Program-made: the position numbers and the translations under genes
The notes under the pieces: generated by a model
What the model was told of the DNA's origin: nothing
Database searches by the model: none
Seen by the model: the letters and a program-made list of their open reading frames with translations, nothing else
Shown here: one piece after another, positions 1 through 64,000 of the stretch
Position numbering within the stretch: the first letter of the stretch is position 1
How the letters are laid out: every line of letters starts with the position of its first letter
NCBI GenBank assembly: GCA_977017575.1
Contig: CDRNVI010000173.1
Span: 1-64,000 of the forward strand
Direction of reading: 5' to 3'
DNA length: 64,000 bases
From: Paramoeba atlantica
Lineage: Eukaryota; Protista; Discosea

Positions 1-494
1 GAAGAGATTAAATTTGAAGAAAGAAGAACATCAATCGTTTCTGGAATCAAATAATTCATCGAAAGTGCTTCAACGCTTTCACATTCGTTCATTTCTCGAC
101 AAACTGGACATTTCACTCCTTTCAAAGAAGAAAAAGAAGAGGAAGAAGAGGGAGAGGAAGAAGAAGAAGAGGAAGGATTTTGAAGAAGAAAGAGTTTGTT
201 GAGACAAAGAGAACAAAAAGAAAGACCACAACAAGGTAACAACCTTGGTTCTTTTTCCCAACTCATCAGCTCCAAACATATTCCACATTCAAATCTTTTC
301 TTTTTCTCTTCTTCTTCCTTTCTCCTTCTTTTCATCACCTCTTCTTCTCTTTCTCTCTCTTCTCCTTCTTCACTTTGTTGTTCTCTCTTTCCAAGAACAT
401 CCTCATTTCTTCTTTCTCTTTCTTCTTTTTCATCATCATCTTCCAATTCTGTTTCTCCCCCTCCTCTCTTTCTCTTTCCTCTTTTTTCACTCAT
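1..494 (-). CDS. TRIM-NHL paralog copy 0, exon 1 only (basic N-terminus + RING); continues off the window start
   Basis: ATG at 494 on the minus strand (MSEKRGKRKR...). The reverse complement encodes FECGICLELMSWEKEPRLLPCC, poly-Ser, VKCPV and SSNLIS, in the same layout as the other copies. Confidence 0.85.
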   Translation of the reverse strand, partial: MSEKRGKRKRGGGETELEDDDEKEERERRNEDVLGKREQQSEEGEEREREEEVMKRRRKEEEEKKKRFECGICLELMSWEKEPRLLPCCGLSFCSLCLNKLFLLQNPSSSSSSSPSSSSSFSSLKGVKCPVCREMNECESVEALSMNYLIPETIDVLLSSNLIS

Positions 495-860
495 TTTTTG
501 TCTCTCTCTGTGTGGGGAAAAGAGATCAATCAAACAAGAAGAAGAAGAAGAAAAGGGAGTTTAAAAATAGGTGGATGAACCAAAAGAAAAGAAAAGAAAA
601 GAAAAATACAAACATCTCTCAAAAAGACAGGAAAGGACAAAATGGAGGAGAGAGAGGGACGCAAAATCTATGACAACTATCCAAAGACGTCCAATTTTTT
701 CTTGGGTTGTGAAAAAAACAAGAGAGAAGAGAAAGAGAGAGAGAGAAGAAGAAGACTGAGAAGAGGAAGGGATTGAGAAGAAAAGAAAGAGACAGAGAGA
801 GAAAGGTCCCAAACGAAGACACAGAAGTGAGAGAAACAAAAAAGAAAAAAAAAAAGAAGT

Positions 861-904
861 TTTTTTCAGAGGTTTAAACAGTTTTGAATCGTCTTTTCGG
901 GCCC
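861..904 (-). promoter_or_regulatory. Conserved ~44-bp spacer element, copy 1 of 10
   Basis: TTTTTTCAGAGGTTTAAACAGTTTTGAATCGTCTTTTCGGGCCC, between divergent copies 0 and 1. Regulatory function is inferred. Confidence 0.55.
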
Positions 905-1571
905 TTTCTTTTTTCTTCCAGGTTTTTTCTGTTTCCTTTTCTTCCCTCTCTCTCTCGTTTTTCGTTTGGACCTCTTTAGTTGCCTGTGTCTTCGTTTTGG
1001 ACCTTTCTCTCTCTCTCTCTCTCCTTTTTCCCAAGAAGATTCTCTCTTCTCTTCTCTTTTTTTTTCAGACTCTTTTACTCAAAGTCTCCGCCTCCTCTCT
1101 TCCCTCTTGCTAAAAGAAGAAGAGTTTCTTCTCTTCTTCTTCTTTCTTCAACTTTGATCTTGTACCTTCTGAAGTGTTTTTCTTTTCTGTTTTTTGTCTC
1201 AATTTGAAAAAAAAAGTGGCAGAAAAAGCTCTCTCTCTCTCTCTTCTCTCTCTCTCTTCTCTCTCTTTGATTGGGAATTGGTTTTCTCCATTGTTCCCAC
1301 TTCATTTTTGTGTTTTGTTTTGGCAGCAGTCTCTCTCTCTTCTCTCTTTGTGCGTGGGATAGTTTTGGTTCAATTTTTTCTTTTTTTCCCTTTTTTTCTT
1401 TTTCCTTTTTCCCTATTTCTTTTTGAGGTGTTTTGTTTGTTCTTTTGTCTTTTGTTTTTTTGAAAAATGTTTGTTTTTTTCTTCTCTTTTCTTTTAAAAA
1501 TTGTTCATTGTTGCTTTTTCTTCTTTTTTTGTTGTTGATTGATCTTTTTTCCCACACAGAGAGACAAAAAA

Positions 1572-3821
1572 ATGAGCGAAAATAGAGGAAAGAGAAAGAG
1601 AGGAGAATCAGAATTAGAAACTGAGAAAAAGAGAAAAACCAAAAGAGGAAAGAAAGAGAAAGAAGATCAAACAACAGAGTGTGATGATGTTGTTATAATT
1701 GAAGAAGAAGATGATGATGATGATGAAAGAGAAAGAAGAAGTGAGGAGGTTCTTGGAAAGAGAGAACAACAAAATGAAGAAGGAGAAGAGAGAGAAAGAG
1801 AAGAAGAGGTGATGAAGAGAAGAAGAAAGGAAGAAGAAGAGAAAAAGAAAAGATTTGAATGTGGAATATGTTTGGAGCTGATGAGTTGGGAAAAAGAACC
1901 AAGGTTGTTACCTTGTTGTGCTCTTTCTTTTTGTTCTCTTTGTCTCAACAAACTCTTTCTTCTTCAAAATCCTTCTTCCTCCTCTTCCTCTTCTTCTTTC
2001 TCATATCTTTCTTCCTCTTCCTCTTCCTCTTCTTCTTCTATGAGAGGAGTGAAATGTCCAGTTTGTCGAGAAATGAACGAATGTGAAAGCGTTGAAACAC
2101 TTTCAATGAATTATTTGATTCCAGAAACGATTGATGTTCTTCTTTCTTCAAATTTGATCTCTTTCTCCAATCAATCAGGTTTTTTCTCCATTTTTTTGAA
2201 CTCTCACTTTCTTTCTTTCTTTCCTCTTTTTTTTGAAAGAAAGCTATTTCAAATTGTTGAAAAACATATTTTTTGAACAGGAGATGGTGGATCAGAATGT
2301 GTGAATTTCGAAACGTGTGGAGAACGAACTCAAATGTATTGTTCTGATTGTAAAATGTTTATTTGTGATTCTTGTGATCCATCTCACACTTCAACTATTT
2401 TCACTCAAAATCACAAACGATCTGAAAGAGACGGTGTTGAGGGAGGTGGAAGAAGAAGAAGATTGGAAGAGGAGGGGGTGATGGGAGTGATGGGATTGGA
2501 GAATTTGAAGAAGAGAGAATGTTCAAAACACCCATCTGAAACAATTTGTGGATATTGTTTTCAATGTTCTTCTTTTGTTTGTACTCGTTGTATTCTTGAA
2601 ACACATGATGATCATAATGAGAAAGTGAAATCAATTGAAGAAAGTATTTTGGAGAAGAGGGATGAAGTTGTAAAGATTGGAGATAAATTGGAGAGAAGAT
2701 TGATTTTGATTGAGAGGAAAAGAAAAAGAATTGAAAAAGAAATGAAAGAATTAGAAGAGAAATTAGAAAAGAAAAGAATTGAAAAGAAAGAAATAGAATT
2801 GGAGAAAGAAGATTTGAGAATCAGAAAAGATTCAATTATTCGTTTATCCAACACACCAACAACAACAACAACAACAACTGATTGTGATGTTTCTCTCTTT
2901 TTTGATGATCAACTTTTTTCAACTCTTCTTCAAACTGCAAATGATATTGTTTCTGAAGGAGGTGTTGTTGATTTACCAAAACCAAAGAAAGGAGTGATTT
3001 GTTGTGATGATTCTTTTCGTTTTGTTTCTTCTTTTCCTTTGAAGAATTATCCTTATGGAGTGAGTGTGAACAGTGATGGGAATATATTTATTTGTGAAGG
3101 GTTGGTGAGTGGATTGAAAGTGAGAGATAAAGAAGGAAATGAGATGATTGAATCAACAATTCAGAAAACAATTGATTCACTTCAGTTGGAACCTGTTGAT
3201 GTTTCAATTGGATTGAATGATCAAATTGTTGTTCTTGATTATTCTCAAGATTCTCAGAGAGTTGTAATCTTAAACAAAGAAGGAGAATTGATCAAATCTT
3301 TTGGATCAAAAGGTTCTCAAGATGGTCAGTTTTATGAACCACATGGTGTGGATGTAGATGAAGAAGGTAGAATTATTGTTGTTGACTCTGGAAATGATCG
3401 AATTCAAGTGTTTGATAATGATGGATCTTTTCTTCGTTCTTTTGGTTCAAAAGGTTCTTCTGAAAGTCAATTTAATGAACCAAACAGTGTTGTAGTTGAT
3501 AGAGATGGGAATATTGTTGTTTGTGATACTTGGAATCATCGGATTCAAGTGATGGATATTGAAGGGAATTTTATTCGATTTCTTGGAGGTTCAGGTGATT
3601 CTCAATTCGATTGTCCAAAAGGTGTTGATGTGGATGGGGAAGGTAGAATTGTTGTTTGTGATTCAGAAAATGAAAGAGTGAGTGTGTTTGAGAAAGATGG
3701 AACATTTCTTTTTTCGTTTGGTGAAGATCGCATGAATTATCCTTCTGGGGTTGTTGTTGATTCATTTGGAACAATTATTGTTTCAGATTTTGACAATAAG
3801 TCAATTGAGTTGTGGAAATAA
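1572..3821 (+). CDS. TRIM-NHL paralog copy 1 (RING-Bbox1-Bbox2-coiled coil-6xNHL), ~715 aa
   Basis: Exons 1572-2178 and 2281-3821, with a 102-nt phase-1 GT..AG intron that restores frame. B-box1 CVNFETC..CSDC..CDSC..H..H, B-box2 CSKH..CFQC..CTRC..HDDH, six NHL repeats. Confidence 0.92.
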
Positions 3822-4653
3822 TTTTGAAGAGAGGAGGAGGAAGGTTTTTTTTTTTCATTTTCTTTTCTCTTTATTTTGTTTTCATTTAACATGAGAAGTG
3901 TGGAGGTGTTTTTTTGTTTATTTTTTTATTTTTGTTTTTTTTATTTTTCTTTTTTTCTTTTTTCTTTTTGATTTGTTTATTTTTTGTGTCAATTTATTTT
4001 TGTTCTTTTTGTTTTCCCTTTTTTCTTGTTTTTGGAAGAAATTAATTTCTCTTTACCCTTCCTCTCCTCCTTTCCTCCTTTTAGTCTTGAGAACTGCACG
4101 GTCTTCTTCTTTCCAAATCAGCATTCTTCTCAATTTCGATTCGATTTTTATCCTTCTTCAAAAATTTTTCTCAATTTTTGCTTCTCCTCAAACTTTCTTC
4201 CTCTTTTTTTTAAAAAACGTTGAAGTCTAGAATGTTCCACAGAATATTCCCATGACAAAACAATGAATCCGAAAATCACTTTTCTGAATCGCCGAACAAC
4301 TTTCTGAGAAAATTTCCTTCGCCGAAATCCCGATCAAAACCGGATAATAAATCATTCTCATTTTTCCCAGCCCATTTGGTCTCGAGGAATTAACGAAAAA
4401 TTTCTTTTTTTTTTGTTTTCTTCGTTTGTTGAGATTTTTTTGTTCTTTTTTTGGTCTTCTCCCTTCTTTTTTTGTTTCCTTTTGTTCTTTTTGTTGAAGA
4501 AAGAAGAAAGAAAGAAAGAGATGAGAAACACACAAAGGGAGTGAGAAAAAAAAAAATCGGGAAAAATGAAAAAAGAAAAAGAAAAGAAGAAAAAGAAAAA
4601 TTCGAACCAAAACCACACAAAGGAAACAGAAAGTGAGAAAAAGAAAAAAGAAA

Positions 4654-4697
4654 GGGTCCGAAAAGACGATTCAAAACTTTTTAAACCTCTGAAAAAA
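4654..4697 (+). promoter_or_regulatory. Conserved ~44-bp spacer element, copy 2 of 10
   Basis: GGGTCCGAAAAGACGATTCAAAACTTTTTAAACCTCTGAAAAAA, upstream of copy 2. Confidence 0.55.
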
Positions 4698-5378
4698 ATA
4701 TCACAAAAACACACCAAAAACTTTTACTTTTTCGTTTTTCCCTCTCCTCTCTTCTCTCTCTCTTCTCTTCTCTTCTCTCTCTTTTCTCTCTCTCATTCAT
4801 TTGGGCTCTCTTTACCTTGTTTTGGGCTCTCTCTCTCCTTTCATTTTGGGGATTTTTCGTGTCACCATCTTTGCAATTTCTTCTTCTCTTTTGGAATCTC
4901 TTTCTTCTTCTCTTTTGGATCTCTCCTCTCTCCTTTTTTTCGTTTGTTTGGAGATCTCTTTCTTTCTCTTGGTGTTTCATATTTTGGAGCCTTTTTGGGT
5001 TATATTGTTTTTGTCTCTTTTCTTCTTTTCTCTTCACTTGCAAAAGAAGAAAAGCTTTCGTGACTTTTTGGGAGATGTTTGTATTTTTACTTTTCTTTCT
5101 TTTTTCTCCTTCCCATTTTTGAAAAAATTGGTAGAACCTCTTTCTCTCTCTCTCTCTTCTTTCTCTCTCTCTCTGTAGGACATTCTCTAAGAATTGGTTC
5201 TCTCTCCATTGTTCCTCTTTGTATTTCTTTTGTTTTGGGGGGGGGAGTACCAGTCTCTTTTGTGTGTGTGATAGTTTTTTGGTTTGATTTTTTCTTTTTT
5301 TCCTTTTTATTTCTTATTTTTTGTTGTATTGATTGATTTCTTTTTCCCACACACAGAGAAGAAGAGAAGAGAGACAAA

Positions 5379-7606
5379 ATGAGTGAAAAAAGAGGAAAGA
5401 GAAAAAGAGAAAGAGAAACAGAATTAGAAACTGAGAAAAAGAGAAAAACCAAAGGAGGAAAGAAAGAGAAAGAAGAAGAAGATGTTGTTGTTGAAATTGA
5501 AGATGACAATGATGAAAAAGAACAAAGGGAAAGAAGAAATGAGGATGTTCTTGGAAAGAGAGAACAACAAGCGGGACAAAATGAAGGAGAAGAAGGAGAA
5601 AGAGAAAGAGAAGAAGTGGTGATGAAAAGAAGAAGAAAGGAAGAAGAAGAGAAAAAGAAAAGATTTGAATGTGGAATATGTTTGGAATTGATGAATTGGG
5701 AAAAAGAACCAAGGTTGTTACCTTGTTGTGCTCTTTCTTTTTGTTCTCTTTGCCTCAACAAACTCTTTCTTCTTCAAAATCCTTCTTCTTCTTCTCCTTC
5801 TTCCTCTTCTTCTTCTTCTTCTTGTTCCTCTTTGAAAGGAGTGAAATGTCCAGTTTGTAGAGAAATGAACAAATGTGGAGCGATTGAAACACTTTCGATG
5901 AATTATTTGATTCCAGAAACGATTGATGTTCTTCTTTCTTCAAATTTGATTTCTTTCTCCCACCAAACAGGTTTTCTTTCTGTTTTTTGAGAGAAAGTTA
6001 TTTCAAAATTGAAAAAACATGTTTTTTGAAAAACAAAACAACAGGAGATGGTGGATCAGAATGTGTGAATTTCGAAACGTGTGGAGAACAAACTCGAATG
6101 TATTGTTCCCAATGCAACATGTTTATTTGTGATTCTTGTGATCCATCTCACACTTCTTCTCTTTTCACTCAAAATCACAAACGATCTGAAAGAGATGGTG
6201 TTGAGGGAAGAGGTGGAAGAAGAAGAAGATTGGAAGAGGAGGGAGGGGTGGTGGGAGTGATGGGATTGGAGAATTTGAAGAAGAGAGGATGTTCAAAACA
6301 CCCATCTGAAACAATTTGGGGATATTGTTTTCAATGTTCTTCTTTTGTTTGTGGTTGTTGTATTCTTGAAACACATGATGATCATAGAAAGAAAGTGAAA
6401 TCGATTGAAGAAAGTATTTTGGAGAAGAGAAAGGAAGTTGTAAAGATTGGAGATAAATTGGAGAAAAGATTGATTTTGATTGAAGAAGAAAGAAAAAAGA
6501 TTGAAAAAGAAATGAAAGAATTAGAAGAGAAATTAGAAAAGAAAAGAATTGAAAAGAAAGAAATAGAATTAGAGAAAGAAGATTTGAGAATAAGAAAAGA
6601 TTCAATTATTCGTTTATCCAACACACCAACAACAACAACAACAACAACAACTGATTGTGATGTTTCTCTCTTTTTTGATGATCAACTTTTTTCAACTCTT
6701 CTTCAAACTGCAAATGATATTGTTTTTGAAGGAGGTGTTGTTGGATTACTCAAACCAAAGAAAGGAGTGATTTGTTGTGATGGTGGTGGTGATTCTTTTC
6801 GTTTTGTTTCTTCTTTTCCTTTGGAGAATGTATCTTGTGGAGTGAGTGTGAATAGTGATGGGAATATTTTTATTTGTGAAGATGAGGGTGGATTGAGAGT
6901 GATAGATAAAGAAGGAAATGAGATGATTGAATCAACAATTCAGAAAACAATTGATTCACTTTATTTGGATCCTGTTGATGTTTCAATTGGATTGAATGAT
7001 CAAATTGTTGTTCTTGATTGTTCTCAAGATTCTCGTAGAGTTGTAATATTAAACAAAGAAGGAGAATTGATCAAATCTTTTGGATCTAATGGTTCTGAAG
7101 ATGGTCAGTTTAATAGTTCGTGTGGTGTGGATGTAGATGAAGAAGGTAGAATTATTGTTGCTGATACTTTGAATCATCGAATTCAAGTGTTTGATAATGA
7201 TGGATCTTTTCTTCATTCTTTTGGTTCAGAAGGTTCTTCTGAAAGTCAATTGAATGAACCTCACGGTGTTGTAGTTGATAGAGATGGGAATATTGTTATT
7301 TGTGATACTTGGAATCATCGAATTCAAGTGATGGATATTGAAGGGAATTTTATTCGATGTTTTGGAACAAAAGGTTCAGGTGATTCTCAATTGAACGAGC
7401 CAGAAGGTGTTGATGTTGATGGGGAAGGTAGAATTGTTGTTTGTGATTCAGGAAATGGAAGAGTGAGTGTGTTTGAGAAAGGTGGAACATTTCTTTTTTC
7501 GTTTGGTAAACCTCATGTGGTGAATCCTCTTGGGGTTGTTGTTGATTCATTTGGAACAATTATTGTTTCAGATTATGAGAAAAAGTCAATTGAATTTTGG
7601 AAATAA
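5379..7606 (+). CDS. TRIM-NHL paralog copy 2, ~717 aa
   Basis: Exons 5379-5970 and 6045-7606 (74-nt phase-1 intron); all domains intact. Confidence 0.92.
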
Positions 7607-8940
7607 TTTTGAAGAGAGAGAGGTTTTTTTTTATTTATTATTTTTCATTTTTCTTCCTTTTTGATTTTGATTTGTTTATTTTATTTTTCTTGTTTGTATT
7701 TTTCTTTTTTCCATCTTGTTATTTTGAGATGTGCGTTTTGTTTTGTTTCTCTGTTGTTGTTTGTGAAAAACAAAACGAAAAAATGATTTTGGTTTCTTAA
7801 TTTTTTCTTTTTCTCTTATTTTGACAAATTTGTGTTTTTTTTTGTTTTTTTAAGTTTTTTTCTTTTGAAATTGGATGAGATCAACAAAAATGATCTTTCA
7901 AAAATATTTTTGTTCTTTTCAAAATGGTTCTCATTTTGAGTATTTTTGTTATTTTTTCATTTAGTATCGATTTATTAACACCTTCTCTTTCTCTTACCTC
8001 TCCCTTCCTCCGTCTTTTCTCTTTCCTTCCCTCCCTTTTCCTTTCTTTTAGTCTCTGGTGCACAATTGTTGGGGTGTTCTTGTTTCCAATTTTTCGCTTC
8101 GATTTTATTCTCCTTCTCAAACTTTTTTCGAAAAAGGTTATGATTAGACCAAGAATGACTCTCTCTTTCTCCTCTTATCTCTTTCTTTCTTCTTCTCTTC
8201 TTTCTTTTCTTTTCTTTCTTCATCTCTCAATTTTGTTGTTTCTTTTTGTTTTTGATGTTGGGGGGGGAATTTTCTCAATTTCTTTTTGGAATTACTATTT
8301 CTCAATTTTTTCCAAAAAATTGTGTTTCTTGAAAGAGTGTTGTTGAGTTTGGGTATTATTTATTCAACCAACAAAAAGGTGAATCAACAAAAAGAACAAC
8401 AAAACAAAAAAGAAGTTACAAAAAAAAGAAGAAACAAAAATCTCAACAAAAAGACAGGGCAACACAAAAAGAATCATTTCTTTTTAACAACAACAAAATT
8501 TGAAGAAAACAAAAAAAGAAAAATTAAATCAAAAAAGAGAAGAGGAAGAGAAGAGAGAGAACTTTCACAAAAACACAAAACACACACAACAACAAGAAAA
8601 CACAAAAATGAAGAGGAGAAACAAAATCAAGAAAAGTGTTTTTGAAGAAGAAGGATAAAAAATTGAAGAAGAAGAATGATGACGATTTGGGGGGAAGAAG
8701 AAGACCACATCACACCACAACAGAGACTAAAAAGGAGAAAAGGGAGGAGGGGAGGAAGGGAAGGAAGGGGGAAAAGAGAAGAGAAGAGAAAAAAATATTA
8801 ATTTCTTGTTTTTAATTTTCTTCAAACAAAAAAGGAAACAAAAATAAAAAATAGAGAAAAAATGATCCAAAATAATAAAATAAAACAAATCAAAATCAAA
8901 AAAGAGAAAAAAAAGAGAAAGAAAAAACCTCCATCTCTTT

Positions 8941-11186
8941 TCAAAATGATTTCCACAATTCAATTGAATTTTTCACATAATCAGAAACAATAATTGTTCC
9001 AAATGAATCAATAACAACCCCATAAGGATCTTCCATGTGAGGTTTACCAAATGAAAAAAGAAATGTTCCATCTTTCTCAAACACACTCATTCTTCCATTT
9101 CCTCCATCACAAACAACAATTCTACCTTCCCCATCCACATCAACACCTCCTGGAGAGTTCAATTGAGAATCACCTGAACCTTCTGTTCCAAAACATCGAA
9201 TAAAATTCCCTTCAATATCCATCACTTGAATCCGATGATTTTTACAATCACAAATAACAATATTCCCATCTCTATCAACTACAACACTCTGAGGTACATT
9301 AAATTGACCATCAGAAGAACCTTTTGAACCAAAAGAACGAAGAAAAGATCCATCATTATCAAACACTTGAATTCGATGATTGTAAGTATCAGCAACAATA
9401 ATTCTACCTTCTTCATCTACATCCACACCACATGGGATATAAAACTGACCATCTTCAGAACCATTTGATCCAAAATAATTGAGCAATTCTCCTTCTTTGT
9501 TTAATATTACAACTCCATAAGAACCTTGAGAACAATCAAGAACAACAATTTGATCATTCAATCCAATTGAAACATCAACAGGTTCCAATTGAAGTGAATC
9601 AATTGTTTTCTGAATTGTTGATTCAATCATCTCATTTCCTTCTTTATCTCTTACTTCCAATCCACCATCCTCTTCGCAAATAAAAATATTCCCATCACTG
9701 TTCACATTCACTCCCAAAGTTCCATTCTTCAAAGGAAAAGAAGAAACAAAACGAAAAGAATCACCACCACCATCACAACAAATCACTCCTTTCTTTGGTT
9801 TGAGTAATCCATCAACAACACCTCCTTCAGAAACAATATCATTTGCAGTTTGAAGAAGAGTTGAAAAAAGTTGATCATCAAAAAAGAGAGAAACATCACA
9901 ATCAGTTGTTGTTGTTGTTGTTGGTGTGTTGGATAAACGAATAATTGAATCTTTTCTTATTCTCAAATCTTCTTTCTCTAATTCTATTTCTTTCTTTTCA
10001 ATTCTTTTCTTTTCTAATTTCTCTTCTAATTCTTTCATTTCTTTTTCAATTCTTTTTCTTTCTTTTTCAATCAAAATCAATCTTTTCTCCAATCTATCTC
10101 CAATCTTTACAACTTCATTCCTTTTCTCCAAAATACTTTCTTCAATCGATTTCACTTTCTTATTGTGTTGCACGTGTGTTTGAAGAATACAACAAACACA
10201 AACAAAAGAAGAACATTGAAAACAATATCCACAGATTGTTTCAGATGGGTGTTTTGAACATTCTCTCTTCTTCAAATTCTCCAATCCCATCACTCCCATC
10301 ACCACCACCCCCTCCTCTTCCAATCTTCTTCTTCTTCCACCTCCCTCAACACCATCTCTTTCAGATCGTTTGTGATTTCGAGTGAAAATAGAAGAAGTGT
10401 GAGATGGATCACAAGAATCACAAATAAACATGTTGCATTGGGAACAATACATTTGAGTTTGTTCTCCACATGTTTCGAAATTCGCACATTCTGATCCACC
10501 ATCTCCTGTTGTTTTGTTTTTCAAAAAACATGTTTTTTCAATTTTTAAATAACTTTCTCACAATAAAAAGAAGAAAGAAAACCTGGTTGGTGGGAGAAAG
10601 AAATCAAATTTGAAGAAAGAAGAACATCAATCGTTTCTGGAATCAAATAATTCATCGAAAGTGTTTCAATCGCTTCACATTTGTTCACTTCTCTACAAAC
10701 TGGACATTTCACTCCTTTCAAAGAGGAACAAGAAGAAGAAGAGGAAGAGGAAGAAGGAGAAGAGGAAGAAGGATTTTGAAGAAGAAAGAGTTTGTTGAGA
10801 CAAAGAGTACAAAAAGAAAGACCACAACAAGGTAACAACCTTGGTTCTTTTTCCCAACTCATCAATTCCAAACATATTCCACATTCAAATCTTTTCTTTT
10901 TCTCTTCTTCTTCTTTTCTTCTTCTTTTCATCACCTTTTCTTTTCTTTCTCTTTCTCTTTCTTCCTCTCCTTCTCCTTCATTTTGTCCCACTTGTTGTTC
11001 TCTCTTTCCAAGAACATCCTCATTTCTTCTTTTTCTTTCTTCTTTTTCATCATCTTCTTCTTCTTCAATTACAACAACAACATCAACATCATTTTCTTTC
11101 TCTTTTTTTCCTCTTTTGGTTTTTCTCTTTTTCTCAGTTTCTAATTCTGATTCTCCTCTCTTTCTCTTTCCTCTATTTTCGCTCAT
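8941..11186 (-). CDS. TRIM-NHL paralog copy 3, ~722 aa
   Basis: Exons 11186-10583 and 10505-8941 (77-nt phase-1 intron); all domains intact. Confidence 0.92.
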
Positions 11187-11962
11187 TTTTTTGTCTCTCT
11201 GTGTGGGGAAAAGAGATCAATCAACAATAAAAAAAGAAGAAAAAGCAACAATGAACAATTTTTAAAAGAAAAGAGAAGAAAAAAACAAACATTTTTCAAA
11301 AAAACAAAAGACAAAAGTACAAACAAAACACCTCAAAAAGAAATAGGGAAAAATGAAAAAGAAAAAAAGGAAAAAAAAGAAAAAATTGAACCAAAACTAT
11401 CCCACGCACAAAGAGAGAAGAGAGAGAGAGACTGCTGCCAAAACAAAACACAAAAATGAAGTGAGGAACAATGGAGAAAACCAATTCCCAATCAAAGAGA
11501 GAGAAGAGAGAGAGAGAAGAGAGAGAGAGAGAGCTTTTTCTGCCACTTTTTTTTTTTCAAATTGAGACAAAAAACAGAAAAGAAAAACACTTCAGAAGGT
11601 ACAAGATCAAAGTTGAAGAAAGAAGAAGAAGAGAAGAAACTCTTCTTCTTTTAGCAAGAGGGAAGAGAGGAGGCGGAGACTTTGAGTAAAAGAGTCTGAA
11701 AAAAAAAGAGAAGAGAGAATCTTCTTGGGAAAAAGGAGAGAGAGAGAAAGAGAAAGGTCCAAAACGAAGACACAGGCAACTAAAGAGGTACAAACAAAAA
11801 GGAGAGAGAGGGAAGAAAAGGAAACAGAAAAAACACAAAAGAAAAAAGAAAGGGTCCAAACGAGAGGAGGAAGAGAAGAGAGAAGAAAGAGACAGAGAGA
11901 GAAAGGTCCCAAACGAAGACACAGAAGAGAGAGAGAGGAAAAACAAAAAACAAAAAAAAAGG

Positions 11963-12006
11963 TTTTTTCAGATGTTTAAAAAGTTTTGAATCGTCTTTTC
12001 AGACCC
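11963..12006 (-). promoter_or_regulatory. Conserved ~44-bp spacer element, copy 3 of 10
   Basis: TTTTTTCAGATGTTTAAAAAGTTTTGAATCGTCTTTTCAGACCC, between divergent copies 3 and 4. Confidence 0.55.
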
Positions 12007-12529
12007 TTTCTTTTTTCTTTTGTGTTTTTTCTGTTTCCTTTTCTTCCCTCTCTCTCTCGTTTTTCGTTTGTCCTCTTTCTTTGACTATCTTGTCTCTTTT
12101 ATCTCTTTTTGAGTTTTTGAACCGCTTTGGAGAAAAAAGGATTCCTTCTTTTTTTTTTTTTCTTTTTCCTCTCTTCTCTCTTCTGTGTCTTCGTTTGGGT
12201 CTCTCTCTCTGTCTCTTTCTCTTCTTCTCGATCCCTTCTTCTTCTTTCCTTCTTTCCTTCCTCTTCTCAGTCTTCTTCTTCTCTCTCTCTTTCTCTTCTC
12301 TCTTGTTTTCTCACAACCCAAGAAAAAATTGGACGTCTTTGGATAGTTGTCATAGATTTTGCGACTCTCTCTTTCTCTCTTTTGTCCTTTCCTGTCTTTT
12401 TGAGAGATGTTTGTATTTTTCTTTTCTTTTCTTTTCTTTTGATTCATCCACCTATTTTTAAACTCCCTTTTCTTCTTGTTGTTGTTGATTTTTATGTTGT
12501 TGATTGATCTCTTTTCCCAGAGACAAAAA

Positions 12530-14817
12530 ATGAGTGAAAAAAGAGGAAAGAGAAAGAGAGGAGGGGGAGAAACAGAATTGGAAATGGAGAAAAAGAGAAA
12601 AACCAAAAGAGGAAAGAAAGAGGAGGAAGGACCTCCAACAGATCGTGAGGATGATGTTGTTGTGATTAAGAAAGATGATGATGAAAAAGAAGAAAGAGAA
12701 AGAAGAAATGAGGATGTTCTTGGAAAGAGAGAACAACAAAATGAAGAAGGAGAACAGAGAGAAAGAGAAGAAGAGATGAGGAAAAGAAGAAGAAAGGAAG
12801 AAGAAGAGAAAAAGAAAAGATTTGAATGTGGAATATGTTTGGAGTTGATGAGTTGGGAAAAAGAACCAAGGTTGTTACCTTGTTGTGGTTTTTCTTTTTG
12901 TACTCTTTGTCTCAGCAATCTCTTTCTTCTTCAAAATCCTTCCTCTTCTTCTTTCTTATCTCTTTCTTCCTCTTCCTCTTCCTCTTCTTCTTCCCCATCT
13001 CCATCTCCCTCTTCTCTGAGAGGAGTGAAATGTCCAGTGTGTCGAGAAATGAACGAATGTGAAGCGATTGAAACACTTTCGATGAATTATTTGATTCCAG
13101 AAACGATTGATGTTCTTCTTTCTTCAAATTTGATCTCTTTCTCCAATCAATCAGGTTTTTATCTCCATTTTTTTGAACTTCCTCTCTTTCTTTCCTCTCT
13201 TTTCTTTCTTTCTTTCCTCTTTTTTTGAAAGAAAGCTATTTTTAAGTTGAAAAACATATCTTTTGAACAGGAGATGGTGGATCAGAATGTGTAAATTTCG
13301 AAACATGTGGAGAACGAACTCAAATGTATTGTTCCAAATGTGACATGTTTATTTGTGATTCTTGTGATCCATCTCACACTTCAACTATTTTCACTCAAAA
13401 TCACAAACGATCTGAAAGAGATGGTGTTGAGGGAGGAGGTGGAAGAAGAAGATTGGAAGAGGAGGGGGTGGTGGGAGTGATGGGATTGGAGAATTTGAAG
13501 AAGAGAGAATGTTCAAAACACCCATCTGAAACAATTTGGGGATATTGTTTTCAATGTTCTTCTTTTGTTTGTACTCGTTGTATTCTTGAAATACATGATG
13601 ATCACAGAAAGAAAGTGAAATCAATTGAAGAAAGTATTTTGGAGAAAAGAAATGAAGTTGTGAGGATTGGAGATAAATTGGAGAAAAGATTGATTTTGAT
13701 TGAAAAAGAAAGAAAAAGAATTGAAAAAGAAATGAAAGAATTAGAAGAGAAATTAGAAAAGAAAAGAATTGAAAAGAAAGAAATAGAATTAGAGAAAGAA
13801 GATTTGAGAATTAGAAAAGATTCAATTATTCGTTTATCCAACACACCAACAACAACAACAACAACTGATTGTGATGTTTCTCTCTTTTTTGATGATCAAC
13901 TTTTTTCAACTCTTCTTCAAACTGCAAATGATATTGTTTTTGAAGGAGGTGTTGTTGGATTACTCAAACCAAAGAAAGGAGTGATTTGTTGTGATGGTGG
14001 TGGTGATTCTTTCCATTTTGTTTCTTCTTTTCCTTTGAAGAATGTATCTTATGGAGTGAGTGTGAACAGTGATGGGAATATTTTTGTTTGTGAAGAGGGT
14101 GGATTGAGAGTGAGAGATAAAGAAGGAAATGAGATGATTGAATCAACAATTCAGAAAACAATTGACTCACTTCATTTGGAACCTATTGATGTTTCAATTG
14201 GATTGGATGATCAAATTGTTGTTCTTGATTGGTCTCAAGATTCTCAGAGTGTTGTAATCTTAAACAAAGAAGGAGAATTGATCAACTCTTTTGGATCAAT
14301 TGGTTCTGAAGATGGTCAGTTTTATGGACCATGTGGTGTGGATGTAGATGAAGAAGGTAGAATTATTGTTGCTGATACTTACAACCACCGAATTCAAGTG
14401 TTTGATAAAGATGGGTCTTTTCTTCGTTCTTTTGGTTCTTTTGGTTCTTCTGAAAGTCAATTTAATCATCCAAACCGTGTTGTAGTTGATGGAGATGGGA
14501 ATATTGTTGTTTGTGATACTTGGAATCATCGGATTCAAGTGATGGATATTGAAGGGAATTTTATTCGATGTTTTGGAACATTTGGTTCAGGTGATTCTCA
14601 ATTTGATTGTCCAAAAGATGTTGAAGTTGCTGGGGAAGGTAGAATTGTTGTTTGTGATTCAAGAAATGGAAGAGTGAGTGTGTTTGAGAAAGATGGAACA
14701 TTTCTTTTTTCGTTTGGTCAACATCACATGAAGTGTCCTAATGGGGTTGTTATTGATTCATTTGGAACAATTATTGTTTCTGATTGGGAGAAGAAGTCAA
14801 TTGAATTTTGGAAATAA
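12530..14817 (+). CDS. TRIM-NHL paralog copy 4, ~723 aa
   Basis: Exons 12530-13154 and 13271-14817 (116-nt phase-1 intron). Confidence 0.92.
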
Positions 14818-15989
14818 TTTTTTGAAGAGAGGAGGAGGGGAGGAGGTTCTTTTTTTTTTTCATTTTCTTTTCTCTTTTTTTTGTTTTCATTTAAAATGAG
14901 AAGTGTGTAGGTGTTTCTTTGTTTGTTTTTTTCTTTTTTTCTTTTTTTCTTTTTTTCTCTTTTCTTTTTGATTTGTTTTATTTTTTGTGTCAATTTATTA
15001 TTTTTGTTCTTTTTTTTTGTTCTCCCTTTTTTCTTGTTTTTGGAAGAAATTAATTTCTCTTTCCCCTTCCTCTCCTCCCTTCCTCCAAGAACTGCACGGT
15101 CTTTCAATCAAACATTCTTCTTCTTCTTCTTCTTCAATTACGATTCGATTTTTATCCTTCTTCAAAAACTTTTCTCAATTTGCTTCTCCTCTCTCTTTTG
15201 TGTTTTTTTGTTGTGTGTTGAGTTCGTGAAATTCTCTTCTTCCTCTTTTTTTTTAATCTTGTCTTTTTTTTGTTTTCTTCAATTGTTGAGATTTTTTTGT
15301 TCTTTTTTTGGTATTCTCCCTTCTTTTATTTTTGTTTCGAGACTTTAACGTTCCTTTGGTCTGTTCTTTTTGTTGAATGAATTTCAATCCAAACTCAACA
15401 TTCTCAAAAACAACTTTTTTTCTTCTTTTTTTTGTTGTTGGGAAAGAAGGAATTAATATTTTGGTTGAGTGAATGAGAGAAAACACAATTTTTGGGAAAA
15501 AAGGAAATTTTAATAAATAAAAAATCATTGAGAATAATATTATTCCAAACTCCCCCCAATCCCAAAATCAATAATTTTGAGAGACGAAGAAAGAAAGAAA
15601 GAAGAAGAAAGAAAAGAGAAAGAAAGGAGAGATGAGAAACACACACAAAGGGAGTGAAGTGAGGGAGGAGAAAGAAAGAAGAGTCATTCTTGGTCTCGCT
15701 GAAAATCGAAAAAGGTTTTGAATGAAGGAGAATAAAATCAAAGCGGAACAACACGACGTCATGCACCAGAGACTAAAAGGAAGGAAAAGGGAGGGAAGGG
15801 AAAAGAGAAAGAGAGGGGGAGAGAGGGGAGGGAGGAGGGAGGAGGGAGGGAAAAAGAAGGTGTGAATAACTCAATCCAGAATGAGAAAACTCGCATTTTC
15901 AAAACAAAAAAATTCTCCTTCCTTTTTGGGAAGAGAAAATAAAAAAGGAGAAAAAGAAAAATATAATCAAAAAAACCTTCTCTTCCAAG

Positions 15990-18295
15990 TTATTTCCACA
16001 ATTCAATTGACTTCTTCTCCCAATCAGAAATAATAATTGTTCCAAATGAATCAATAACAACCCCAGAAGGAACTTTCATGTGATGTTTACCAAACGAAAA
16101 AAGAAATGTTCCATCTTTCTCAAACACACTCACTCTTCCATTTCCTGTATCACAAACAACAATTCTACCTTCCCCATCCACATCAACACCTTGTGGATAA
16201 CTCAATTGAGAATCACCTGAACCTTTTGTTCCAAAACATCGAATAAAATTCCCTTCAATATCCATCACTTGAATCCGATGATTCAAAGACTCAGAAATAA
16301 CAATATTCCCATCTCCATCAACTACAACACGAGAAGATCTATTAAATTGACTTTCAGAAGAACCAAATGAACCAAAAGAACGAAGAAAAGATCCATCATT
16401 ATCAAACACTTGAATTCGATTATTCCAAGTATCAGCAACAATAATTCTACCTTCTTCATCCACATCCACACCACAGGGTCTATCAAACTGACCATCTTGA
16501 GAACCATTTGATCCAAAAGATTTGATCAATTCTCCTTCTTTGTTTAAGATTACAACTCTACGAGAATCTTGAGACCAATCAAGAAGAACAATTTGATCAT
16601 TCAATCCAATTGAAACATCAGAAGGTTTGAACTGAAGTGAATCAATTGTTTTCTGAATTGTTGATTCAATCATCTTATTTCCTTCTTTATCTATCACTCT
16701 CAATCCATCATCTTCACAAATAAAAATATTCCCATCACTGTTCACACTCACTCCCCGAGGATGATTCTTCAAAGGAAAAGAAGAAACAAAACGAAAAGAA
16801 TCACCACCACCATCACAACAAATCACTCCTTTCTTTGGTTTGAGTAATCCAACAACACCTCCTTCAAAAACAATATCATTTGCAGTTTGAAGAAGAGTTG
16901 AAAAAAGTTGATCATCAAAAAAGAGAGAAATATCACAATCAGTTGTTGTTGTTGTTGTTGTTGGTGTGTTGGATAAACGAATAATTGAATCTTTTCTTAT
17001 TCTCAAATCTTCTTTCTCTAATTCTATTTCTTTCTTTTCAATTCTTTTCTTTTCTAATTTCTCTTCTAATTCTTTCATTTCTTCTTCAATTCTTTTTCTT
17101 TCTTCCTCAATCAAAATCAATCTTTTCTCCAATTTATCTCCAATCTTTACAACTTCATTTCTCTTCTCCAAAATACTTTCTCCAATCGATTTCACTTTCT
17201 TTATGTGATCATCATGTGTTTTAAGAATACAGCGAGTACAAACAAAAGAAGAACATTGAAAACAGTATCCACAAATTGTTTCAGATGGGTGTTTTGAACA
17301 TTCTCTCTTCTTCAAATTCTCCAATCCCACTCCCATCACCCCCTCCTCTTCCAATCTTCTTCTTCTTCCACCTCCCTCAACACCATCTCTTTCAAATTGT
17401 TTGTGATTTCGAGTGAAAATAGAAGAAGAGTGAGATGGATCACAAGAATCACAAATAAAGACTTTACAATCAGAACAATACATTCGAGTTTGTTCTCTGC
17501 ATGTCTCAAAATTCACACATCTTCTTTGAACAGCTTCTCCTGCTTTGTTTTTTGTTTTTTATGTTTATAGAAAAATAAGAAACTAAATCAGTGAAGGTGA
17601 CAGGGTGGGTGGTCTTGAGTCTCACTTCAAATCACCCCAAAAAAAAACGGCAAGAGTAAAAAAAAGAAAAAAGAAAAAGAAAAAAATCCAAAAAATAGTT
17701 GGAGGAAAAAGTAAAAACCTGAAGTTGATTGTTGGGAGAAAGAAATCAAATTGGAAGAAAGAAGAACATCAATTGTTTCTGGAATCAAATAATTCATCGA
17801 AAGTGTTTCAACGCTTTCACATTCGTTCATTTCTCGACACACTGGACATTTCACTCCTTTCAAAGAAGAAGAGGAAGAAGAAGAAGAAGAGGAAGAGGAA
17901 GAAGAAGGAGGATTTTGAAGAAGAAAGAGTTTGTTAAGACAAAGAGAGCAAAAAGAAAGACCACAACAAGGTAACAACCTTGGTTCTTTTTCCCAATTCA
18001 TCAATTCCAAACATATTCCACATTCAAATCTTTTCTTTTTCTCTTCTTCTTCCTTTCTTCTTCTTTTCATCATCTCTTCTTCTTGTTCTCTTTCTCCTTC
18101 TTCCTCTCGCTCTTTTCTTTGTTGTTCTTGATCTCCTATTTCTTGTTCTTCTCCAACATCACTTTCATCATCATCATCATCACCAGATTGTTCTTCTTTC
18201 TTTTCTTTTCTTGTTTTTCGTTTCTCTTTCTCATTCTCACTCTCCACAATCTCTATTCCTCCTCTCTTTTTCTCTCCTTTTTTTCCTTCACTCAT
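15990..18295 (-). CDS. TRIM-NHL paralog copy 5, ~708 aa
   Basis: Exons 18295-17719 and 17539-15990 (179-nt phase-1 intron, GCAG acceptor). Confidence 0.9.
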
Positions 18296-19170
18296 TTTGT
18301 TTTCACGTCCCACCCAACAACAAAAATAGAAACAACTTTTGAAAAGAGAAGAACAAACAAGTAAAATAGATGAAAGATCTCTGGGTGAAACAATAATAAT
18401 CAATAACCACAACACACACAAACAAAAAGAGAACAAACTGATAAAACACACACACATAAAAACAAGAAAAAAGAAGATTATCAAAATAAAAATAAAAATA
18501 AAAACCTTTTTCTCAAAATTTCCAAAAAAAAAGAGAGAGGATACAAAAAAACGAGCAGTAAAAGAGGGAGAAGAAGAAAACGAAAATGTCCAGAGACTCC
18601 TCCTAAATCACAATCCACAACACCCCCACACAACAACAAAAGAAAGCCTGAATAATTCACAAAAGAGAGAGAGAAAAACCTTGTCAACAAAAGATCCAAA
18701 AAAGAGAAAGAGAGAAAGAGAGGAGAAAGAGAAAAAGAGAAGAGAGGAAAACACAAAAATGAAAAATGGCAAAAAATGGATAAAAAAATGAGAAAAAAGA
18801 AGACTCTGAAAGAAATCAAAACTGTGAGGCAAATCAGAACCAAAATGAAATGTCCAAATGAAATACAAGAGAGAGAGAAGAGAGAGAGAGAGGAGCACAA
18901 AACAGAATCTCAGCAAAGAAGAGAAACAGCAGAAAGATGGGAAGAAGAGAAGAAACAAAAATAAAAGAGGATGTCGTCCAAAAAGAGGAACAACAAAAAC
19001 TCAAAAAAAGAGATTCAACGAGAACTGAAATCAAGAGAGAGACAGAGACAGAACAAAAGGAAAAAAAAACAGAAAGAAAGAAAGAACAAGAGAAGAGACA
19101 AAGAAAGAAGAACAAAAGAACAAGAGAGACAAAGAAAGAAGAAAAACAGAAAAAAAGAGAAAAAAAGGAA

Positions 19171-19214
19171 GGGTACGAAAAGAGGATTCAAAACTTTTTA
19201 AACCTCTGAAAAAA
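19171..19214 (+). promoter_or_regulatory. Conserved ~44-bp spacer element, copy 4 of 10
   Basis: GGGTACGAAAAGAGGATTCAAAACTTTTTAAACCTCTGAAAAAA, between divergent copies 5 and 6. Confidence 0.55.
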
Positions 19215-20276
19215 ATATCACAAAAACACACCAAAAACTTTTTCTTTTCGTTCTTCCCTCTCTTCTCTCTTCTCTCTCCTTTCTCTCTCTCTCTCTCATT
19301 TCGTTTCTTGTGCCTCTCTTTTTGGGGTTGTTGTTGATCAATCTTTGAGGGTTTTTGGTTTTTGCGCTCTCTCTTCTCTCTCTTCTCTCTCATTTCGTTT
19401 CTTGTGCCTCTCTTTTTTGGGGTTGTTCTTTTTTGAGGTTTTTGGTTTTTTGGGATCTCATTCTCTCTCATATTTTCGTTTGGATTTTTCTCTTTCTTCT
19501 TCTTCTTCTTCTTCTTCTTTGGTGGTGTTTTCATTTTTGGAGAATCTCTTCTTTGAGAGTTTTTGTTTTTGGGAGAGAGAGAGACTCTTTTTCTCTTCTC
19601 TTCTCTTTCTTTGAAACGAAAAATCCTTTCCTCACTTTTTGAGAGAGAGATGTTTGTATTTTCATTTTTCTTCTTTTTTCTCTTTTTTTTTATCTCAATT
19701 TATTGAAAAAACAAAATTATCAGAAAACCTCTTTCTCTCTCTCTTCTTGTGTCTTTGTGGGTTTGTGTGGGAGACATCTCTATTTTCTTGATTGTTCACT
19801 CATTTCATTTTTGTTTTGGGGTATCAGCAGAGTCTCTTTGAGTGGGGATACTTTTTGGTTTCATTTTCATTTTTCATTTTTCATTTTTCATTTTTCATTT
19901 TTCATTTTTCAATTTTCATTTTTTTTCATCCATTTCTTTTGATTTTTTATTTTGTGTGTGATGATTTTTTTGATTGTTTTTTTCCCTCTCTCACATTTCT
20001 TTTCTTTTCTTTCAGAGAGGATATCTTTCTCCCTCTTCCTCTCCATCTCTCTCTTGTTTGAACAATCACATTTTGATCCTCTTCTCTCACACTCTTTGCA
20101 CTCTATCTCTTTTGAGTTCATTCTTTTGGGAAGGTGTTTTTGTTTGTTCTTTTTCTTTGATCTTTATTTTCTCAAATTTGGTGAAAGAGATTGTTTGTTT
20201 TTTTTCTTTTTCTTTTCTTTTCTTTCTTTTTTTGTTGATTGATTTCTCTTTTCCACACAGAGAGAAGAGAGACAAA

Positions 20277-22586
20277 ATGAGTGAAAAAAGAGAAAAGAGA
20301 AAGAGAGGAGGAGGAGAACAAGGAATAGAATTAGAAAGTGAGAAAAAGAGAAAAACCAAAAGAGGAAAGAAAGAGAAAGAAGATCAAACAACAGATTGTG
20401 GTGATGTTGTTGTTGTTGTGATTGGAGATAATGATGATGATGAAAAAGAACAAAGAGAAAGAAGAAGTGAAGATGTTCTTGGAAAGAGAGAACAACAAGT
20501 GGGACAAAATGAAGGAGAAGGAGAGGAAGAAAGAGAAAGAAAAGAAATGGCGATAAAAAGAAGGAGAAAGGAAGAAGAAGAGAAAAAGAAAAGATTTGAA
20601 TGTGGAATATGTTTGGAATTGATGAGTTGGGAAAAAGAACCAAGGTTGTTACCTTGTTGTGGTCTTTCTTTTTGTTCTCTTTGTCTCAACAAACTCTTTC
20701 TTCAAAATCCTTCCTCTTCTTCTTCTTCTTCTTCCTCTCCTTCTTCTTCCTCTTCTTCTCCCTCTTTGAAAGGAGTGAAATGTCCAGTTTGTAGAGAAAT
20801 GAACGAATGTGAAAGCGTTGAAACACTTTCGATGAATTATTTGATTCCAGAAACAATTGATGTTCTTCTTTCTTCAAATTTGATTTCTTTATCCCAACAA
20901 CCAACTTCAGGTTTCTCCGTTTTTTTCTCCATTTTTGAACTCTAACTTTCCTCTCTTCCTCTCTTTTTTTCTTTTTTTTCTTTTTTTGAGAGAAAGGTTA
21001 TTTCAAAAGTTGAAAAAACATGTTTTTTGAAAAACAAAACAACAGGAGATGGTGGATCAAAATGTGCGAATTTTGAAACGTGTGGAAAACAAACTCGAAT
21101 GTTTTGTCCTCTTTGTAACATGTTTATTTGTGATTCTTGTGATCCATCTCACACTTCAACTATTTTCTCTCAAAATCACAAACGATCTGAAAGAGATGGT
21201 GTTGAGGGAGGAGGTGGAAGAAGAAGATTGGAAGAGGAGGGAGGGGTGGGAGTGATGGGATTGGAGAATTTGAAGAAGAGAGAATGTTCAAAACACCCAT
21301 CTGAAACAATTTGTGGATATTGTTTTCAATGTTCTTCTTTTGTTTGTACTCGTTGTATTCTTGAAACACATGATGATCACAGAAAGAAAGTGAAATCAAT
21401 TGAAGAAAGTATTTTAGAGAAAAGGGATGAAGTTGTAAAGATTGGAGATAAATTGGAGAAAAGATTGATTTGGATTGAGAGGAAAAGAAAAAGGATTGAA
21501 AAAGAAATGAAAGAATTAGAAGAGAAATTAGAAAAGAAAAGAATTGAAAAGAAAGAAATAGAATTGGAGAAAGAAGATTTGAGAATCAGAAAAGATTCAA
21601 TCATTCGTTTATCCAACACACCAACAACAACAACAACAACTGATTGTGATCTTTCTCTCTTTTTTGATGATCAACTTTTTTCAACTCTTCTTCAAACTGC
21701 AAATGATATTGTTTTTGAAGGAGGTGTTGTTGGATTACTCAAACCAAAGAAAGGAGTGATTTGTTGTGATGGTGGTGGTGATTCTTTTCGTTTTGTTTCT
21801 TCTTTTCCTTTGGAGAATGTACCTTTTGGAGTGAGTGTGGACAGTGATGGGAATATTTTTATTTGTGAAGAGGGATTGAGTGTGAGAGATAAAGAAGGAA
21901 ATGAGATGATTGAATCAACAATTCAGAAAACAATTGATTCACTTCAGTTGGAACCTGTTGATGTTTCAATTGGATTGAATGATCAAATTGTTGTTCTTGA
22001 TCATTCTCAAGATTTTCGAGTTGTAATCTTAAACAAAGAAGGAGAATTGATCAAATCTTTTGGATCAAGAGGTTCTGAAGATGGTCAGTTTTATGAACCA
22101 TGTGGTGTGGATGTGGATGAAGAAGGTAGAATTATTGTTGCTGACTCTGGAAATGATCGAATTCAAGTGTTTGATAATGATGGATCTTTTCTTCATTCTT
22201 TTGGTTCATTTGGTTCTTCTGAAAGTCAATTTAATCAACCAAACGGTGTTGGAGTTGATGGAGATGGGAATATTGTTATTTGTGATTCTGGGAATCATCG
22301 GATTCAAGTGATGGATATTGAAGGGAATTTTATTCGATGTTTTGGAACAAAAGGTTCAGGTCCTTCTCAATTCAATGGTCCAAAAGGTGTTGATGTTGAT
22401 GGGGAAGGTAGAATTGTTGTTTGTGATTCAGGAAATGGAAGAGTGAGTGTGTTTGAGAAAGATGGAACATTTCTTTTTTCGTTTGGTGGAGATCGCATGA
22501 ATTATCCGAATGGGGTTGTTGTTGATTCATTTGGAACAATTATTGTTTCTGATTGGGAGAAGAAGTCAATTGAATTTTGGAAATAA
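20277..22586 (+). CDS. TRIM-NHL paralog copy 6, ~724 aa
   Basis: Exons 20277-20910 and 21046-22586 (135-nt phase-1 intron containing an in-frame TAA). Confidence 0.92.
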
Positions 22587-23152
22587 TTTTTTGAAGAGAG
22601 GAAGAGGGAAGGAGGTTCCGTTTTTTTTTCATTTTCTTTTCTCTTTATTTTGTTTTCATTTAAAATGAGAAGTGTGTAGGTGTTTCTTTGTTTGTTTATT
22701 TCTTTTTTTCTTTTTTTCTTTTTTTCTCTTTTCTTTTTGGTTTGTTTTATTTTTTGTGTCAATTTATTATTTTTGTTCTTTTTTGTTTCCTTTTGTCTGT
22801 TCTTTTTGTTGATTGAATTTCAATACAAACTCAACATGCCCAAAAACAACTTTTTTATTATTGACCCTTTTGTTGTTATCCAGAATTACATCACTCTCAA
22901 ATTTGGTGTGTCGCTGGGTTGCTTGTTGAGGATATGCGAGAAGAATCAACTTGTCAACAACGATAAAGATTTATTTGAAGTTCCGAAAACATAAAACTTT
23001 TGTCAAATGTTTCAAATTCCTTCTTTTCACCTTTGAAAAAAAATAAATCATGAAACACGAAACAAGAAAGAGGAAAAAAAGACCCACGCACATTCAAATA
23101 AACCCAAAGAGTGATGAACAACAAAAAAGGAAAGCAAAGTACAAACCCACAA

Positions 23153-25239
23153 CTAAAAAAACCTTTGGAAGTCCCACACTTCAATGGACTTTTTCGCCCA
23201 ATCAGAAACAATAATTGATCCAAATGAATCAATAACAACCCCATGAGGTTCGCTCATGTGATGTTTACCAAACGAAAAAAGAAATGTTCCATCTTTCTCA
23301 AACACACTCACTCGCCGATTTCCTCCTTCACAAACAACAATTCTACCTTCCCCATCCACATCAACACTTTTTGGATAACTTAATTGAGAATCATCTGAAC
23401 CTCTGGTTCCAAAACATCGAATAAAATTCCCTTCAATATCCATCACTTGAATTCGATGATTTTCACAATCACAAACAACAATATTCCCATCTCTATCAAC
23501 TCTAATACCGTAAGGTTGGTAAAACTGACCTTCAGAAGAACCTTTTGAACCAATAGAACGAAGAAAAGATCCATCCTTATTGAACACTTGAAGTCGATGA
23601 TGGTAAGTGTCGGCAACAATAATTTGACCATCTTTATCCACATCCACACCACTTGGTCGGTCAAACTGACCAGGTTGGTAACCGTCTGTTCCAAAAGATT
23701 TGATTAATTCTCCTTCTTTGCTCAATATTCCAACTCTCCTTTTAGATTCAAACTTTCGTTCCGGTTGTGACCAATCAAGAACAACAATTTGATCATTCAA
23801 TCCAATTGAAACAGCAATAGGCCTCAACTGAAGTGAATCAAACGTTTTCTGAAGTGATTCAATCTCATTTCCTTCTTTATCTCTCACTTTCAATCCGCCC
23901 TGGAGTTCACAAATAAAAATATTCCCATCACTGTTCCACTCACTCCATAAGGTTTCTCATCCAAAGGAAAAGAAGAAACAACACGAAACGAATCACCACC
24001 ACCATCACAACAAATCACTCCTTTCTTTGGTTTCAGGAATCCAACAACACCTCCTTCAGAAACAATATCAGTTGCAGTTTGAAGAAGAGTTGAAAAAAGT
24101 TGATCATCAAAAAGAGAGATATCAGTTGGTGTGTTGGATAAACGAATAATTGAATCTTTTCTTATTCTCAAATCTTCTTTCTCCAATTCTATTTCTTTCT
24201 TTTCAATTCTTTTCTTTTCTAATATCTCTTCTAATTCTTTCATTTCTTTTTCAATTCTTTTTCTTTTCTTTTCAATAAAAATCAATCTTTTCTCCAATCT
24301 ATCTCCAATCTTTACAACTTCACTTCTCTTCATCAAGACACTCTCTTCCAGGAAATTCACTTTCTTTCTGTGGTTATCATGAGATCTAAGAATACAACGA
24401 ACACAAACAAAAGAAGAACATTGAAAACAATATCCACTGATTGTTTCAGATGGGTGTTTTGAACATTCTCTCTTTCTCAATTTCTCCATTCCCACAAAAC
24501 CAACATCATCATCATCACCACGAGTAAGAGTTCGTTGTTGAGATCGATTGTGATTTCGAGTGAAAATAGAAGAAGAGTGAGAGGAATCACAAGAATCACA
24601 TATAAACACTTTACAATCAGAACAATACATTCGAGTTTGCTCTCCACACGTTTCAAAATTCACGCATCTCCTTCTATCTTCCTCTTCTCTTCTTCTAGTA
24701 TCTTTTCAACAAACAACAAAAAGTTAGTCAAGTCTCCTCAACAAAAAGAAAGAAAAAAACAAAAAGTAAAAACCTGAAGTTGATTGATTGGAGAAAGAGA
24801 TCAAATTTGAAGAAAGAAGAACATCAATCGTTTCTGGAATCAAAAAATTCTTTTCAAGGGTTTCAATTGTTTCACATTCATTCAGTTCGCTACACACTGG
24901 ACATTTCACTCCTCTCAAAGAGAGTGAAGAAGTGGAAGAGGAAGAGGAAGAAGAGGGAGAACAAGAAGGAGATGCGGGAGAAGAAGGAGAGGAAGAAAGA
25001 GAGGAAGAAGAAGAGGGAGAGGGAGAGGGAGAACAAGAAGAAGAGGAAGGATTTTGAAGAAGAAAGAGTTTGTTAAGGCAAAGAGAGCAAAAAGAAAGAC
25101 CACAACAAGGTAACAACCTTGGTTCTTTTTCCCAATTCATCAACTCCAAACATATCCCACATTCAAATCTTTTCTTTTTCTCTTCTTCCTCTTCCCCTTC
25201 ATCTTTCTGATGTTCTCTCTTTCCTCTTGCTTCACTCAT
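23153..25239 (-). pseudogene. TRIM-NHL paralog copy 7, divergent, frameshifted at the start of NHL blade 1
   Basis: Exon 1 runs 25239-24774. A 1-nt deletion near 23936 (GAGTGGAACAGT versus GAGTGTGAACAGT) splits ORFs 23890..24663 and 23153..23893. Both TAG acceptors near 24675 and 24695 are out of frame, so only AAG/GAG acceptors fit. Confidence 0.75.
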
Positions 25240-25625
25240 TCTCCTGCCAAAAAAAAAAATGAGCAATTTGCAAAAGTTCAAAAAGGAAGAAAAACAAGAC
25301 TTTCTTCAATGAGTAAGAAAAGATGAAAAAAACACCACAATACTGGAATCAAGAAGAGAAGCAGAGAAAAACGCTCTGAGATGGAAAGAAAATTGAGAAA
25401 AAGAAGGTGAAAAAGAAAATGGGAGAAAATACAAACCACCACAAAAAGGAGAGAGAGAGAAGAGAGAAGAGAGAGAGACCCTCCAAACAAAATGTGAGGT
25501 ACAAATGAAAACAAGAGAGTCTGGGAGAGGGAGGGAAGAAGGAAAGAAGAAGAAGGGATTGAGGAGAAGAGAAAGAGAGAGAAAGACACAGAAGAGAGAA
25601 GAGGAAAACAAAAAAAAAAAAAGGT

Positions 25626-25669
25626 TTTTTTCAGATGTTTAAAAAGTTTTGAATCCTCTTTTCGTACCC
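25626..25669 (-). promoter_or_regulatory. Conserved ~44-bp spacer element, copy 5 of 10
   Basis: TTTTTTCAGATGTTTAAAAAGTTTTGAATCCTCTTTTCGTACCC, between divergent copies 7 and 8. Confidence 0.55.
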
Positions 25670-26074
25670 TTCCTTTTTTTTCTCTTTTTTTCTGTTTTTC
25701 TCTTGTTCTTTCTTCTGTTCGCTTTTCTTTCTTCCACAATTTCTCTTCTTTTCAGTGACTCTTGCGTATTTTTTGTCTTCTCTCTCTCTCTTTGTTGTGT
25801 GGAGGAGGTGTGTTCTTGTAGCTTTTGAACTCCTTTGAAGGTGAATTGTTTTTGGTTAGAAAAAAAACTATTGTATTATTTTCTTCTCCTCTCTTTCTTT
25901 CCTTTTTCTTTTCTTCTTTTTTCATTTCTTTAATCTCTTTCTTTTTTCACATATTAAGATCAACAACATTGAGCAATCATCTTCTTTTTTTTCGAAAGAA
26001 ACACCTTGGAAACTCTTCTTGAACTCGTTGGAAAACTGTGTGTTTTGATTTTTATTTGAAGACCAAAGAAGAGA

Positions 26075-28338
26075 ATGAGTGGACAACAAGGAAAGAGAAA
26101 GAGAGAAGTGGTGAGAACTGAGGGTGAGGAGGGGAAAAGAAAATCGAAAAGAGAAAAGAAAGATCAAATTACTCATGATGATGGGGATGTTATCATTGGT
26201 GGAGTTGAGAATGATGATGATGAAAAAGAAGAAAGAGAAAGAAGAAGTGAGGATGTTCTTGGAAAGAGAGAACAAGAAATGGGACAAAATGAAGGAGAAG
26301 AAAATATAGAAGGAGAAGAAGAGGTGATAAAAAGAAGAAGAAGAGAAGAAGAAGAGAAAAAGAAAAGATTTGAATGTGGAGTTTGTTTGGAGTTGATGAG
26401 TTGGGAAAAAGAACCAAGGTTGTTACCTTGTTGTGGTCTTTCTTTTTGTTCTCTTTGTCTCAACAAACTCTTTCTTCTTCAAAATCCTTCCTCTTCTTCC
26501 TCCTCTTCTTCCTCTCCCTCTCCCTCTCCCTCTGCTACCTCTTCTTGTTCCTCCTTGAGAGGAGTGAACTGTCCAGTGTGTCGAGAAGTGAATGAATGTG
26601 AAAGCGTTGAGACACTTTCGATGAATTATTTGATTCCAGAAACGATTGATGTTCTTCTTTCTTCAAATTTGATCTCTTTCTCCAATCCATCAACTTCAGG
26701 TTTTACTTTTTGCTTTTTTCTTTTCTCTTTGGAGTTGGAGGAAAATTGACTGACTTCCTTTTTTTGAACATAAAAATAGAAGAGGAAGTTGTCCCAAGAT
26801 GTGTAAATTTCGAAACGTGTGGAGAACAAACTCGAATGTATTGTTCTGATTGTAAAATGTTTATTTGTGATTTTTGTGATCCATCTCACACTTCAACTAT
26901 TTTCTCTCGAAATCACAAACGATCTGAAAGAGGTGGTGTTGAGGGAGGTGGAAGAAGAAGAAGATTGGAAGAGGAGGGAGGGGTGGTGAGAGTGGGATTG
27001 GAGAATTTGAAGAAGAGAGAATGTTCAAAACACCCATCTGAAACAATTTGTGGATTTTGTTTTCAATGTTCTTCTTTTGTTTGTACTCGTTGTATTCTTG
27101 GTACACATGATGATCACAGAAAGAAAGTGAAATCAATTGAAGAAAGTATTTTGGAGAAGAGAAATGAAGTTGTAAAGATTGGAGATAAATTGGAGAGAAG
27201 ATTGATTTTGATTGAGAGGAAAAGAAAAAGAATTGAAAAAGAAATGAAAGAATTAGAAGAGAAATTAGAAAAGAAAAGAATTGAAAAGAAAGAAATAGAA
27301 TTAGAGAAAGAAGATTTGAGAATCAGAAAAGATTCAATTATTCGTTTATCCAACACACCAACAACAACAACAACAACAACAACTGATTGTGATGTTTCTC
27401 TCTTTTTTGATGATCAACTTTTTTCAACTCTTCTTCAAACTGCAAATGATATTGTTTCTGAAGGTGGTGTTGATGGATTATTCTCAAAACCAAAGAAAGG
27501 AGTGATTTGTTGTGATGGTGGTGGTGATTCTTTTCGTTTTGTTTCTTCTTTTCCTTTGAAGAATGAACCTTTTGGAGTGAGTGTGAACAGTGATGGGAAT
27601 ATTTTTGTTTGTGAAGAGGGTAGATTGAGAGTGAGAGATAAAGAAGGAAATGAGATGATTGAATCAACAATTCAGAAAACAATTGATTCACTTTATTTGA
27701 ATCCTGCTGATATTTCAATTGGATTGAATGATCAAATTGTTGTTCTTGATTGGTCTCAAGATTTTCGTAGAGTTGTAATCTTAAACAAAGAAGGAGAATT
27801 GATCAAATCTTTTGGATCAAGAGGTTCTGAAGATGGTCAGTTTTATGAACCATATGGTGTGGATGTAGATGAAGAAGGTCGAATTATTGTTGCTGATACT
27901 TGCAACCATCGAATTCAAGTGTTTGATAATGATGGATCTTTTCTTTGTTCTTTTGGTTCAAAAGGTTCTTCTGATGGTCAATTTCATGAACCAAACAGTG
28001 TTGTAGTTGATAGAGATGGAAATATTGTTATTTGTGATTCTGAGAATCATCGGATTCAAGTGATGGATATTGAAGGGAATTTTATTCGATGTTTTGGAAC
28101 ATTTGGTTCAGGTGATTCTCAATTAAGTTATCCACAAGGTGTTGATGTGGATGGGGAAGGTAGAATTGTTGTTTGTGAAGGAAGAAATCGGCGAGTGAGT
28201 GTGTTTGAGAAAGATGGAACATTCCTTTTTTCATTTGGTCAAAATCACATGAAGTTTCCTAATGGGGTTGTTATTGATTCATTTGGAACAATTATTGTTT
28301 CTGATGGGCGGAATGAGTCAATTGAATTTTGGAACTAA
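26075..28338 (+). CDS. TRIM-NHL paralog copy 8, ~727 aa
   Basis: Exons 26075-26699 and 26780-28338 (80-nt phase-1 intron, TAG acceptor). Confidence 0.92.
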
Positions 28339-28982
28339 TTGAAAAGAGGAGGAGGGGTTTGTTTTTTTATTCTTTCCTTTTCTCTTTCTTTCTTTTTCTT
28401 TTCATTTATGAAAATGTGGATTCTTCTTCATTTTCAATTCGTCTTTTTTCTGTTTTTAGAGGAAATTAATGAAGAAATTTTATTCTCTCTTTTATCCTTT
28501 CCCTCCTCTTCCTTTTTAGTCTTTGGTGCGATCTTCATCTTCCTAATCTTCTTCAAAAAATTTCGATTCGATTTCTCCTCCAAACTTTTCTTGATTTCTC
28601 TTCCAGTATTTTTAACAATGACTTTTCCTTTTTTCTCGTTTTTAGAGGAAATTGAGAGAAAGAAATTTCCCCCTCCTTTTAGTTTTTCTCTCAGTTGTGG
28701 TGTGGTGGTCTTCTTCTTTTCCAATCCCTTCTTCTTCTACAATTTCGTTTTTTATCCTTCAGAGTCTCTCAATTTGGCGTTTCTTTTTGTTTTTGATGTG
28801 CAACTTGCGGAAAGAGAGGAAAACAAGAGAGGTGGGTGAGTTTTGCAATTGTGAGAACAACTTTTCTTTTCTCTGAATCTGTTTTTTCTCATGATCACGT
28901 TTCACCACCTTTGGCCACGCCTTTCTCTTTTGGATTTTCTTCTCGGGATTCTTCTTGATTATCTTATCAACAAAGGGAAGGA

Positions 28983-29795
28983 ATGGCCAATGAGGATGCT
29001 TCTTGGGCAAAAGTGAAAGAAGGAGTGAAGGAAAAGAAGAGTGTTCTTTTGCTTGAAGCTCTTCCGAGAATTCAAGCGAACTCAGACTGGGATTCTATTG
29101 ATACACTGGAGAACAGTTGGTTTTGTTCTTTTCTTTTTCTTTCTGGTTTCTCTCGCGCAGGATAATAACGAAAAACAGGTGATTCTTACCACAGGAACAT
29201 TCGAAAAAGAAGGGGATCCATTCTTTGATGAGAACCAAAAGATTGTTGAGTTGACCAAATCTGTTTTCAACTCTTGGGTCAACCACCAATCAACCTCTCA
29301 CCCAGAATTCTTGGCCTCCATTTATTGGATGCTGGTAATTTTTTCCTCTTTCTCTTTTTCTTTTTTTGTGATTCATTCCAATCACAATCAGGGGCGTGTA
29401 AATCACACAACATATGAACCTGAAGAGGCTCGGAAATATTATGAACAATCACTGAAGATTTGTTTGAGTGATTTGCACAGCACTCAGAGCACTCGGTTGC
29501 GTTGTGTTCTTTATTATTCAATGTTTCTTTGGGATGAAGAAGAGGAAGACAAAGCAATCAAAATGACCAAGGAGGGGTTTGATAGTGCGATTGGAGAGTT
29601 GGACACGATTGATGAAGACTCATATAAAGAAGCATGTGTGTCATTGCAACTCATGAGAGATAACTTAACCATCTGGGTGGAGGTTTGACCTCTTCTTTTT
29701 TTGTTGGTTCTTTTCTTTTTCTCACCCCTTTCATCTCTCAGACGAAAGGGAAACCAAGGTCCAGGAAAGTGAATATCAAACCTGCAAAAAAATAA
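28983..29795 (+). CDS. Divergent 14-3-3-like protein, ~205 aa
   Basis: LHSTQSTRLRCVLYYSMF and AIGELDTIDEDSYKEACVSLQLMRDNLTIW match 14-3-3 helices 7-9 (LPPTHPIRLGLALNFSVF and [26 protein letters not shown]). Exons are 28983-29115 (tentative), 29195-29334 (5' end tentative), 29392-29682 and 29742-29795. Confidence 0.75.
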
Positions 29796-29876
29796 ATTGC
29801 TTCTCTTTTCCTGCTTTTCTTCGAGTCAAGACTCATCAGAACCACCAGCCTCTCTCTTTGCAGGTTTGAGATTCAC
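29769..29876. repeat. 20-bp inverted repeat (19/20 match, 68-nt spacer) spanning the 3' ends of the 14-3-3-like and LUC7-like genes
   Basis: GTGAATATCAAACCTGCAAA (29769-29788) pairs with TTTGCAGGTTTGAGATTCAC (29857-29876). Confidence 0.85.
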
Positions 29877-30657
29877 CATCTACCATAAAAATTAAACAAC
29901 CACCACCAAAAAAAAAACAAAGAAAAACAAGACAAAAATGAAAAGAAAACCTTCAGTTCTTTAATCGTTTCACAAATTCGAACAAAACCAAGATGATGTT
30001 TTCCTTGTAGATGACTTTGAATTCGATCTTCTGAGTCGTTTGAAACCATTATCCCTCCACATTCCTCACAAACTTTCAGAGTGAGAGCATCAGGTTGATC
30101 CTGTGAAAAAGCTCTCAATTTTTTGAAAAAATGTAGAAGCGGCTCAAGAACGAGAAAAAAAAAACCTACCTTGTCTTCTCCGATTCTTTCTTTGATTTGC
30201 TTGACCCTTTGAAGAATCAAAGTCAGTTTTTTCCTTTCAAAAACAAAAGAAGAAAAAGGGAAAAAACAAAGAAGAAAAAAACTTTCGATCTCGAACTTTA
30301 ACGAGAGCCTCGAGTTCTTGAAGAAAATCAAACTCATAACCGTATTCGGTGGTTTTTCCAAGTGCAAGCATCTGTTGATATTCTTGTTGAAGAAAATGAT
30401 CATGTTTTTTCAAACAAGGCTCTAAGACAAAAAAAAAGGGGAGCCCCTCAGAAACAGAAACAGAAAGAAGAAGAAACAACAAAAGGCAAACCGAGCGCGC
30501 TCTTTGTATTGGCAAAAAGTTCAGGAAGACAGAATCCACACAAATAGTTTTTACAAACATCGGGATCATCGATCCTGAGAACCTCATTCGTTTCAAGAAG
30601 GTCTCCAGTTCTGTCGATCCCCATCAACTGGTCCAACAACACACGATTTTCGTCCAT
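29826..30657 (-). CDS. LUC7: LUC7-family U1 snRNP-associated protein, compact (~181 aa)
   Basis: Begins with LLDQLMG. ZnF1 is C-x7-C-x14-C-x3-H (VCKNYLCGFC..PCLKKH) and ZnF2 is VCEECG..H..GKHHLGF. Exons 30657-30492, 30421-30283, 30206-30170, 30100-29951 and 29879-29826 sum to 546 nt in frame. Confidence 0.85.
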
Positions 30658-30954
30658 TTGAAAAAACAAACAGAAAAAGAAATAGAAAAAAGCTAAAAAA
30701 AGAACTCTAAAAAATGGCCAATGGCTCTTTTTTTTGTTTGCTTTTTTCACTTTTCTCTTCTCCAAGACTTTGGTTTTTTCTTCTTTTTTTTTGACCGCTT
30801 CTTTATTCTCGACTCGACGAGCTTTTCTCCCACAAAATTATCCCCCTTCTCTTGATTCTTTGTTTCTGATGTTTGTATTTTTCTTTTCATATGTTTTTTC
30901 TTCTCTTTTCTGACCAACAATTCTTGATTCAGATCTTTTTTTGTTGATATCTGA

Positions 30955-31389
30955 ATGAGTGAGGGAAAGAGAAAGAGAGAAGGAGTCGAAAGTGAGAGTG
31001 AGGGAAAGAAAAGAAAAATTGAAAGAAAAAGTGATGACGAAAAAGAACGAAGAGATCAAACAACAGATTGTGATGTTGTTGATGTTGATGTGATTGAAGA
31101 AGAAGAGGATGATAAAATGGAACAAAGAGAAAGAAGAATTGAGGATATTCTTGGAAAGAGAGAACAAGAAGTGGGAGGAAATGAAGGAGAAGGAGAAGGA
31201 GAAAGAGAAAGAGAAGAAGTAGTGGTGAAGAGGAGAAAGGAAGAAGAAGAGAAAAAGAAAAGATTTGAATGTGGAATATGTTTGGAATTGATGAGTTGGG
31301 AAAAAGAACCAAGGTTGTTACCTTGTTGTGCTCTTTCTTTTTGTACTCTTTGTCTCAACAAACTCTTTCTTCTTCAAAATCCTTCCTCT

Positions 31390-31421
<32 letters not shown>

Positions 31422-33189
31422 TTCCCCTTCTTCCTCCTCTTCTTCCCCTCCATCTTCCTCTTCGTCTTCTTCATCTTTGAAAGGAGTGAAATGTCCAGTT
31501 TGCAGTCAAGTGACTGAATGTGAAAGCATCGAGATATTTGTGATGAATTACTTAATTCCGGAAACGATTGATGTTCTTCTTTCTTCAAATTTGATCTCTT
31601 TATCCCAACCAGGTTCCTTTTTTTTTTTCATTTTCCCCTTTTTTCTTCTTTTCTCAAATTCAGTTTTGATTGCAAAACATAAAAAAACAGGAGATGAATC
31701 AGAATGTGCGAATTTTGAAACGTGTGGAGAACGAACTGAAATGTTCTGCCCCAATTGTAATATGTTTATCTGTGATTCCTGTGATCCGTCTCACACTTCT
31801 TCTATTTTCTCTCGAAATCACAAACGTGAACAACGAACCAAGATCAACTTTTCAAGGACTGATGGGAGAGATGGGAGTGATGAGAGATGGAATGAGTTGA
31901 TGAAAGAATGTCCAAAACACCCATCTGAAACAATCAGTGGATATTGTTTTCAATGTTCTCTTTTTGTTTGTATTCGTTGTATTCTTGAAACTCATGTTCA
32001 ACACAAAGAGAAAGTGAAATCGATTGAAGAGAGTGTATTGAAGAAAAGGGATGAAGTTGTGGAGATTGGAGATAGATTGGACCGAAGATTGATTGTGATT
32101 GAAGAGAAAAGAAAAAGGATTGAAGAAGAAATGAAAGAATTAGAAGAGAAATTAGAAAAGAAAAGAATTGAAAAGAAAGAAATAGAATTGGAGAAAGAAG
32201 ATTTGAGAATCAGAAAAGATTCAATTATTCGTTTATCCAACACACCAACAACAACTAATCCTTCTCTTTTTTTTGATGACCAACTTTTTTTGGTTCTTCT
32301 TCAAACTGCAAATGATATTCTCTCTGAAGTTGGATTATTCTCAAAACCAAAGAAAGGAGTGATTTGTTGTGATGGTGGTGGTGATTCTTTTCGTTTTGTT
32401 TCTTCTTTTCCTTTGAATGAATCCCCTTTTGGAGTGAGTGTGAACAGAGATGGGTTTTTTTTTATTTGTGAAAATGATGGATTGAGAGTGAGAGATAAAG
32501 AAGGGAACACGATTGAAACAATTCAGAAAACAATTGATTCACTTGAATTGGAACCTATTGATGTTTCAATTGGATTGAATGATCAAATTGTTGTTCTTGA
32601 TTGGTCAAAATCGAGAAGAAGAGTTGTAATATTGAACAAAGAAGGAGAATTGATCAAATCTTTCGGATCACATGGTTTTCAAAATGGTCAATTTAATGGA
32701 CCATGGGGAGTTGAGGTAGATGAAGAAGGTCGAATTATTGTTGCGGATACTTTCAATAATCGAATTCAAGTGTTTGATGATGATGGATCTTTTCTTCGTT
32801 CTTTTGGTTCGAAAGGTTCTTCTGAAGGTCGGTTTAACAAACCTTATGCTGTTACAGTTGATGGAGATGGGAATATTGTTATTTGTGATTATTGGAATCA
32901 TCGGATTCAAGTGATGGATATTGAAGGGAATTTTATTCGATGTTTTGGAACAAGAGGTTCAGGTAATTCTCAATTGGAGTGTCCAAGAAGTGTTGCTGTG
33001 GATGGGGAAGGTAGAATTGTTGTTTCTGAATGGAAAAATGAAAGAGTGAGTGTGTTTGAGAAAGATGGAACATTTCTTTTTTCATTTGGTAAACATCATA
33101 TGAAGTATCCTCGTGGGATTGTTGTTGATTCTTTTGGGTCCATTATTGTTGTTGACAAGGAGAAAAAAGTAATTGAATGGTGGAAATAA
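30955..33189 (+). CDS. TRIM-NHL paralog copy 9 (divergent outlier), ~718 aa spliced
   Basis: Continuous 744-aa ORF. The homologous intron (31613-31690, 78 nt) is 3n and stop-free. It has a distinct inter-B-box linker and a short Thr hinge. Confidence 0.9.
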
Positions 33190-33658
33190 TGGTTTCTTCC
33201 CAATCCATTGGGGCGCTCTTTCGGTCTTGTTTTCATTCTTATTCTGTCTCTTTTGAACTCGTCTCCCAAGGGAAACCCCAACAAAAATCGACAAAAGACA
33301 AAAAACAAAAAATATATTTGCAAGACAACAAAACTAAAATATTTTTTTTTAATATCTTGGTTCTGTGAAATGAGAGACACAACAAAAATGAGAAGATTGT
33401 CCCAGAACCGAGAAATGAAGGAAAGTGTGAAGATCGAAATTGAAGAAGATGATTGAGACCACCACACCCAGAGACTAAAATAAAAAAGAAGGGAGAGAGG
33501 GGAGGGGAGGATGGAGAGAGCAAAAATTAGATTCTTCTTTCATTTTCCAAAATCAGAAAAAAGAAAACAAAATAAGAAATAAAAATAAAAATGACAAAAA
33601 AAACAAAAGAAAATCAAAAAAGAGAAAAGAAAATGAAAAAACAAACCTCTCTGAAAAA

Positions 33659-34612
33659 TTATTTCCACAATTCAATTGACTTTTTCCGCCAATCTGTAAC
33701 AAGAATCGATCCAAATGAATCAATAACAACCCCAAAAGGTCCTTTCAAGTGGCGTTTACCAAATGAAAAAAGAAATGTTCCATCTTTCTCAAATACACTC
33801 ACTCTTCCATTTCCTGAATCACAAACAACAATTCTACCTTCCCCATCCACATCAACACTTTTTGGAGACTTTAATTGAGAAACACCTGAACCTCTTGTTC
33901 CAAAGCATCAAATAAAATTCCCTTCAATATCCATCACTTGAATCCGATGATTCCAACTGTCACAAATAACAATATTCCCATCTCTATCAACTCCGACGCT
34001 GTTTGGTTGGTCAAATTGACCTTCAGAAGAACCAAATGAACCAAAAGAACGAAGAATAGATCCATCATTATCAAACACTTCAATTCGATTATTTTCGGTA
34101 TCAGCAACAATAATTCGACCTTCTTCATCCACACCCACCCCACACGGTCCATTAAACTGACCATCTTTAGAACCACTTGATCCAAAAGATTTGATCAATT
34201 CTCCTTCTTTGTTTAAGATTACAACTCTCCAAGAATCTTGAGAATGATCAAGAACAACAATTTGATCATTCAATCCAATTGAAACATCAACAGGTTCCAA
34301 CTGAAGTGAGTCAATTGTTTTCTGAATTGTTGATTCAATCATCTCATTTCCTTCTTTATCTCTCACTTTCAATCCACGCGGTCCTTCACAAACAAAAATA
34401 TTCCCATCACTGTTCACACTCACTCCTAAAACTTCTTGCTTCAAAGGAAAAGAAGAAACGAAACGAGATGAATCACCACCACCATCACAACATATCACTC
34501 CTTTCTTTGGTTTGAGTAATCCAGCTTCAGAAATAATATCAGTTGCAGTTTGAAGAAGAGTTGAAAAAAGTTGATCATCAAAAAAAAAGAGGAAGATCAG
34601 AGTCAGTTGTTT
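33659..34612 (-). pseudogene. TRIM-NHL copy 10: NHL-only fragment with an internal stop
   Basis: Homology begins near the post-hinge segment (~34612), with no RING, B-box or coiled coil. In-frame TGA at 33910-33908, where paralogs have CGA. Confidence 0.85.
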
Positions 34613-34796
34613 TCTTTCAACTCTTAGAAGAGAGAGAGAGAACCAACAGAAAGACGAGAAAGAAAGAAGAACGAGAGACCAAGAAAAAGAAGAACAAGAG
34701 AGACAAAAACAAGCACTGTAGAAGAAAGAAAAGCGAACAAAACAAAAAAACAGAAAAGAACAACAGAAAAAGAAAAAAAAAGAGAAAAAAAAGGAA

Positions 34797-34840
34797 GGGT
34801 ACGAAAAGAGGATTCAAAACTTTTTAAACCTCTGAAAAAA
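34797..34840 (+). promoter_or_regulatory. Conserved ~44-bp spacer element, copy 6 of 10
   Basis: GGGTACGAAAAGAGGATTCAAAACTTTTTAAACCTCTGAAAAAA, between copies 10 and 11. Confidence 0.55.
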
Positions 34841-35640
34841 ATATCACAAAAACACACCAAAAACTTTTTCTTTTTCGTTTTTCCCTCTCTTCTCTTTTCT
34901 TCTCTCTCTCTTCTCTTCTCTTCTCTCTTCTCTCTCTTCTCTCTTCTCTCTCATTTCGTTTCTTGTGCCTCTCTTTTTTGGGGTTGTGTTGTTTTGTCTT
35001 TCTTCTTCTTTTTGAGGTTTTTTGGGATCTCGTTCTCTCATATTTTTGTTTGGATTTTTCTCTTTCTTTTTCTTCTCCTTTGCCAAAGAATACTTTCTTG
35101 ACTTTTTGAGGGAGTGGTTTGTATTTTTTATTTTCTTTTTTCTCTTTTTTTTGCTCCATTTTTGAAAAAAAAAATTGTCAGACCTCTTTCTTTCTCTCTC
35201 TTTGGAGGACATTCTCTAAGAATCGGTGTTTTCTTTTTTGTTTTTGGGGGAGAGGACTCTTTTCTCTTCTCTTTCTTTCTTTGAAAACAAAAAATCCTTT
35301 CCCTGACTTTTTTGAGAGAGATGTTTGTCTTTTCATTTTTCTTCTTTATTCTTTTTTTTATCTCAATTTATTGAAAAATTGTCAGAAACCTTTCTCTCTC
35401 TCTCTCTCTTGTCTTTGTGGCTTTGTGGGGGACATCTCGATTTTCTTGATTGTTGATCCTCTTCTCTCACACTCTCGCACTCTATCTCTTTTGAGTTCGT
35501 TCTTTTGGGAAGGTGTTTTTGTTTGTTCTTTGTCTTTGATCTTTGTTTTCTCAACTTTGGTGAAGAGAATGTTTGTTTTTTTCTTTTCTTTTCTTTCTTT
35601 TTTTGTTGATTGATTTCTTTTCCCCACACAGAGAGACAAA

Positions 35641-36067
35641 ATGAGTGAAAAAAGAGGAAAGAGAAAAAGAGGAGGAGAAGAACAAGGAACAGAATTAGAA
35701 AGTGAGAAAAAGAGAAAAACCAAAAGAGGAAAGAAAGACAAAGAAGAAGATGTTGATGTTGTTGTTGGAATTGAAGATGACAATGTTGGTGAAAAAGAAC
35801 AAAGAGAAAGAAGAAATGAGGATATTCTTGGAAAGAGAGAACAACAAGTGGGACAAAATGAAGGAGAAGGAGAGGAAGAAAGAGAAAGAGAAAGAGAAGA
35901 AGAGATGATGAAAAGAAGAAGAAAGGAAGAAGAAGAGAAAAAGAAAAGATTTGAATGTGGAATATGTTTGGAATTGATGGGTTGGGAAAAAGAACCAAGG
36001 TTGTTACCTTGTTGTGGTCTTTCTTTTTGTTCTCTTTGTCTCAACAAACTCTTTCTTCTTCAAAATC

Positions 36068-36098
<31 letters not shown>

Positions 36099-37868
36099 CC
36101 CTTCTCCCTCTCCCATTTCTTCTTTGAAAGGAGTGAAATGTCCAGTTTGTCGAGAAGTGAACGAATGTGAAAGCGTTGAAGCACTTTCGATGAATTATTT
36201 GATTCCAGAAACAATTGATGTTCTTCTTTCTTCAAATTTGATCTCTTTCTCCCACCAACCAGGTTTTCTTTCTTTGTTTCTTTTTTTGAACTCTCACTTT
36301 TTTTTCTTTCTTTTTTTGAGAGAAAGTGATTTCAAAGTTGAAAAAACAAAACAACAGGAGGTGGATCAGAATGTGCGAATTTCGGAACGTGTGGAGAACA
36401 AACTCAAATGTATTGTTCTGATTGTAAAATGTTTATTTGTGATTCTTGTGATCCATCTCACACTTCAACTGTTTTCTCTCGAAATCACAAACGATCTGAA
36501 AGAGATGGTGTTGAGGGAAGAGGTGGAAGAAGAAGAAGATTGGAAGAGGAGGGAGGGGTGGTGGGAGTGATGGGATTGGAGAATTTGAAGAAGAGAGAAT
36601 GTTCAAAACACCCATCTGAAACAATCAGTGGATATTGTTTTCAATGTTCTTCTTTTGTTTGTGTTTGTTGTATTCTTGAAACACATGTTCAACACAATAA
36701 GAAAGTGAAATCAATTGAAGAAAGTATTTTAGAGAAAAGGAGTGAAGTTGTAAAGATTGGAGATAGATTGGAGAGAAGATTGATTTGGATTGAAAAGAAA
36801 AGAAAAAGGATTGAAAAAGAAATGAAAGAATTAGAAGAGAAATTAGAAAAGAAAAGAATTGAAAAGAAAGAAATAGAATTAGAGAAAGAAGATTTGAGAA
36901 TAAGAAAAGATTCAATTATTTGTTTATCCAACACACCAACAACAACAACAACAACTGATTGTGATGTTTCTCTCTTTTTTGATGATCAACTTTTTTCAAC
37001 TCTTCTTCAAACTGCAACTGATATTGTTTCTGAAGGAGGTGTTAGTGGTGGTGATTCTTTTCATTTTGTTTCTTCTTTTCCTTTGAAGAATGAACCTTAT
37101 GGAGTGAGTGTGAACAGTGATGGGAATATTTTTATTTGTGAAGAGAATGGTGGATTGAGAGTGAGAGATAAAGAAGGAAATGAGATGATTGAATCAACAA
37201 TTCAGAAAACAATTGATTCACTTTATTTGGATCCTGTTGATGTTTCAATTGGATTGAATGATCAAATTGTTGTTCTTGATTGGTCTCAAGATTGTTGGAG
37301 AGTTGTAATATTAAACAAAGAAGGAGAATTGATCAAATCTTTTGGATCAAAAGGTTCTGAAGATGGTCAGTTTTATGAACCATTTGGTGTGGATGTGGAT
37401 GAAGAAGGTAGAATTATTGTTTGTGATACTTGGAATCATCGAATTCAAGTGGTTGATAATGATGGATCTTTTCTTCGTTCTTTTGGTTCTTTTGGTTCTT
37501 CTGAAGGTCATTTTGATGAACCAAACAGTGTTGTAGTTGATAGAGATGGGAATATTGTTATTTCTGATTGTTGTAATCAGCGAATTCAAGTGATGGATAT
37601 TGAAGGGAATTTTATTCGATGGTTTGGAACATTTGGTTCAGGTGATTCTCAATTAAGTTATCCACAAGGTGTTGATGTTGATGGGGAAGGTAGAATTGTT
37701 GTTTGTGATAAAGGAAATGGAAGAGTGAGTGTGTTTGAGAAAGATGGAACATTTCTCTTTTCATTTGGTAAACATCACATGAAATATCCTCAAGGGATTG
37801 TTGTTGATTCCTTTGGAACAATGATTGTTTCTGATTATGTGAAAAAGTCCATTGAATTGTGGAAATAA
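35641..37868 (+). CDS. TRIM-NHL paralog copy 11, ~710 aa
   Basis: Exons 35641-36262 and 36358-37868 (95-nt intron). In-frame loss of the LLKPKKGVICCD linker (reads GGVSGGDSF). Confidence 0.9.
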
Positions 37869-39106
37869 TTTTGAAAAGAGAAGGAGGTTTTTTCTTTTCT
37901 CTTTTTTTTCTCTTTTTTGATTTTGATTTGTTTTTTTTTTTTTTTTGATTTTCAAAAAAAAGTCATTATTTTTGTTATTTTTGTTATTTTCGTTTCCCAA
38001 TTTATTCTTTGTTTCCTTTTTATTCTTGTTTTTAGAGGAAAATTAAACAACAAATTCATTTTTTACTCTCTCTTCCCTCCCCTCTCCTCTTCCTTTTAGT
38101 CTCTGGGGTGTGGTGGTCTTCTTTTTTTTTAATCATCATCATTCTTCTTCTTTTTTTGCGTGCGATTCGACTTTTATCCTTCTCTCAAACTCAAAAATTC
38201 ATTTTTTACTCTCTCTTCCCCCTCCTCTCCTCTTCTTTTTAGTCTCTGGTGGAGAAGGATTTTATTTTGTTTGTTTTTGATTTCACTTTCTTTTCTCTCT
38301 CTCTCCTTCCAAAATCGAGTCTCTGGACTTCTTCTTCCCAATTTTGATTCGATTTTGGATCTTTGAGTGTTTCGTTGTGAATTTCTCTTCTTCTCTCATT
38401 TTTGTTTTCAAATTTTGTGTTTTTCTTCCTTTTTTTTTTATTGTTCCTTTTCTGTTCTTTTCTGCTGCTTCCTTCTTTTTTTTAGTTGAATGAATTTCAA
38501 AAAAGACTTTTTTTCTTTTTTTGGGGGAGGAGGATGCAGGGGAGAAATACCATTTTTTGGTAAAAGGAAATTTTAATAAAAATGAGGATTACTCCATAAA
38601 GGATGAAGGACTGAGAAAACCCCAAAATCAAAGCGAAAAAAAACTAAATAACAAAATTGAGAGATGAAGAAAGAAAGGATGAAAGAAAGAAGAAGAAAAA
38701 AAGATTAAAAACACACACACAAAGGGAGTGAAGTGAGGAGAGAAGAATCTTCTCTCAACAAAATTTGAAAACAAAAAAGAGGAGTGGAAGAGAACAGGGA
38801 GAATTTTCACAAAAACACAAAACACAAAAATGAGAGGGAGAAACAAGTAAGTGCTTTTTGAAGAAGAAGGATAAAAATCGAATCAAAAATCGAAGAAGAA
38901 GAACTGATTTGGGGGAAGAAGAAGACCACTGCACCGCAACAGAGACTAAAAAGGGAAAAGAGAAGAGAAAATAAATTAACTTCTTCTTATTAATTCTCTT
39001 CAAACAAAAAGAAAAAAGAAAGAAAAAATGACACATAAATAAAATAAAAAAAGGCAAAATCAAAAAAGAAAAAAAGAAAAAAAAGAGAAAAGAAAAAACC
39101 TTCTCT

Positions 39107-41416
39107 TCAAAATGATTTCCAAAATTCAATTGACTTCTTCTCCCAATCAGAAACAATAATTGTTCCAAATGAATCAACAACAACCCCAAAAGGATCTTTT
39201 ATGTCATCTTCATCAAAAAATGAAAAAAGAAATGTTCCATCTTTCTCAAACACACTCACTCTTTCGTTTCCTCCATCACAAACAACAATTCTACCTTCCC
39301 CATCCACATCAACACCTTTTGGACAATCAAATTGAGAATCACCTGAACCTCTTGTTCCAAAACATCGAATAAAATTCCCTTCAATATCCATCACTTGAAT
39401 CCGATCATTCAAACGATCAGAAATAACAATATTCCCATCTCCATCAACTCCAACACTGTTTGGTTCATTAAATAGATCTTCAGAAGAACCAAATGAACCA
39501 AAAGAATGAAGAAAAGATCCATCATTATCAAACACTTGAATTCGATTATTGAGAGTATCAACAACAATAATTCGACCTTCTTCAGCTACATCCACACCCC
39601 ATGGTTCATAAAACTGACCATCTTCAGAACCATTTGATCCAAAAGATTTGATCAATTCTCCTTCTTTGTTTAAGATTACAACTCGATAACAACCTTGAGA
39701 CCAATCAAGAACAACAATTTGATCATCCAATCCAATTGAAACATCAGCAGGATCCAAATGAAGGGAATCAATTGTTTTCTGAATTGTTGATTCAATCATC
39801 TCATTTCCTTCTTTATCTCTCACTTTCAATCGGTCATCTTCACAAATAAAAATATTCCCATCACTGTTCACACTCACTCCAAAAGGTACATTCTTCAAAG
39901 GAAAAGAAGAAACAAAACGAAAAGAATCACCACCACCATCACAACAAATCACTCCTTTCTTTGGTTTGAGTAATCCAACAATCCCTCCTTCAGAAACAAT
40001 ATCATTTGCAGTTTGAAGAAGAGTTGAAAAAAGTTGATCATCAAAAAAGAGAGAAACATCACAATCAGTTGTTGTTGTTGTTGTTGTTGGTGTGTTGGAT
40101 AAACGAATAATTGAATCTTTTCTTATTCTCAAATCTTCTTTCTCCAATTCTATTTCTTTCTTTTCAATTCTTTTCTTTTCTAATTTCTCTTCTAATTCTT
40201 TTATTTCTTTTTCAATTCTTTTTCTTTTTTCTTCAATCAAAATCAATCTTCTCTCCAATCTATCTCCAATCTTTACAACTTCATTCCTCTTCTCCAAAAT
40301 ACTTTCTTCAATTGATTTCACTTTCTCATTATGATCATCATGTGTTTCAAGAATACAACGAATACAAACAAAAGAAGAACATTGAAAACAAAATCCACAA
40401 ATTGTTTCAGATGGGTGTTTTGAACATTCTCTCTTCTTCAAATTCTCCAATCCCATCACTCCCATCACCACCCCCTCCTCTTCCAATCTTCTTCTTCTTC
40501 CACCTCCCTCAACACCATCTCTTTCAGATCGTTTGTGATTTCGAGAGAAAATAGAAGAAGTGTGAGATGGATCACAAGAATCACAAATAAACATGTTGCA
40601 ATCAGAACAATACATTTGAGTTTGTTCTCCACACGTTTCGAAATTTACACATTCTGATCCACCATCTCCTGTTGTTTTCTTTTTCAAAATTATGTTTTTC
40701 AATGTTGAAATAACTTTGAAATATTTTTCAAAAAGAGAGAGAGAGGAAAGAAAGAAAGAAAGAAAAGAGAGGAAAGAAAGTGAGAGAAAAAAACCTGATT
40801 GATTGGAGAAAGAGATCAAATTTGAAGAAAGAAGAACATCAATCGTTTCTGGAATCAAATAATTCATCGAAAGTGTTTCAACACTTTCACATTCGTTCAT
40901 TTCTCTACAAACTGGACATTTCACTCCTTTCAAAGAGGGAGAAGAGGAAGAGGAAGAAGAAGAGGAAGAGGAAGAAGAGGAAGGATTTTGAAGAAGAAAG
41001 AGTTTGTTAAGACAAAGAGAGCAAAAAGAAAGACCACAACAAGGTAACAACCTTGGTTCTTTTTCCCAATTCATTAATTCTAAACATATTCCACATTCAA
41101 ATCTTTTCTTTTTCTCTTCTTCTTCCTTTCTTCTTCTCTTCATCACCACTTCTTCTCCTTCTCTTTCTCTTTCTCCTTCTCCTTCTCCTTCTCTTTCTCC
41201 ATTTTGTTGTTCTCTCTTTCCAAGAACATCCTCACTTCTTCTTTCCCTTTGTTCTTTTTCATCAGCACCCTCATCTTCAATCACAACAACATCATCATCT
41301 TCACCATGATCTGTTGTTTGATCTTCTTTCTCTTTTTTTCCTCTTTTGGTTTTTCTCTTTTTCTCACTTTCTAATTCTGTTTCTCCTCTCTTTCTCTTTC
41401 CTCTATTTTCGCTCAT
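39107..41416 (-). CDS. TRIM-NHL paralog copy 12, ~727 aa spliced
   Basis: ATG at 41416; exons 41416-40795 and 40668-39107. The 126-nt intron is 3n and stop-free, which explains the continuous 792-aa ORF. Confidence 0.92.
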   Translation of the reverse strand: MSENRGKRKRGETELESEKKRKTKRGKKEKEDQTTDHGEDDDVVVIEDEGADEKEQRERRSEDVLGKREQQNGEREGEGEGEREREGEEVVMKRRRKEEEEKKKRFECGICLELMNWEKEPRLLPCCGLSFCSLCLNKLFLLQNPSSSSSSSSSSSSSSPSLKGVKCPVCREMNECESVETLSMNYLIPETIDVLLSSNLISFSNQSGFFLSLSFLSFLSFFLSSLSLFEKYFKVISTLKNIILKKKTTGDGGSECVNFETCGEQTQMYCSDCNMFICDSCDPSHTSSIFSRNHKRSERDGVEGGGRRRRLEEEGVVMGVMGLENLKKRECSKHPSETICGFCFQCSSFVCIRCILETHDDHNEKVKSIEESILEKRNEVVKIGDRLERRLILIEEKRKRIEKEIKELEEKLEKKRIEKKEIELEKEDLRIRKDSIIRLSNTPTTTTTTTDCDVSLFFDDQLFSTLLQTANDIVSEGGIVGLLKPKKGVICCDGGGDSFRFVSSFPLKNVPFGVSVNSDGNIFICEDDRLKVRDKEGNEMIESTIQKTIDSLHLDPADVSIGLDDQIVVLDWSQGCYRVVILNKEGELIKSFGSNGSEDGQFYEPWGVDVAEEGRIIVVDTLNNRIQVFDNDGSFLHSFGSFGSSEDLFNEPNSVGVDGDGNIVISDRLNDRIQVMDIEGNFIRCFGTRGSGDSQFDCPKGVDVDGEGRIVVCDGGNERVSVFEKDGTFLFSFFDEDDIKDPFGVVVDSFGTIIVSDWEKKSIEFWKSF

Positions 41417-41878
41417 TTTTGTCTCTCTGTGTGCGAAAAGAGATAAATCAACAACAAAAAAAGAAGAAAAAGCAACAATGAACAATTTTTAAAAAAGAAA
41501 AGAAAAGAAAAATATTTTTCCTCAAATTGAAAAAGAAAAGACACAAAAAGAACAAACAAAACACCTCAAAAAGAAATAGGGAAAAAATGAAAAAGAAAAA
41601 GAAAAAAAAGAAAAAACAAACCAAAACTATCCCAACCACACAGAGAGAGAGAGAGAGAGACTGCTGCCAAAACAAAACACAAAAATGAAATGAGGAGCAA
41701 TGGAGAAAACCAATTCCCAATCAAAGAGAGAGGAGAGAGAGAAGAGAGAGAGGGATGGAGAAGAGGAAGACAACCGAAAAATGAGAGAAGAGAGAGAGAG
41801 AAAGGTCCAAAACGAAGACACAGGCAACTGAAGAGGTACAGAAAAGGAAACAGAAAAAAACACCAAAGAAAAAAGAAA

Positions 41879-41921
41879 GGGTCCGAAAAGACGATTCAAA
41901 CTTTTTAAACCTCTGAAAAAA
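41879..41921 (+). promoter_or_regulatory. Conserved spacer element, copy 7 of 10 (43 bp, one base shorter)
   Basis: GGGTCCGAAAAGACGATTCAAACTTTTTAAACCTCTGAAAAAA, between divergent copies 12 and 13. Confidence 0.55.
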
Positions 41922-42585
41922 CCTTCTTTTTTTTTTCTTTTTCCTCTCTTCTCTCTTTCTGTGTCTTCGTTTGGGACCTTTCTCTCTGTCTCTTTCTCTT
42001 CTTCTCAATCCCTTCTTCTTCTTTCCTTCTTCCCTCCCTCTCTCAGACTCTCTTGTTTTCATTTGTACCTCCCTTTCTCTCTTTCTCTCTTAGTTTCTAT
42101 TTCCACTCTCTCTCATTCACATTTATTTTTTGTCCCACTCTCTTCTTCTCTCTCTCTCTCTTTCCTCCTCTTTTCTCTGGGTGCATTTACCTTTTTGGAC
42201 CCAAAAACATCTCTCTCTTAATTTCCCCTCTTTCTCCTTCTCCTTCTCTTTCTCTTTCTCAATCTCTTTCTCTCTCTCCTGTTCACGTTGAATCCCTTTC
42301 TTTTCTTCTTTCGTTGGTGCCTTCGTTTTGGAAAACCTTTCTTTTGGATTTGAACCATTTTGTTTGCGAATTGAGTTTTCTGTGTGTGTGGAGGGATTTT
42401 TAGTTTTCCATATTTTTCTTTTTTCATTTTTTTTCTTGAGGTGTTTTGTTTTGTTTCTTTTGTCTTTTATCTTTTGTGTGTTCACAAAAAACAAACACTT
42501 CTTTTTTTTTAGAAATTGTTTCACTTCTCACTTTTCTTCCTTTTTTTGTTAGATTGATTTATCTCTTTTCCAACACAGAGACAAA

Positions 42586-43503
42586 ATGAGTGAAAATAGA
42601 GGAAAGAGAAAGAAAGGAGGAGAAACAGAATTGGAAACTGAGAAAAAGAGAAAAACCAAAAGAGAAAAGAAAGAGGAGGAAGGAGATCAAACAACAGATC
42701 GTTGTGGTTCTGAAGGAGAAAGAGAAAGAGAAGAAGTGGCGATGAAAAGAAGAAGAAAGGAAGAAGAAGAGAAAAAGAAAAGATTTGAATGTGGAATATG
42801 TTTGGAGTTAATGAATTGGGAAAAAGAACCAAGGTTGTTACCTTGTTGTGCTCTTTCTTTTTGCTCTCTTTGTCTCAACAATCTCTTTCTTCTTCAAAAT
42901 CCTTCCTCTTCTTCTTCTTCCTCTTCCTCTTCTTCTTCCTCTATGAAAGGAGTGAAATGTCCAGTGTGTTGCGAAATGAACGAATGTGAATGCGTTGAGG
43001 CACTTTCGATGAATTATTTGATTCCAGAAACGATTGATGTTCTTCTTTCTTCAAATTTGATCTCTTTCTCCAATCAATCAACTTCAGGTTTTTACTTTTT
43101 GTTTTTTTCCTTTCTCTTTTGGAGGAGAATTGACTGACTTCCTTTTTTAAACATAAAAATGAGAAGAGGAAGTTGCCCCAAGATGTGTGAATTTCGAAAT
43201 TTGTGGAGAACAAACTCGAATGTATTGTTCTGATTGTAAAGTCTTTATTTGTGATTCTTGTGATTCTTCTCACTCTTCTGCGATTTTCACTCAAAATCAC
43301 AAACGATCTGAAAGAGATGGTGTTGAGGGAGGTGGAAGAAGAAGAAGATTGGAAGAGGAGGGAGGGGTGATGGGAGTGATGGGATTGGAGAATTTGAAGA
43401 AGAGAGAATGTTCAAAACACCCATCTGAAACAATTTGTGGCTATTGTTTTCAATGTTCTTCTTTTGTTTGTACTCGTTGTATTCTTGGTACACATGATGA
43501 TCA
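42586..43503 (+). pseudogene. TRIM copy 13: RING-Bbox1-Bbox2 only, 3'-truncated and fused to inverted copy 14
   Basis: Exon 1 is 42586-43087; probable GAG acceptor at 43163. Homology stops at ...GTHDD (43503). The frame reads on antisense to copy 14 until 43765. Confidence 0.85.
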
Positions 43504-45195
43504 AGAACAACAATTTGATCATCCAATCCAATTGAAACATCAACAGGTTCCAACTGAAGTGAATCAATTGTTTTCTGAATTGTTGATTCAATCATCTCAT
43601 TTCCTTCTTTATCTATCACTTTCAATCCACCCTCTTCACAAACAAAAATATTCCCATCACTGTTCACACTCACTCCATAAGGTGCATTCTTCAAAGGAAA
43701 AGAAGAAACAACGCGAATCGAATCACCACCACCATCACAACAAATCACTCCTTTCTTTGGTTTGAGTAATCCATCAACACCTCCTTCAAAAACAATATCA
43801 TTTGCAGTTTGAAGAAGAGTTGAAAAAAGTTGATCATCAAAAAAGAGAGAAATATCACAATCAGTTGTTGTTGTTGTTGTTGTTGTTGGTGTGTTGGATA
43901 AACGAATAATTGAATCTTTTCTGATTCTTAAATCTTCTTTCTCCAATTCTATTTCTTTCTTTTCAATTCTTTTCTTTTCTAATTTCTCTTCTAATTCTTT
44001 CATTTCTCTTTCAATTCTTTTTCTTTTCTTTTCAATCACAATCAATCTTTTCTCCAATTTATCTCCAATCTTTACAACTTCATCCCTTTTCTCCAAAATA
44101 CTTTCTTCAATTGATTTCACTTTCTTATTGTGATCATCATGTGTACCAAGAATACAACAAACACAAACAAAAGAAGAACATTGAAAACAATATCCACAAA
44201 TTGTTTCAGATGGGTGTTTTGAACATTCTCTCTTCTTCAAATTCTCTAATCCCATCACTCCCACCACCCTCTCCTCCTCCAATCTTCTTTTTCCACCTCC
44301 CTCAACACCATCTCTTTCAAATCGTTTGTGATTTCGAGAGAAAATAGAAGAAGAGTGAGATGGATCACAAGAATCACAAATAAAGACTTTACAATCAGAA
44401 CAATACATTCGAGTTTGTTCTCTGCATGTTTCAAAATTTACACATCTTCTTTGAACGGCTTCTCCTGCTTTGTTTTTTTGTTGATAAAAAACGAAAAACT
44501 AAGTCAGTGAAGGTGAAATAACTTTTTCTCAAAAAAAAACGGCAAGAGTAAAAAAAAGAAAAAAGAAAAAGAAAAAAATCCAAAAAAAATCATTGGAGGA
44601 AAAGTAAAAAACCTGAAGTTAATTGTTGGGAGAAAGAGATCAAATTCGAAGAAAGAAGAACATCAATCGTTTCTGGAATCAAATAATTCATCGAAAGTGT
44701 TTCAACACTTTCACATTCGTTCATTTCTCGACACACTGGACATTTCACTCCTCTCAAAGAGGAAGAAGAAGAGGAAGATGGGGAAGAAGAAGAAGAAGAG
44801 GAAGAGGAAGAGGAGGAAGGAGGATTTTGAAGAAGAAAGAGATTGTTAAGACAAAGAGTACAAAAAGAAAGACCACAACAAGGTAACAACCTTGGTTCTT
44901 TTTCCCAACTCATCAACTCCAAACATATTCCACATTCAAATCTTTTCTTTTTCTCTTCTTCTTCCTTTCTTCTTCTTTTCATCATCTCTTCTTCTCTTTC
45001 TCTTTCTCCTTCTTCTTCTTCTTTTCCAAGAACATCCTCACTTCTTTTTCGCTGTTCTATTTCATCATTCTTCCCAACTACAACAACATCATCAAGATTA
45101 CTTTGTTCTTTCTTTCCTCTCTTTGTTTTTCTTTTCCCCCCCTCACTCCCACTTCTCACCACTTTTCTCTTTCTCTTTCTTCTTTGATCCCTCAT
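43497..45195 (-). pseudogene. TRIM copy 14: RING-Bbox-coiled coil plus ~1.5 NHL blades, 3'-truncated and fused to copy 13
   Basis: Exons 45195-44613 and 44464-43497. Homology ends at QIVVLDH. The frame reads on antisense to copy 13 until 43287. Confidence 0.85.
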
Positions 45196-46004
45196 TTTAT
45201 CTTCTTTTTTAATCTCTCTCTCTCCAAATCAAAACAACACCTTTTCGACGAAAATATTAAATGAGAGTTGTTGAGCAGTTCGAGTGTGTGTGGGTGGAGA
45301 GTTAAAATATAAGGGGATGATTTCTCTGTGTTCATATCATTTTAGAAGTCACAATCAAAAGAAATGGAAGAAAAGAAAGAAAGAAAGAAAGAAAGAACAA
45401 GAAAGGAAAGGAAAATGAAGGAAGAAAAAAGAAATAATAAACTAAACCACACCCCTACAATTCGAGATAGAGAGAAGAGAGTGGTGTTTGTTGCTAATGT
45501 GTTTTATTGAAAGAGATGTTTCTGTTTAATTTGAAAGAGAGATGAAAGAAGATCAAAAGATGAGATGAGATTTCAATGCAAGAAGAAAAAATATAAAAAT
45601 GGAAGACAAAGAAAATGGAAAGTTTTAAAAGAAAACAAAACAAGAATCCAAAAAGAGAAATCAAAAAACAAAAACAACAACAAAAAACAAAAAACAAACA
45701 TTCTCTTCAAAAGGCAAAGAGACAAAGAACCAAGAGAAGAGACAAAGAAGAGAGACAAAGAAGAGAGAGTACAAAAACAAACTCTGTCTCAAGAAGGAAA
45801 GGGACAAAAAAAAGAATCAATCAATCAAGAGATTCAAACGAAAAATGGTCTCTGAGATTTTTACAAACACAGGAGAAGGAGAGAGAAGAGAGAAGAGAGC
45901 GACCAAAAAGAGAGAGAAAGAGAAGAGAGAAAAGAGAGAGGAAGAGAGAAGAGAGGAGAGGGAAAAACGAAAAAGAAAAAGTTTTTGGTGTGTTTTTGTG
46001 ATAT

Positions 46005-46048
46005 TTTTTTCAGAGGTTTAAAAAGTTTTGAATCCTCTTTTCGTACCC
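46005..46048 (-). promoter_or_regulatory. Conserved ~44-bp spacer element, copy 8 of 10
   Basis: TTTTTTCAGAGGTTTAAAAAGTTTTGAATCCTCTTTTCGTACCC, between divergent copies 14 and 15. Confidence 0.55.
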
Positions 46049-46875
46049 TTCCTTTTTTTCTCTTTTTTTTTCTGTTTTTCTTGTTTCTTTGTCTCTCTTG
46101 TTCTTTTGTTCTCTCTCTTTTTTCTTTTTTTCTGTTTCCTTTTCTTCCCTCTCGTTTTTGTTCTTCGTCTCTTCTTCCGTCTCTTCTTCTTCAATTTTTG
46201 TTTTGGGCTCCACTCTTTTCTTTCTCTTTGTGTTTCATTTTTGGACGTTTCATTTTTTGGTTCTGATTTTGGTCGGGGTTTGATTTTCTTCAAAATTTTC
46301 TTTTTGCTTTTTTTTGTCCATATTTTTTGTCCCTTTCTCCTCTTTTCATTTTCGTTTTTATCTTTCTTTCCTCTCTCTTTTCTCTCTTTCTCTTTTATTT
46401 CTTTGATCTCTCTTTCCTCTTCCTCTCTTTTCTCTCTTTTCTCGAGCCTCTTTTTGCTGACAGAGTTTTTCTCTTTTTATGAAATTATTCAGGCTTTCTT
46501 TTGTGTGTGGGGGTGTTGTGAGTTGTGATTTAGGAGGAGTCTCTCTCCACATTTTCGTTTTCTTGTCTCTCTCTCTTCTACTGCTAGTTTTTTGTCTTCT
46601 TTTTTTTTTGGAGAGAGAGAGAGTGTTTTTTTTACCATTCTTTGTTGTTGTTGGATTTGTTTGGAGAGATCTTTGTTGACCTTTTTTTGAGTTTTTTCAA
46701 TTTTGAGAAAAGGTTTTTATTTTGATTTTTTTGAATCTTCTTTTTTTTTGTTTTTGTATGTGTGGTTATTGATTATTTATTGTTCACAGAGATCTTCATC
46801 TATTTTATTGTGTTTTTGTTCTCTTTTCAAAAGTTGTTTCTTTTTTTTGTTGTTGGGGGTTGGAAGTGAAAACAA

Positions 46876-48388
46876 ATGAGGGAAGGAAAAGGAGAGAAAA
46901 AGATGGGAGGAATAGAGATTGTGAAAAGTGAGAAGAAGAAGGATAAACGAAAAACAAAAGAACAAACTAAGGATGATGAAAGTGGTGTTGGAGAAAAACA
47001 AGAAATAGAAGATCAAGAACAACAAAGAAAAGAGAGAGAAGGAAAACAAGAGGGAGGAGAAGGAGAACAAGAGAGAGAAAAAAGAAAAAAGAGAAGGAGA
47101 GAGAAAGAAGAAGAAGAGAAAAAGAAAAGATTTGAATGTGGAATATGTTTGGAGTTAATGAATTGGGAAAAAGAACCAAGGTTGTTACCTTGTTGTGGTC
47201 TTTCTTTTTGCTCTCTTTGTCTTACCAAACTCTTTCTTCTTCAAAATCCTCCTTCCCCCTCTTCCTCATCTTCCTCTTCTTCTTCCCCATCTCCCCCTTC
47301 TTCTTCACCCTCTTTAAAAGGAGTGAAATGTCCAGTTTGTTGCGAAATGAACGAATGTGAAAGTGTTGAAACACTTTCGATGAATTATTTGATTCCAGAA
47401 ACGATTGATGTTCTTCTTTCTTCGAATTTGATCTCTTTCTCCAATCCATCAAGTTTTTTTTCACTTTTCTTCATTTTTCTCTCTTTTCTTTTCAACCTTC
47501 CTTCTCTCTTGAGTTGATGAAAAAGAAACCAAAATAGGAGATGGAGGAATGGAATGTGCCAATTTCGAAACATGTGGAGAACAAACTCGAATGTTTTGTT
47601 CCAAATGCGACATGTTTATTTGTGATTCTTGTGATCCATCTCACACTTCAACTATCTTCACTCGAAATCACAAACGATCTGAAAGAGATGGAAGAAGAAG
47701 ATTGGAGGAGGGGGTAATGGGATTGGAGAATTTGAAGAAGAGAGAATGTTCAAAACACCCATCTGAAACAATTTGTGGATATTGTTTTCAATGTTCTTCT
47801 TTTGTTTGTACTCGTTGTATTCTCGGTACACATGATGATCACAGAAAGAAAGTGAAATCAATTGAAGAAAGTATTTTAGAGAAAAAGAATGAAGTTGTAA
47901 AGATTGGAGATAAATTGGAGAGAAGGTTGATTTTTATTGAAAGGAAAAGAAAAAGAATTGAAGAAGAAATAAAAGAATTAGAAGAGAAATTAGAAAAGAA
48001 AAGAATTGAAAAGAAAGAAATAGAATTAGAGAAAGAAGATTTGAGAATAAGAAAAGATTCAATTATTCGTTTATCCAACACACCAACAACAACAACAACA
48101 ACAACAACTGATTGTGATGTTTCTCTCTTTTTTGATGATCAACTTTTTTCAACTCTTCTTCAAACTGCAAATGATATTGTTTCTGAAGGAGGTGTTGGAT
48201 TACTCAAACCAAAGAAAGGAGTGATTTGTTGTGATGGTGGTGGTGATTCTTTTCGTTTAGTTTCTTCTTTTCCTTTGAAGAATCAACCTTTGGGAGTGAG
48301 TGTGAACAGTGATGGGAATATTTTTATTTGTGAGTGGGAGAATGGATTAAGAGTGAAAGATAAAGAAGGAAATGAGATTGGTTCAATT
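46876..48388 (+). pseudogene. TRIM copy 15: RING-Bbox-coiled coil plus NHL blade 1, 3'-truncated
   Basis: Exon 1 is 46876-47452 and exon 2 starts at 47538 (85-nt intron). Homology ends at KEGNEIGSI (~48388), then joins the reverse complement of a 3'-flank sequence; stop at 48538. Confidence 0.85.
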
Positions 48389-48496
48389 GTATTGAAATTC
48401 ATTCAACAAAAAGAACAGACAAAAGGAAACAAAAAAAGAAGAGAGAACAATTGTAGAAAACAAAAAAAAAAGAAAAAATTAAAAAAAAAAAAGAGA

Positions 48497-48800
48497 GTGG
48501 AGGTATCAGTATCAAGGGTGGTGTGGAAGTGGAGTTGATGGGAATTGGAAAGGGGGGAAGGTATGAAGAGAGGAGAGGGGGAAGGGGATTGGAGGGGGGG
48601 ATGTGGAGGATGGAGGGGGGAGGGGGAAAGGAGAGAGGGTGGGATTTGGGATTGAAGGGGCAGAAGAAGAAGAGGGAGGAGTTGAGGAAGAGGAAGAAGG
48701 GGGTGAAGAGAAAGAGGGGAGGAAGAGGAGGAGAGGAAGGGAAAGAAGTGAGAGAGAAAGAGGAAGAGGAAGAGGAGGAGATGGTGGAGGAAGGGGGAAG
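48497..48800 (+). repeat. G-rich polypurine tract containing a canonical G-quadruplex motif
   Basis: Many G3-G7 runs, including GGGTGGGATTTGGGATTGAAGGGG at 48637-48660. Confidence 0.65.
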
Positions 48801-49169
48801 AATTTCACTAACTCAACACACAACAAAAAAACACAAAAGAGAGAGGAGAAGCAAAAATTGCGAAAAGTTTTTGAAGAAGGATAAAAATCAAATCGAAATT
48901 GAAGAAGAATGCTGATTTGGAAAGAAGAAGACCATGCAGTTCTCCAGACTAAAAGGAGGAAGGGAGGAGAGGAAGGGGAAAGAGAAATTAATTTCTTCCA
49001 AAAACAGAAAAAAGGAAAACAAAAAAAAGAACAAAAATAATAAATTGACACAAAAAATAAAACAAATCAAAAAGAAAAAAAGAAAAAAAGAAAAAAAGAA
49101 AAAACAAAATAAAGAGAAAAGAAAATGAAAAAAAAATGAACCCTCTTTCCTCCCCCTCTCTTCAAAAAA

Positions 49170-51447
49170 TTATTTCCACAATTCAATTGACTTTTTCTTC
49201 CAATCAGAAACAATCATTGTTCCAAATGAATCAACAACAATCCCAGTCGGACACTTCATGTGATGTTGACCAAACGAAAAAAGAAATGTTCCATCTTTCT
49301 CAAACACACTCACTTTTTCATTTCCTCGATCACAAACAACAATTCTACCTTCCCCATCCACATCAACACCTTTTGGACAATCGAATTGAGAATCATCTGA
49401 ACCATATGTTCCAAAACATCGAATAAAATTCCCTTCAATATCCATCACTTGAATCCGATGATTCAAACGATCAGAAATAACAATATTCCCATCTCCATCA
49501 ACTCCAACACTGTTTGGTTCATTAAATAGACCTTCAGAAGAACCAAATGAACCAAAAGAACAAAGAAAAGATCCATCATTATCAAACACTTGAATTCGAT
49601 GATTGCAAGTATCAGCGACAATAATTCGACCTTCTTCATCCACATCCACACCCCATGGTTCATCAAACTGACCATCTTCATCACCAAATGATCCAAAAGA
49701 TTTGATCAATTCTCCTTCTTTGCGTAGGACTACAACTCTATGAGAATCTTGAGACCAATCAAGAACAACAATTTGATCATTCAATCCAATTGAAACATCA
49801 ACAGGATCCAACTGAAGTGAATCAATTGTTTTCTGAATTGTTGATTCAATCATCTCATTTCCTTCTTTATCTATCACTCTCAATCCATCATCTTCACAAA
49901 CAAAAATATTCCCATCACTGTTCACACTCACTCCATGAGGTTGATTCTTCAAAGGAAAAGAAGAAACAAAACGAAAAGAATCACCACCACCATCACAACA
50001 AATCACTCCTTTCTTTCCAAATCCAACAATCCCTCCTTCAGAGACAATATCAGTTGCAGTTTGAAGAAGAGTTGAAAAAAGTTGATCATCAAAAAAGAGA
50101 GAAACATCACAATCAGTTGTTGTTGTTGTTGTTGGTGTGTTGGATAAACGAATAATTGAATCTTTTCTGATTCTCAAATCTTCTTTCTCTAATTCTATTT
50201 CTTTCTTTTCAATTCTTTTCTTTTCTAATTTCTCTTCTAATTCTTTCATTTCTTTTTCAATTCTTTTTCTTTTCCTCTCAATCAAAATCAATCTTTTCTC
50301 CAATTTATCTCCAATCCTCACAACTTCATTTCTCTTCTCCAAAATACTTTCTTCAATTGATTTCACTTTCTTTCTGTGATCATCATGAGTTTCAAGAATA
50401 CAACGAGTACAAACAAAAGAAGAACATTGAAAACAAAATCCACAAATTGTTTCAGCTGGGTGTTTTGAACATTCTCTCTTCTTCAAATTCTCCAATCCCA
50501 CTCTCACCACCCCCTCCTCTTCCAATCTTCTTCTTCTTCCACCTCCCCCAACACCATCTCTTTCAGATCGTTTGTGATTTCGAGAGAAAATAGTTGAAGT
50601 GTGAGATGGATCACAAGAATCACAAATAAACATGTTGCAATCAGAACAATACATTTGAGTTTGTTCTCCACACATTTCGAAATTCACACATTCTGATCCA
50701 CCATCTCCTGTTTAAAATATATGTTTTTCAACAATTTGAAATAGCTTTTTTTCAAAAAAGAGGAAAGGGAAAGAGAGGGAAGAAAGAGAGGAAGTTCAAA
50801 AAATGGAAATAAAAACCTGATTGATTGGAGAAAGAGATCAAATTTGAAGAAAGAAGAACATCAATCGTTTCTGGAATCAAATAATTCATCGAAAGTGTTT
50901 CAACACTTTCACATTCGTTCATTTCTCGACACACTGGACATTTCACTCCTTTCAAAGAGGAAGGAGAGGAAGGAGAGGGGGAGGGAGAAGAAGAAGAAGA
51001 GGAAGAATTTTGAAGAAGAAAGAGTTTGTTGAGACAAGGAAAACAAAAAGAAAGACCACAACAAGGTAACAACCTTGGTTCTTTTTCCCAATTCATCAAC
51101 TCCAAACAGATTCCACATTCAAATCTTTTCTTTTTCTCTTCTTCCTTTCTTCTTCTCTTCATCACCACTTCTTCTCTTTCTCTTTCTCCTTCTTCTTCTC
51201 CTTCATTTTGTCCCACTTGTTGTTCTCTCTTTCCAAGAACATCCTCACTTCTTCTTCTTTCTCTTTGTTCTCTTTCATCAACATCATCTTCAATCACAAC
51301 AACATCAACATCTTCTTCTTCAATCACAACAACATCATCATCGTCAAGAGGAATTTGTTCTTTCTTTCCTCTTTTTAATTTTTTCCCCTCCTCCTCACTC
51401 CCACTTCTCACCACTTCTCTCTTTCTCTTTCCTCTTTGATCACTCAT
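49170..51447 (-). CDS. TRIM-NHL paralog copy 16, ~722 aa
   Basis: Exons 51447-50817 and 50707-49170 (109-nt phase-1 intron). Confidence 0.92.
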
Positions 51448-51969
51448 TTTATCTTCTTTTTTAATCTCTCTCTCCCCAAATCAAAACAACACCTTTTTCG
51501 ACGAAAATATTAAATGAGAGTTGTCAAGAAGTTCAAATGTGTGTGTGTGTGTGTATCAAGAGAGTTCTCTTTTTAAATAAGAGAATTGGTTGCTCTGTGT
51601 TAATATCATTTTTAGTGTCCAAATCAAAGAAATGAAATTGTCAAAAGGGGTGAGAAAAAGAAGAAAATAAAAAAGGGGGATGAAAGAAGAATGGAAAAGG
51701 AAAGGAAGGGAAAAAGAAACAAACCAAAAAACACACAAAGAAAAAGAAAAAAGAAGAAAGAGGGGTCACAAAGGTTCGTTCAACACTCGTTGGAAGAGAG
51801 AGAGAGAAAGAGAAAGAGATGCAAAGTTTTTGGTTTCCAAGAAAGAGATTTCTCTAAAACTCAACAAAAGAAAAGTTTTTTTTGAAGACAACTCAAACAG
51901 AGGAAATGAGAGAAGAGGGAGACAAAGAAGAGAGAGGGAAGAAAAGGAAACAGAAAAAAGAAAAAGAAA

Positions 51970-52013
51970 GGGTCCGAAAAGACGATTCAAAACTTTTTTA
52001 ACATCTGAAAAAA
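51970..52013 (+). promoter_or_regulatory. Conserved ~44-bp spacer element, copy 9 of 10
   Basis: GGGTCCGAAAAGACGATTCAAAACTTTTTTAACATCTGAAAAAA, between divergent copies 16 and 17. Confidence 0.55.
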
Positions 52014-52572
52014 CCTTCTTTTTTTTTTGTTTTTTGTTTTTTTGTTTTTCCTCTTTTCCCCTCTCTCTCTTCTCTTCCTCTCCTCTTGTTTTGACCCACC
52101 TCCTTTTTTCCACTTGAAGATTGCCTCTCCTTCCCTCTTTCTCTCTTTCTTTCCATCTTTGAGGGTTTTTGGACTCTCTGTTCAGTTGTGTTTTGGTCTT
52201 TTGTTCTTCTCTGTTCCTCTTTCTCTTCCTATCTCTCTCTCTCTTCTCTCTCTCTCTTCTCTTCATTTTGGGCTCTGGATCCTCTTTTTATTTGCGAATT
52301 GGTTTTCTCCCATTGTTCTTCATTTCATTTTTTGTGTTTTGTTTTGGCAGCAGCAGTCTCTCTCTCTCTGTAGTTGGGATAGTTTTGGTTTGCTTTTCTT
52401 TTTTCTTTTTCGTTTTCATTTTCCTCTCTATTTCTTTTGAGGTGTTTTGTTTGTTCTTTTTGTCAAATATTTTGTCTTTTTCATTCTCTTATTTTTTTAA
52501 AAAAATTGTTCTTTTTTCATTGTTGCTTTTTCATTTATTTTTGTTGTTGAATTCTATTTTCCAGAAACAAAA

Positions 52573-54895
52573 ATGGGTGAAAATAGAGGAAAGAGAAAGA
52601 GAGGAGAAACAGAATTGGAAACTGAGAAAAAGAAAAAAACCAAAAGAGGAAAGAAAGAGAAAGAAGAAGAACAAACAACAAATCATGGTGATGATGTTGT
52701 TGTAATTGAAGAAGAAGAAGATGGTGATGATGAAATAAGAGAAAGAAGAAGTGAGGATGTTCTTGGAAAGAGAGAACAACAAAATGAAGGAGAAAGAGAA
52801 AGAGAAGAAGAAGAGGTGATGAAGAGAAGAAGAAAGGAAGAAGAAGAGAAAAAGAAAAGATTTGAATGTGGAATATGTTTGGAGTTGATGAGTTGGGAAA
52901 AAGAACCAAGGTTGTTACCTTGTTGTGGTCTTTCTTTTTGTTCTCTTTGTCTCAACAAACTCTTCCTTCTTCAAAATCCTTCCTCTTTCTCTTCCCCATC
53001 TCCCCCTCCTTCTTCTTCTTCCTCTCCTTCTCCCTCTTCTTCCTCAACATCTTCTTCCTCATCACCTTCTTCTTTCTCATCTCTCTCTTCTCCCTCTTCT
53101 TCTTCCTCTTCCTCTTTGAAAGGAGTGAAATGTCCAGTTTGTAGAGAAATGAACGAATGTGAAAGCGTTGAATCACTTTCGATGAATTATTTGATTCCAG
53201 AAACGATTGATGTTCTTCTTTCTTCAAATTTGATCTCTTTCTCCAATCAATCAGGTTTTTTCTCCCTTTTTTTGAACTTCCTCTCTTTCTTTCCTCTCTT
53301 TTCTTTGTTGAGAAAAAGTTATTTGAAGTTGTTGAAAAATATATTAAATATTTTTGAAAAAACAGGAGATGGTGGAATGAATTTCGAAACGTGTGGAGAA
53401 CAAACTCAAATGTTTTGTTCTGATTGTAAAATGTTTATTTGTGATTCTTGTGATCCATCTCACACTTCAACTCTTTTCTCTCAAAATCACAAACGATCTG
53501 AAAGAGATGGTGTTGAGGGAGGTGGAAGAAGAAGAAGATTGGAAGAGGAGGAGGAGGGGGTGGTGGGAGTGATGGGATTGGAGAATTTGAAGAAGAGAGA
53601 ATGTTCAAAACACCCATCTGAAACAATTTGTGGATATTGTTTTCAATGTTCTTCTTTTGTTTGTACTCATTGTATTCTTGAAACACATAACAAACACAAT
53701 GAGAAAGTGAAATCAATTGAAGAAAGTATTTTGGAGAAAAGGAATGAAGTTGTAAAGATTGGAGAGAAGATTGATTGTAATTGAAAGGAAAAGAAATAGA
53801 ATTGAAAAAGAAATGAAAGAATTAGAAGAGAAATTAGAAAAGAAAAGAATTGAAAAGAAAGAAATAGAATTGGAGAAAGAAGATTTGAGAATCAGAAAAG
53901 ATTCAATCATTCATTTATCCAACACACCAACAACAACAACAACAACTGATTGTGATGTTTCTCTCTTTTTTGATGATCAACTTTTTTCAACTTTTCTTCA
54001 AACTGCAAATGATATTGTTTCTGAAGGAGTTGTTGTTGGATTATTCTCAAAACCAAAGAAAGGAGTGATTTGTTGTGATGGTGGTGGTGATTTGATTCGA
54101 GTTGTTTCTTCTTTTCCTTTAGAGAATGTACCTTTTGGAATGAGTGTGAACAGTGATGGGAATATTTTTATTTGCGAAGGTGACCAATTGAGTGTGAGAG
54201 ATAAAGAAGGAAATGAGATTGGTTCAATTCAAAAAACAATTGATTCACTTCAGTTGGAACCTGTTGATGTTTCAATTGGATTGGATGATCAAATTGTTGT
54301 TCTTGATCATTCTCAAGATTCTCGGAGAGTTGTAATCTTAAACAAAGAAGGAGAATTGATCAAATCTTTTGGATCAAATGGTTCTGAAGATGGTCAGTTT
54401 AATTCTCCATATGGTGTGGATGTGGATGAAGAAGGTAGAATTATTGTTGTTGATACTTTGAATCATCGAATTCAAGTGTTTGATAATGATGGATCTTTTC
54501 TTTGTTCTTTTGGTTCATTTGGTTCTTCTGAAGGTCAATTTCATGGACCAAACAATGTTGTAGTTGATGGAGATGGGAATATTATTATTTCTGATACTTT
54601 CAATCATCGGATTCAAGTGATGGATATTGAAGGGAATTTTATTCGATGTTTTGGAACATTTGGTTCAGGTGATTCTCAATTGCGTTATCCAAGAGGTGTT
54701 GATGTTGATGGGAAAGGTAGAATTGTTGTTTGTGAAGAAGGAAACAGAAGAGTGAGTGTGTTTGAGAAAGATGGAACATTTCTTTTTTCATTTGGTAAAC
54801 ATCACATGAAAGATCCTTATGGGATTGTTATTGATTCATTTGGAACAATTATTATTTCTGATTGGGAGAAGAAGTCGATTGAATTTTGGAAATAA
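52573..54895 (+). pseudogene. TRIM-NHL copy 17, frameshifted at the start of the coiled coil
   Basis: Intron 53255-53365 (111 nt). An 11-nt deletion near 53758 (ATTGGAGATAAATTGGAG to ATTGGAG) gives a stop at 53784. The coiled coil-NHL ORF 53759..54895 is otherwise intact. Confidence 0.85.
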
Positions 54896-55938
54896 CTAAT
54901 TTTTGAAGAGAGGAGGAAGGTTTGTTTGTCATTTTCTTTTCTCTTGATTTCTATTCATTTAGCTGGGATTTTGTTTTTTTTTTCTCGATTTTCATTTGTT
55001 TTATTTTTTTAAATTAATTAACCATTTTTTTGTTTTTTTGGTTCCTTTTTTCTGTATTTGGGAGGAAAATTAAAAAGAAAATTAACTTTTCCTCTCCCCC
55101 TTCCTCTCCTTCTCTTCCTTTTAGTCTCTGGCGCGCTCTTACACATCTTCTTCAATTTCGATTCGATAATTTTCTTTGTGTGTTGTATTATGTTGTGGAT
55201 GTTCTCTCTTTTTTCCTATTTTGTTTTCTCTTCAAATTTTGGAGGTATTTTTTTCCTCTTTGCTTTGTTTTCTTGATTTGTTTTTATTTTTTTCTTTTTA
55301 ATTTTTTTTTTGAGAATTTACTTCTGATGTTGGGGTGAACAGAAAAATAGAGCTCCCAAAATGAATCTTCTCCTCTCTTTGTGTTTTGTTTTGTGTGTGT
55401 TGGATGGATCAACTTTATTGGCTCTTTTGTGTTTCGTCTCTCTCTCTCCTTCCCCTCTCTTGTGTTGTGTTGTGTTGTGTTGTGTCTTTTTTTTTGTTTT
55501 TTCTTTCTGATTGAGGGGGAGGAATAAAACTTCTTGGTTGATCAAATGAGGGTAATTAATACAATCTTTGGGAAAAAGGAAATTTTAATAATTAAAAAAA
55601 TGAGAATATTACTCCCCCAAAGGAAGAACTTCAACCCACCCCAAAATCGTTTCAAAGAAAGAGAAAATAGAAGAAACAACAACCTTGAAAATGAAAGAAG
55701 AAAGATGGGAAACACAAAAAAAGGTGTCAATGGAGGAGAGAGAGAAGAGTCATCGATTGGTGTGGAGAAATCGAAAGCAGAAAAGAAGGAGAATCAAAAA
55801 AGCGAAGATTGGGAGCGAAAAGACCGTGCAGTCTCTGGAAGTTAAACACCCTAAAAAGAAGAAGAAGGGAGAGAATTATTAATCCGACAAAAAATGAGAA
55901 AAAAAAAAAAGAAAAAACAAACCTTCCTCCTCCTCTCT

Positions 55939-57507
55939 TCAAAATGATTTCCAAAATTCAATTGACTTATTCTCATAATCTGAAACAATAATTGTTCCAA
56001 ATGAATCAATAACAACCCCATTAGGATCTCTCATATGATGTTGACCAAACGAAAAAAGAAATGTTCCATCTTTCTCAAACACACTCACTCTTCTATTTCC
56101 TGTATCACAAACAAAAATTCTACCTTCCCCATCCACATCAACACTTCCCGGACAATCGAATTGAGAATCACCTGAACCTTCTGTTCCAAAACATCGAATA
56201 AAATTCCCTTCAATATCCATCACTTGAATCCGATGATTCCCCACATCAGAAATAACAATATTCCCATCTCTATCAACTACAACACCATAAGGTTGATCAA
56301 ATTGACCTTCAGAAAAACCAAAAGAACCAAAAGAACGAAGAGAAGATCCATCATTATCAAACACTTGAATTCGATCATTTCCAGAGTCAGCAACAATAAT
56401 TCGACCTTCTTCATCCACATCCACACCACATGGTCGGTGAAACTGACCATCTTCAGAACCACTTGATACAAAAGATTTGATCAATTCTCCTTCTTCGTTT
56501 AAGATTACAACTCGATAACAATCTTGAGAATGATCAAGAACAACAATTTGATCATTCAATCCAATTGAAACATCAACAGGTATCAACTGAAGTGAATCAA
56601 TTGTTTTCTGAATTGTTGATTCAATCATCTCATTTCCTTCTTTATCTCTCACTTTCAATCCACCCTCACCTTCACAAATAAAAATATTCCCATCACTGTT
56701 CACACTCACTCCATAAGGTTGATTCTTCAAAGGAAAAGAAGAAACAACACGAATCGAATCACCACCACCATCACAACAAATCACTCCTTTCTTTGGTTTT
56801 GAGAATAATCCAACAACAACTCCTTCAGAAACAATATCAGTTGCAGTTTGAAGAAGAGTTGAAAAAAGTTGATCATCAAAAAAGAGAGAAACATCACAAT
56901 CAGTTGTTGTTGTTGTTGGTGTGTTGGATAAACGAATGATTGAATCTTTTCTGATTCTCAAATCTTCTTTCTCTAATTCTATTTCTTTCTTTTCAATTCT
57001 TTTCTTTTCTAATTTCTCTTCTAATTCTTTCATTTCTTCTTCAATCTTTTTTCTTTTCTTTTCTATCAAAATCAATCTTTTCTCCAATTTATCTCCAATC
57101 TTTACAACTTCACTCCTTTTCTCCAAAATACTTTCTTCAATTGATTTCACTTTCTCATTATGATCATCATGTGTTTCAAGAATACAACGAGTACAAACAA
57201 AAGAAGAACATTGAAAACAATATCCACAGATTGTTTCAGATGGGTGTTTTGAACATTCTCTTTTCTTCAAATTCTCCAATCCCATCACTCCCACCACCCC
57301 CTCCTCCTCCAATCTTCTTCTTCTTCCACCTCTTCCCTCAACACCATCTCTTTCAGATCGTTTGTGATTTCGAGTGAAAATGTTTGAGGTGTGAGATGGA
57401 TCACAAGAATCACAAATAAACATTTTACAATCAGAACAAAACATTCGAGTTTGTTCTCCACACGTTTCGAAATTCGCACATTCTGATCCATCTCCTGTTG
57501 TTTTGTT
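55939..57507 (-). pseudogene. TRIM-NHL copy 18: exon 2 intact, exon 1 (RING) and promoter missing
   Basis: Exon 2 runs 57494-55939, preceded only by the intron's last 13 nt (AACAAAACAACAG). It then abuts copy 19. Confidence 0.85.
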
Positions 57508-57563
57508 ACCTTCTATATTGTGGTGATGAACAACAAAATGAAGGAGAAAGAGAAGAAGAGGTG

Positions 57564-59647
57564 ATGAAAAGAAGAAGAAAGGAAGAAGAAGAGAAAAAGA
57601 AAAGATTTGAATGTGGAATCTGTTTGGAGTTAATGAATTGGGAAAAAGAACCAAGGTTGTTACCTTGTTGTGGTCTTTCTTTTTGTACTCTTTGTCTTAC
57701 CAAACTCTTTCTTCTTCAAAATCCTTCTCCTTCTTCTTCCTCTTCTTCTTCTTCTCTTTCTCCTTCTCCTTCTCCTTCTCCCTCTTCTTCTTCTTCCTCT
57801 TCTTCTTCTTCTCTTTCTCCTTCTCCCTCTCCCTCTCCTTGTTTCTCTTCTTCTTCCTCTTCTTCCTCCTCTCCTTCTTTGAAAGGAGTGAAATGTCCAG
57901 TTTGTAGAGAAATGAACGAATGTGAAAGCGTTGAAACACTTTCGATGAATTATTTGATTCCAGAAACGATTGATGTTCTTCTTTCTTCAAATTTGATCTC
58001 TTTCTCCAATCAACCAGGTTTTTTTCTCCACTTTGGAACTCTCACTTTCTTTCCTCTTTCCTTTCTTTCTTCCTTGAAAAACATAATTTTGAAAAAGAAA
58101 CAACAGGAGATGGTGGATCAAAATGTGTAAATTTCGAAACGTGTGGAGAACGAACTCAAATGTATTGTTCTGCTTGCAACATGTTTATTTGTGATTCTTG
58201 TGATCCATCTCACACTTCAACTATTTTCACTCAAAATCACAAACGATCTGAAAGAGATGGTGTTGAGGGAGGTGGAAGAAGAAAAAGATTGGAAGAGGAG
58301 GGAGGGGTGGTGGGAGTGGGATTAGAGAATTTGAAGAAGAGAGAATGTTCAAAACACCCATCTGAAACAATTTGTGGATTTTGTTTTCAATGTTCTTCTT
58401 TTGTTTGTACTCGTTGTATTCTTGGTACACATGATGATCACAATAAGAAAGTGAAATCAATTGAAGAAAGTATTTTAGAGAAAAGGAATGAAGTTGTAAA
58501 GATTGGAGATAAATTGGAGAAAAGATTGATTTTGATTGAAAAGAAAAGAAAAAGAATTGAAGAAGAAATGAAAGAATTAGAAGAGAAATTAGAAAAGAAA
58601 AGAATTGAAAAGAAAGAAATAGAATTAGAGAAAGAAGATTTGAGAATCAGAAAAGATTCAATCATTCGTTTATCCAACACACCAACAACAACAACAACAA
58701 CTGATTGTGATGTTTCTCTCTTTTTTGATGATCAACTTTTTTCAACTCTTCTTCAAACTGCAACTGATATTGTTTCTGAAGGAGGTGTTGTTGGATTACT
58801 CAAACCAAAGAAAGGAGTGATTTGTTGTGATGGTGGTGGTGATTCAATTCGTTTTGTTTCTTCATTTCCTTTGACAAAAGGAACTTTGGGAGTGAGTGTG
58901 AACAGTGATGGGAATATTTTTATTTGTGAAGATGACGGATTGAGGGTGAGAGATAAAGAAGGAAATGAGATTGGTTCAATTCAGAAAACAATTGATTCAT
59001 TTGAGTTGGAACCTGTTGATGTTTCAATTGGATTGAATGATCAAATTGTTGTTATTGATTGGTCTTCTTATCGAGTTGTAATCTTAAACAAAGAAGGAGA
59101 ATTGATCAAATCTTTTGGATCAAAAGGTTCTGAAGATAGTCAGTTTGATGATCCAAATGGTGTGGATGTAGATGAAGCAGGTCGAATTATTGTTGCTGAT
59201 ACTGACAACCACCGAATTCAAGTGTTTGATAATGATGGATCTTTTCTTCATTCTTTTGGTTCAAAAGGTTCTTCTGATGGTCAATTTAATCAACCAAATA
59301 GTGTTGTAGTTGATGGAGATGGGAATATTGTTGTTTGTGATTCTGGAAATGATCGGATTCAAGTGATGGATATTGAAGGGAATTTTATTCGATGTTTTGG
59401 AACAAAAGGTTCAGGTCCTTCTCAATTAAACGAGCCACAAGGTGTTGATGTGGATGGGGAAGGTAGAATTTTTGTTTGTGATACAGGAAACAGAAGAGTG
59501 AGTGTGTTTGAGAAAGATGGAACATTTCTCTTTTCGTTTGGTAAACATCGCATGGAAGATCCTTTTGGGGTTGTTATTGATTCATTTGGAACAATTATTG
59601 TTTCTGATTGGGAGAAGAAGTCAATTGAATTGTGGAAATCGTTTTGA
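57564..59647 (+). CDS. TRIM-NHL copy 19, N-terminally truncated (~664 aa if started at the internal ATG 57564)
   Basis: Homology begins abruptly at ~57528 (EQQNEGE). Exons 57564-58017 and 58107-59647 (89-nt intron). The normal ATG, leader and spacer are deleted, so expression is uncertain. Confidence 0.65.
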
Positions 59648-60760
59648 AGAGAGGAGGAAGAAAGGGTTTGTTTTTTTTTCATTTTCTTTTCTCTTGATTT
59701 TTATTTTTTTTTTCACTGGGACTTTGTTTTTTCTTCTTTCTTTTTTCTTTTTCTTGATTTCATTTGTTTTTTTTTTCAATTATTTTATTCCTCTCCTCCT
59801 CTTCCTTTTAGTCTCTGGGCGCTCTTTTTGTTCCCAACACATCTTCTTCAATTTCGATTCGATACTTTTCTTTGTGTGTTGTATTATGTTGTGGATGTTC
59901 TCTCTTTTTTCCTATTTTGTTTTCTCTTCAAATTTTGGAGGTATTTTTTTCCTCTTTGCTTTGTTTTCTTGATTTGTTTTTATTTTTTTTCTTTTTAATT
60001 TTTTTTTTGAGAATTTACTTCTGATCTTTTTTTTGTTTGTGTGAACAGAAAAATAGATCTTCCTATGAGTCTTCTCCTCTCTTTATGTTTTGTTTTGTGT
60101 GCGTTAGATGGATCAACTTTATTGGCTCTTTTGTGTAAAAAAAAGACCTCCTCTCTCTCCTTCCTTTCTCTTGTGTTGTGTTGTGTTGTGAAATTCTGTC
60201 TTCTTTCTCCTTTTCTTTTCGATGTTTTTTGTTTTTTTTTTTGTTCCAAATGCCTCTTCCCTCTCCTCACTTCACTCCTTTCTGTTTCTCTTTCTTTCAT
60301 TTGTTTTGATTTTTGGGTGGATTTCTCAGTTCTTCATCCTTTTTGTGGAATAATACTTTGGTTTTTTTTGGTTGATTAAATGATTCAAATTTCTTTTCAA
60401 TTCTTTCCTTTTCTTTTTCCATTTTTCTCTCATTAAAAAAGCATTGAGGATCTTCATTCAACAAAAAGTCTACAAAAACACAAAATTTGCAAAACAGAGA
60501 AGAGAAGAAGACAGAATCTAACACAATCACAAAAGAGAGGATTTGAGGAGAAAGTCTGTTTTTTTTTCACACAAAAGAATAAAAAAAAATTCTTTGAAGT
60601 TGATCATCTCAACACAAAAGAGAAGAGAACAGAAAGAGAGGTCCCAAAGTGAGAATTCAACAACAAACAAAAAAGATCATCAGTGATTTTCTCAAAAAAA
60701 AAAACCACCAAAAAAAGCACAACAAAACCAAAAGAGAAAATAAATTCAACAAAAAACAAA

Positions 60761-62911
60761 TTAGTTGTTCCATAATTCAATGGACCAGGTATCAAAATCT
60801 AAAACAAGAATTGATCCAAATGAATCAATAACAACCCTAGTAGGGTTCTCCATGTAACCTTTACCAAACGAAAAAAGAAATGTTCCATCTTTCTCAAACA
60901 CACTCACCCTTTTGTTTACTTCTTCACAAACAACAATTCTACCTTCTCCATCCACATCAACACTTAGTGGACCATTGATTCGAGAATCACGTGAACCTTT
61001 TCTTCCAAAACATCGAATAAAATTCCCTTCAATATCCATCACTTGAATCCGGTCATTCCCAGAATCACAAACAACAATATTTCCATCTCTGTCAACTCCA
61101 ACACCGTTTGGTTGATTGAATTGACCTTCAGAAGAACCTTTCGAACCAAAAGAACGAAGAAAAGATCCATCATTATCAAACACTTGAATTCGATCATTCA
61201 AAGTATCAGCGACAATAATTCGACCTTCTTCATCCACATCCACACCACCTGGTTCATCAAACTGACCATCTTCATCACCATCTGATCCAAAAGATTTGAT
61301 CAATTCTCCTTCTTCGTTTAAGATTACAACTCGAAAAGAATCTTGAGACCAATCAAGAACAACAATTTGATCATTCAATCCAATTGAAACATCAATAGGT
61401 TTCAACTGAAGTGAATCAATTGTTTTCTGAATTGTTGATTCAATCATCTCATTTCCTTCTTTATCTCTCACTCTCAATCAATCACCTTCACAAACAAAAA
61501 TATTCCCATCACTGTTCACACTCATTCCCCAAGGTCGATTCTTCAAAGGAAAAGAAGAAACAACACAAAAAGAATCACCACCACCATCACAACAAATCAC
61601 TCCTTTCTTTCGAAACCCAACTCCTCCTTCGAAAACAATATCATTTGCAGTTTGAAGAAGAGTTGAAAAAAGTTGATCATCAAAAAAAAGAGAAACATCA
61701 CAATCAGTTGTTGTTGTTGTTGTTGGTGTGTTGGATAAACGAATAATTGAATCTTTTCTGATTCTTAAATCTTCTTTCTCCAATTCTATTTCTTTCTTTT
61801 CAATTCTTTTCTTTTCTAATTTATCTTCTAATTCTTTCATTTCTTCTTCAATCTTTTTTCTTTCTTCCTCAATCACAATCAATCTTTTTTCCAATTTATC
61901 TCCTATCTTCACAACTTCATTTCTCTTCTCTAAAATACTTTCTTCAATCGATTTCACTTTCTTTCTGTGATCATCATGCGTCCCAAGAATACAACAAACA
62001 CAAACAAAAGAAGAACATTGAAAACAATATCCACTGATTGTTTCAGATGGGTGTTTTGAACATTCTCTCTTCTTCAATTTCTCTAATCCCACCACCCCCA
62101 CCTCCAATCTTCTTCTTCCACCTCCCTCAACACCATCTCTTTCAGATCGTTTGTGATTTCGAGTGAAAATGTTTGAAGTGTGAGATGGATCACAAGAATC
62201 ACAATAAACATATCACATTTGGAACAAAACATTTGAGTTCGTTCTCCACACGTTCCAAAATTGGCACATTCCATTCCTCCATCTCCTATTTTGGTTTCTT
62301 TTTCATCAATTCAAGAGAGAAGGAAGGTTGACAAGAAAAGAGAGAAAAATTAAGAAAAGTGAAAAAAAACTTGATTGATTGGAGAAAGAGAGCAAATTTG
62401 AAGAAAGAAGAACATCAATCGTTTCTGGAATCAAATAATTCATCGAAAGTGTTTCAATCGTTTCACATTCGTTCATTTCTCTACACACTGGACATTTCAC
62501 TCCTTTCTTCTTCTTTTCAGTTTGTAATGAAGATGAGCATGAAGAGGAAGAGGAAGAAGAAGAAGAAGGATTTTGATGATGAAAGAGATTGTTGAGACAA
62601 AGAGAGCAAAAAGAAAGACCACAACAAGGTAACAACCTTGGTTCTTTTTCCCAACTCATTAACTCCAAACATATTCCACATTCAAATCTTTTCTTTTTCT
62701 CTTCTTCTTCTTTCTCTCTTCTTCTCTTTATTCTCTCTCCTTCTTCTCTCTCTTTTCTTTGTTGTTCTTGATCTTCTATTTCTTGTTCTTCTCCAATATC
62801 ACTTTCATCATCATCCTTAGTTTGTTCTTTTGTTTTTCGTTTATCCTTCTTCTTCTCACTTTTCACAATCTCTATTCCTCCTCTCTTTTTCTCTCCTTTT
62901 CCTTCACTCAT
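60761..62911 (-). pseudogene. TRIM-NHL copy 20, with a frameshift and a nonsense codon
   Basis: Exon 1 is 62911-62371 and exon 2 starts at 62285 (85-nt intron). A 1-nt deletion near 62203 falls in B-box1 (TTTATTGTGAT versus TTTATTTGTGAT). In-frame TGA at 61480-61478 in NHL blade 1. Confidence 0.85.
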
Positions 62912-63590
62912 TTGTTTTCACTTCCAACCCCCAACAACAAAAAAAAAAAGAAACAACTTTTGAAAAGAGAACAAAAACACAATAAAATAGATGAAGATCT
63001 CTGTGAACAATAAAGAATCAATAACCACACACACAAAAACAAGAAAAAGAAGAAAATAAAAACCTTTTCTCAAAAAAACTCAAAAAAAGAAAGATCTCTC
63101 CCAACAAATCCAACAACAACAAAGAATGGTAAAAAAAAACACTCTCTCTCTCTCCAAAAAAAGAGGACAAAAAACTAGCAGTAGAAGAGAGAGAGACAAG
63201 AAAACGAAAATGTGGAGAGAGACTCCTCCTCAATCACAACTCACAACACACAAAAGAAAGCCTGAATAATTTCACAAAAAGAGAGAAAAAGAGAGAAAAA
63301 GTCTGTCAACAAAAAGAGACTACACACAAAAGAAATAAAAGAGAAAGAGAGAAAAGAGAGAGACCCAAGAAGATGGAAGAAGAGACGGAATAAGGGAAGA
63401 AACAAACAAAAACGAGAGAGAGAGAGAGGGAAGAAGACAGAAGAAGTGCAGATGAAGAAGGACAAGACTCTCCAAGAGACGGAAGAAGAAGAGGCGAAAG
63501 AAAGGAAGAAACAAACAAATCAAGAGAGCCCCAAAAAAAACTCTGTCTCAAGAAAAAAAGAAAAACAGAAAAATGAGAGAAAAAAAGAAA

Positions 63591-63634
63591 GGGTCCGAAA
63601 AGAGGATTCAAAACTTTTTAAACCTCTGAAAAAA
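63591..63634 (+). promoter_or_regulatory. Conserved ~44-bp spacer element, copy 10 of 10
   Basis: GGGTCCGAAAAGAGGATTCAAAACTTTTTAAACCTCTGAAAAAA, upstream of copy 20. Confidence 0.55.
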
Positions 63635-64000
63635 ATATTACAAAAACTCACCAAAAACTTTTTCTTTTTCGTTTTTCCCTCTCCTCTCTTCTCTCTCTTC
63701 TCTCTCTTCTCTCTCCTTCTCACTTCACAACTCCCTTTGTGTTTGTATCTTTCTTTCTTTATCACTCAATTTTGTGGGAGATTTTTTGTTTTGATTTTGA
63801 TAAAAGATCAAAAGTTGAAGTTGAAAGTTGATTTGAAGTTGAAAAAGTGTCAGGATTATAATGATTGAAACCAAGTTGAAATTTAATTGTCATATTAAAC
63901 TTTCTTTTTAAACAAATTTCTCTCATTGATCAACAAAATATTCATTCCTCCTTTTTGAGAAATAACAAAGGAACAAAAAAAAAGAATCTTGAGCTGTATT

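Follow-up and report, generated by a model that had tools for sequence, protein, structure and literature searches.

What is the function of a gene cluster whose members share a nearly invariant protein scaffold and differ mainly in the loops of one domain? It is well known that diversified TRIMs can provide innate recognition of pathogens encoded in the germline. The NHL domain has been described in a small number of conserved developmental regulators that bind RNA. An earlier note on the 64,000-nucleotide stretch of DNA analyzed here (the window) had described TRIM-NHL paralogs with variable propeller loops and read them as a candidate immune-like repertoire.

A tandem array of TRIM-NHL genes

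Using one full copy as a tblastn query, we located 21 copies of a RING/B-box1/B-box2/coiled-coil/six-bladed NHL gene across positions 1 to 62,911, a density of 21 copies per 63 kb. The count of 21 paralogs in the earlier note was therefore correct for copies, but it includes fragments and pseudogenes, since frame inspection showed only 13 intact NHL domains. The B-box-to-NHL exon is intact in these 13 copies, 12 of which also have the RING exon; frame inspection shows seven (c8, c11, c14, c15, c16, c18, and c21) to be broken or truncated, and one further copy, c1, extends past the edge of the window.

c1: 3..494 (-), RING exon only, remainder past the left edge of the window (tblastn; ATG and RING motif)
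c2: 1572..3821 (+), intact TRIM-NHL gene with RING exon, intron, and B-box-CC-NHL exon 2304-3821 (frame inspection, Pfam)
c3: 5379..7606 (+), intact gene, CDS of second exon starts at 6068 (frame inspection)
c4: 8941..11186 (-), intact gene (frame inspection)
c5: 12530..14817 (+), intact gene (frame inspection)
c6: 15990..18295 (-), intact gene (frame inspection)
c7: 20277..22586 (+), intact gene (frame inspection)
c8: 23174..25305 (-), broken and divergent (59-68% identity), frame change at ~23731-23935, start codon not clear
c9: 26075..28338 (+), intact gene (frame inspection)
c10: 30955..33189 (+), intact, most divergent copy (67% identity), intron by chance open in frame (Pfam, frame inspection)
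c11: 33656..34564 (-), 3' fragment, NHL blades only, with in-frame stop
c12: 35641..37868 (+), intact, 16-residue deletion in the linker ahead of NHL, covered by RNA-run contigs
c13: 39107..41416 (-), intact reference gene, 769 aa with intron read through, basis of the structure model
c13 intron: 40668..40793 (-), 126 nt, GT..AG, phase 1, between RING exon and B-box exon
c14: 42586..43513 (+), truncated past the first B-box region, tail-to-tail junction with c15
c15: 43497..45195 (-), truncated inside NHL blade 2 at the c14 junction
c16: 46903..48379 (+), truncated inside NHL blades 1-2
c17: 49170..51447 (-), intact gene, exact match to database protein P0001
c18: 52573..54895 (+), full length, frame change at ~53756-53775, in the coiled coil
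c19: 55939..57507 (-), intact B-box-CC-NHL exon without RING exon, head-to-head junction with c20
c20: 57564..59647 (+), RING and NHL intact, shortened N-terminus, basic extension absent
c21: 60761..62911 (-), divergent, interrupted by a single frame change and a single in-frame stop

The genes are expressed and spliced. Contigs from one small RNA run map to genes and not to spacer, and the c13 intron, predicted from sequence, was matched by an exact 126-nt GT-AG splice in one contig of RNA run X5 (40667 joined to 40794); the splice donor, CAG/GTTTT, is common to all copies. On many other contigs of the same assembly we found at least ~100 further family ORFs at 45 to 100% identity, with additional arrays on at least 7 of these contigs. 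With its 7 broken copies and these further arrays, the locus has the makeup of a clustered multigene family undergoing birth and death.

The RING-B-box-coiled coil-NHL order named in the earlier note is indeed that of TRIM-NHL proteins, as structure searches and a RING-exon profile agree. Pfam recognized the NHL repeats at 73 to 116 bits and zf-B_box in two stretches at 28 to 38 bits (cut-off, 24.1), the first box being matched also by ANCHR-like_BBOX; no SPRY/PRY match was found in the protein with Pfam, and the C-terminal domain is NHL. In an AlphaFold2 model of c13, the NHL domain (pLDDT > 90) has 23 strands in six blades, preceded by a continuous coiled-coil helix at 369-440 (block pLDDT, 75-93) and a helix at 460-476. 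The best PDB matches of the NHL model in Foldseek were Thin/TRIM32, TRIM71, and TRIM2/3 (TM 0.80-0.87, 27-34% identity, E of 1e-27 to 1e-22 against TRIM-NHL structures). TRIM coiled coils form antiparallel dimers. Each protein comprises a basic, NLS-like N-terminus, a RING homologous to that of TRIM2/TRIM32, two B-boxes with a ~70-residue coiled coil predicted by analogy to dimerize, and a six-bladed NHL propeller.

A profile of 22 RING exons gave TRIM2 (8a38) and TRIM32 (5fey) RINGs as best matches (E ~1e-6), with the match covering the two zinc-binding halves as well as the helix that follows, and Pfam RING models matched at E 3.6e-5, below the gathering score (24.4 versus 27.3 bits). All array copies read PCCGLSFC at the RING. 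A relative from the same assembly, P0082, reads P-C-G-H-S-F-C, and the TRIM2 RING reads C-L-H at the same place; the C-x-H zinc-ligand motif is present in P0082 and in the RINGs of TRIM2/32. The canonical C3HC4 ligand set implies a RING competent to bind E2, and the expanded clade departs from this set by a His-to-Leu replacement plus an extra Cys. A structure model of the RING by itself reached a pLDDT of 48. Because the His zinc ligand is lost and the RING score falls under the Pfam threshold, E3 ligase activity of the expanded clade is uncertain.

Variation on the top face of the propeller

The scaffold hardly changes between copies. The coiled-coil segment quoted in the earlier note is invariant in 13 of 13 intact copies, and the quoted NHL strand motifs show little or no change. 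All of the listed loop variants were recovered (NYPY, NVSC, NGTL, NHPR, NEPF, NQPH, NRPW, DCPK, SYPQ, and others), and columns with 5 to 8 different residues among 13 sequences are interspersed among invariant columns. The described changes at codon positions 1 and 2 were also found, with nucleotide diversities of 0.44 at each of positions 1 and 2 and 0.30 at position 3 in the most variable NHL codons.

Top and bottom loop classes were set a priori from the strands of the model, with the faces defined after PMC4015489. Variation is concentrated in two kinds of loop, βd-βa and βb-βc. These make up the top face of the propeller, where solved TRIM-NHL proteins bind ligand; the bottom loops are nearly invariant. 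Mean entropy was 1.20 bits in top loops versus 0.16 in bottom loops for 28 genes and 1.64 versus 0.50 for 61 family members; in the latter set, 28 of 74 top sites and 0 of 50 bottom sites exceeded 2 bits. The variable residues, neither scattered nor buried, lie on the one face that binds ligand in Brat (PMC4015489). Every intact copy has its own top face, with abundant Trp, Tyr, His, and Cys as well as charged side chains; all top faces are unique among 28 paralogs. By a crude proxy (K+R minus D+E over 74 positions), the net charge of the top loops in these paralogs ranges from -12 to +7 with a mean of -2.9, which does not describe a conserved, positively charged RNA-binding face.

The copies are also mosaics of one another. 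Whatever the distance between them, 61% of pairs of informative sites are incompatible, synonymous-only pairs included, the PHI test gave p = 0.001 solely for windows of ≤30 nt, and loop haplotypes are statistically independent of one another. Purifying selection and very short-tract gene conversion probably keep the scaffold (RING, B-boxes, and coiled coil, plus the β-strands and bottom loops of the propeller) nearly identical among paralogs, and the two loop types that jointly form the top face, βd-βa and βb-βc, are diversified.

Selection and competing readings

Gene conversion strongly inflates tree-based dN/dS tests. In 44 recombining null runs, the segment-tree LRT reached 52 to 202, with 8 to 61 false selected sites per run. 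Single "selected" sites are for this reason not trustworthy, and the codeml M7/M8 or MEME/FEL test suggested in the earlier note would be misleading here. This inflation is what one would cite for relaxed constraint only, under which the top-face loops drift as unconstrained surface, conversion and purifying selection homogenize the rest, and dN/dS above 1 is an artifact of recombination and an AT-biased codon model. The ML omega for the top loops taken as one class (0.76 with their own synonymous rate, not different from 1, and next to 0.29 in the constrained B-box/CC and bottom loops) fits such drift, as do the pseudogenes (7 of 21 copies) and a diversity ratio that under neutrality is 1.75, not 1. 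However, the real LRT of 462 lies above all 44 null runs. The tree-free ratio of 3.06 (diversity of 0.236 for positions 1+2 across the 74 top-loop codons versus 0.077 at 4-fold sites) lies above all 140 runs of a null with recombination and with neutrality at each of the 74 codons (1.75 ± 0.27; maximum, 2.53), although 21 of the 74 real codons are nearly invariant; the simulations assume a GY94-F3x4 mutation model and coalescent genealogies, and their fit to the real process may be poor. Residue composition at variable sites is likewise far from the neutral mutational equilibrium (Trp enriched 8.4-fold, Cys 2.4-fold, Tyr 2-fold; aliphatic residues depleted, with Val, Leu, Ile, and Ala at 0.1-0.24-fold), and the intact copies retain long open frames and are transcribed. 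We therefore consider drift by itself quite unlikely. Since both the LRT and the diversity ratio exceed every null run, diversifying selection likely acts on the top face; this signal holds for the face as a whole and is unreliable site by site.

Two further explanations accept the variation as more than drift. Programmed diversification, by targeted hypermutation or by templated patch conversion from fragments or pseudogenes, would account for the extreme mosaicism with linkage decay within ~30 nt, the independent assortment of loop variants, and the truncated copies scattered through the array. Synonymous diversity at hypervariable codons is somewhat raised as well, but because it is only 0.142 versus 0.085-0.113 elsewhere, there is no strong local hypermutation; this is an increase of at most 1.7-fold over 0.085, against one of more than 4-fold at non-synonymous sites, and we saw no signature of a repeat, template, or enzyme. 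Such a program is very improbable. Endogenous regulation, in which each paralog binds a different cellular RNA or protein, or serves mating, kin recognition, or allorecognition, is the other. Every TRIM-NHL protein characterized so far works through its top face as a regulator of development or of post-transcriptional steps (PMC4015489; PDB complexes), LIN-41, Brat, and Mei-P26 acting in this way on mRNAs; the closest propeller analogue with a hypervariable face, Podospora HNWD, works in allorecognition (PMC2873952); and the variable sites are enriched in aromatic and basic residues. Against it, animal TRIM-NHL top faces are all positive whereas the top loops here are on average negative by the crude proxy, housekeeping regulators are usually single-copy and conserved, and conflict genes typically show fast birth and death and leave many pseudogenes. 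We regard this explanation as unlikely.

The reading that we favor, at a probability of roughly 55%, is that the array is a birth-and-death tandem cluster of an expressed TRIM-NHL multigene family with at least ~100 members in the genome, whose top face is a diversified ligand-binding surface and which would serve as a target-recognition repertoire on a common RBCC effector. The effector would dimerize or assemble and would probably ubiquitinate or sequester the bound target, and the arena would most likely be genetic conflict, whether with intracellular parasites, viruses, or mobile elements or in self/non-self discrimination. A bolder version, which we hold to be rather doubtful, is that a non-animal eukaryote independently evolved an intracellular variable-receptor system. 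More than 100 TRIM-NHL genes would carry unique, Trp/Tyr-rich, paratope-like top faces, with specificities made combinatorial by very short-tract gene conversion that shuffles loops among paralogs and pseudogene fragments, and a constant RBCC effector, perhaps with a non-canonical RING, would dispose of a parasite, virus, or transposon product. If this were true, the TRIM-NHL architecture would not be limited to animals.

Should the family bind diverse targets, its propeller would be a new scaffold among natural variable binders (Ig, LRR/VLR, PRY/SPRY, and WD40 in fungal NLRs) and the array a case study of gene conversion holding a scaffold constant while shuffling loop variants; it would also raise the question of whether TRIM-NHL proteins are older than animals or were transferred. 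For method, the lesson is that in such arrays recombination alone makes standard site-model tests report strong "positive selection."

Comparison with known systems

The animal class VII TRIM-NHL proteins (TRIM2, TRIM3, TRIM32/Thin, TRIM71/LIN-41, Brat, Mei-P26, and NHL-2) have the same domain order of RING, B-box(es), coiled coil, and NHL, and include the closest structural matches to the propeller and the RING of the array family. Their top face is the functional face, conserved and positive for RNA, and animals have 3 to 5 conserved genes per genome (PMC4015489), in contrast to the hypervariable faces of mixed charge (by the crude proxy above) and the tandemly arrayed genes of the array family. 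The filamin domain is absent from the array family and the RING His zinc ligand is replaced. The subfamily has been described as animal-only (PMC3503706), whereas the array lies in a genome that looks protist-like, and the microbial eukaryote suggested in the earlier note is a plausible source.

Language-model neighbors of an array protein were clusters of 50 to 250 B-box+NHL proteins, mostly from Mollusca, a resemblance of features with no alignment. Such "TRIM2-like" B-box/NHL clusters of mollusks, echinoderms, and brachiopods are large, like the array family, and in oysters the loci linked to surviving herpesvirus include TRIM genes (PMC9437489). Our literature search turned up no study of hypervariable NHL faces in these clusters. 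Their hosts are animals with large, intron-rich genes.

The F-box and MATH-BTB E3 substrate adaptors of Caenorhabditis are similarly large, fast-evolving specificity families with positive selection in the substrate-binding part, and reportedly have been proposed to target pathogen proteins. They serve cullin ligases and have different folds, whereas the array encodes single-chain TRIMs.

A β-propeller is likewise the recognition domain in the HNWD proteins of Podospora anserina (het-d, het-e, as well as het-r; STAND proteins with WD40 propellers), where concerted evolution and frequent recombination keep the domain highly conserved as a whole, with diversification at specificity-determining positions (PMC2873952). 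HNWD proteins differ in having a NACHT/STAND effector in place of RBCC, in gaining diversity through intragenic shuffling of WD repeats, and in that their role in allorecognition is established by genetics.

TRIM5alpha and TRIM22, with the fish finTRIM, btr, and hltr sets (class IV RBCC-B30.2), also join an RBCC effector to a C-terminal recognition domain. The TRIM5alpha/finTRIM sets are clustered multigene families with hypervariable surface loops under positive selection, for which recombination needs control (PMC3137616). They are vertebrate, with antiviral roles demonstrated or strongly suspected, whereas the array family is known from sequence and transcripts. Their logic is known; what would be new is the NHL domain as the variable module, previously the PRY/SPRY β-sandwich of vertebrates and here an NHL propeller in a compact, protist-like genome.

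Copies, architecture, and expression

The window (34% G+C) carries 21 gene copies on both strands, spanning positions 3-62911 in a tblastn search with one full-length copy as the query. We number these c1 to c21 from left to right and sorted their status by frame-by-frame inspection. Eleven genes are complete (c2, c3, c4, c5, c6, c7, c9, c10, c12, c13, and c17), and 7 of the 21 copies are dead (c8, c11, c14, c15, c16, c18, and c21). The array has a single interruption, at 28983-30765 (∼28.9 to 30.8 kb), where two unrelated multi-exon genes lie.

Copies other than the 11 complete genes, and the interrupting genes
c1: extends past the window edge
c8: dead; divergent, with frame changes
c11: dead; 3′ fragment with an in-frame stop
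Within 28983-30765, plus strand: divergent 14-3-3-like gene (Pfam 14-3-3, 67 bits on the last exon)
Within 28983-30765, minus strand: LUC7-like gene with at least three short exons
c14 and c15: dead; both truncated, with a tail-to-tail junction at 43497-43513
c16: dead; truncation in blade 1-2
c18: dead; frame change near 53756-53775
c19: second exon intact, RING exon absent; abuts c20 head to head
c20: complete but without the N-terminal extension
c21: dead; divergent, with frame changes and an in-frame stop

Two junctions between neighboring copies are visible. The alignments of c14 (plus strand) and c15 (minus strand) overlap by 17 nt at 43497-43513, where both truncated copies meet. At 57507-57564, c19 (minus strand) and c20 (plus strand) stand head to head, with the RING exon gone from c19 and the basic N-terminal extension gone from c20, as if one rearrangement had removed the 5′ ends of both. 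If expressed, c19 would encode a RING-less B-box–coiled-coil–NHL protein. A second 14-3-3-like gene adjoins another TRIM-NHL array on a different contig (L007, 2648-3157), and the presence of such genes beside both arrays suggests segmental duplication.

Above-threshold Pfam matches comprised NHL repeats (73 to 116 bits) and two B-box stretches. The AlphaFold2 model of c13, our reference copy, shows a six-bladed propeller with a pLDDT of >90 throughout and a continuous helix at residues 369-440. The best solved matches from Foldseek were the NHL domains of Thin/TRIM32, TRIM71/LIN-41, TRIM2, and TRIM3 (TM by target, 0.80 to 0.87; 27 to 34% identity), with Brat, Mei-P26, and NHL-2 next. Searched as a profile against all PDB sequences, the RING exons found their best matches in the RINGs of TRIM2 and TRIM32 (E ∼1e-6), the match taking in the CPVC half and the helix after it. 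The RING end and the NHL end both lead to one animal subfamily, and we therefore regard homology to class VII TRIM-NHL proteins as established.

The RING itself is unusual. The motif PCCGLSFC, in which Leu stands in place of the canonical His zinc ligand and an extra Cys sits beside the third ligand, occurs in all array copies and in a 53%-identical relative (P0077). Given its invariance among copies, the motif is maintained. A structure prediction for the RING exon alone was too poor for use (pLDDT, 48). A poly-Ser (Ser/Pro) tract of very variable length (∼17 to 60 residues) separates the sixth zinc ligand from the seventh (e.g., 40920-40985, minus strand, and 57700-57900, plus strand) and behaves like a coding microsatellite. 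A further family member, from the same assembly (P0082; contig L011, 10001-12073; 52% identical), encodes a canonical C3HC4 RING (PCGHSFC) that scores above threshold with several Pfam RING models. Its neighbors are ordinary genes (Arf and SHQ1-like), and it may be the family's ancestral, non-expanded form.

The first exon encodes a basic Lys/Arg-rich N terminus, an acidic stretch, and the RING, and the second runs from the two B-boxes through the coiled coil and a poly-Thr linker to the NHL domain. For c13, a phase-1 intron of 126 nt (CAG|GTTTTT...ACAG|GA) was predicted from the sequence. A contig from X5, the sole RNA-like public run used, joins 40667 to 40794 on the minus strand with GT..AG ends, and X5 depth is zero over the 1.3-kb spacer between c12 and c13 and not zero over the genes. 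Moreover, the donor CAG|GTTTT is kept in every copy (CAA|GTTTT in two copies). Based on these three lines of evidence, the array genes are transcribed and spliced as modeled, the direct evidence being for c13 or for a paralog with ≥95% identity to it. The copies share a conserved element upstream of each ATG (e.g., 41417-41470, minus strand): a long stretch of pyrimidines and then CACAG, ∼10 nt before the start codon, a pattern that would fit a candidate trans-splice acceptor. The Lys/Arg clusters of the N terminus look like a nuclear localization signal.

Location of variation and uniformity of the scaffold

Structural classes were set before variability was examined, from the strand order (a to d) of each blade in the c13 model. 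The b-c and d-a loops make up the propeller's top surface and the a-b and c-d loops its bottom (Loedige et al., PMC4015489). Across 28 intact genes, 13 from the window and 15 from other contigs, mean column entropy was 1.20 bits in the top loops (74 positions) and 0.16 in the bottom loops (50 positions), with values of 0.41 for the strands and 0.33 for the B-box/coiled-coil part. Among 61 family members, the corresponding top and bottom values were 1.64 versus 0.50 bits, and sites exceeding 2 bits numbered 28 in the top loops and 0 in the bottom loops (Mann-Whitney p = 3e-10). The rare highly variable “strand” positions are the residues that follow the conserved Pro opening each strand a, on the rim of the top face. 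Top faces are unique in 28 of the 28 genes, and variants of different loops assort independently within this set (adjusted mutual information, ∼0).

The central observation of the earlier note, a TRIM-NHL array with hypervariable propeller loops on a near-invariant scaffold, is real and well above chance. Mapped by strand order, the variable residues are neither scattered nor buried; they cluster on the top face, which binds RNA in Brat and LIN-41.

Maximum likelihood (ML) omega is low in the B-box/coiled-coil part (0.29), the bottom loops (0.29), and the strands (0.48). Synonymous divergence in 15-codon windows ranges along the gene from 0.005 to 0.3 among the 13 intact window copies, a heterogeneity far beyond Poisson noise, so homogenization by conversion, or nucleotide-level constraint, is very uneven along the gene. 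Since low omega is accompanied by uneven synonymous divergence that fits conversion, we conclude that the uniform scaffold is due to constraint and concerted evolution together. Near-nil synonymous divergence (0.005 to 0.007) was seen at codons 316-330 and 436-450 of the second exon in these copies.

Probable diversifying selection and its alternatives

Site models were fitted with our own GY94-F3x4 likelihood code, which reproduced the IQ-TREE M0 likelihood exactly, and the site test compared a nonparametric omega distribution restricted to omega ≤1 with an unrestricted one. For the 13 window genes, 2ΔlnL was 239 with one tree and 107 with ten segment trees; for the 28 genes, it was 315. Allowing a per-site synonymous rate reduced these values to 28 (13 genes) and 86 (28 genes). 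Single-tree and segment-tree models flagged 27 to 47 sites as selected. Such sites were enriched in the top loops (Fisher p = 8.5e-5), an enrichment that fails to separate selection from relaxed constraint and that we therefore keep solely as a statement of where variation lies.

Recombination bears heavily on these tests. The gene tree is star-like and poorly supported, and 61% of informative-site pairs are phylogenetically incompatible, at every distance and with synonymous-only sites included. The PHI test was not significant with its usual 100-nt window (p = 0.24) and was significant at windows of ≤30 nt only. The paralogs are fine-grained mosaics, with gene conversion tracts tens of bases long. 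For these reasons, we simulated neutral recombining families of 28 sequences, with no site at omega >1, 30% of sites neutral, and a genealogy that switched every 1, 3, 5, or 10 codons. These nulls yielded likelihood ratio test (LRT) values of 52 to 202 (means, 75 to 104) and 8 to 61 sites with a posterior of >0.95, whereas the test was well behaved without recombination (LRT, 0 to 9). In the same pipeline, the real data gave an LRT of 462, above 44 of the 44 null runs and ∼10 standard deviations over the null mean, but the 42 sites called selected fell inside the null range. The global selection signal survives the recombination control and the site lists do not. We do not rely on the individual sites or on the plain 2ΔlnL values. 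For tandem paralogs with short-tract conversion, site models using one tree or 50-codon segment trees return LRTs of 50 to 200 and dozens of false sites under strict neutrality, and positive-selection results on other gene arrays deserve the same control.

Nucleotide diversity, which is independent of genealogy, was 0.236 at codon positions 1 and 2 of the 74 a priori top-loop codons versus 0.077 at 72 four-fold sites, a ratio of 3.06. The neutral expectation of this ratio is not 1: simulation under the same codon model with all 74 codons neutral gave 1.75 ± 0.27 and a maximum of 2.53 in 140 runs, which covered a star genealogy and recombination at two scales. Sites with diversity of >0.6 made up a fraction (12.2%) that was likewise above every neutral run. 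As 21 of the 74 top-loop codons are in fact nearly invariant, this all-neutral null is very generous. Synonymous diversity among pairs sharing an amino acid was 0.142 at hypervariable codons, 0.106 at other top-loop codons, and 0.085 to 0.113 elsewhere. With so mild a synonymous rise, local hypermutation cannot account for replacement diversity that is in four-fold excess. A rise of this kind is what would be expected from linkage to sites under diversifying or balancing selection. Relative to mutational equilibrium, the 28 high-entropy top-loop sites are enriched in Trp (8.4-fold), Cys (2.4-fold), Lys (2.3-fold), Tyr (2.0-fold), and His (1.9-fold) and depleted in Val, Leu, Ile, Ala, Met, Pro, and Thr (0- to 0.33-fold). 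Treated as one class, the top loops have an NG86 omega of 1.4 (CI, 0.96 to 2.06). Their ML omega, which uses their own, doubled, synonymous rate, is 0.76, and this value counts against diversifying selection. Taking all tests together, we consider diversifying selection on the top face probable, at roughly three chances in four.

Family size, candidate ligands, and known systems

A search of 5.8 billion proteins returned at least ∼100 related ORFs at 45 to 100% identity on dozens of contigs, all from one ENA assembly. The remaining matches were at the NHL level only (24 to 42% identity over partial length, to bacterial NHL proteins and animal TRIM71). Seven more contigs were fetched, and each of the seven carries its own TRIM-NHL array. 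Word depth, a poor measure, summed to 100 to 400× that of unique spacer over the conserved segments of the genes in three runs that are probably genomic, consistent with a family of ∼100 members.

Genes are close-packed and have short introns, and tracts of low-complexity Ser, Thr, and Lys/Glu are common; no tRNA or Rfam matches were found in the window. Neighbors of family members include 14-3-3-like, LUC7-like, Ank, arrestin, Arf, CLU-like, and copine genes, some split by introns. The CLU-like neighbor resembles a mostly euglenozoan Atlas cluster (score of 0.83, a lead only), and its nearest named sequences in a length-filtered search that excluded full-length CLU proteins are amoebozoan (Pelomyxa and Balamuthia, ∼35% identity). 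A protist source of the DNA is plausible, with a small-genome animal as the alternative. A giant-virus or other viral origin of the family was rejected, as relatives were absent from the viral contigs searched.

The top face of animal TRIM-NHL proteins carries a positive charge and binds RNA (PMC4015489). The family described here differs in lacking a filamin domain and in a top face whose basic character is not uniform: charge balance in the top loops, a crude residue count rather than electrostatics, runs from −12 to +7 across paralogs, and the variable positions are rich in aromatic residues. By composition, these top faces resemble a set of surfaces for protein or mixed ligands more than one shared platform for RNA. 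We favor reading the family as one of variable-specificity recognition, with the E3 ligase activity, immune role, and microbial-eukaryote host proposed in the earlier note all putative.

Earlier work treated the TRIM-NHL subfamily as specific to animals (PMC3503706). Protein-language-model neighbors of this protein are large B-box plus NHL clusters of molluscs, echinoderms, and brachiopods, from which it follows that NHL-type TRIM expansions exist in animals; oyster loci tied to herpesvirus survival include TRIM genes (PMC9437489). Our literature search found no paper analyzing NHL-face hypervariability, and Entamoeba invadens was rejected as a known precedent, the paper in question giving B-box and NHL Pfam counts only.

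Nematode F-box genes offer a known case of expanded, fast-evolving E3 specificity subunits (PMC8120010). The logic of the present family is shared with class IV TRIMs (TRIM5alpha and fish ftr, btr, and hltr): clustered genes that undergo birth and death join a common RBCC effector to a variable C-terminal recognition domain, with selection acting on the loops of its ligand face. In those class IV sets, it is the B30.2 loops that are positively selected, and recombination had to be controlled there as well (PMC3137616). The HNWD WD40 proteins of Podospora, an allorecognition system, are likewise propellers with variable specificity positions and a scaffold kept uniform by recombination (PMC2873952).

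Follow-up and report, generated by a model that had tools for sequence, protein, structure and literature searches.

The analyzed window comprised the first 64,000 nucleotides of contig C173 of Paramoeba atlantica (CDRNVI010000173.1; C173:1-64000). Twenty-one TRIM-NHL gene copies, c0 to c20, were found in it by tblastn with copy c9 as the query (Table 1), and their strand order, - + + - + - + - + [14-3-3-like +, LUC7-like -] + - + - + - + - + - + -, exactly reproduced the one given in the original prediction. Neighboring copies lay on opposite strands at 18 of 20 adjacencies (binomial P = 2 × 10−4), and the only two breaks were located where they had been claimed, at c1/c2 and at c8/c9, the latter being occupied by the 14-3-3 and LUC7 ORFs. 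The gene bodies were ~2.3 kb in size with a mutual identity of 80-92%; the spacers between them, head-to-head or tail-to-tail, were asymmetric and measured ~0.5-2 kb, and the array unit was ~3 kb. Most copies were complete genes, each of them combining B-boxes and an NHL domain with a putative RING exon and coiled coil, and open frames were found in 33 of the 37 3' exons analyzed on contigs C173, C139, and C215. Fragments accounted for five of the 21 copies (c10, c13, c14, c15, and c18), and c0 was additionally cut by the contig start.

Table 1. Features of the analyzed window (positions on C173; strand shown as "." where a feature is unstranded).
Feature	Position	Strand	Remarks
c0	3..293	-	RING exon of copy truncated by contig start; tblastn, query 104-215
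Central loop of c0/c1 spacer	758..985	.	~230 bp, carries the element
Spacer element, type b	861..890	-	
c1	1854..3821	+	TRIM-NHL copy
c1/c2 spacer	3819..5507	.	First alternation break
Spacer element, type a	4668..4697	+	
c2	5379..7606	+	TRIM-NHL copy
c3	8941..11186	-	TRIM-NHL copy; sister of c2 across tail-to-tail spacer
Inverted repeat of c3/c4 spacer	11802..12056	.	Perfect, 55 bp (11802-11856 / 12002-12056); encloses 145-bp element-bearing loop
Spacer element, type b	11963..11992	-	
c4	12710..14817	+	TRIM-NHL copy
c5	15990..18028	-	TRIM-NHL copy
Spacer element, type a	19185..19214	+	
c6	20295..22586	+	TRIM-NHL copy
c7	23171..25161	-	Divergent copy, ~80% identity to others
Spacer element, type b	25626..25655	-	
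c8	26075..28338	+	TRIM-NHL copy
14-3-3 ORF	29041..29688	+	C-terminal half of domain; PF00244, E-value = 2.7 × 10−18
LUC7 ORF	29873..30403	-	Partial domain; PF03194, E-value = 4.6 × 10−13
c9	30955..33189	+	Divergent copy; one 744-aa open frame; weak RING, two B-boxes, NHL repeats
c10	33662..34558	-	C-terminal fragment, aa 448-744; tblastn
Spacer element, type a	34811..34840	+	
c11	35641..37868	+	TRIM-NHL copy
c12	39107..41416	-	TRIM-NHL copy
Spacer element, type b	41892..41920	+	1-bp deletion
c13	42784..43495	+	N-terminal fragment; tail-to-tail fusion with c14
c14	43497..44940	-	Fragment, aa 104-550; C213 counterpart intact
Spacer element, type a	46005..46034	-	
c15	47131..48388	+	3'-truncated; C213 counterpart longer
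c16	49170..51447	-	TRIM-NHL copy
Spacer element, type b	51984..52013	+	
c17	52573..54895	+	TRIM-NHL copy
c18	55939..57516	-	Without RING exon; head-to-head fusion with c19, zero spacer
c19	57522..59647	+	Without first ~75 codons
c20	60761..62911	-	TRIM-NHL copy, one in-frame TGA
Spacer element, type a	63605..63634	+	

The only Pfam domains detected in the window were RING, B-box, NHL, 14-3-3, and LUC7. The NHL domain (PF01436) scored 94 bits, with a 141-bp period found by TRF, and its hypervariable positions were spaced about every 47 aa. The B-box (PF00643) was found in two stretches at 33 bits (cut-off, 24), and RING (PF13639, E-value = 0.0015) scored 19 bits, under the cut-off of 27.3 bits, its cysteine pattern being visible in the translation. 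A Glu/Lys-rich, heptad-like stretch in the translations presumably forms a coiled coil. Judging by these features, the family consists of predicted RING/B-box/coiled-coil/NHL proteins of ligase-like composition; the earlier label of "receptors" was a guess and is not supported.

The left part of the c1/c2 spacer was similar to the 3' flank of c4 (14756-15335) and its right part to the c5/c6 spacer from position 19060, so that, on the basis of these similarities, the first break is read as the scar of a ~3.7-kb deletion in which a minus-strand copy was lost. A fragment of the c10 type also adjoined a c9-like gene on contigs C213 and C139. An origin of the c13/c14 fusion by fold-back was ruled out, as the two copies were only 81.5% alike and the counterpart of c14 was intact in C213. 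No giant palindrome between the halves of the window was found, the blocks of the self-comparison never exceeding one gene with its flanks.

The genome contained about 90 genes of this fast-evolving family, and alternation held at about 65 of 77 neighbor pairs (P = 3 × 10−10 if independent, although the arrays are not independent samples, since C213 is a 95-99% copy of the window region). Alternation was found at 22 of 23 pairs on C139 and at 9 of 10 on C215, while arrays on C150, C204, C175, and C228, for which hit tables only were used, alternated less strictly (2/4 to 3/5). On contig C164, an older TRIM-NHL subfamily was arranged in same-strand runs. The arrays occupied contig ends or short contigs (C173 start, C139 end, C213, and C215), and C215 held a palindrome with ~3.6-kb arms.

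An asymmetric element was identified in the spacers, with nine matches at no more than three mismatches versus 0 expected, and one more copy with a 1-bp deletion (41892). The orientations predicted for it (-,+,-,+,-,+,+,-,+,+) were recovered, while its predicted size of 44 bp was too small, the conserved core being about 50-54 bp. The element was confined to head-to-head spacers, where it occurred once in each, in mid-spacer and outside coding DNA; all 37 of its occurrences in the genome were in these arrays, again one per head-to-head spacer. It was more than 90% conserved, whereas the surrounding spacer differed by 24-37%, and purine-rich and pyrimidine-rich halves swapped at the element. 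Rfam assigned it to no family, and the scan of the window returned no match. Two types, a and b, alternated among the head-to-head spacers along the window, and three consecutive type b elements shared one orientation. The head-to-head spacers were asymmetric, and of 101 comparisons that were informative, 90 showed the arms co-traveling with the element; of 15 cases in which successive elements faced each other across a tail-to-tail spacer, 12 were mirrored (P = 0.018), and one class of tail-to-tail spacer recurred at seven places. Homologous asymmetric spacers of both kinds, head-to-head and tail-to-tail alike, were present in both orientations on one contig, and orientation changes on the spacer tree matched those in shuffles (C173: 4 versus 4.07). 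The association of the 5'-flank side with the 3'-flank side of each gene (P = 0.71) was uninformative on independent flipping, as this table is necessarily balanced, the two members of a tail-to-tail pair having in most cases an identical 5' side.

Two near-identical copies of parts of the window made recent structural change visible. C213 was collinear with C173:17.4-63.5 kb and 95-99% identical to it, being either an allele or a paralogous duplicate, and C139:290-299.5 kb was a 94-96% copy of C173:28.8-37.9 kb. The differences consisted of a 7.7-kb indel, a c11 × c13 chimera, two center deletions, a 3' truncation, and an extra fragment pair. Across the seven shared spacers no inversion was found, versus at least five indels and the one chimera. 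The latter, the only clear chimera, was the product of direct-repeat exchange between same-strand copies two positions apart and removed one gene pair in C213; this agrees with the view of the array as a lattice of inverted repeats in which direct-repeat exchange changes copy number. Thus, a change of copy number in even-numbered blocks is supported. Of the roughly five structural events of recent date, only one was a clean homologous exchange, the rest being non-homologous deletions; such deletions erode alternation, which must therefore be restored or selected for in some way.

In the tree of 3' exons, strand and spacer-side labels were randomly scattered. The number of strand-label changes was close to that in shuffles (6 versus 6.6 for C173, and 4 versus 4.3 for C139), with no clustering within any contig. 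Several sister pairs were adjacent inverted neighbors, and some sister genes lay two positions apart on the same strand. Differentiation of the arms ended at about the ATG, spacer-side identity being lost inside the gene body, where dS was 0.12; in the upstream arms, by contrast, raw distances amounted to 0.24-0.37. The r2 between variable sites was 0.245 at 1-5 bp and ~0.05 beyond, so that linkage was gone within about 15 bp. Variation was thus shuffled at a scale of 5-15 bp, which fits micro-conversion and not block chimeras. Among the exon differences between near-identical region copies, 65-90% used variants found in other paralogues, and many of these differences were clustered. One 23-nt haplotype was exactly repeated in four other copies, its alternative occurring only in the inverted neighbor c7; a tract of ~14 bp in c8 (28174-28196) was otherwise seen only in c7, and one 5-nt cluster had no donor anywhere in the assembly. 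The longest shared tracts showed no preference for inverted or adjacent pairs. The similarity of adjacent inverted pairs exceeded that of other pairs only slightly (permutation P = 0.08), and the homoplasy test for recombination (PHI) was not significant (P = 0.08); part of the patchwork could therefore reflect recurrent mutation at hypervariable sites instead.

We assign a probability of about 0.6 to the reading that alternation was inherited and is kept by ordinary recombination, the copies being diversified by micro-conversion and not by flipping of DNA. Inverted duplication itself is evidenced by the co-traveling asymmetric arms, the mirrored elements, and the C215 palindrome; one or a few such duplications would have founded the array, after which the pattern would have been propagated. 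Exchange between same-strand copies would add or remove even numbers of genes, and exchange between opposite-strand copies could result only in conversion or inversion, so that every homologous event would preserve alternation, which could be broken only by non-homologous deletions or insertions. Diversity would arise from very short templated patches together with selection on about 20 periodic NHL positions, with no contribution of crossover-made block chimeras, and inversions would be rare by-products. The layout may persist because it makes frequent ectopic exchange safe.

In the rival model built on the original prediction, crossovers between inverted neighbors would repeatedly flip spacers and swap the 5' or 3' parts of genes, and this shufflon-like process would be a main source of new chimeric recognition genes at constant copy number. 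Homologous spacers in both orientations, the shuffle-like number of orientation changes on the spacer tree, the loss of spacer-side identity within the gene body, and a loop of ~230 bp whose orientation with respect to its arms differs between the spacers c0/c1 and c3/c4 are in favor of this proposal. Against it stand the seven shared spacers without inversion in region copies that differ by at least five indels, element orientations that are mirror-ordered and not random, linkage too short for visible block chimeras, longest shared tracts that favor neither inverted nor adjacent pairs, and the origin of the sole clear chimera from direct-repeat exchange. Furthermore, no recombinase was found among the Pfam domains of the window, in which eight spacer ORFs also gave nothing above threshold; no short crossover sites were found at the borders of coding segments, the sole conserved short element lying in mid-spacer; and the copies carry their own full domain sets, so that the array does not amount to a single expressed gene in which alternative C-terminal segments follow a constant N-terminus. 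The proposal is considered unlikely as a whole, and its shufflon-like component is not supported. The original interpretation is thus upheld only in part, exchange of sequence between inverted neighbors being borne out by the adjacent inverted sister pairs and the c8/c7 tract. Another alternative is pure tandem duplication of one ancient divergent pair or four-gene unit without cross-strand exchange, plus- and minus-strand genes representing two old lineages. The alternation of type a and type b spacers and the sisters two positions apart on the same strand are compatible with it, as is the collinearity seen between c4-c5-c6 and the block c1-(deleted copy)-c2. However, the 3'-exon tree did not separate plus- from minus-strand genes, strand labels were unclustered, several sisters were adjacent inverted neighbors, and one spacer type occurred in both orientations on one contig; pure tandem duplication is considered unlikely.

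Selection on expression, with the head-to-head spacer acting as a shared two-way promoter around the 50-bp element, the loop as a possible orientation switch, and convergent gene ends as possible antisense control, is quite improbable as the reason for the layout. The conservation of the element, its restriction to one site per head-to-head spacer, the switch of purine- and pyrimidine-rich halves, and the loops flanked by short inverted repeats in four type b spacers would suit such a role; the lack of an Rfam family, the loss of the entire spacer between c18 and c19, and the tolerance of fragments and single-gene deletions argue against it. False alternation produced by palindromic chimeric reads or mis-joins is extremely improbable. 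The position of the arrays at contig ends and on short contigs indicates that the assembler struggled there, but neighbors differed by 8-20% and each spacer was distinct, so that perfect fold-back artefacts are excluded, and the layout was encountered again both on independent contigs and in the two diverged versions of the window region.

The loop of the c0/c1 spacer is a real inversion. It aligned directly with 11862-12086, while the arms on either side aligned inverted, and therefore a small historical inversion of this ~230-bp, element-bearing loop separates the c0/c1 and c3/c4 spacers. This result rests on the BLAST map; loop-only alignments with hand-set borders are misleading because the inverted repeats of the c3/c4 spacer overlap. 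Short inverted repeats flanked the c0/c1 loop and likewise the loops of four type b spacers in all. Further loops were located at 41788-41994 and at C173:66982-67199. It is a highly speculative idea that the central loop of ~150-230 bp in some head-to-head spacers, with the 50-bp element and inverted repeats of 37-55 bp, is an invertible promoter choosing which divergent TRIM-NHL gene is read. If true, it would be a eukaryotic counterpart of bacterial promoter switches, and the alternating lattice would serve expression choice as well as safe exchange.

Large recognition-gene families must stay similar enough for exchange and yet avoid collapse by deletion. Exchange between neighbors cannot delete in an inverted chain, and a chain of inverted copies would therefore solve this problem. 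The locus is a compact system, with about 3 kb per unit, in which rates of micro-conversion, inversion, and deletion are measurable for inverted versus direct repeats, and the older C164 sister subfamily in same-strand arrays provides a built-in control.

A literature search for alternating arrays and for protist TRIM-NHL genes yielded nothing useful. Fish finTRIM and primate TRIM5 belong to expanded animal TRIM families with a hypervariable B30.2/SPRY recognition domain. The family studied here shares with them a constant RING/B-box/coiled-coil scaffold and a C-terminal recognition domain variable at few surface positions, but this domain is NHL and not B30.2/SPRY, and we know of no description of strict strand alternation in families of the finTRIM/TRIM5 type. 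Primate sex chromosomes carry ampliconic palindromes, each a single pair of very long arms with >99.9% identity and arm-to-arm gene conversion. They resemble the array in their inverted gene-bearing arms, unique spacers, arm exchange, and occasional spacer inversion through crossover between arms, whereas the array chains at least 20 short arms of 80-92% identity under selection for difference at NHL positions. In the bacterial shufflon (R64 pilV, Rci recombinase), a dedicated recombinase acts at border crossover sites of one gene with alternative C-termini, giving mixed orientations in culture; several segments bounded by inverted repeats, and protein ends that could in principle be recombined without loss of DNA, are common to both, but the dedicated recombinase, the border crossover sites, and the single gene with alternative C-termini were not found here. 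Breakage-fusion-bridge ladders are amplified units alternating head-to-head and tail-to-tail, often near chromosome ends, with spacer-less or unique junctions and nested folds. The alternation of units is similar, but in the array the same asymmetric spacer types recur, type b having one orientation three times running, and the nested fold pattern is a misfit with the spacer types and orientations.

Among known systems, the closest parallel is provided by the IGH loci of birds. These loci contain alternating-strand, palindrome-rich arrays of V pseudogenes with reverse-copied units of 2.8 kb on average; in B cells, a single expressed gene receives sequence by somatic conversion from donors most of which are pseudogenes, and inversions change rapidly within species (bioRxiv 10.64898/2026.09.05.749481). 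In both cases, a repeat unit (~3 kb here) is present in direct and inverted copies on alternating strands, the copies are close enough in sequence that short conversion tracts could be donated, and the loci, being difficult to assemble, are found on short contigs. Unlike the bird loci, the array consists mostly of complete genes encoding an NHL propeller instead of an Ig V domain, no inversions were found between its near-identical region copies, and exchange would take place in the germline of a single-celled eukaryote, with no AID-type process implied. The occurrence of this layout in a unicellular germline gene family, beside bird antibody loci, suggests a general solution.

The alternating layout of the array is real and far from random. 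The window, the first 64 kb of C173 in an assembly of 45.7 Mb (34% G+C), contained 21 copies of one gene, c0 to c20 from left to right, detected by tblastn with a 744-aa open frame (30955-33186); every search was run with an individual exon or an open frame. Their strand order was - + + - + - + - + [14-3-3-like +, LUC7-like -] + - + - + - + - + - + -, an exact match to the original prediction, with 18 of 20 adjacencies alternating (P = 2 × 10−4 if independent). Pfam analysis of the gene revealed a weak RING domain, two B-boxes and NHL repeats, and the translation contained a Glu/Lys-rich stretch, coiled-coil-like by eye, between the B-boxes and the NHL repeats. Five copies were fragments, and the first copy was truncated by the contig start. 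A 141-bp period found by TRF inside 3' exons is the NHL blade repeat visible in DNA. The pyrimidine-rich stretch between the RING and B-box exons was in frame in c9 and c12, each of which thereby has one long ORF carrying an insert rich in Phe, Ser and Leu, and interrupted the reading frame of the remaining copies; it resembles a short intron through which two copies could read.

Every copy and fragment was mapped in 190 kb from C173 and three other contigs of the assembly (C139, C213 and C215), the remaining contigs were judged from 3'-exon and RING-exon hit tables only, and the alignments took in about half of the family. About 65 of 77 adjacencies alternated genome-wide with C213 excluded (P = 3 × 10−10 assuming independence, but the pairs are not independent). 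More distant TRIM-NHL genes of the C164 subfamily (57-60% identity) formed same-strand runs in the hit tables; alternation therefore characterises the young subfamily rather than the gene type or the genome. These older genes, at ~114-426 kb of C164, lie several kb apart and are without the 50-bp spacer element. The hit statistics of C228 and C139:269-285 kb were near-identical, including a shared pseudogene with three TGA codons, so C228 may be a second near-duplicate contig, of the C139 array.

Positions of features in the window and other contigs, and alternation by contig
Feature	Position	Observation
141-bp period in 3' exons	window 14347-14658, 7141-7447, 37375-37710	~70% identity
In-frame stretch, c9	window 31600-31700	
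In-frame stretch, c12	window 40620-40790	
c1/c2 spacer	window 3819-5507	c4-type 3' flank joined directly to right half of c5/c6 head-to-head spacer
14-3-3/LUC7 neighbourhoods	window 28790-30954; C139:293624-299467; C213:25174-25919	95-99% identity
c13/c14 fusion	window 43495-43497	tail-to-tail
c18/c19 fusion	window 57516-57522	head-to-head
Third fused fragment pair	C213:36759-37911	
Interrupted plus-strand copy	C139:259680-262180	~2.5 kb unrelated DNA at NHL residues ~662/663
Strand adjacencies	C139	22/23 alternate
Strand adjacencies	C173, whole	21/24 alternate
Strand adjacencies	C215	9/10 alternate
Strand adjacencies	C150, C204, C175, C228, each	2/4 to 3/5 alternate

The two breaks in alternation lay at c1/c2 and c8/c9, where they had been predicted. 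The composition of the c1/c2 spacer marks it as the scar of a ~3.7-kb deletion in which a minus-strand copy was lost. At c8/c9, Pfam gave two partial domain matches, 14-3-3 and LUC7; these two ORFs, with a c9-type gene and a c10 fragment, were present in three assembly copies. Centre deletions had fused the neighbours c13/c14 and c18/c19, and a third fused fragment pair of that kind was observed in C213; deletions seem to favour the centres of inverted-repeat units. The unrelated DNA interrupting a C139 copy may be an insertion.

The original prediction held that recombination between inverted neighbours can create chimeric receptors while keeping copy number, in a shufflon-like manner. Contig C213 (40.5 kb) corresponds collinearly to C173:17.4-63.5 kb, in reverse orientation and with an identity of 95-99% that is uneven along its length (99.5% at the 14-3-3 region, 94.5% at c8); it represents either the second haplotype or a segmental duplication of very recent date. 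In addition, window 28.8-37.9 kb, the 14-3-3/LUC7 pair included, has a copy at C139:290-299.5 kb with 94-96% identity. None of the seven spacers common to the region copies was flipped; the only alignment gap, at the c7/c8 spacer, was due to divergence rather than a flip. C213 and C173 differed by a 7.7-kb indel covering c17 to c19; the counterparts of c14 and c15 were intact in C213, and in C173 there were a tail-to-tail fusion and a truncation; an additional fused-fragment pair was found at one end of C213 only. One C213 gene was chimeric, its 5' two-thirds c11-like (96-100%) and its 3' third other sequence (87-92%), with c12 and neighbouring spacers missing, and is the product of an exchange between copies that share a strand and are two positions from each other. 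Inversions are rare relative to indels.

The spacers record some inversion. Ten copies of the asymmetric element were present in the window (0 expected by chance), oriented as predicted, although the conserved core is about 50 bp rather than 44. One was found per head-to-head spacer, at the top-strand switch from purine-rich to pyrimidine-rich sequence, with flank types a and b alternating along the array; the 37 occurrences genome-wide were confined to array-bearing contigs, and no Rfam family matched the element. Head-to-head spacers are asymmetric: of the 101 pairwise comparisons that were informative, 90 had 700-bp arms that tracked element orientation, and the discordant ones involved mostly type b spacers with mutually similar arms, and the arm-type difference stopped at about the start codon and was nil inside the gene. 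Tail-to-tail spacers are asymmetric too, with both orientations present. In 12 of 15 cases (P = 0.018), an element was the mirror image of the next one beyond the tail-to-tail spacer between them, and C215 contained a palindrome whose arms measure ~3.6 kb. This mirror order favours inverted duplication followed by propagation and argues against frequent independent flipping, because independent flips would randomise orientations. A comparison of the c0/c1 and c3/c4 spacers showed inverted alignment of the arms, over 978 bp with 91.8% identity and 766 bp with 75%, but direct alignment (87%) of the central 230 bp carrying the element, which is one small real inversion; in four type b spacers, 30-55-bp inverted repeats flank a 135-159-bp loop. 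Inversions have therefore occurred, as the loop shows, perhaps of whole spacers too. No feature resembling a dedicated recombination system was found in a Pfam scan of the window and spacer ORFs, which does not favour a shufflon-like system.

Chimeras made by inversion also do not fit the way in which copies differ. Among paralogues, r2 was 0.245 for variable sites 1-5 bp apart and dropped to about 0.05 at distances above 6 bp, and about 55-60% of site pairs failed the four-gamete test at all longer distances; the homoplasy test was not significant (P = 0.08) because incompatibility was high everywhere. The longest shared tracts, in the conserved coiled-coil part, showed no preference for orientation or adjacency. 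When 45 complete 3' exons were placed on a maximum-likelihood tree, they did not cluster by strand, either overall or within single contigs (6 changes vs. 6.6 shuffled in C173; 4 vs. 4.3 in C139), or by head-to-head spacer side. Adjacent inverted neighbours formed several sister pairs (c2/c3, two pairs in C215, two in C139), further sister pairs were same-strand copies two positions apart, and adjacent pairs overall were only slightly closer than others (P = 0.08). Between near-identical region copies, 3' exons differed at 6 to 86 sites, many clustered, and at 65-90% of these differences both variants were found in other paralogues. The C213 counterpart of c8 carried one 23-nt haplotype with exact matches in four other copies, and the c8 version was shared solely with c7, which adjoins c8 head-to-head in inverted orientation, and with the C213 copy of c7; for a cluster of 5 nt in the gene of C213 that corresponds to c6, no donor was found in the assembly. 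The hypervariable codons lay in the NHL domain in 22 of 23 cases, showed a periodicity of about 47 residues, and had dN/dS of 2.4 vs. 0.59 for the rest, a contrast inflated because the sites were picked post hoc. Diversity thus takes the form of a fine patchwork, as short templated conversion combined with selection would produce.

Simple geometry can account for the persistence of the layout: in an alternating chain, each homologous event either shifts copy number by an even number or converts or inverts, so the pattern preserves itself and decays only through non-homologous deletions; several of the latter were observed. The nearest described case is the bird IGH V pseudogene arrays, which have alternating strands and inverted duplications averaging 2.8 kb and are a proposed donor supply for gene conversion (bioRxiv 10.64898/2026.09.05.749481). 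Unlike those V pseudogenes, the TRIM-NHL array consists of complete genes, and it differs further in being germline, in encoding an NHL propeller and in belonging to a single-celled eukaryote.

Follow-up and report, generated by a model that had tools for sequence, protein, structure and literature searches.

A conserved 44-58-bp element at the centre of divergent TRIM-NHL-like gene pairs: a candidate core of a bidirectional transcription-start region

Introduction

Protein-coding genes of trypanosome-type organisms are mostly transcribed as parts of long runs whose start regions are poorly defined, and to our knowledge sequence-specific promoters have been recognised only recently and only in Trypanosoma brucei. 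The Pol II promoters of this species sit in divergent strand-switch regions (PMC11796357; PMC12227686), and one passage of this literature describes its sequence-specific core promoters as identified only recently (PMC11796357, citing Cordon-Obras 2022). GT-rich dispersed promoters have been reported in trypanosomatids (PMC12227686).

In this study, we sought to characterize a short non-coding element that recurs between divergent genes in a stretch of 64,000 nucleotides of Paramoeba atlantica DNA, hereafter the window. We propose, with moderate confidence and from the sequence, that this element could form the core, defined by its sequence, of a region from which transcription starts in both directions for pairs of TRIM-NHL-like genes.

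Results

The original prediction listed ten copies of a 44-bp element in the window. All ten were recovered by blastn-short with 93-100% identity, while a scan of the window gave a chance expectation of zero matches. Scans allowing mismatches only returned nine copies, because the copy at 41879 has a 1-nt deletion. The element is sharply bounded, with a length of 44-58 letters. Five copies (4654, 19171, 34797, 46005 and 63591) carry the extension ATAT(C/T)ACAAAAAC(A/T)CACCAAAAA, which is the number predicted. Both orientations are represented along the contig, and the copies fall into two main variants, A and B, and recombinants of these:

861..904, minus strand: copy 1, variant B (GGGCCC..GAC..)
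4654..4697, plus strand: copy 2, left half B and right half A, extension to about 4722
11963..12006, minus strand: copy 3, variant B
19171..19214, plus strand: copy 4, variant A (GGGTAC..GAG..), extension to about 19251
25626..25669, minus strand: copy 5, recombinant with left half A and right half B
34797..34840, plus strand: copy 6, variant A with extension
41879..41921, plus strand: copy 7, variant B, A run short by 1 nt
46005..46048, minus strand: copy 8, variant A with extension
51970..52013, plus strand: copy 9, variant B
63591..63634, plus strand: copy 10, recombinant carrying GGGTCC together with GAG; its right half is A and has the extension

The purine-side flank of copy 3 is duplicated, forming a perfect 55-nt inverted repeat (11802-11856 / 12002-12056).

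The whole 45.7-Mb genome contains about 40 copies of the element, of which 26 distinct ones were analyzed with their flanks. All copies are located inside arrays of a single RING/B-box/NHL (TRIM-NHL-like) gene family, on eight contigs; scanned genome-wide, the element proved restricted to these arrays rather than common elsewhere. A 19-mer of the core is found exactly in 32 of the roughly 40 copies and elsewhere at control level, and a profile search was all-or-none: scores were 53-62 bits or else stayed below 9 bits. Metagenome contigs, scanned with an exact pattern and with a protein pattern, yielded no relatives in other organisms. All protein queries used in the analysis were natural open frames. 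The end of a mobile element (MITE or SINE) was considered and rejected, given that all copies lie within the arrays of one family, one per spacer. A coding reading was also discarded: variant A has no ATG, and the overlapping open reading frames are of low complexity and inconsistent in strand and frame.

We then evaluated the position of the element relative to genes in the window and in another 15 stretches of 10 kb from this genome. The element was present in 17 of 21 divergent spacers, in one of 10 tandem spacers and in none of the 26 convergent ones. No tail-to-tail spacer carries it, as originally claimed. The copy at 4654 is in a tandem context, between two same-strand genes, its minus-strand left partner gene being deleted, and the left partner of the copy at 34797 is reduced to a 3' gene fragment. 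When spacers were oriented by the element, the gene to its left ran on the minus strand and the one to its right on the plus strand for nearly all copies. As in a bidirectional promoter or divergent start region, the element thus lies between two divergently oriented transcription units, at the exact centre of the head-to-head pair. Divergent spacers measure 0.8-2 kb here, and the flanking ATGs are 143-1062 bp away from the element, a wider range than the 370-1060 bp or so first estimated.

Where one partner was deleted, the element remains beside the surviving intact gene, on either side. Two predicted absences were confirmed. One is upstream of the outlier gene at 30928, where a profile search detected no degenerate copy, as for the other outlier genes. 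The other is a deleted spacer:

57507..57528, no strand: head-to-head junction, spacer and both 5' gene parts deleted, element absent

Among apparently intact members, the element is missing from the outlier subfamily, whose separate upstream region measures 2.3 kb, and from three genes beside rearranged spacers. These members, and the presence of a single asymmetric element per spacer, count against a promoter core.

The element is also the point at which strand composition switches. Across it, the purine fraction drops from 0.8-1.0 to 0.04-0.1, and TRF identified AG-type repeats on its left, CT-type repeats on its right and none over the element itself. The arms of copy 4 are an example:

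18690..19170, no strand: left-hand arm of copy 4, rich in purines (AG/AAG repeats); read along the sense strand of the leftward gene, it is rich in pyrimidines
19252..20233, no strand: right-hand arm of copy 4, rich in pyrimidines (CT/TTC repeats), putative outron of the rightward gene

Such a location could also be that of a chromatin or replication landmark, for instance a boundary, a nucleosome-excluding element or a replication origin. The element is rich in A/T tracts, a crude, home-made AA-wedge sum peaks at it, and divergent switch regions have been linked with intrinsic curvature in T. cruzi (PMC5679330). However, the curvature signal is not specific to the 10.5-bp period, since the peak is also seen at periods 14 and 16, and it is borderline against shuffles (P from 0.008 to 0.6). 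Origins spaced 4-9 kb apart would be unusually close, and restriction to one gene family disfavours a general chromosomal landmark. We consider this explanation hardly likely.

The inverted composition of the arms bears on another possibility, namely that a long GA/CT hairpin is transcribed as a small-RNA precursor with the element as its loop, or that the element is itself a small non-coding RNA, one of the alternatives proposed originally. Pairing of the purine with the pyrimidine arm is predicted for all copies (37-85 pairs), which leaves the element in the loop region, but two inverted upstream regions pair automatically. Over the whole window, Rfam at gathering score and ARAGORN returned no match and no tRNA; at relaxed threshold, Rfam gave only weak, far sub-threshold matches to plant miRNA-precursor models (best 35.7 bits vs 85), attributable to the GA/CT hairpin. 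Folding of the element was no better than that of shuffles on either strand (z -0.25 to -1.07), no compensating pairs were found among variant positions 5, 14 and 34, which do not covary, and visual inspection showed no C/D or H/ACA boxes. A structured small RNA gained no support from these searches, and an RNA product appears very unlikely.

Two specific RNA-gene candidates were tried and dropped. The reverse strand contains GTTTTGAATCC, which by eye matches 9 of 11 positions of what we take to be the B-box consensus; it has a T at the presumed critical C, and the match is lost in variant B. For a C/D snoRNA, a CTGA is present, but a C box upstream was not seen.

To assess conservation, the element was compared with its surroundings. 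Of 25 other copies, 24 share its 20-mers, whereas those of most other spacer parts recur in 0-5, so that the element is better conserved than the neighbouring spacer, as the original prediction supposed. Diversity per site is 0.031 in a 28-bp core and 0.051 over the 44 bp, below the 0.099 found at 4-fold sites and the 0.37 found in non-repetitive 3' flanks, in a comparison of paralogues only, which also exchange sequence, and with no orthologues. By resampling, the difference from 4-fold sites has P = 0.002 for the 28-bp core and P = 0.012 for the 44 bp. The 4-fold sites are 2-3 times as diverse as the element, and the 3' flanks about 12 times as diverse as the core.

Four-gamete tests revealed that left and right markers have been reassorted inside the invariant block, with W_25626, W_4654 and W_63591 as recombinants. 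Exchange within the element has taken place, as these recombinant left/right haplotypes demonstrate. The main rival explanation builds on this observation: the element could be a passive homology island without regulatory role, the sole non-repetitive piece of the spacer, homogenised by gene conversion or unequal exchange while the arms diverge by slippage. It agrees with the fairly uniform 4-fold sites (0.10, vs 0.37 in 3' flanks), which suggest concerted evolution in the arrays, and with the tree of 35 coding segments, which is star-like and does not separate left from right genes. Part of the uniformity of the element may indeed come from concerted evolution, the 4-fold sites being only 2-3 times more diverse. 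Nevertheless, a passive island does not readily account for a core significantly below 4-fold sites and far below 3' flanks, nor for the introns of the presumably converted genes, which are far more diverged (identity only 46-70%), and a sharp-edged island of 44-58 bp would be hard to keep in about 40 copies without selection. We give it a minor but appreciable chance.

Exchange within the element and the occurrence of copies in both orientations could also suggest the target of a site-specific recombinase, inverting or excising cassettes to shuffle a hypervariable family. By eye, however, there is no conserved dyad-symmetric core: inverted core repeats amount to a 4-bp dyad (GAGG...CCTC) present in variant A only and broken in variant B. 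The orientation of the element tracks the type of flanking gene, which implies that the inverted unit is the whole pair and not the site, and ordinary homologous exchange explains the recombinants. Site-specific recombination thus seems extremely unlikely; of this alternative in the original prediction, what is visible is homologous exchange inside the element.

The expression context of the genes was examined at their 5' ends. The 3' half of a kinetoplastid/diplonemid-type spliced leader has 793 matches in the genome vs 2 for a control, the search pattern being what we take to be the T. brucei leader and being supported by this match count rather than by RNA. Its presence is consistent with kinetoplastid-type gene expression. 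A conserved pyrimidine tract (...TTTTCCCACACAG) with CACAG is found 11-25 nt before most ATGs and is a candidate acceptor, for example:

5325..5381, plus strand: pyrimidine tract and CACAG, candidate spliced-leader acceptor, with the ATG at 5379

The 3' ends of the genes face convergent neighbours; sense transcription of both members of a pair must therefore start in the divergent spacer, except for antisense read-through across the neighbouring gene. In the proposed start region, the 44-58-bp core would recruit the initiation machinery, and RNA polymerase II would leave it both ways, across GA/CT microsatellite arms that are pyrimidine-rich on the sense strand. The arms would be outrons, removed upon addition of the spliced leader at the pyrimidine-tract/AG site before each ATG. 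The discard of outrons could explain why the arms vary freely and the core does not, and the spliced-leader biology of this euglenozoan-type genome would allow the element to lie 150-1000 bp from the ATGs. The position, family restriction and constraint of the element fit a shared bidirectional promoter, which supports in part the earlier suggestion of an enhancer or promoter co-regulating each pair; from these features we infer the promoter function itself.

A more specific version of this proposal is a family-specific Pol II promoter that would give each of the roughly 40 pairs its own bidirectional start, permitting transcriptional and possibly selective or mutually exclusive control, the block being also the site of crossovers by which left and right genes are reassorted. 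We regard this version as improbable.

Discussion

In these arrays, a short element with sharp boundaries and strong constraint is naturally replicated about 40 times at the place where transcription of single-gene units must begin. If the element is a promoter, it would be a readily testable case of Pol II initiating at individual genes, in a lineage regarded as lacking promoters at that level, and it would show how the expression of a fast-diversifying gene family is organised. Otherwise, it would be a clean case of a homology island maintained by recombination amid microsatellite DNA.

Compared by description rather than by sequence, the closest counterparts are the strand-switch Pol II promoters of trypanosomatids. 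Like the element, they lie between divergent units in a genome with a kinetoplastid-type spliced leader, coincide with a switch in strand composition and are far from the coding start, the intervening RNA being presumably discarded by trans-splicing. The differences concern scale and architecture. The element lies between single-gene units in spacers of 0.8-2 kb, whereas trypanosomatid strand-switch regions span 5-10 kb, and there is one asymmetric element per spacer, while T. brucei strand-switch regions reportedly contain two oppositely oriented directional promoters. Unlike trypanosomatid promoters, the element belongs to a single gene family, whose members carry a normal GT-AG intron, although kinetoplastids have been described as almost intron-free.

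Other known systems share single features with these pairs. Bidirectional promoters of head-to-head pairs, such as those of divergent histone genes, likewise have a short conserved block midway, duplicated with the paralogous pair; the element differs in its distance of 150-1000 bp to the ATGs, from which fast-evolving microsatellite DNA separates it. The ups promoters of Plasmodium var genes and the promoters of trypanosome VSG expression sites are family-specific conserved upstream elements of variant multigene families and, like the element, form a very uniform non-coding block on each member of a diversifying family. However, var and VSG genes encode surface antigens, whereas the proteins here are of an intracellular, TRIM-NHL-like type, and mutually exclusive expression has no support. 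Finally, the ampliconic regions of sex chromosomes contain large palindromes with a central unique spacer. The pairs described here resemble them in their inverted gene-bearing arms around a short non-palindromic centre and in the exchange between copies, but their centre is the best conserved part and their inner arms the most variable, the opposite of palindromes homogenised in their arms.

Layout of the gene arrays

TRIM-NHL-like genes are packed closely along the window; their products carry a pair of B-boxes, a coiled coil and NHL repeats (Pfam matches: NHL, 8.4e-21; zf-B_box, 1.9e-06). A RING-like cysteine motif upstream of these parts was seen in translations, by eye only. Each gene has two exons and a GT-AG intron whose length and sequence differ among copies. 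A tblastn map, with natural open frames as protein queries and exons not merged into a spliced model, placed about 20 copies plus fragments in the window; neighbours mostly point in opposite directions, which gives head-to-head and tail-to-tail spacers in turn. Genome-wide, at least 87 family matches were found.

The single intron falls into several unrelated-looking length and sequence classes of about 80-190 nt (e.g., window 5950-6040 and 20880-21030; stretches L011 and L021 of the same genome), and some introns carry a GC-rich insert (...GACCACCCACCC...) while the adjoining exon ends are kept conserved. In exon 2, compared across 36 members from the window and loci L009-L023, codon positions 1+2 differ barely less often (0.086) than four-fold sites do (0.105), so selection on the family is very relaxed or diversifying. 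Two opposite copies, 42520-43513 (+) and 43497-45093 (-), abut with a 17-nt overlap at 43497-43513; both are without NHL ends, forming a tail-to-tail fusion.

The element is nearly confined to divergent spacers of the arrays

All ten copies of the 44-bp element that the original prediction placed in the window were recovered at their coordinates, at 93-100% identity, with none expected by chance; mismatch-only scans gave nine because the 41879 copy carries a one-base deletion. The search of 45.7 Mb (248 contigs) yielded 39-40 copies, all on the eight contigs that carry the family arrays (C139, C150, C173, C175, C204, C213, C215 and C228). The 19-nt core was exact in 32 copies and had one mismatch in 6; two-mismatch matches outside known copies were at control level only. 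No copy was found on contigs of more diverged family members. A profile built from the copies scored the full element at 53-62 bits and nothing else above 9 bits, revealing no decayed copies.

In the window and fifteen 10-kb stretches, the element was present in 17 of 21 divergent, 0 of 26 convergent and 1 of 10 tandem spacers, in agreement with its absence from tail-to-tail spacers in the original prediction. The tandem case, 4654, has lost its minus-strand partner by deletion, and the first 365 nt past its upstream gene are ordinary 3' flank. Element-free divergent spacers all border 5'-truncated or fragmentary genes, among them the 57507/57528 spacer (copies 18/19), where absence had already been noted. 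Absence had likewise been noted upstream of the outlier gene (30928-33186), and that region indeed has no element. This gene represents a subfamily with its own upstream region of 2.3-2.6 kb; the open frames in it are captured pieces of genes or else genes split by introns.

Features of the outlier upstream region
Window 28333-30927; L020:4039-6428; L012:3321-5474; L017:8721-10000: the upstream region, 94-97% identical across the four places
29041-29685, + strand: open frame matching the C-terminal part of 14-3-3
29876-30403, - strand: open frame matching part of LUC7

Constraint on the element

A flanked alignment of 26 distinct copies, of about 40 genome-wide, defined a constrained block of ~58 bp: GAAAAAAAG(G/A)AAGGGT(A/C)CGAAAAGA(G/C)GATTCAAAACTTTTTAAAC(C/A)TCTGAAAAAA. 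Variant A reads GGGTAC..GAG followed by a ~24-nt extension beginning ATATCAC, and variant B reads GGGTCC..GAC, then CCTTCTTTTT. Of the 25 other copies, 24 share the element's 20-mers; for most of the spacer the number is 0-5. Pairwise identity averaged 96.6% over the 28-bp core and 93% over 44 bp; exon-2 windows had a median of 85% (maximum 96%) and introns 46% counting gaps, or 70% ignoring them. Exact-pattern and protein-pattern scans of metagenome contigs found no relatives, and all conservation measured here is among paralogues.

Per-site diversity of the element was 0.031 over 28 bp (resampling P = 0.002) and 0.051 over 44 bp (P = 0.012), tested against the 0.099 of 53 four-fold synonymous sites. 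The first 300 nt of 3' flank reached 0.37, with a lowest 28-column window of 0.24; the element is thus better conserved than its neighbourhood, against the first objection foreseen in the original prediction. Synonymous sites were much more uniform than flanks. The arrays undergo concerted evolution, to which the element may owe part of its uniformity; that the element is simply an island of homology kept uniform through conversion is rather unlikely.

The markers on the left side of the element (flank type, position 5 and position 14) are in tight linkage with one another. They occur in all four combinations with those on the right side (position 34, extension, right-arm motif), so exchange has taken place within the invariant 19-mer block, on two or three occasions at least; the copies at 25626, 4654 and 63591 are the rare recombinants. 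This fits homologous recombination on the only stable homology of the spacer, with no need for a dedicated recombinase. Since that suffices, and the element alignment, inspected by eye, contains no conserved dyad-symmetric core, the proposed recombinase target was not substantiated, and a site-specific recombinase site is very improbable.

Anatomy of the spacers

When spacers are oriented by the element, its left neighbour is a minus-strand gene and its right neighbour a plus-strand gene in nearly every copy. Purines make up a fraction of 0.8-1.0 over the 150 nt on its left and 0.04-0.1 at +70 to +140 on its right. The element is therefore the exact switch of strand composition, and the sense strands of both diverging genes are pyrimidine-rich beside it. 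By TRF, the left arm holds AG-type repeats, the right arm CT-type repeats and the element, which lies 143-1062 bp from the ATGs, none. A role as a chromatin or replication landmark appears improbable; the signal of an A-tract phasing test was not period-specific.

The arms are partial inverted copies of one another. Their pairing, predicted in every copy, would put the element within the loop region; it is an automatic consequence of two upstream regions lying inverted. A hairpin or small RNA, the latter raised in the original prediction, would accord with such pairing, but neither Rfam at gathering score nor the tRNA and fold tests gave a positive result, leaving it quite improbable. In variant-B spacers, a short motif resembling the first 20 nt of the element, AAAGG(G)TCC(A/G)AAACGA, is repeated in both orientations. 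For variant A, the alignment of the left gene usually does not begin until query residue 129, and that of the right gene begins at residues 18-76; the orientation of the element therefore goes with that of the asymmetric pair as a whole. One spacer contains a perfect inverted repeat, in which the purine-rich flank and the first five bases of the element are duplicated on the other side, suggesting that the spacer centre recently underwent template switching or an inverted duplication.

Inverted repeat in one spacer
Window 11802-11856 / 12002-12056: perfect 55-nt inverted repeat, arms 145 nt apart

Spliced leader and a possible start region

A conserved pyrimidine tract with CACAG at its end lies 11-25 nt ahead of most ATGs and looks like a candidate trans-splice acceptor. 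The 3' half of the kinetoplastid leader, used as a query, gave 793 genome matches versus 2 for the reversed control, with no match within the window. These are mostly CAGTTTCTGTACCTTGTTG, spread through the genome ~800 times (e.g., L024:1500-1520; contigs C1, C2 and C3); by its letters, this dispersed sequence is the 3' half of a spliced leader of kinetoplastid/diplonemid type. In the L024 stretch, the leader-like sequence follows an A run directly upstream of an ATG-started frame, in a retrocopy-like arrangement. Kinetoplastids are described as almost intron-free (PMC7859406), unlike the intron-bearing family genes here.

As a convergent neighbour bounds the 3' end of each gene, sense transcription must start in the divergent spacer, barring antisense read-through across the neighbour. 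The only constrained complex sequence there is the central element, plus about 100 nt beside each ATG. Because the element lies exactly at the strand switch, arrangement and constraint lead us to read it, with roughly even confidence for and against, as the putative core of a region from which transcription starts in both directions. In that case, the GA/CT arms would be outrons, removed upon leader addition, leaving them free to vary and the element far from the ATGs. In Trypanosoma brucei, the divergent strand-switch regions harbour Pol II promoters, and core promoters of defined sequence have been recognised there only recently (PMC11796357; PMC12227686). The likeness lies in the position between divergent units, and the start role of the element is what we infer.
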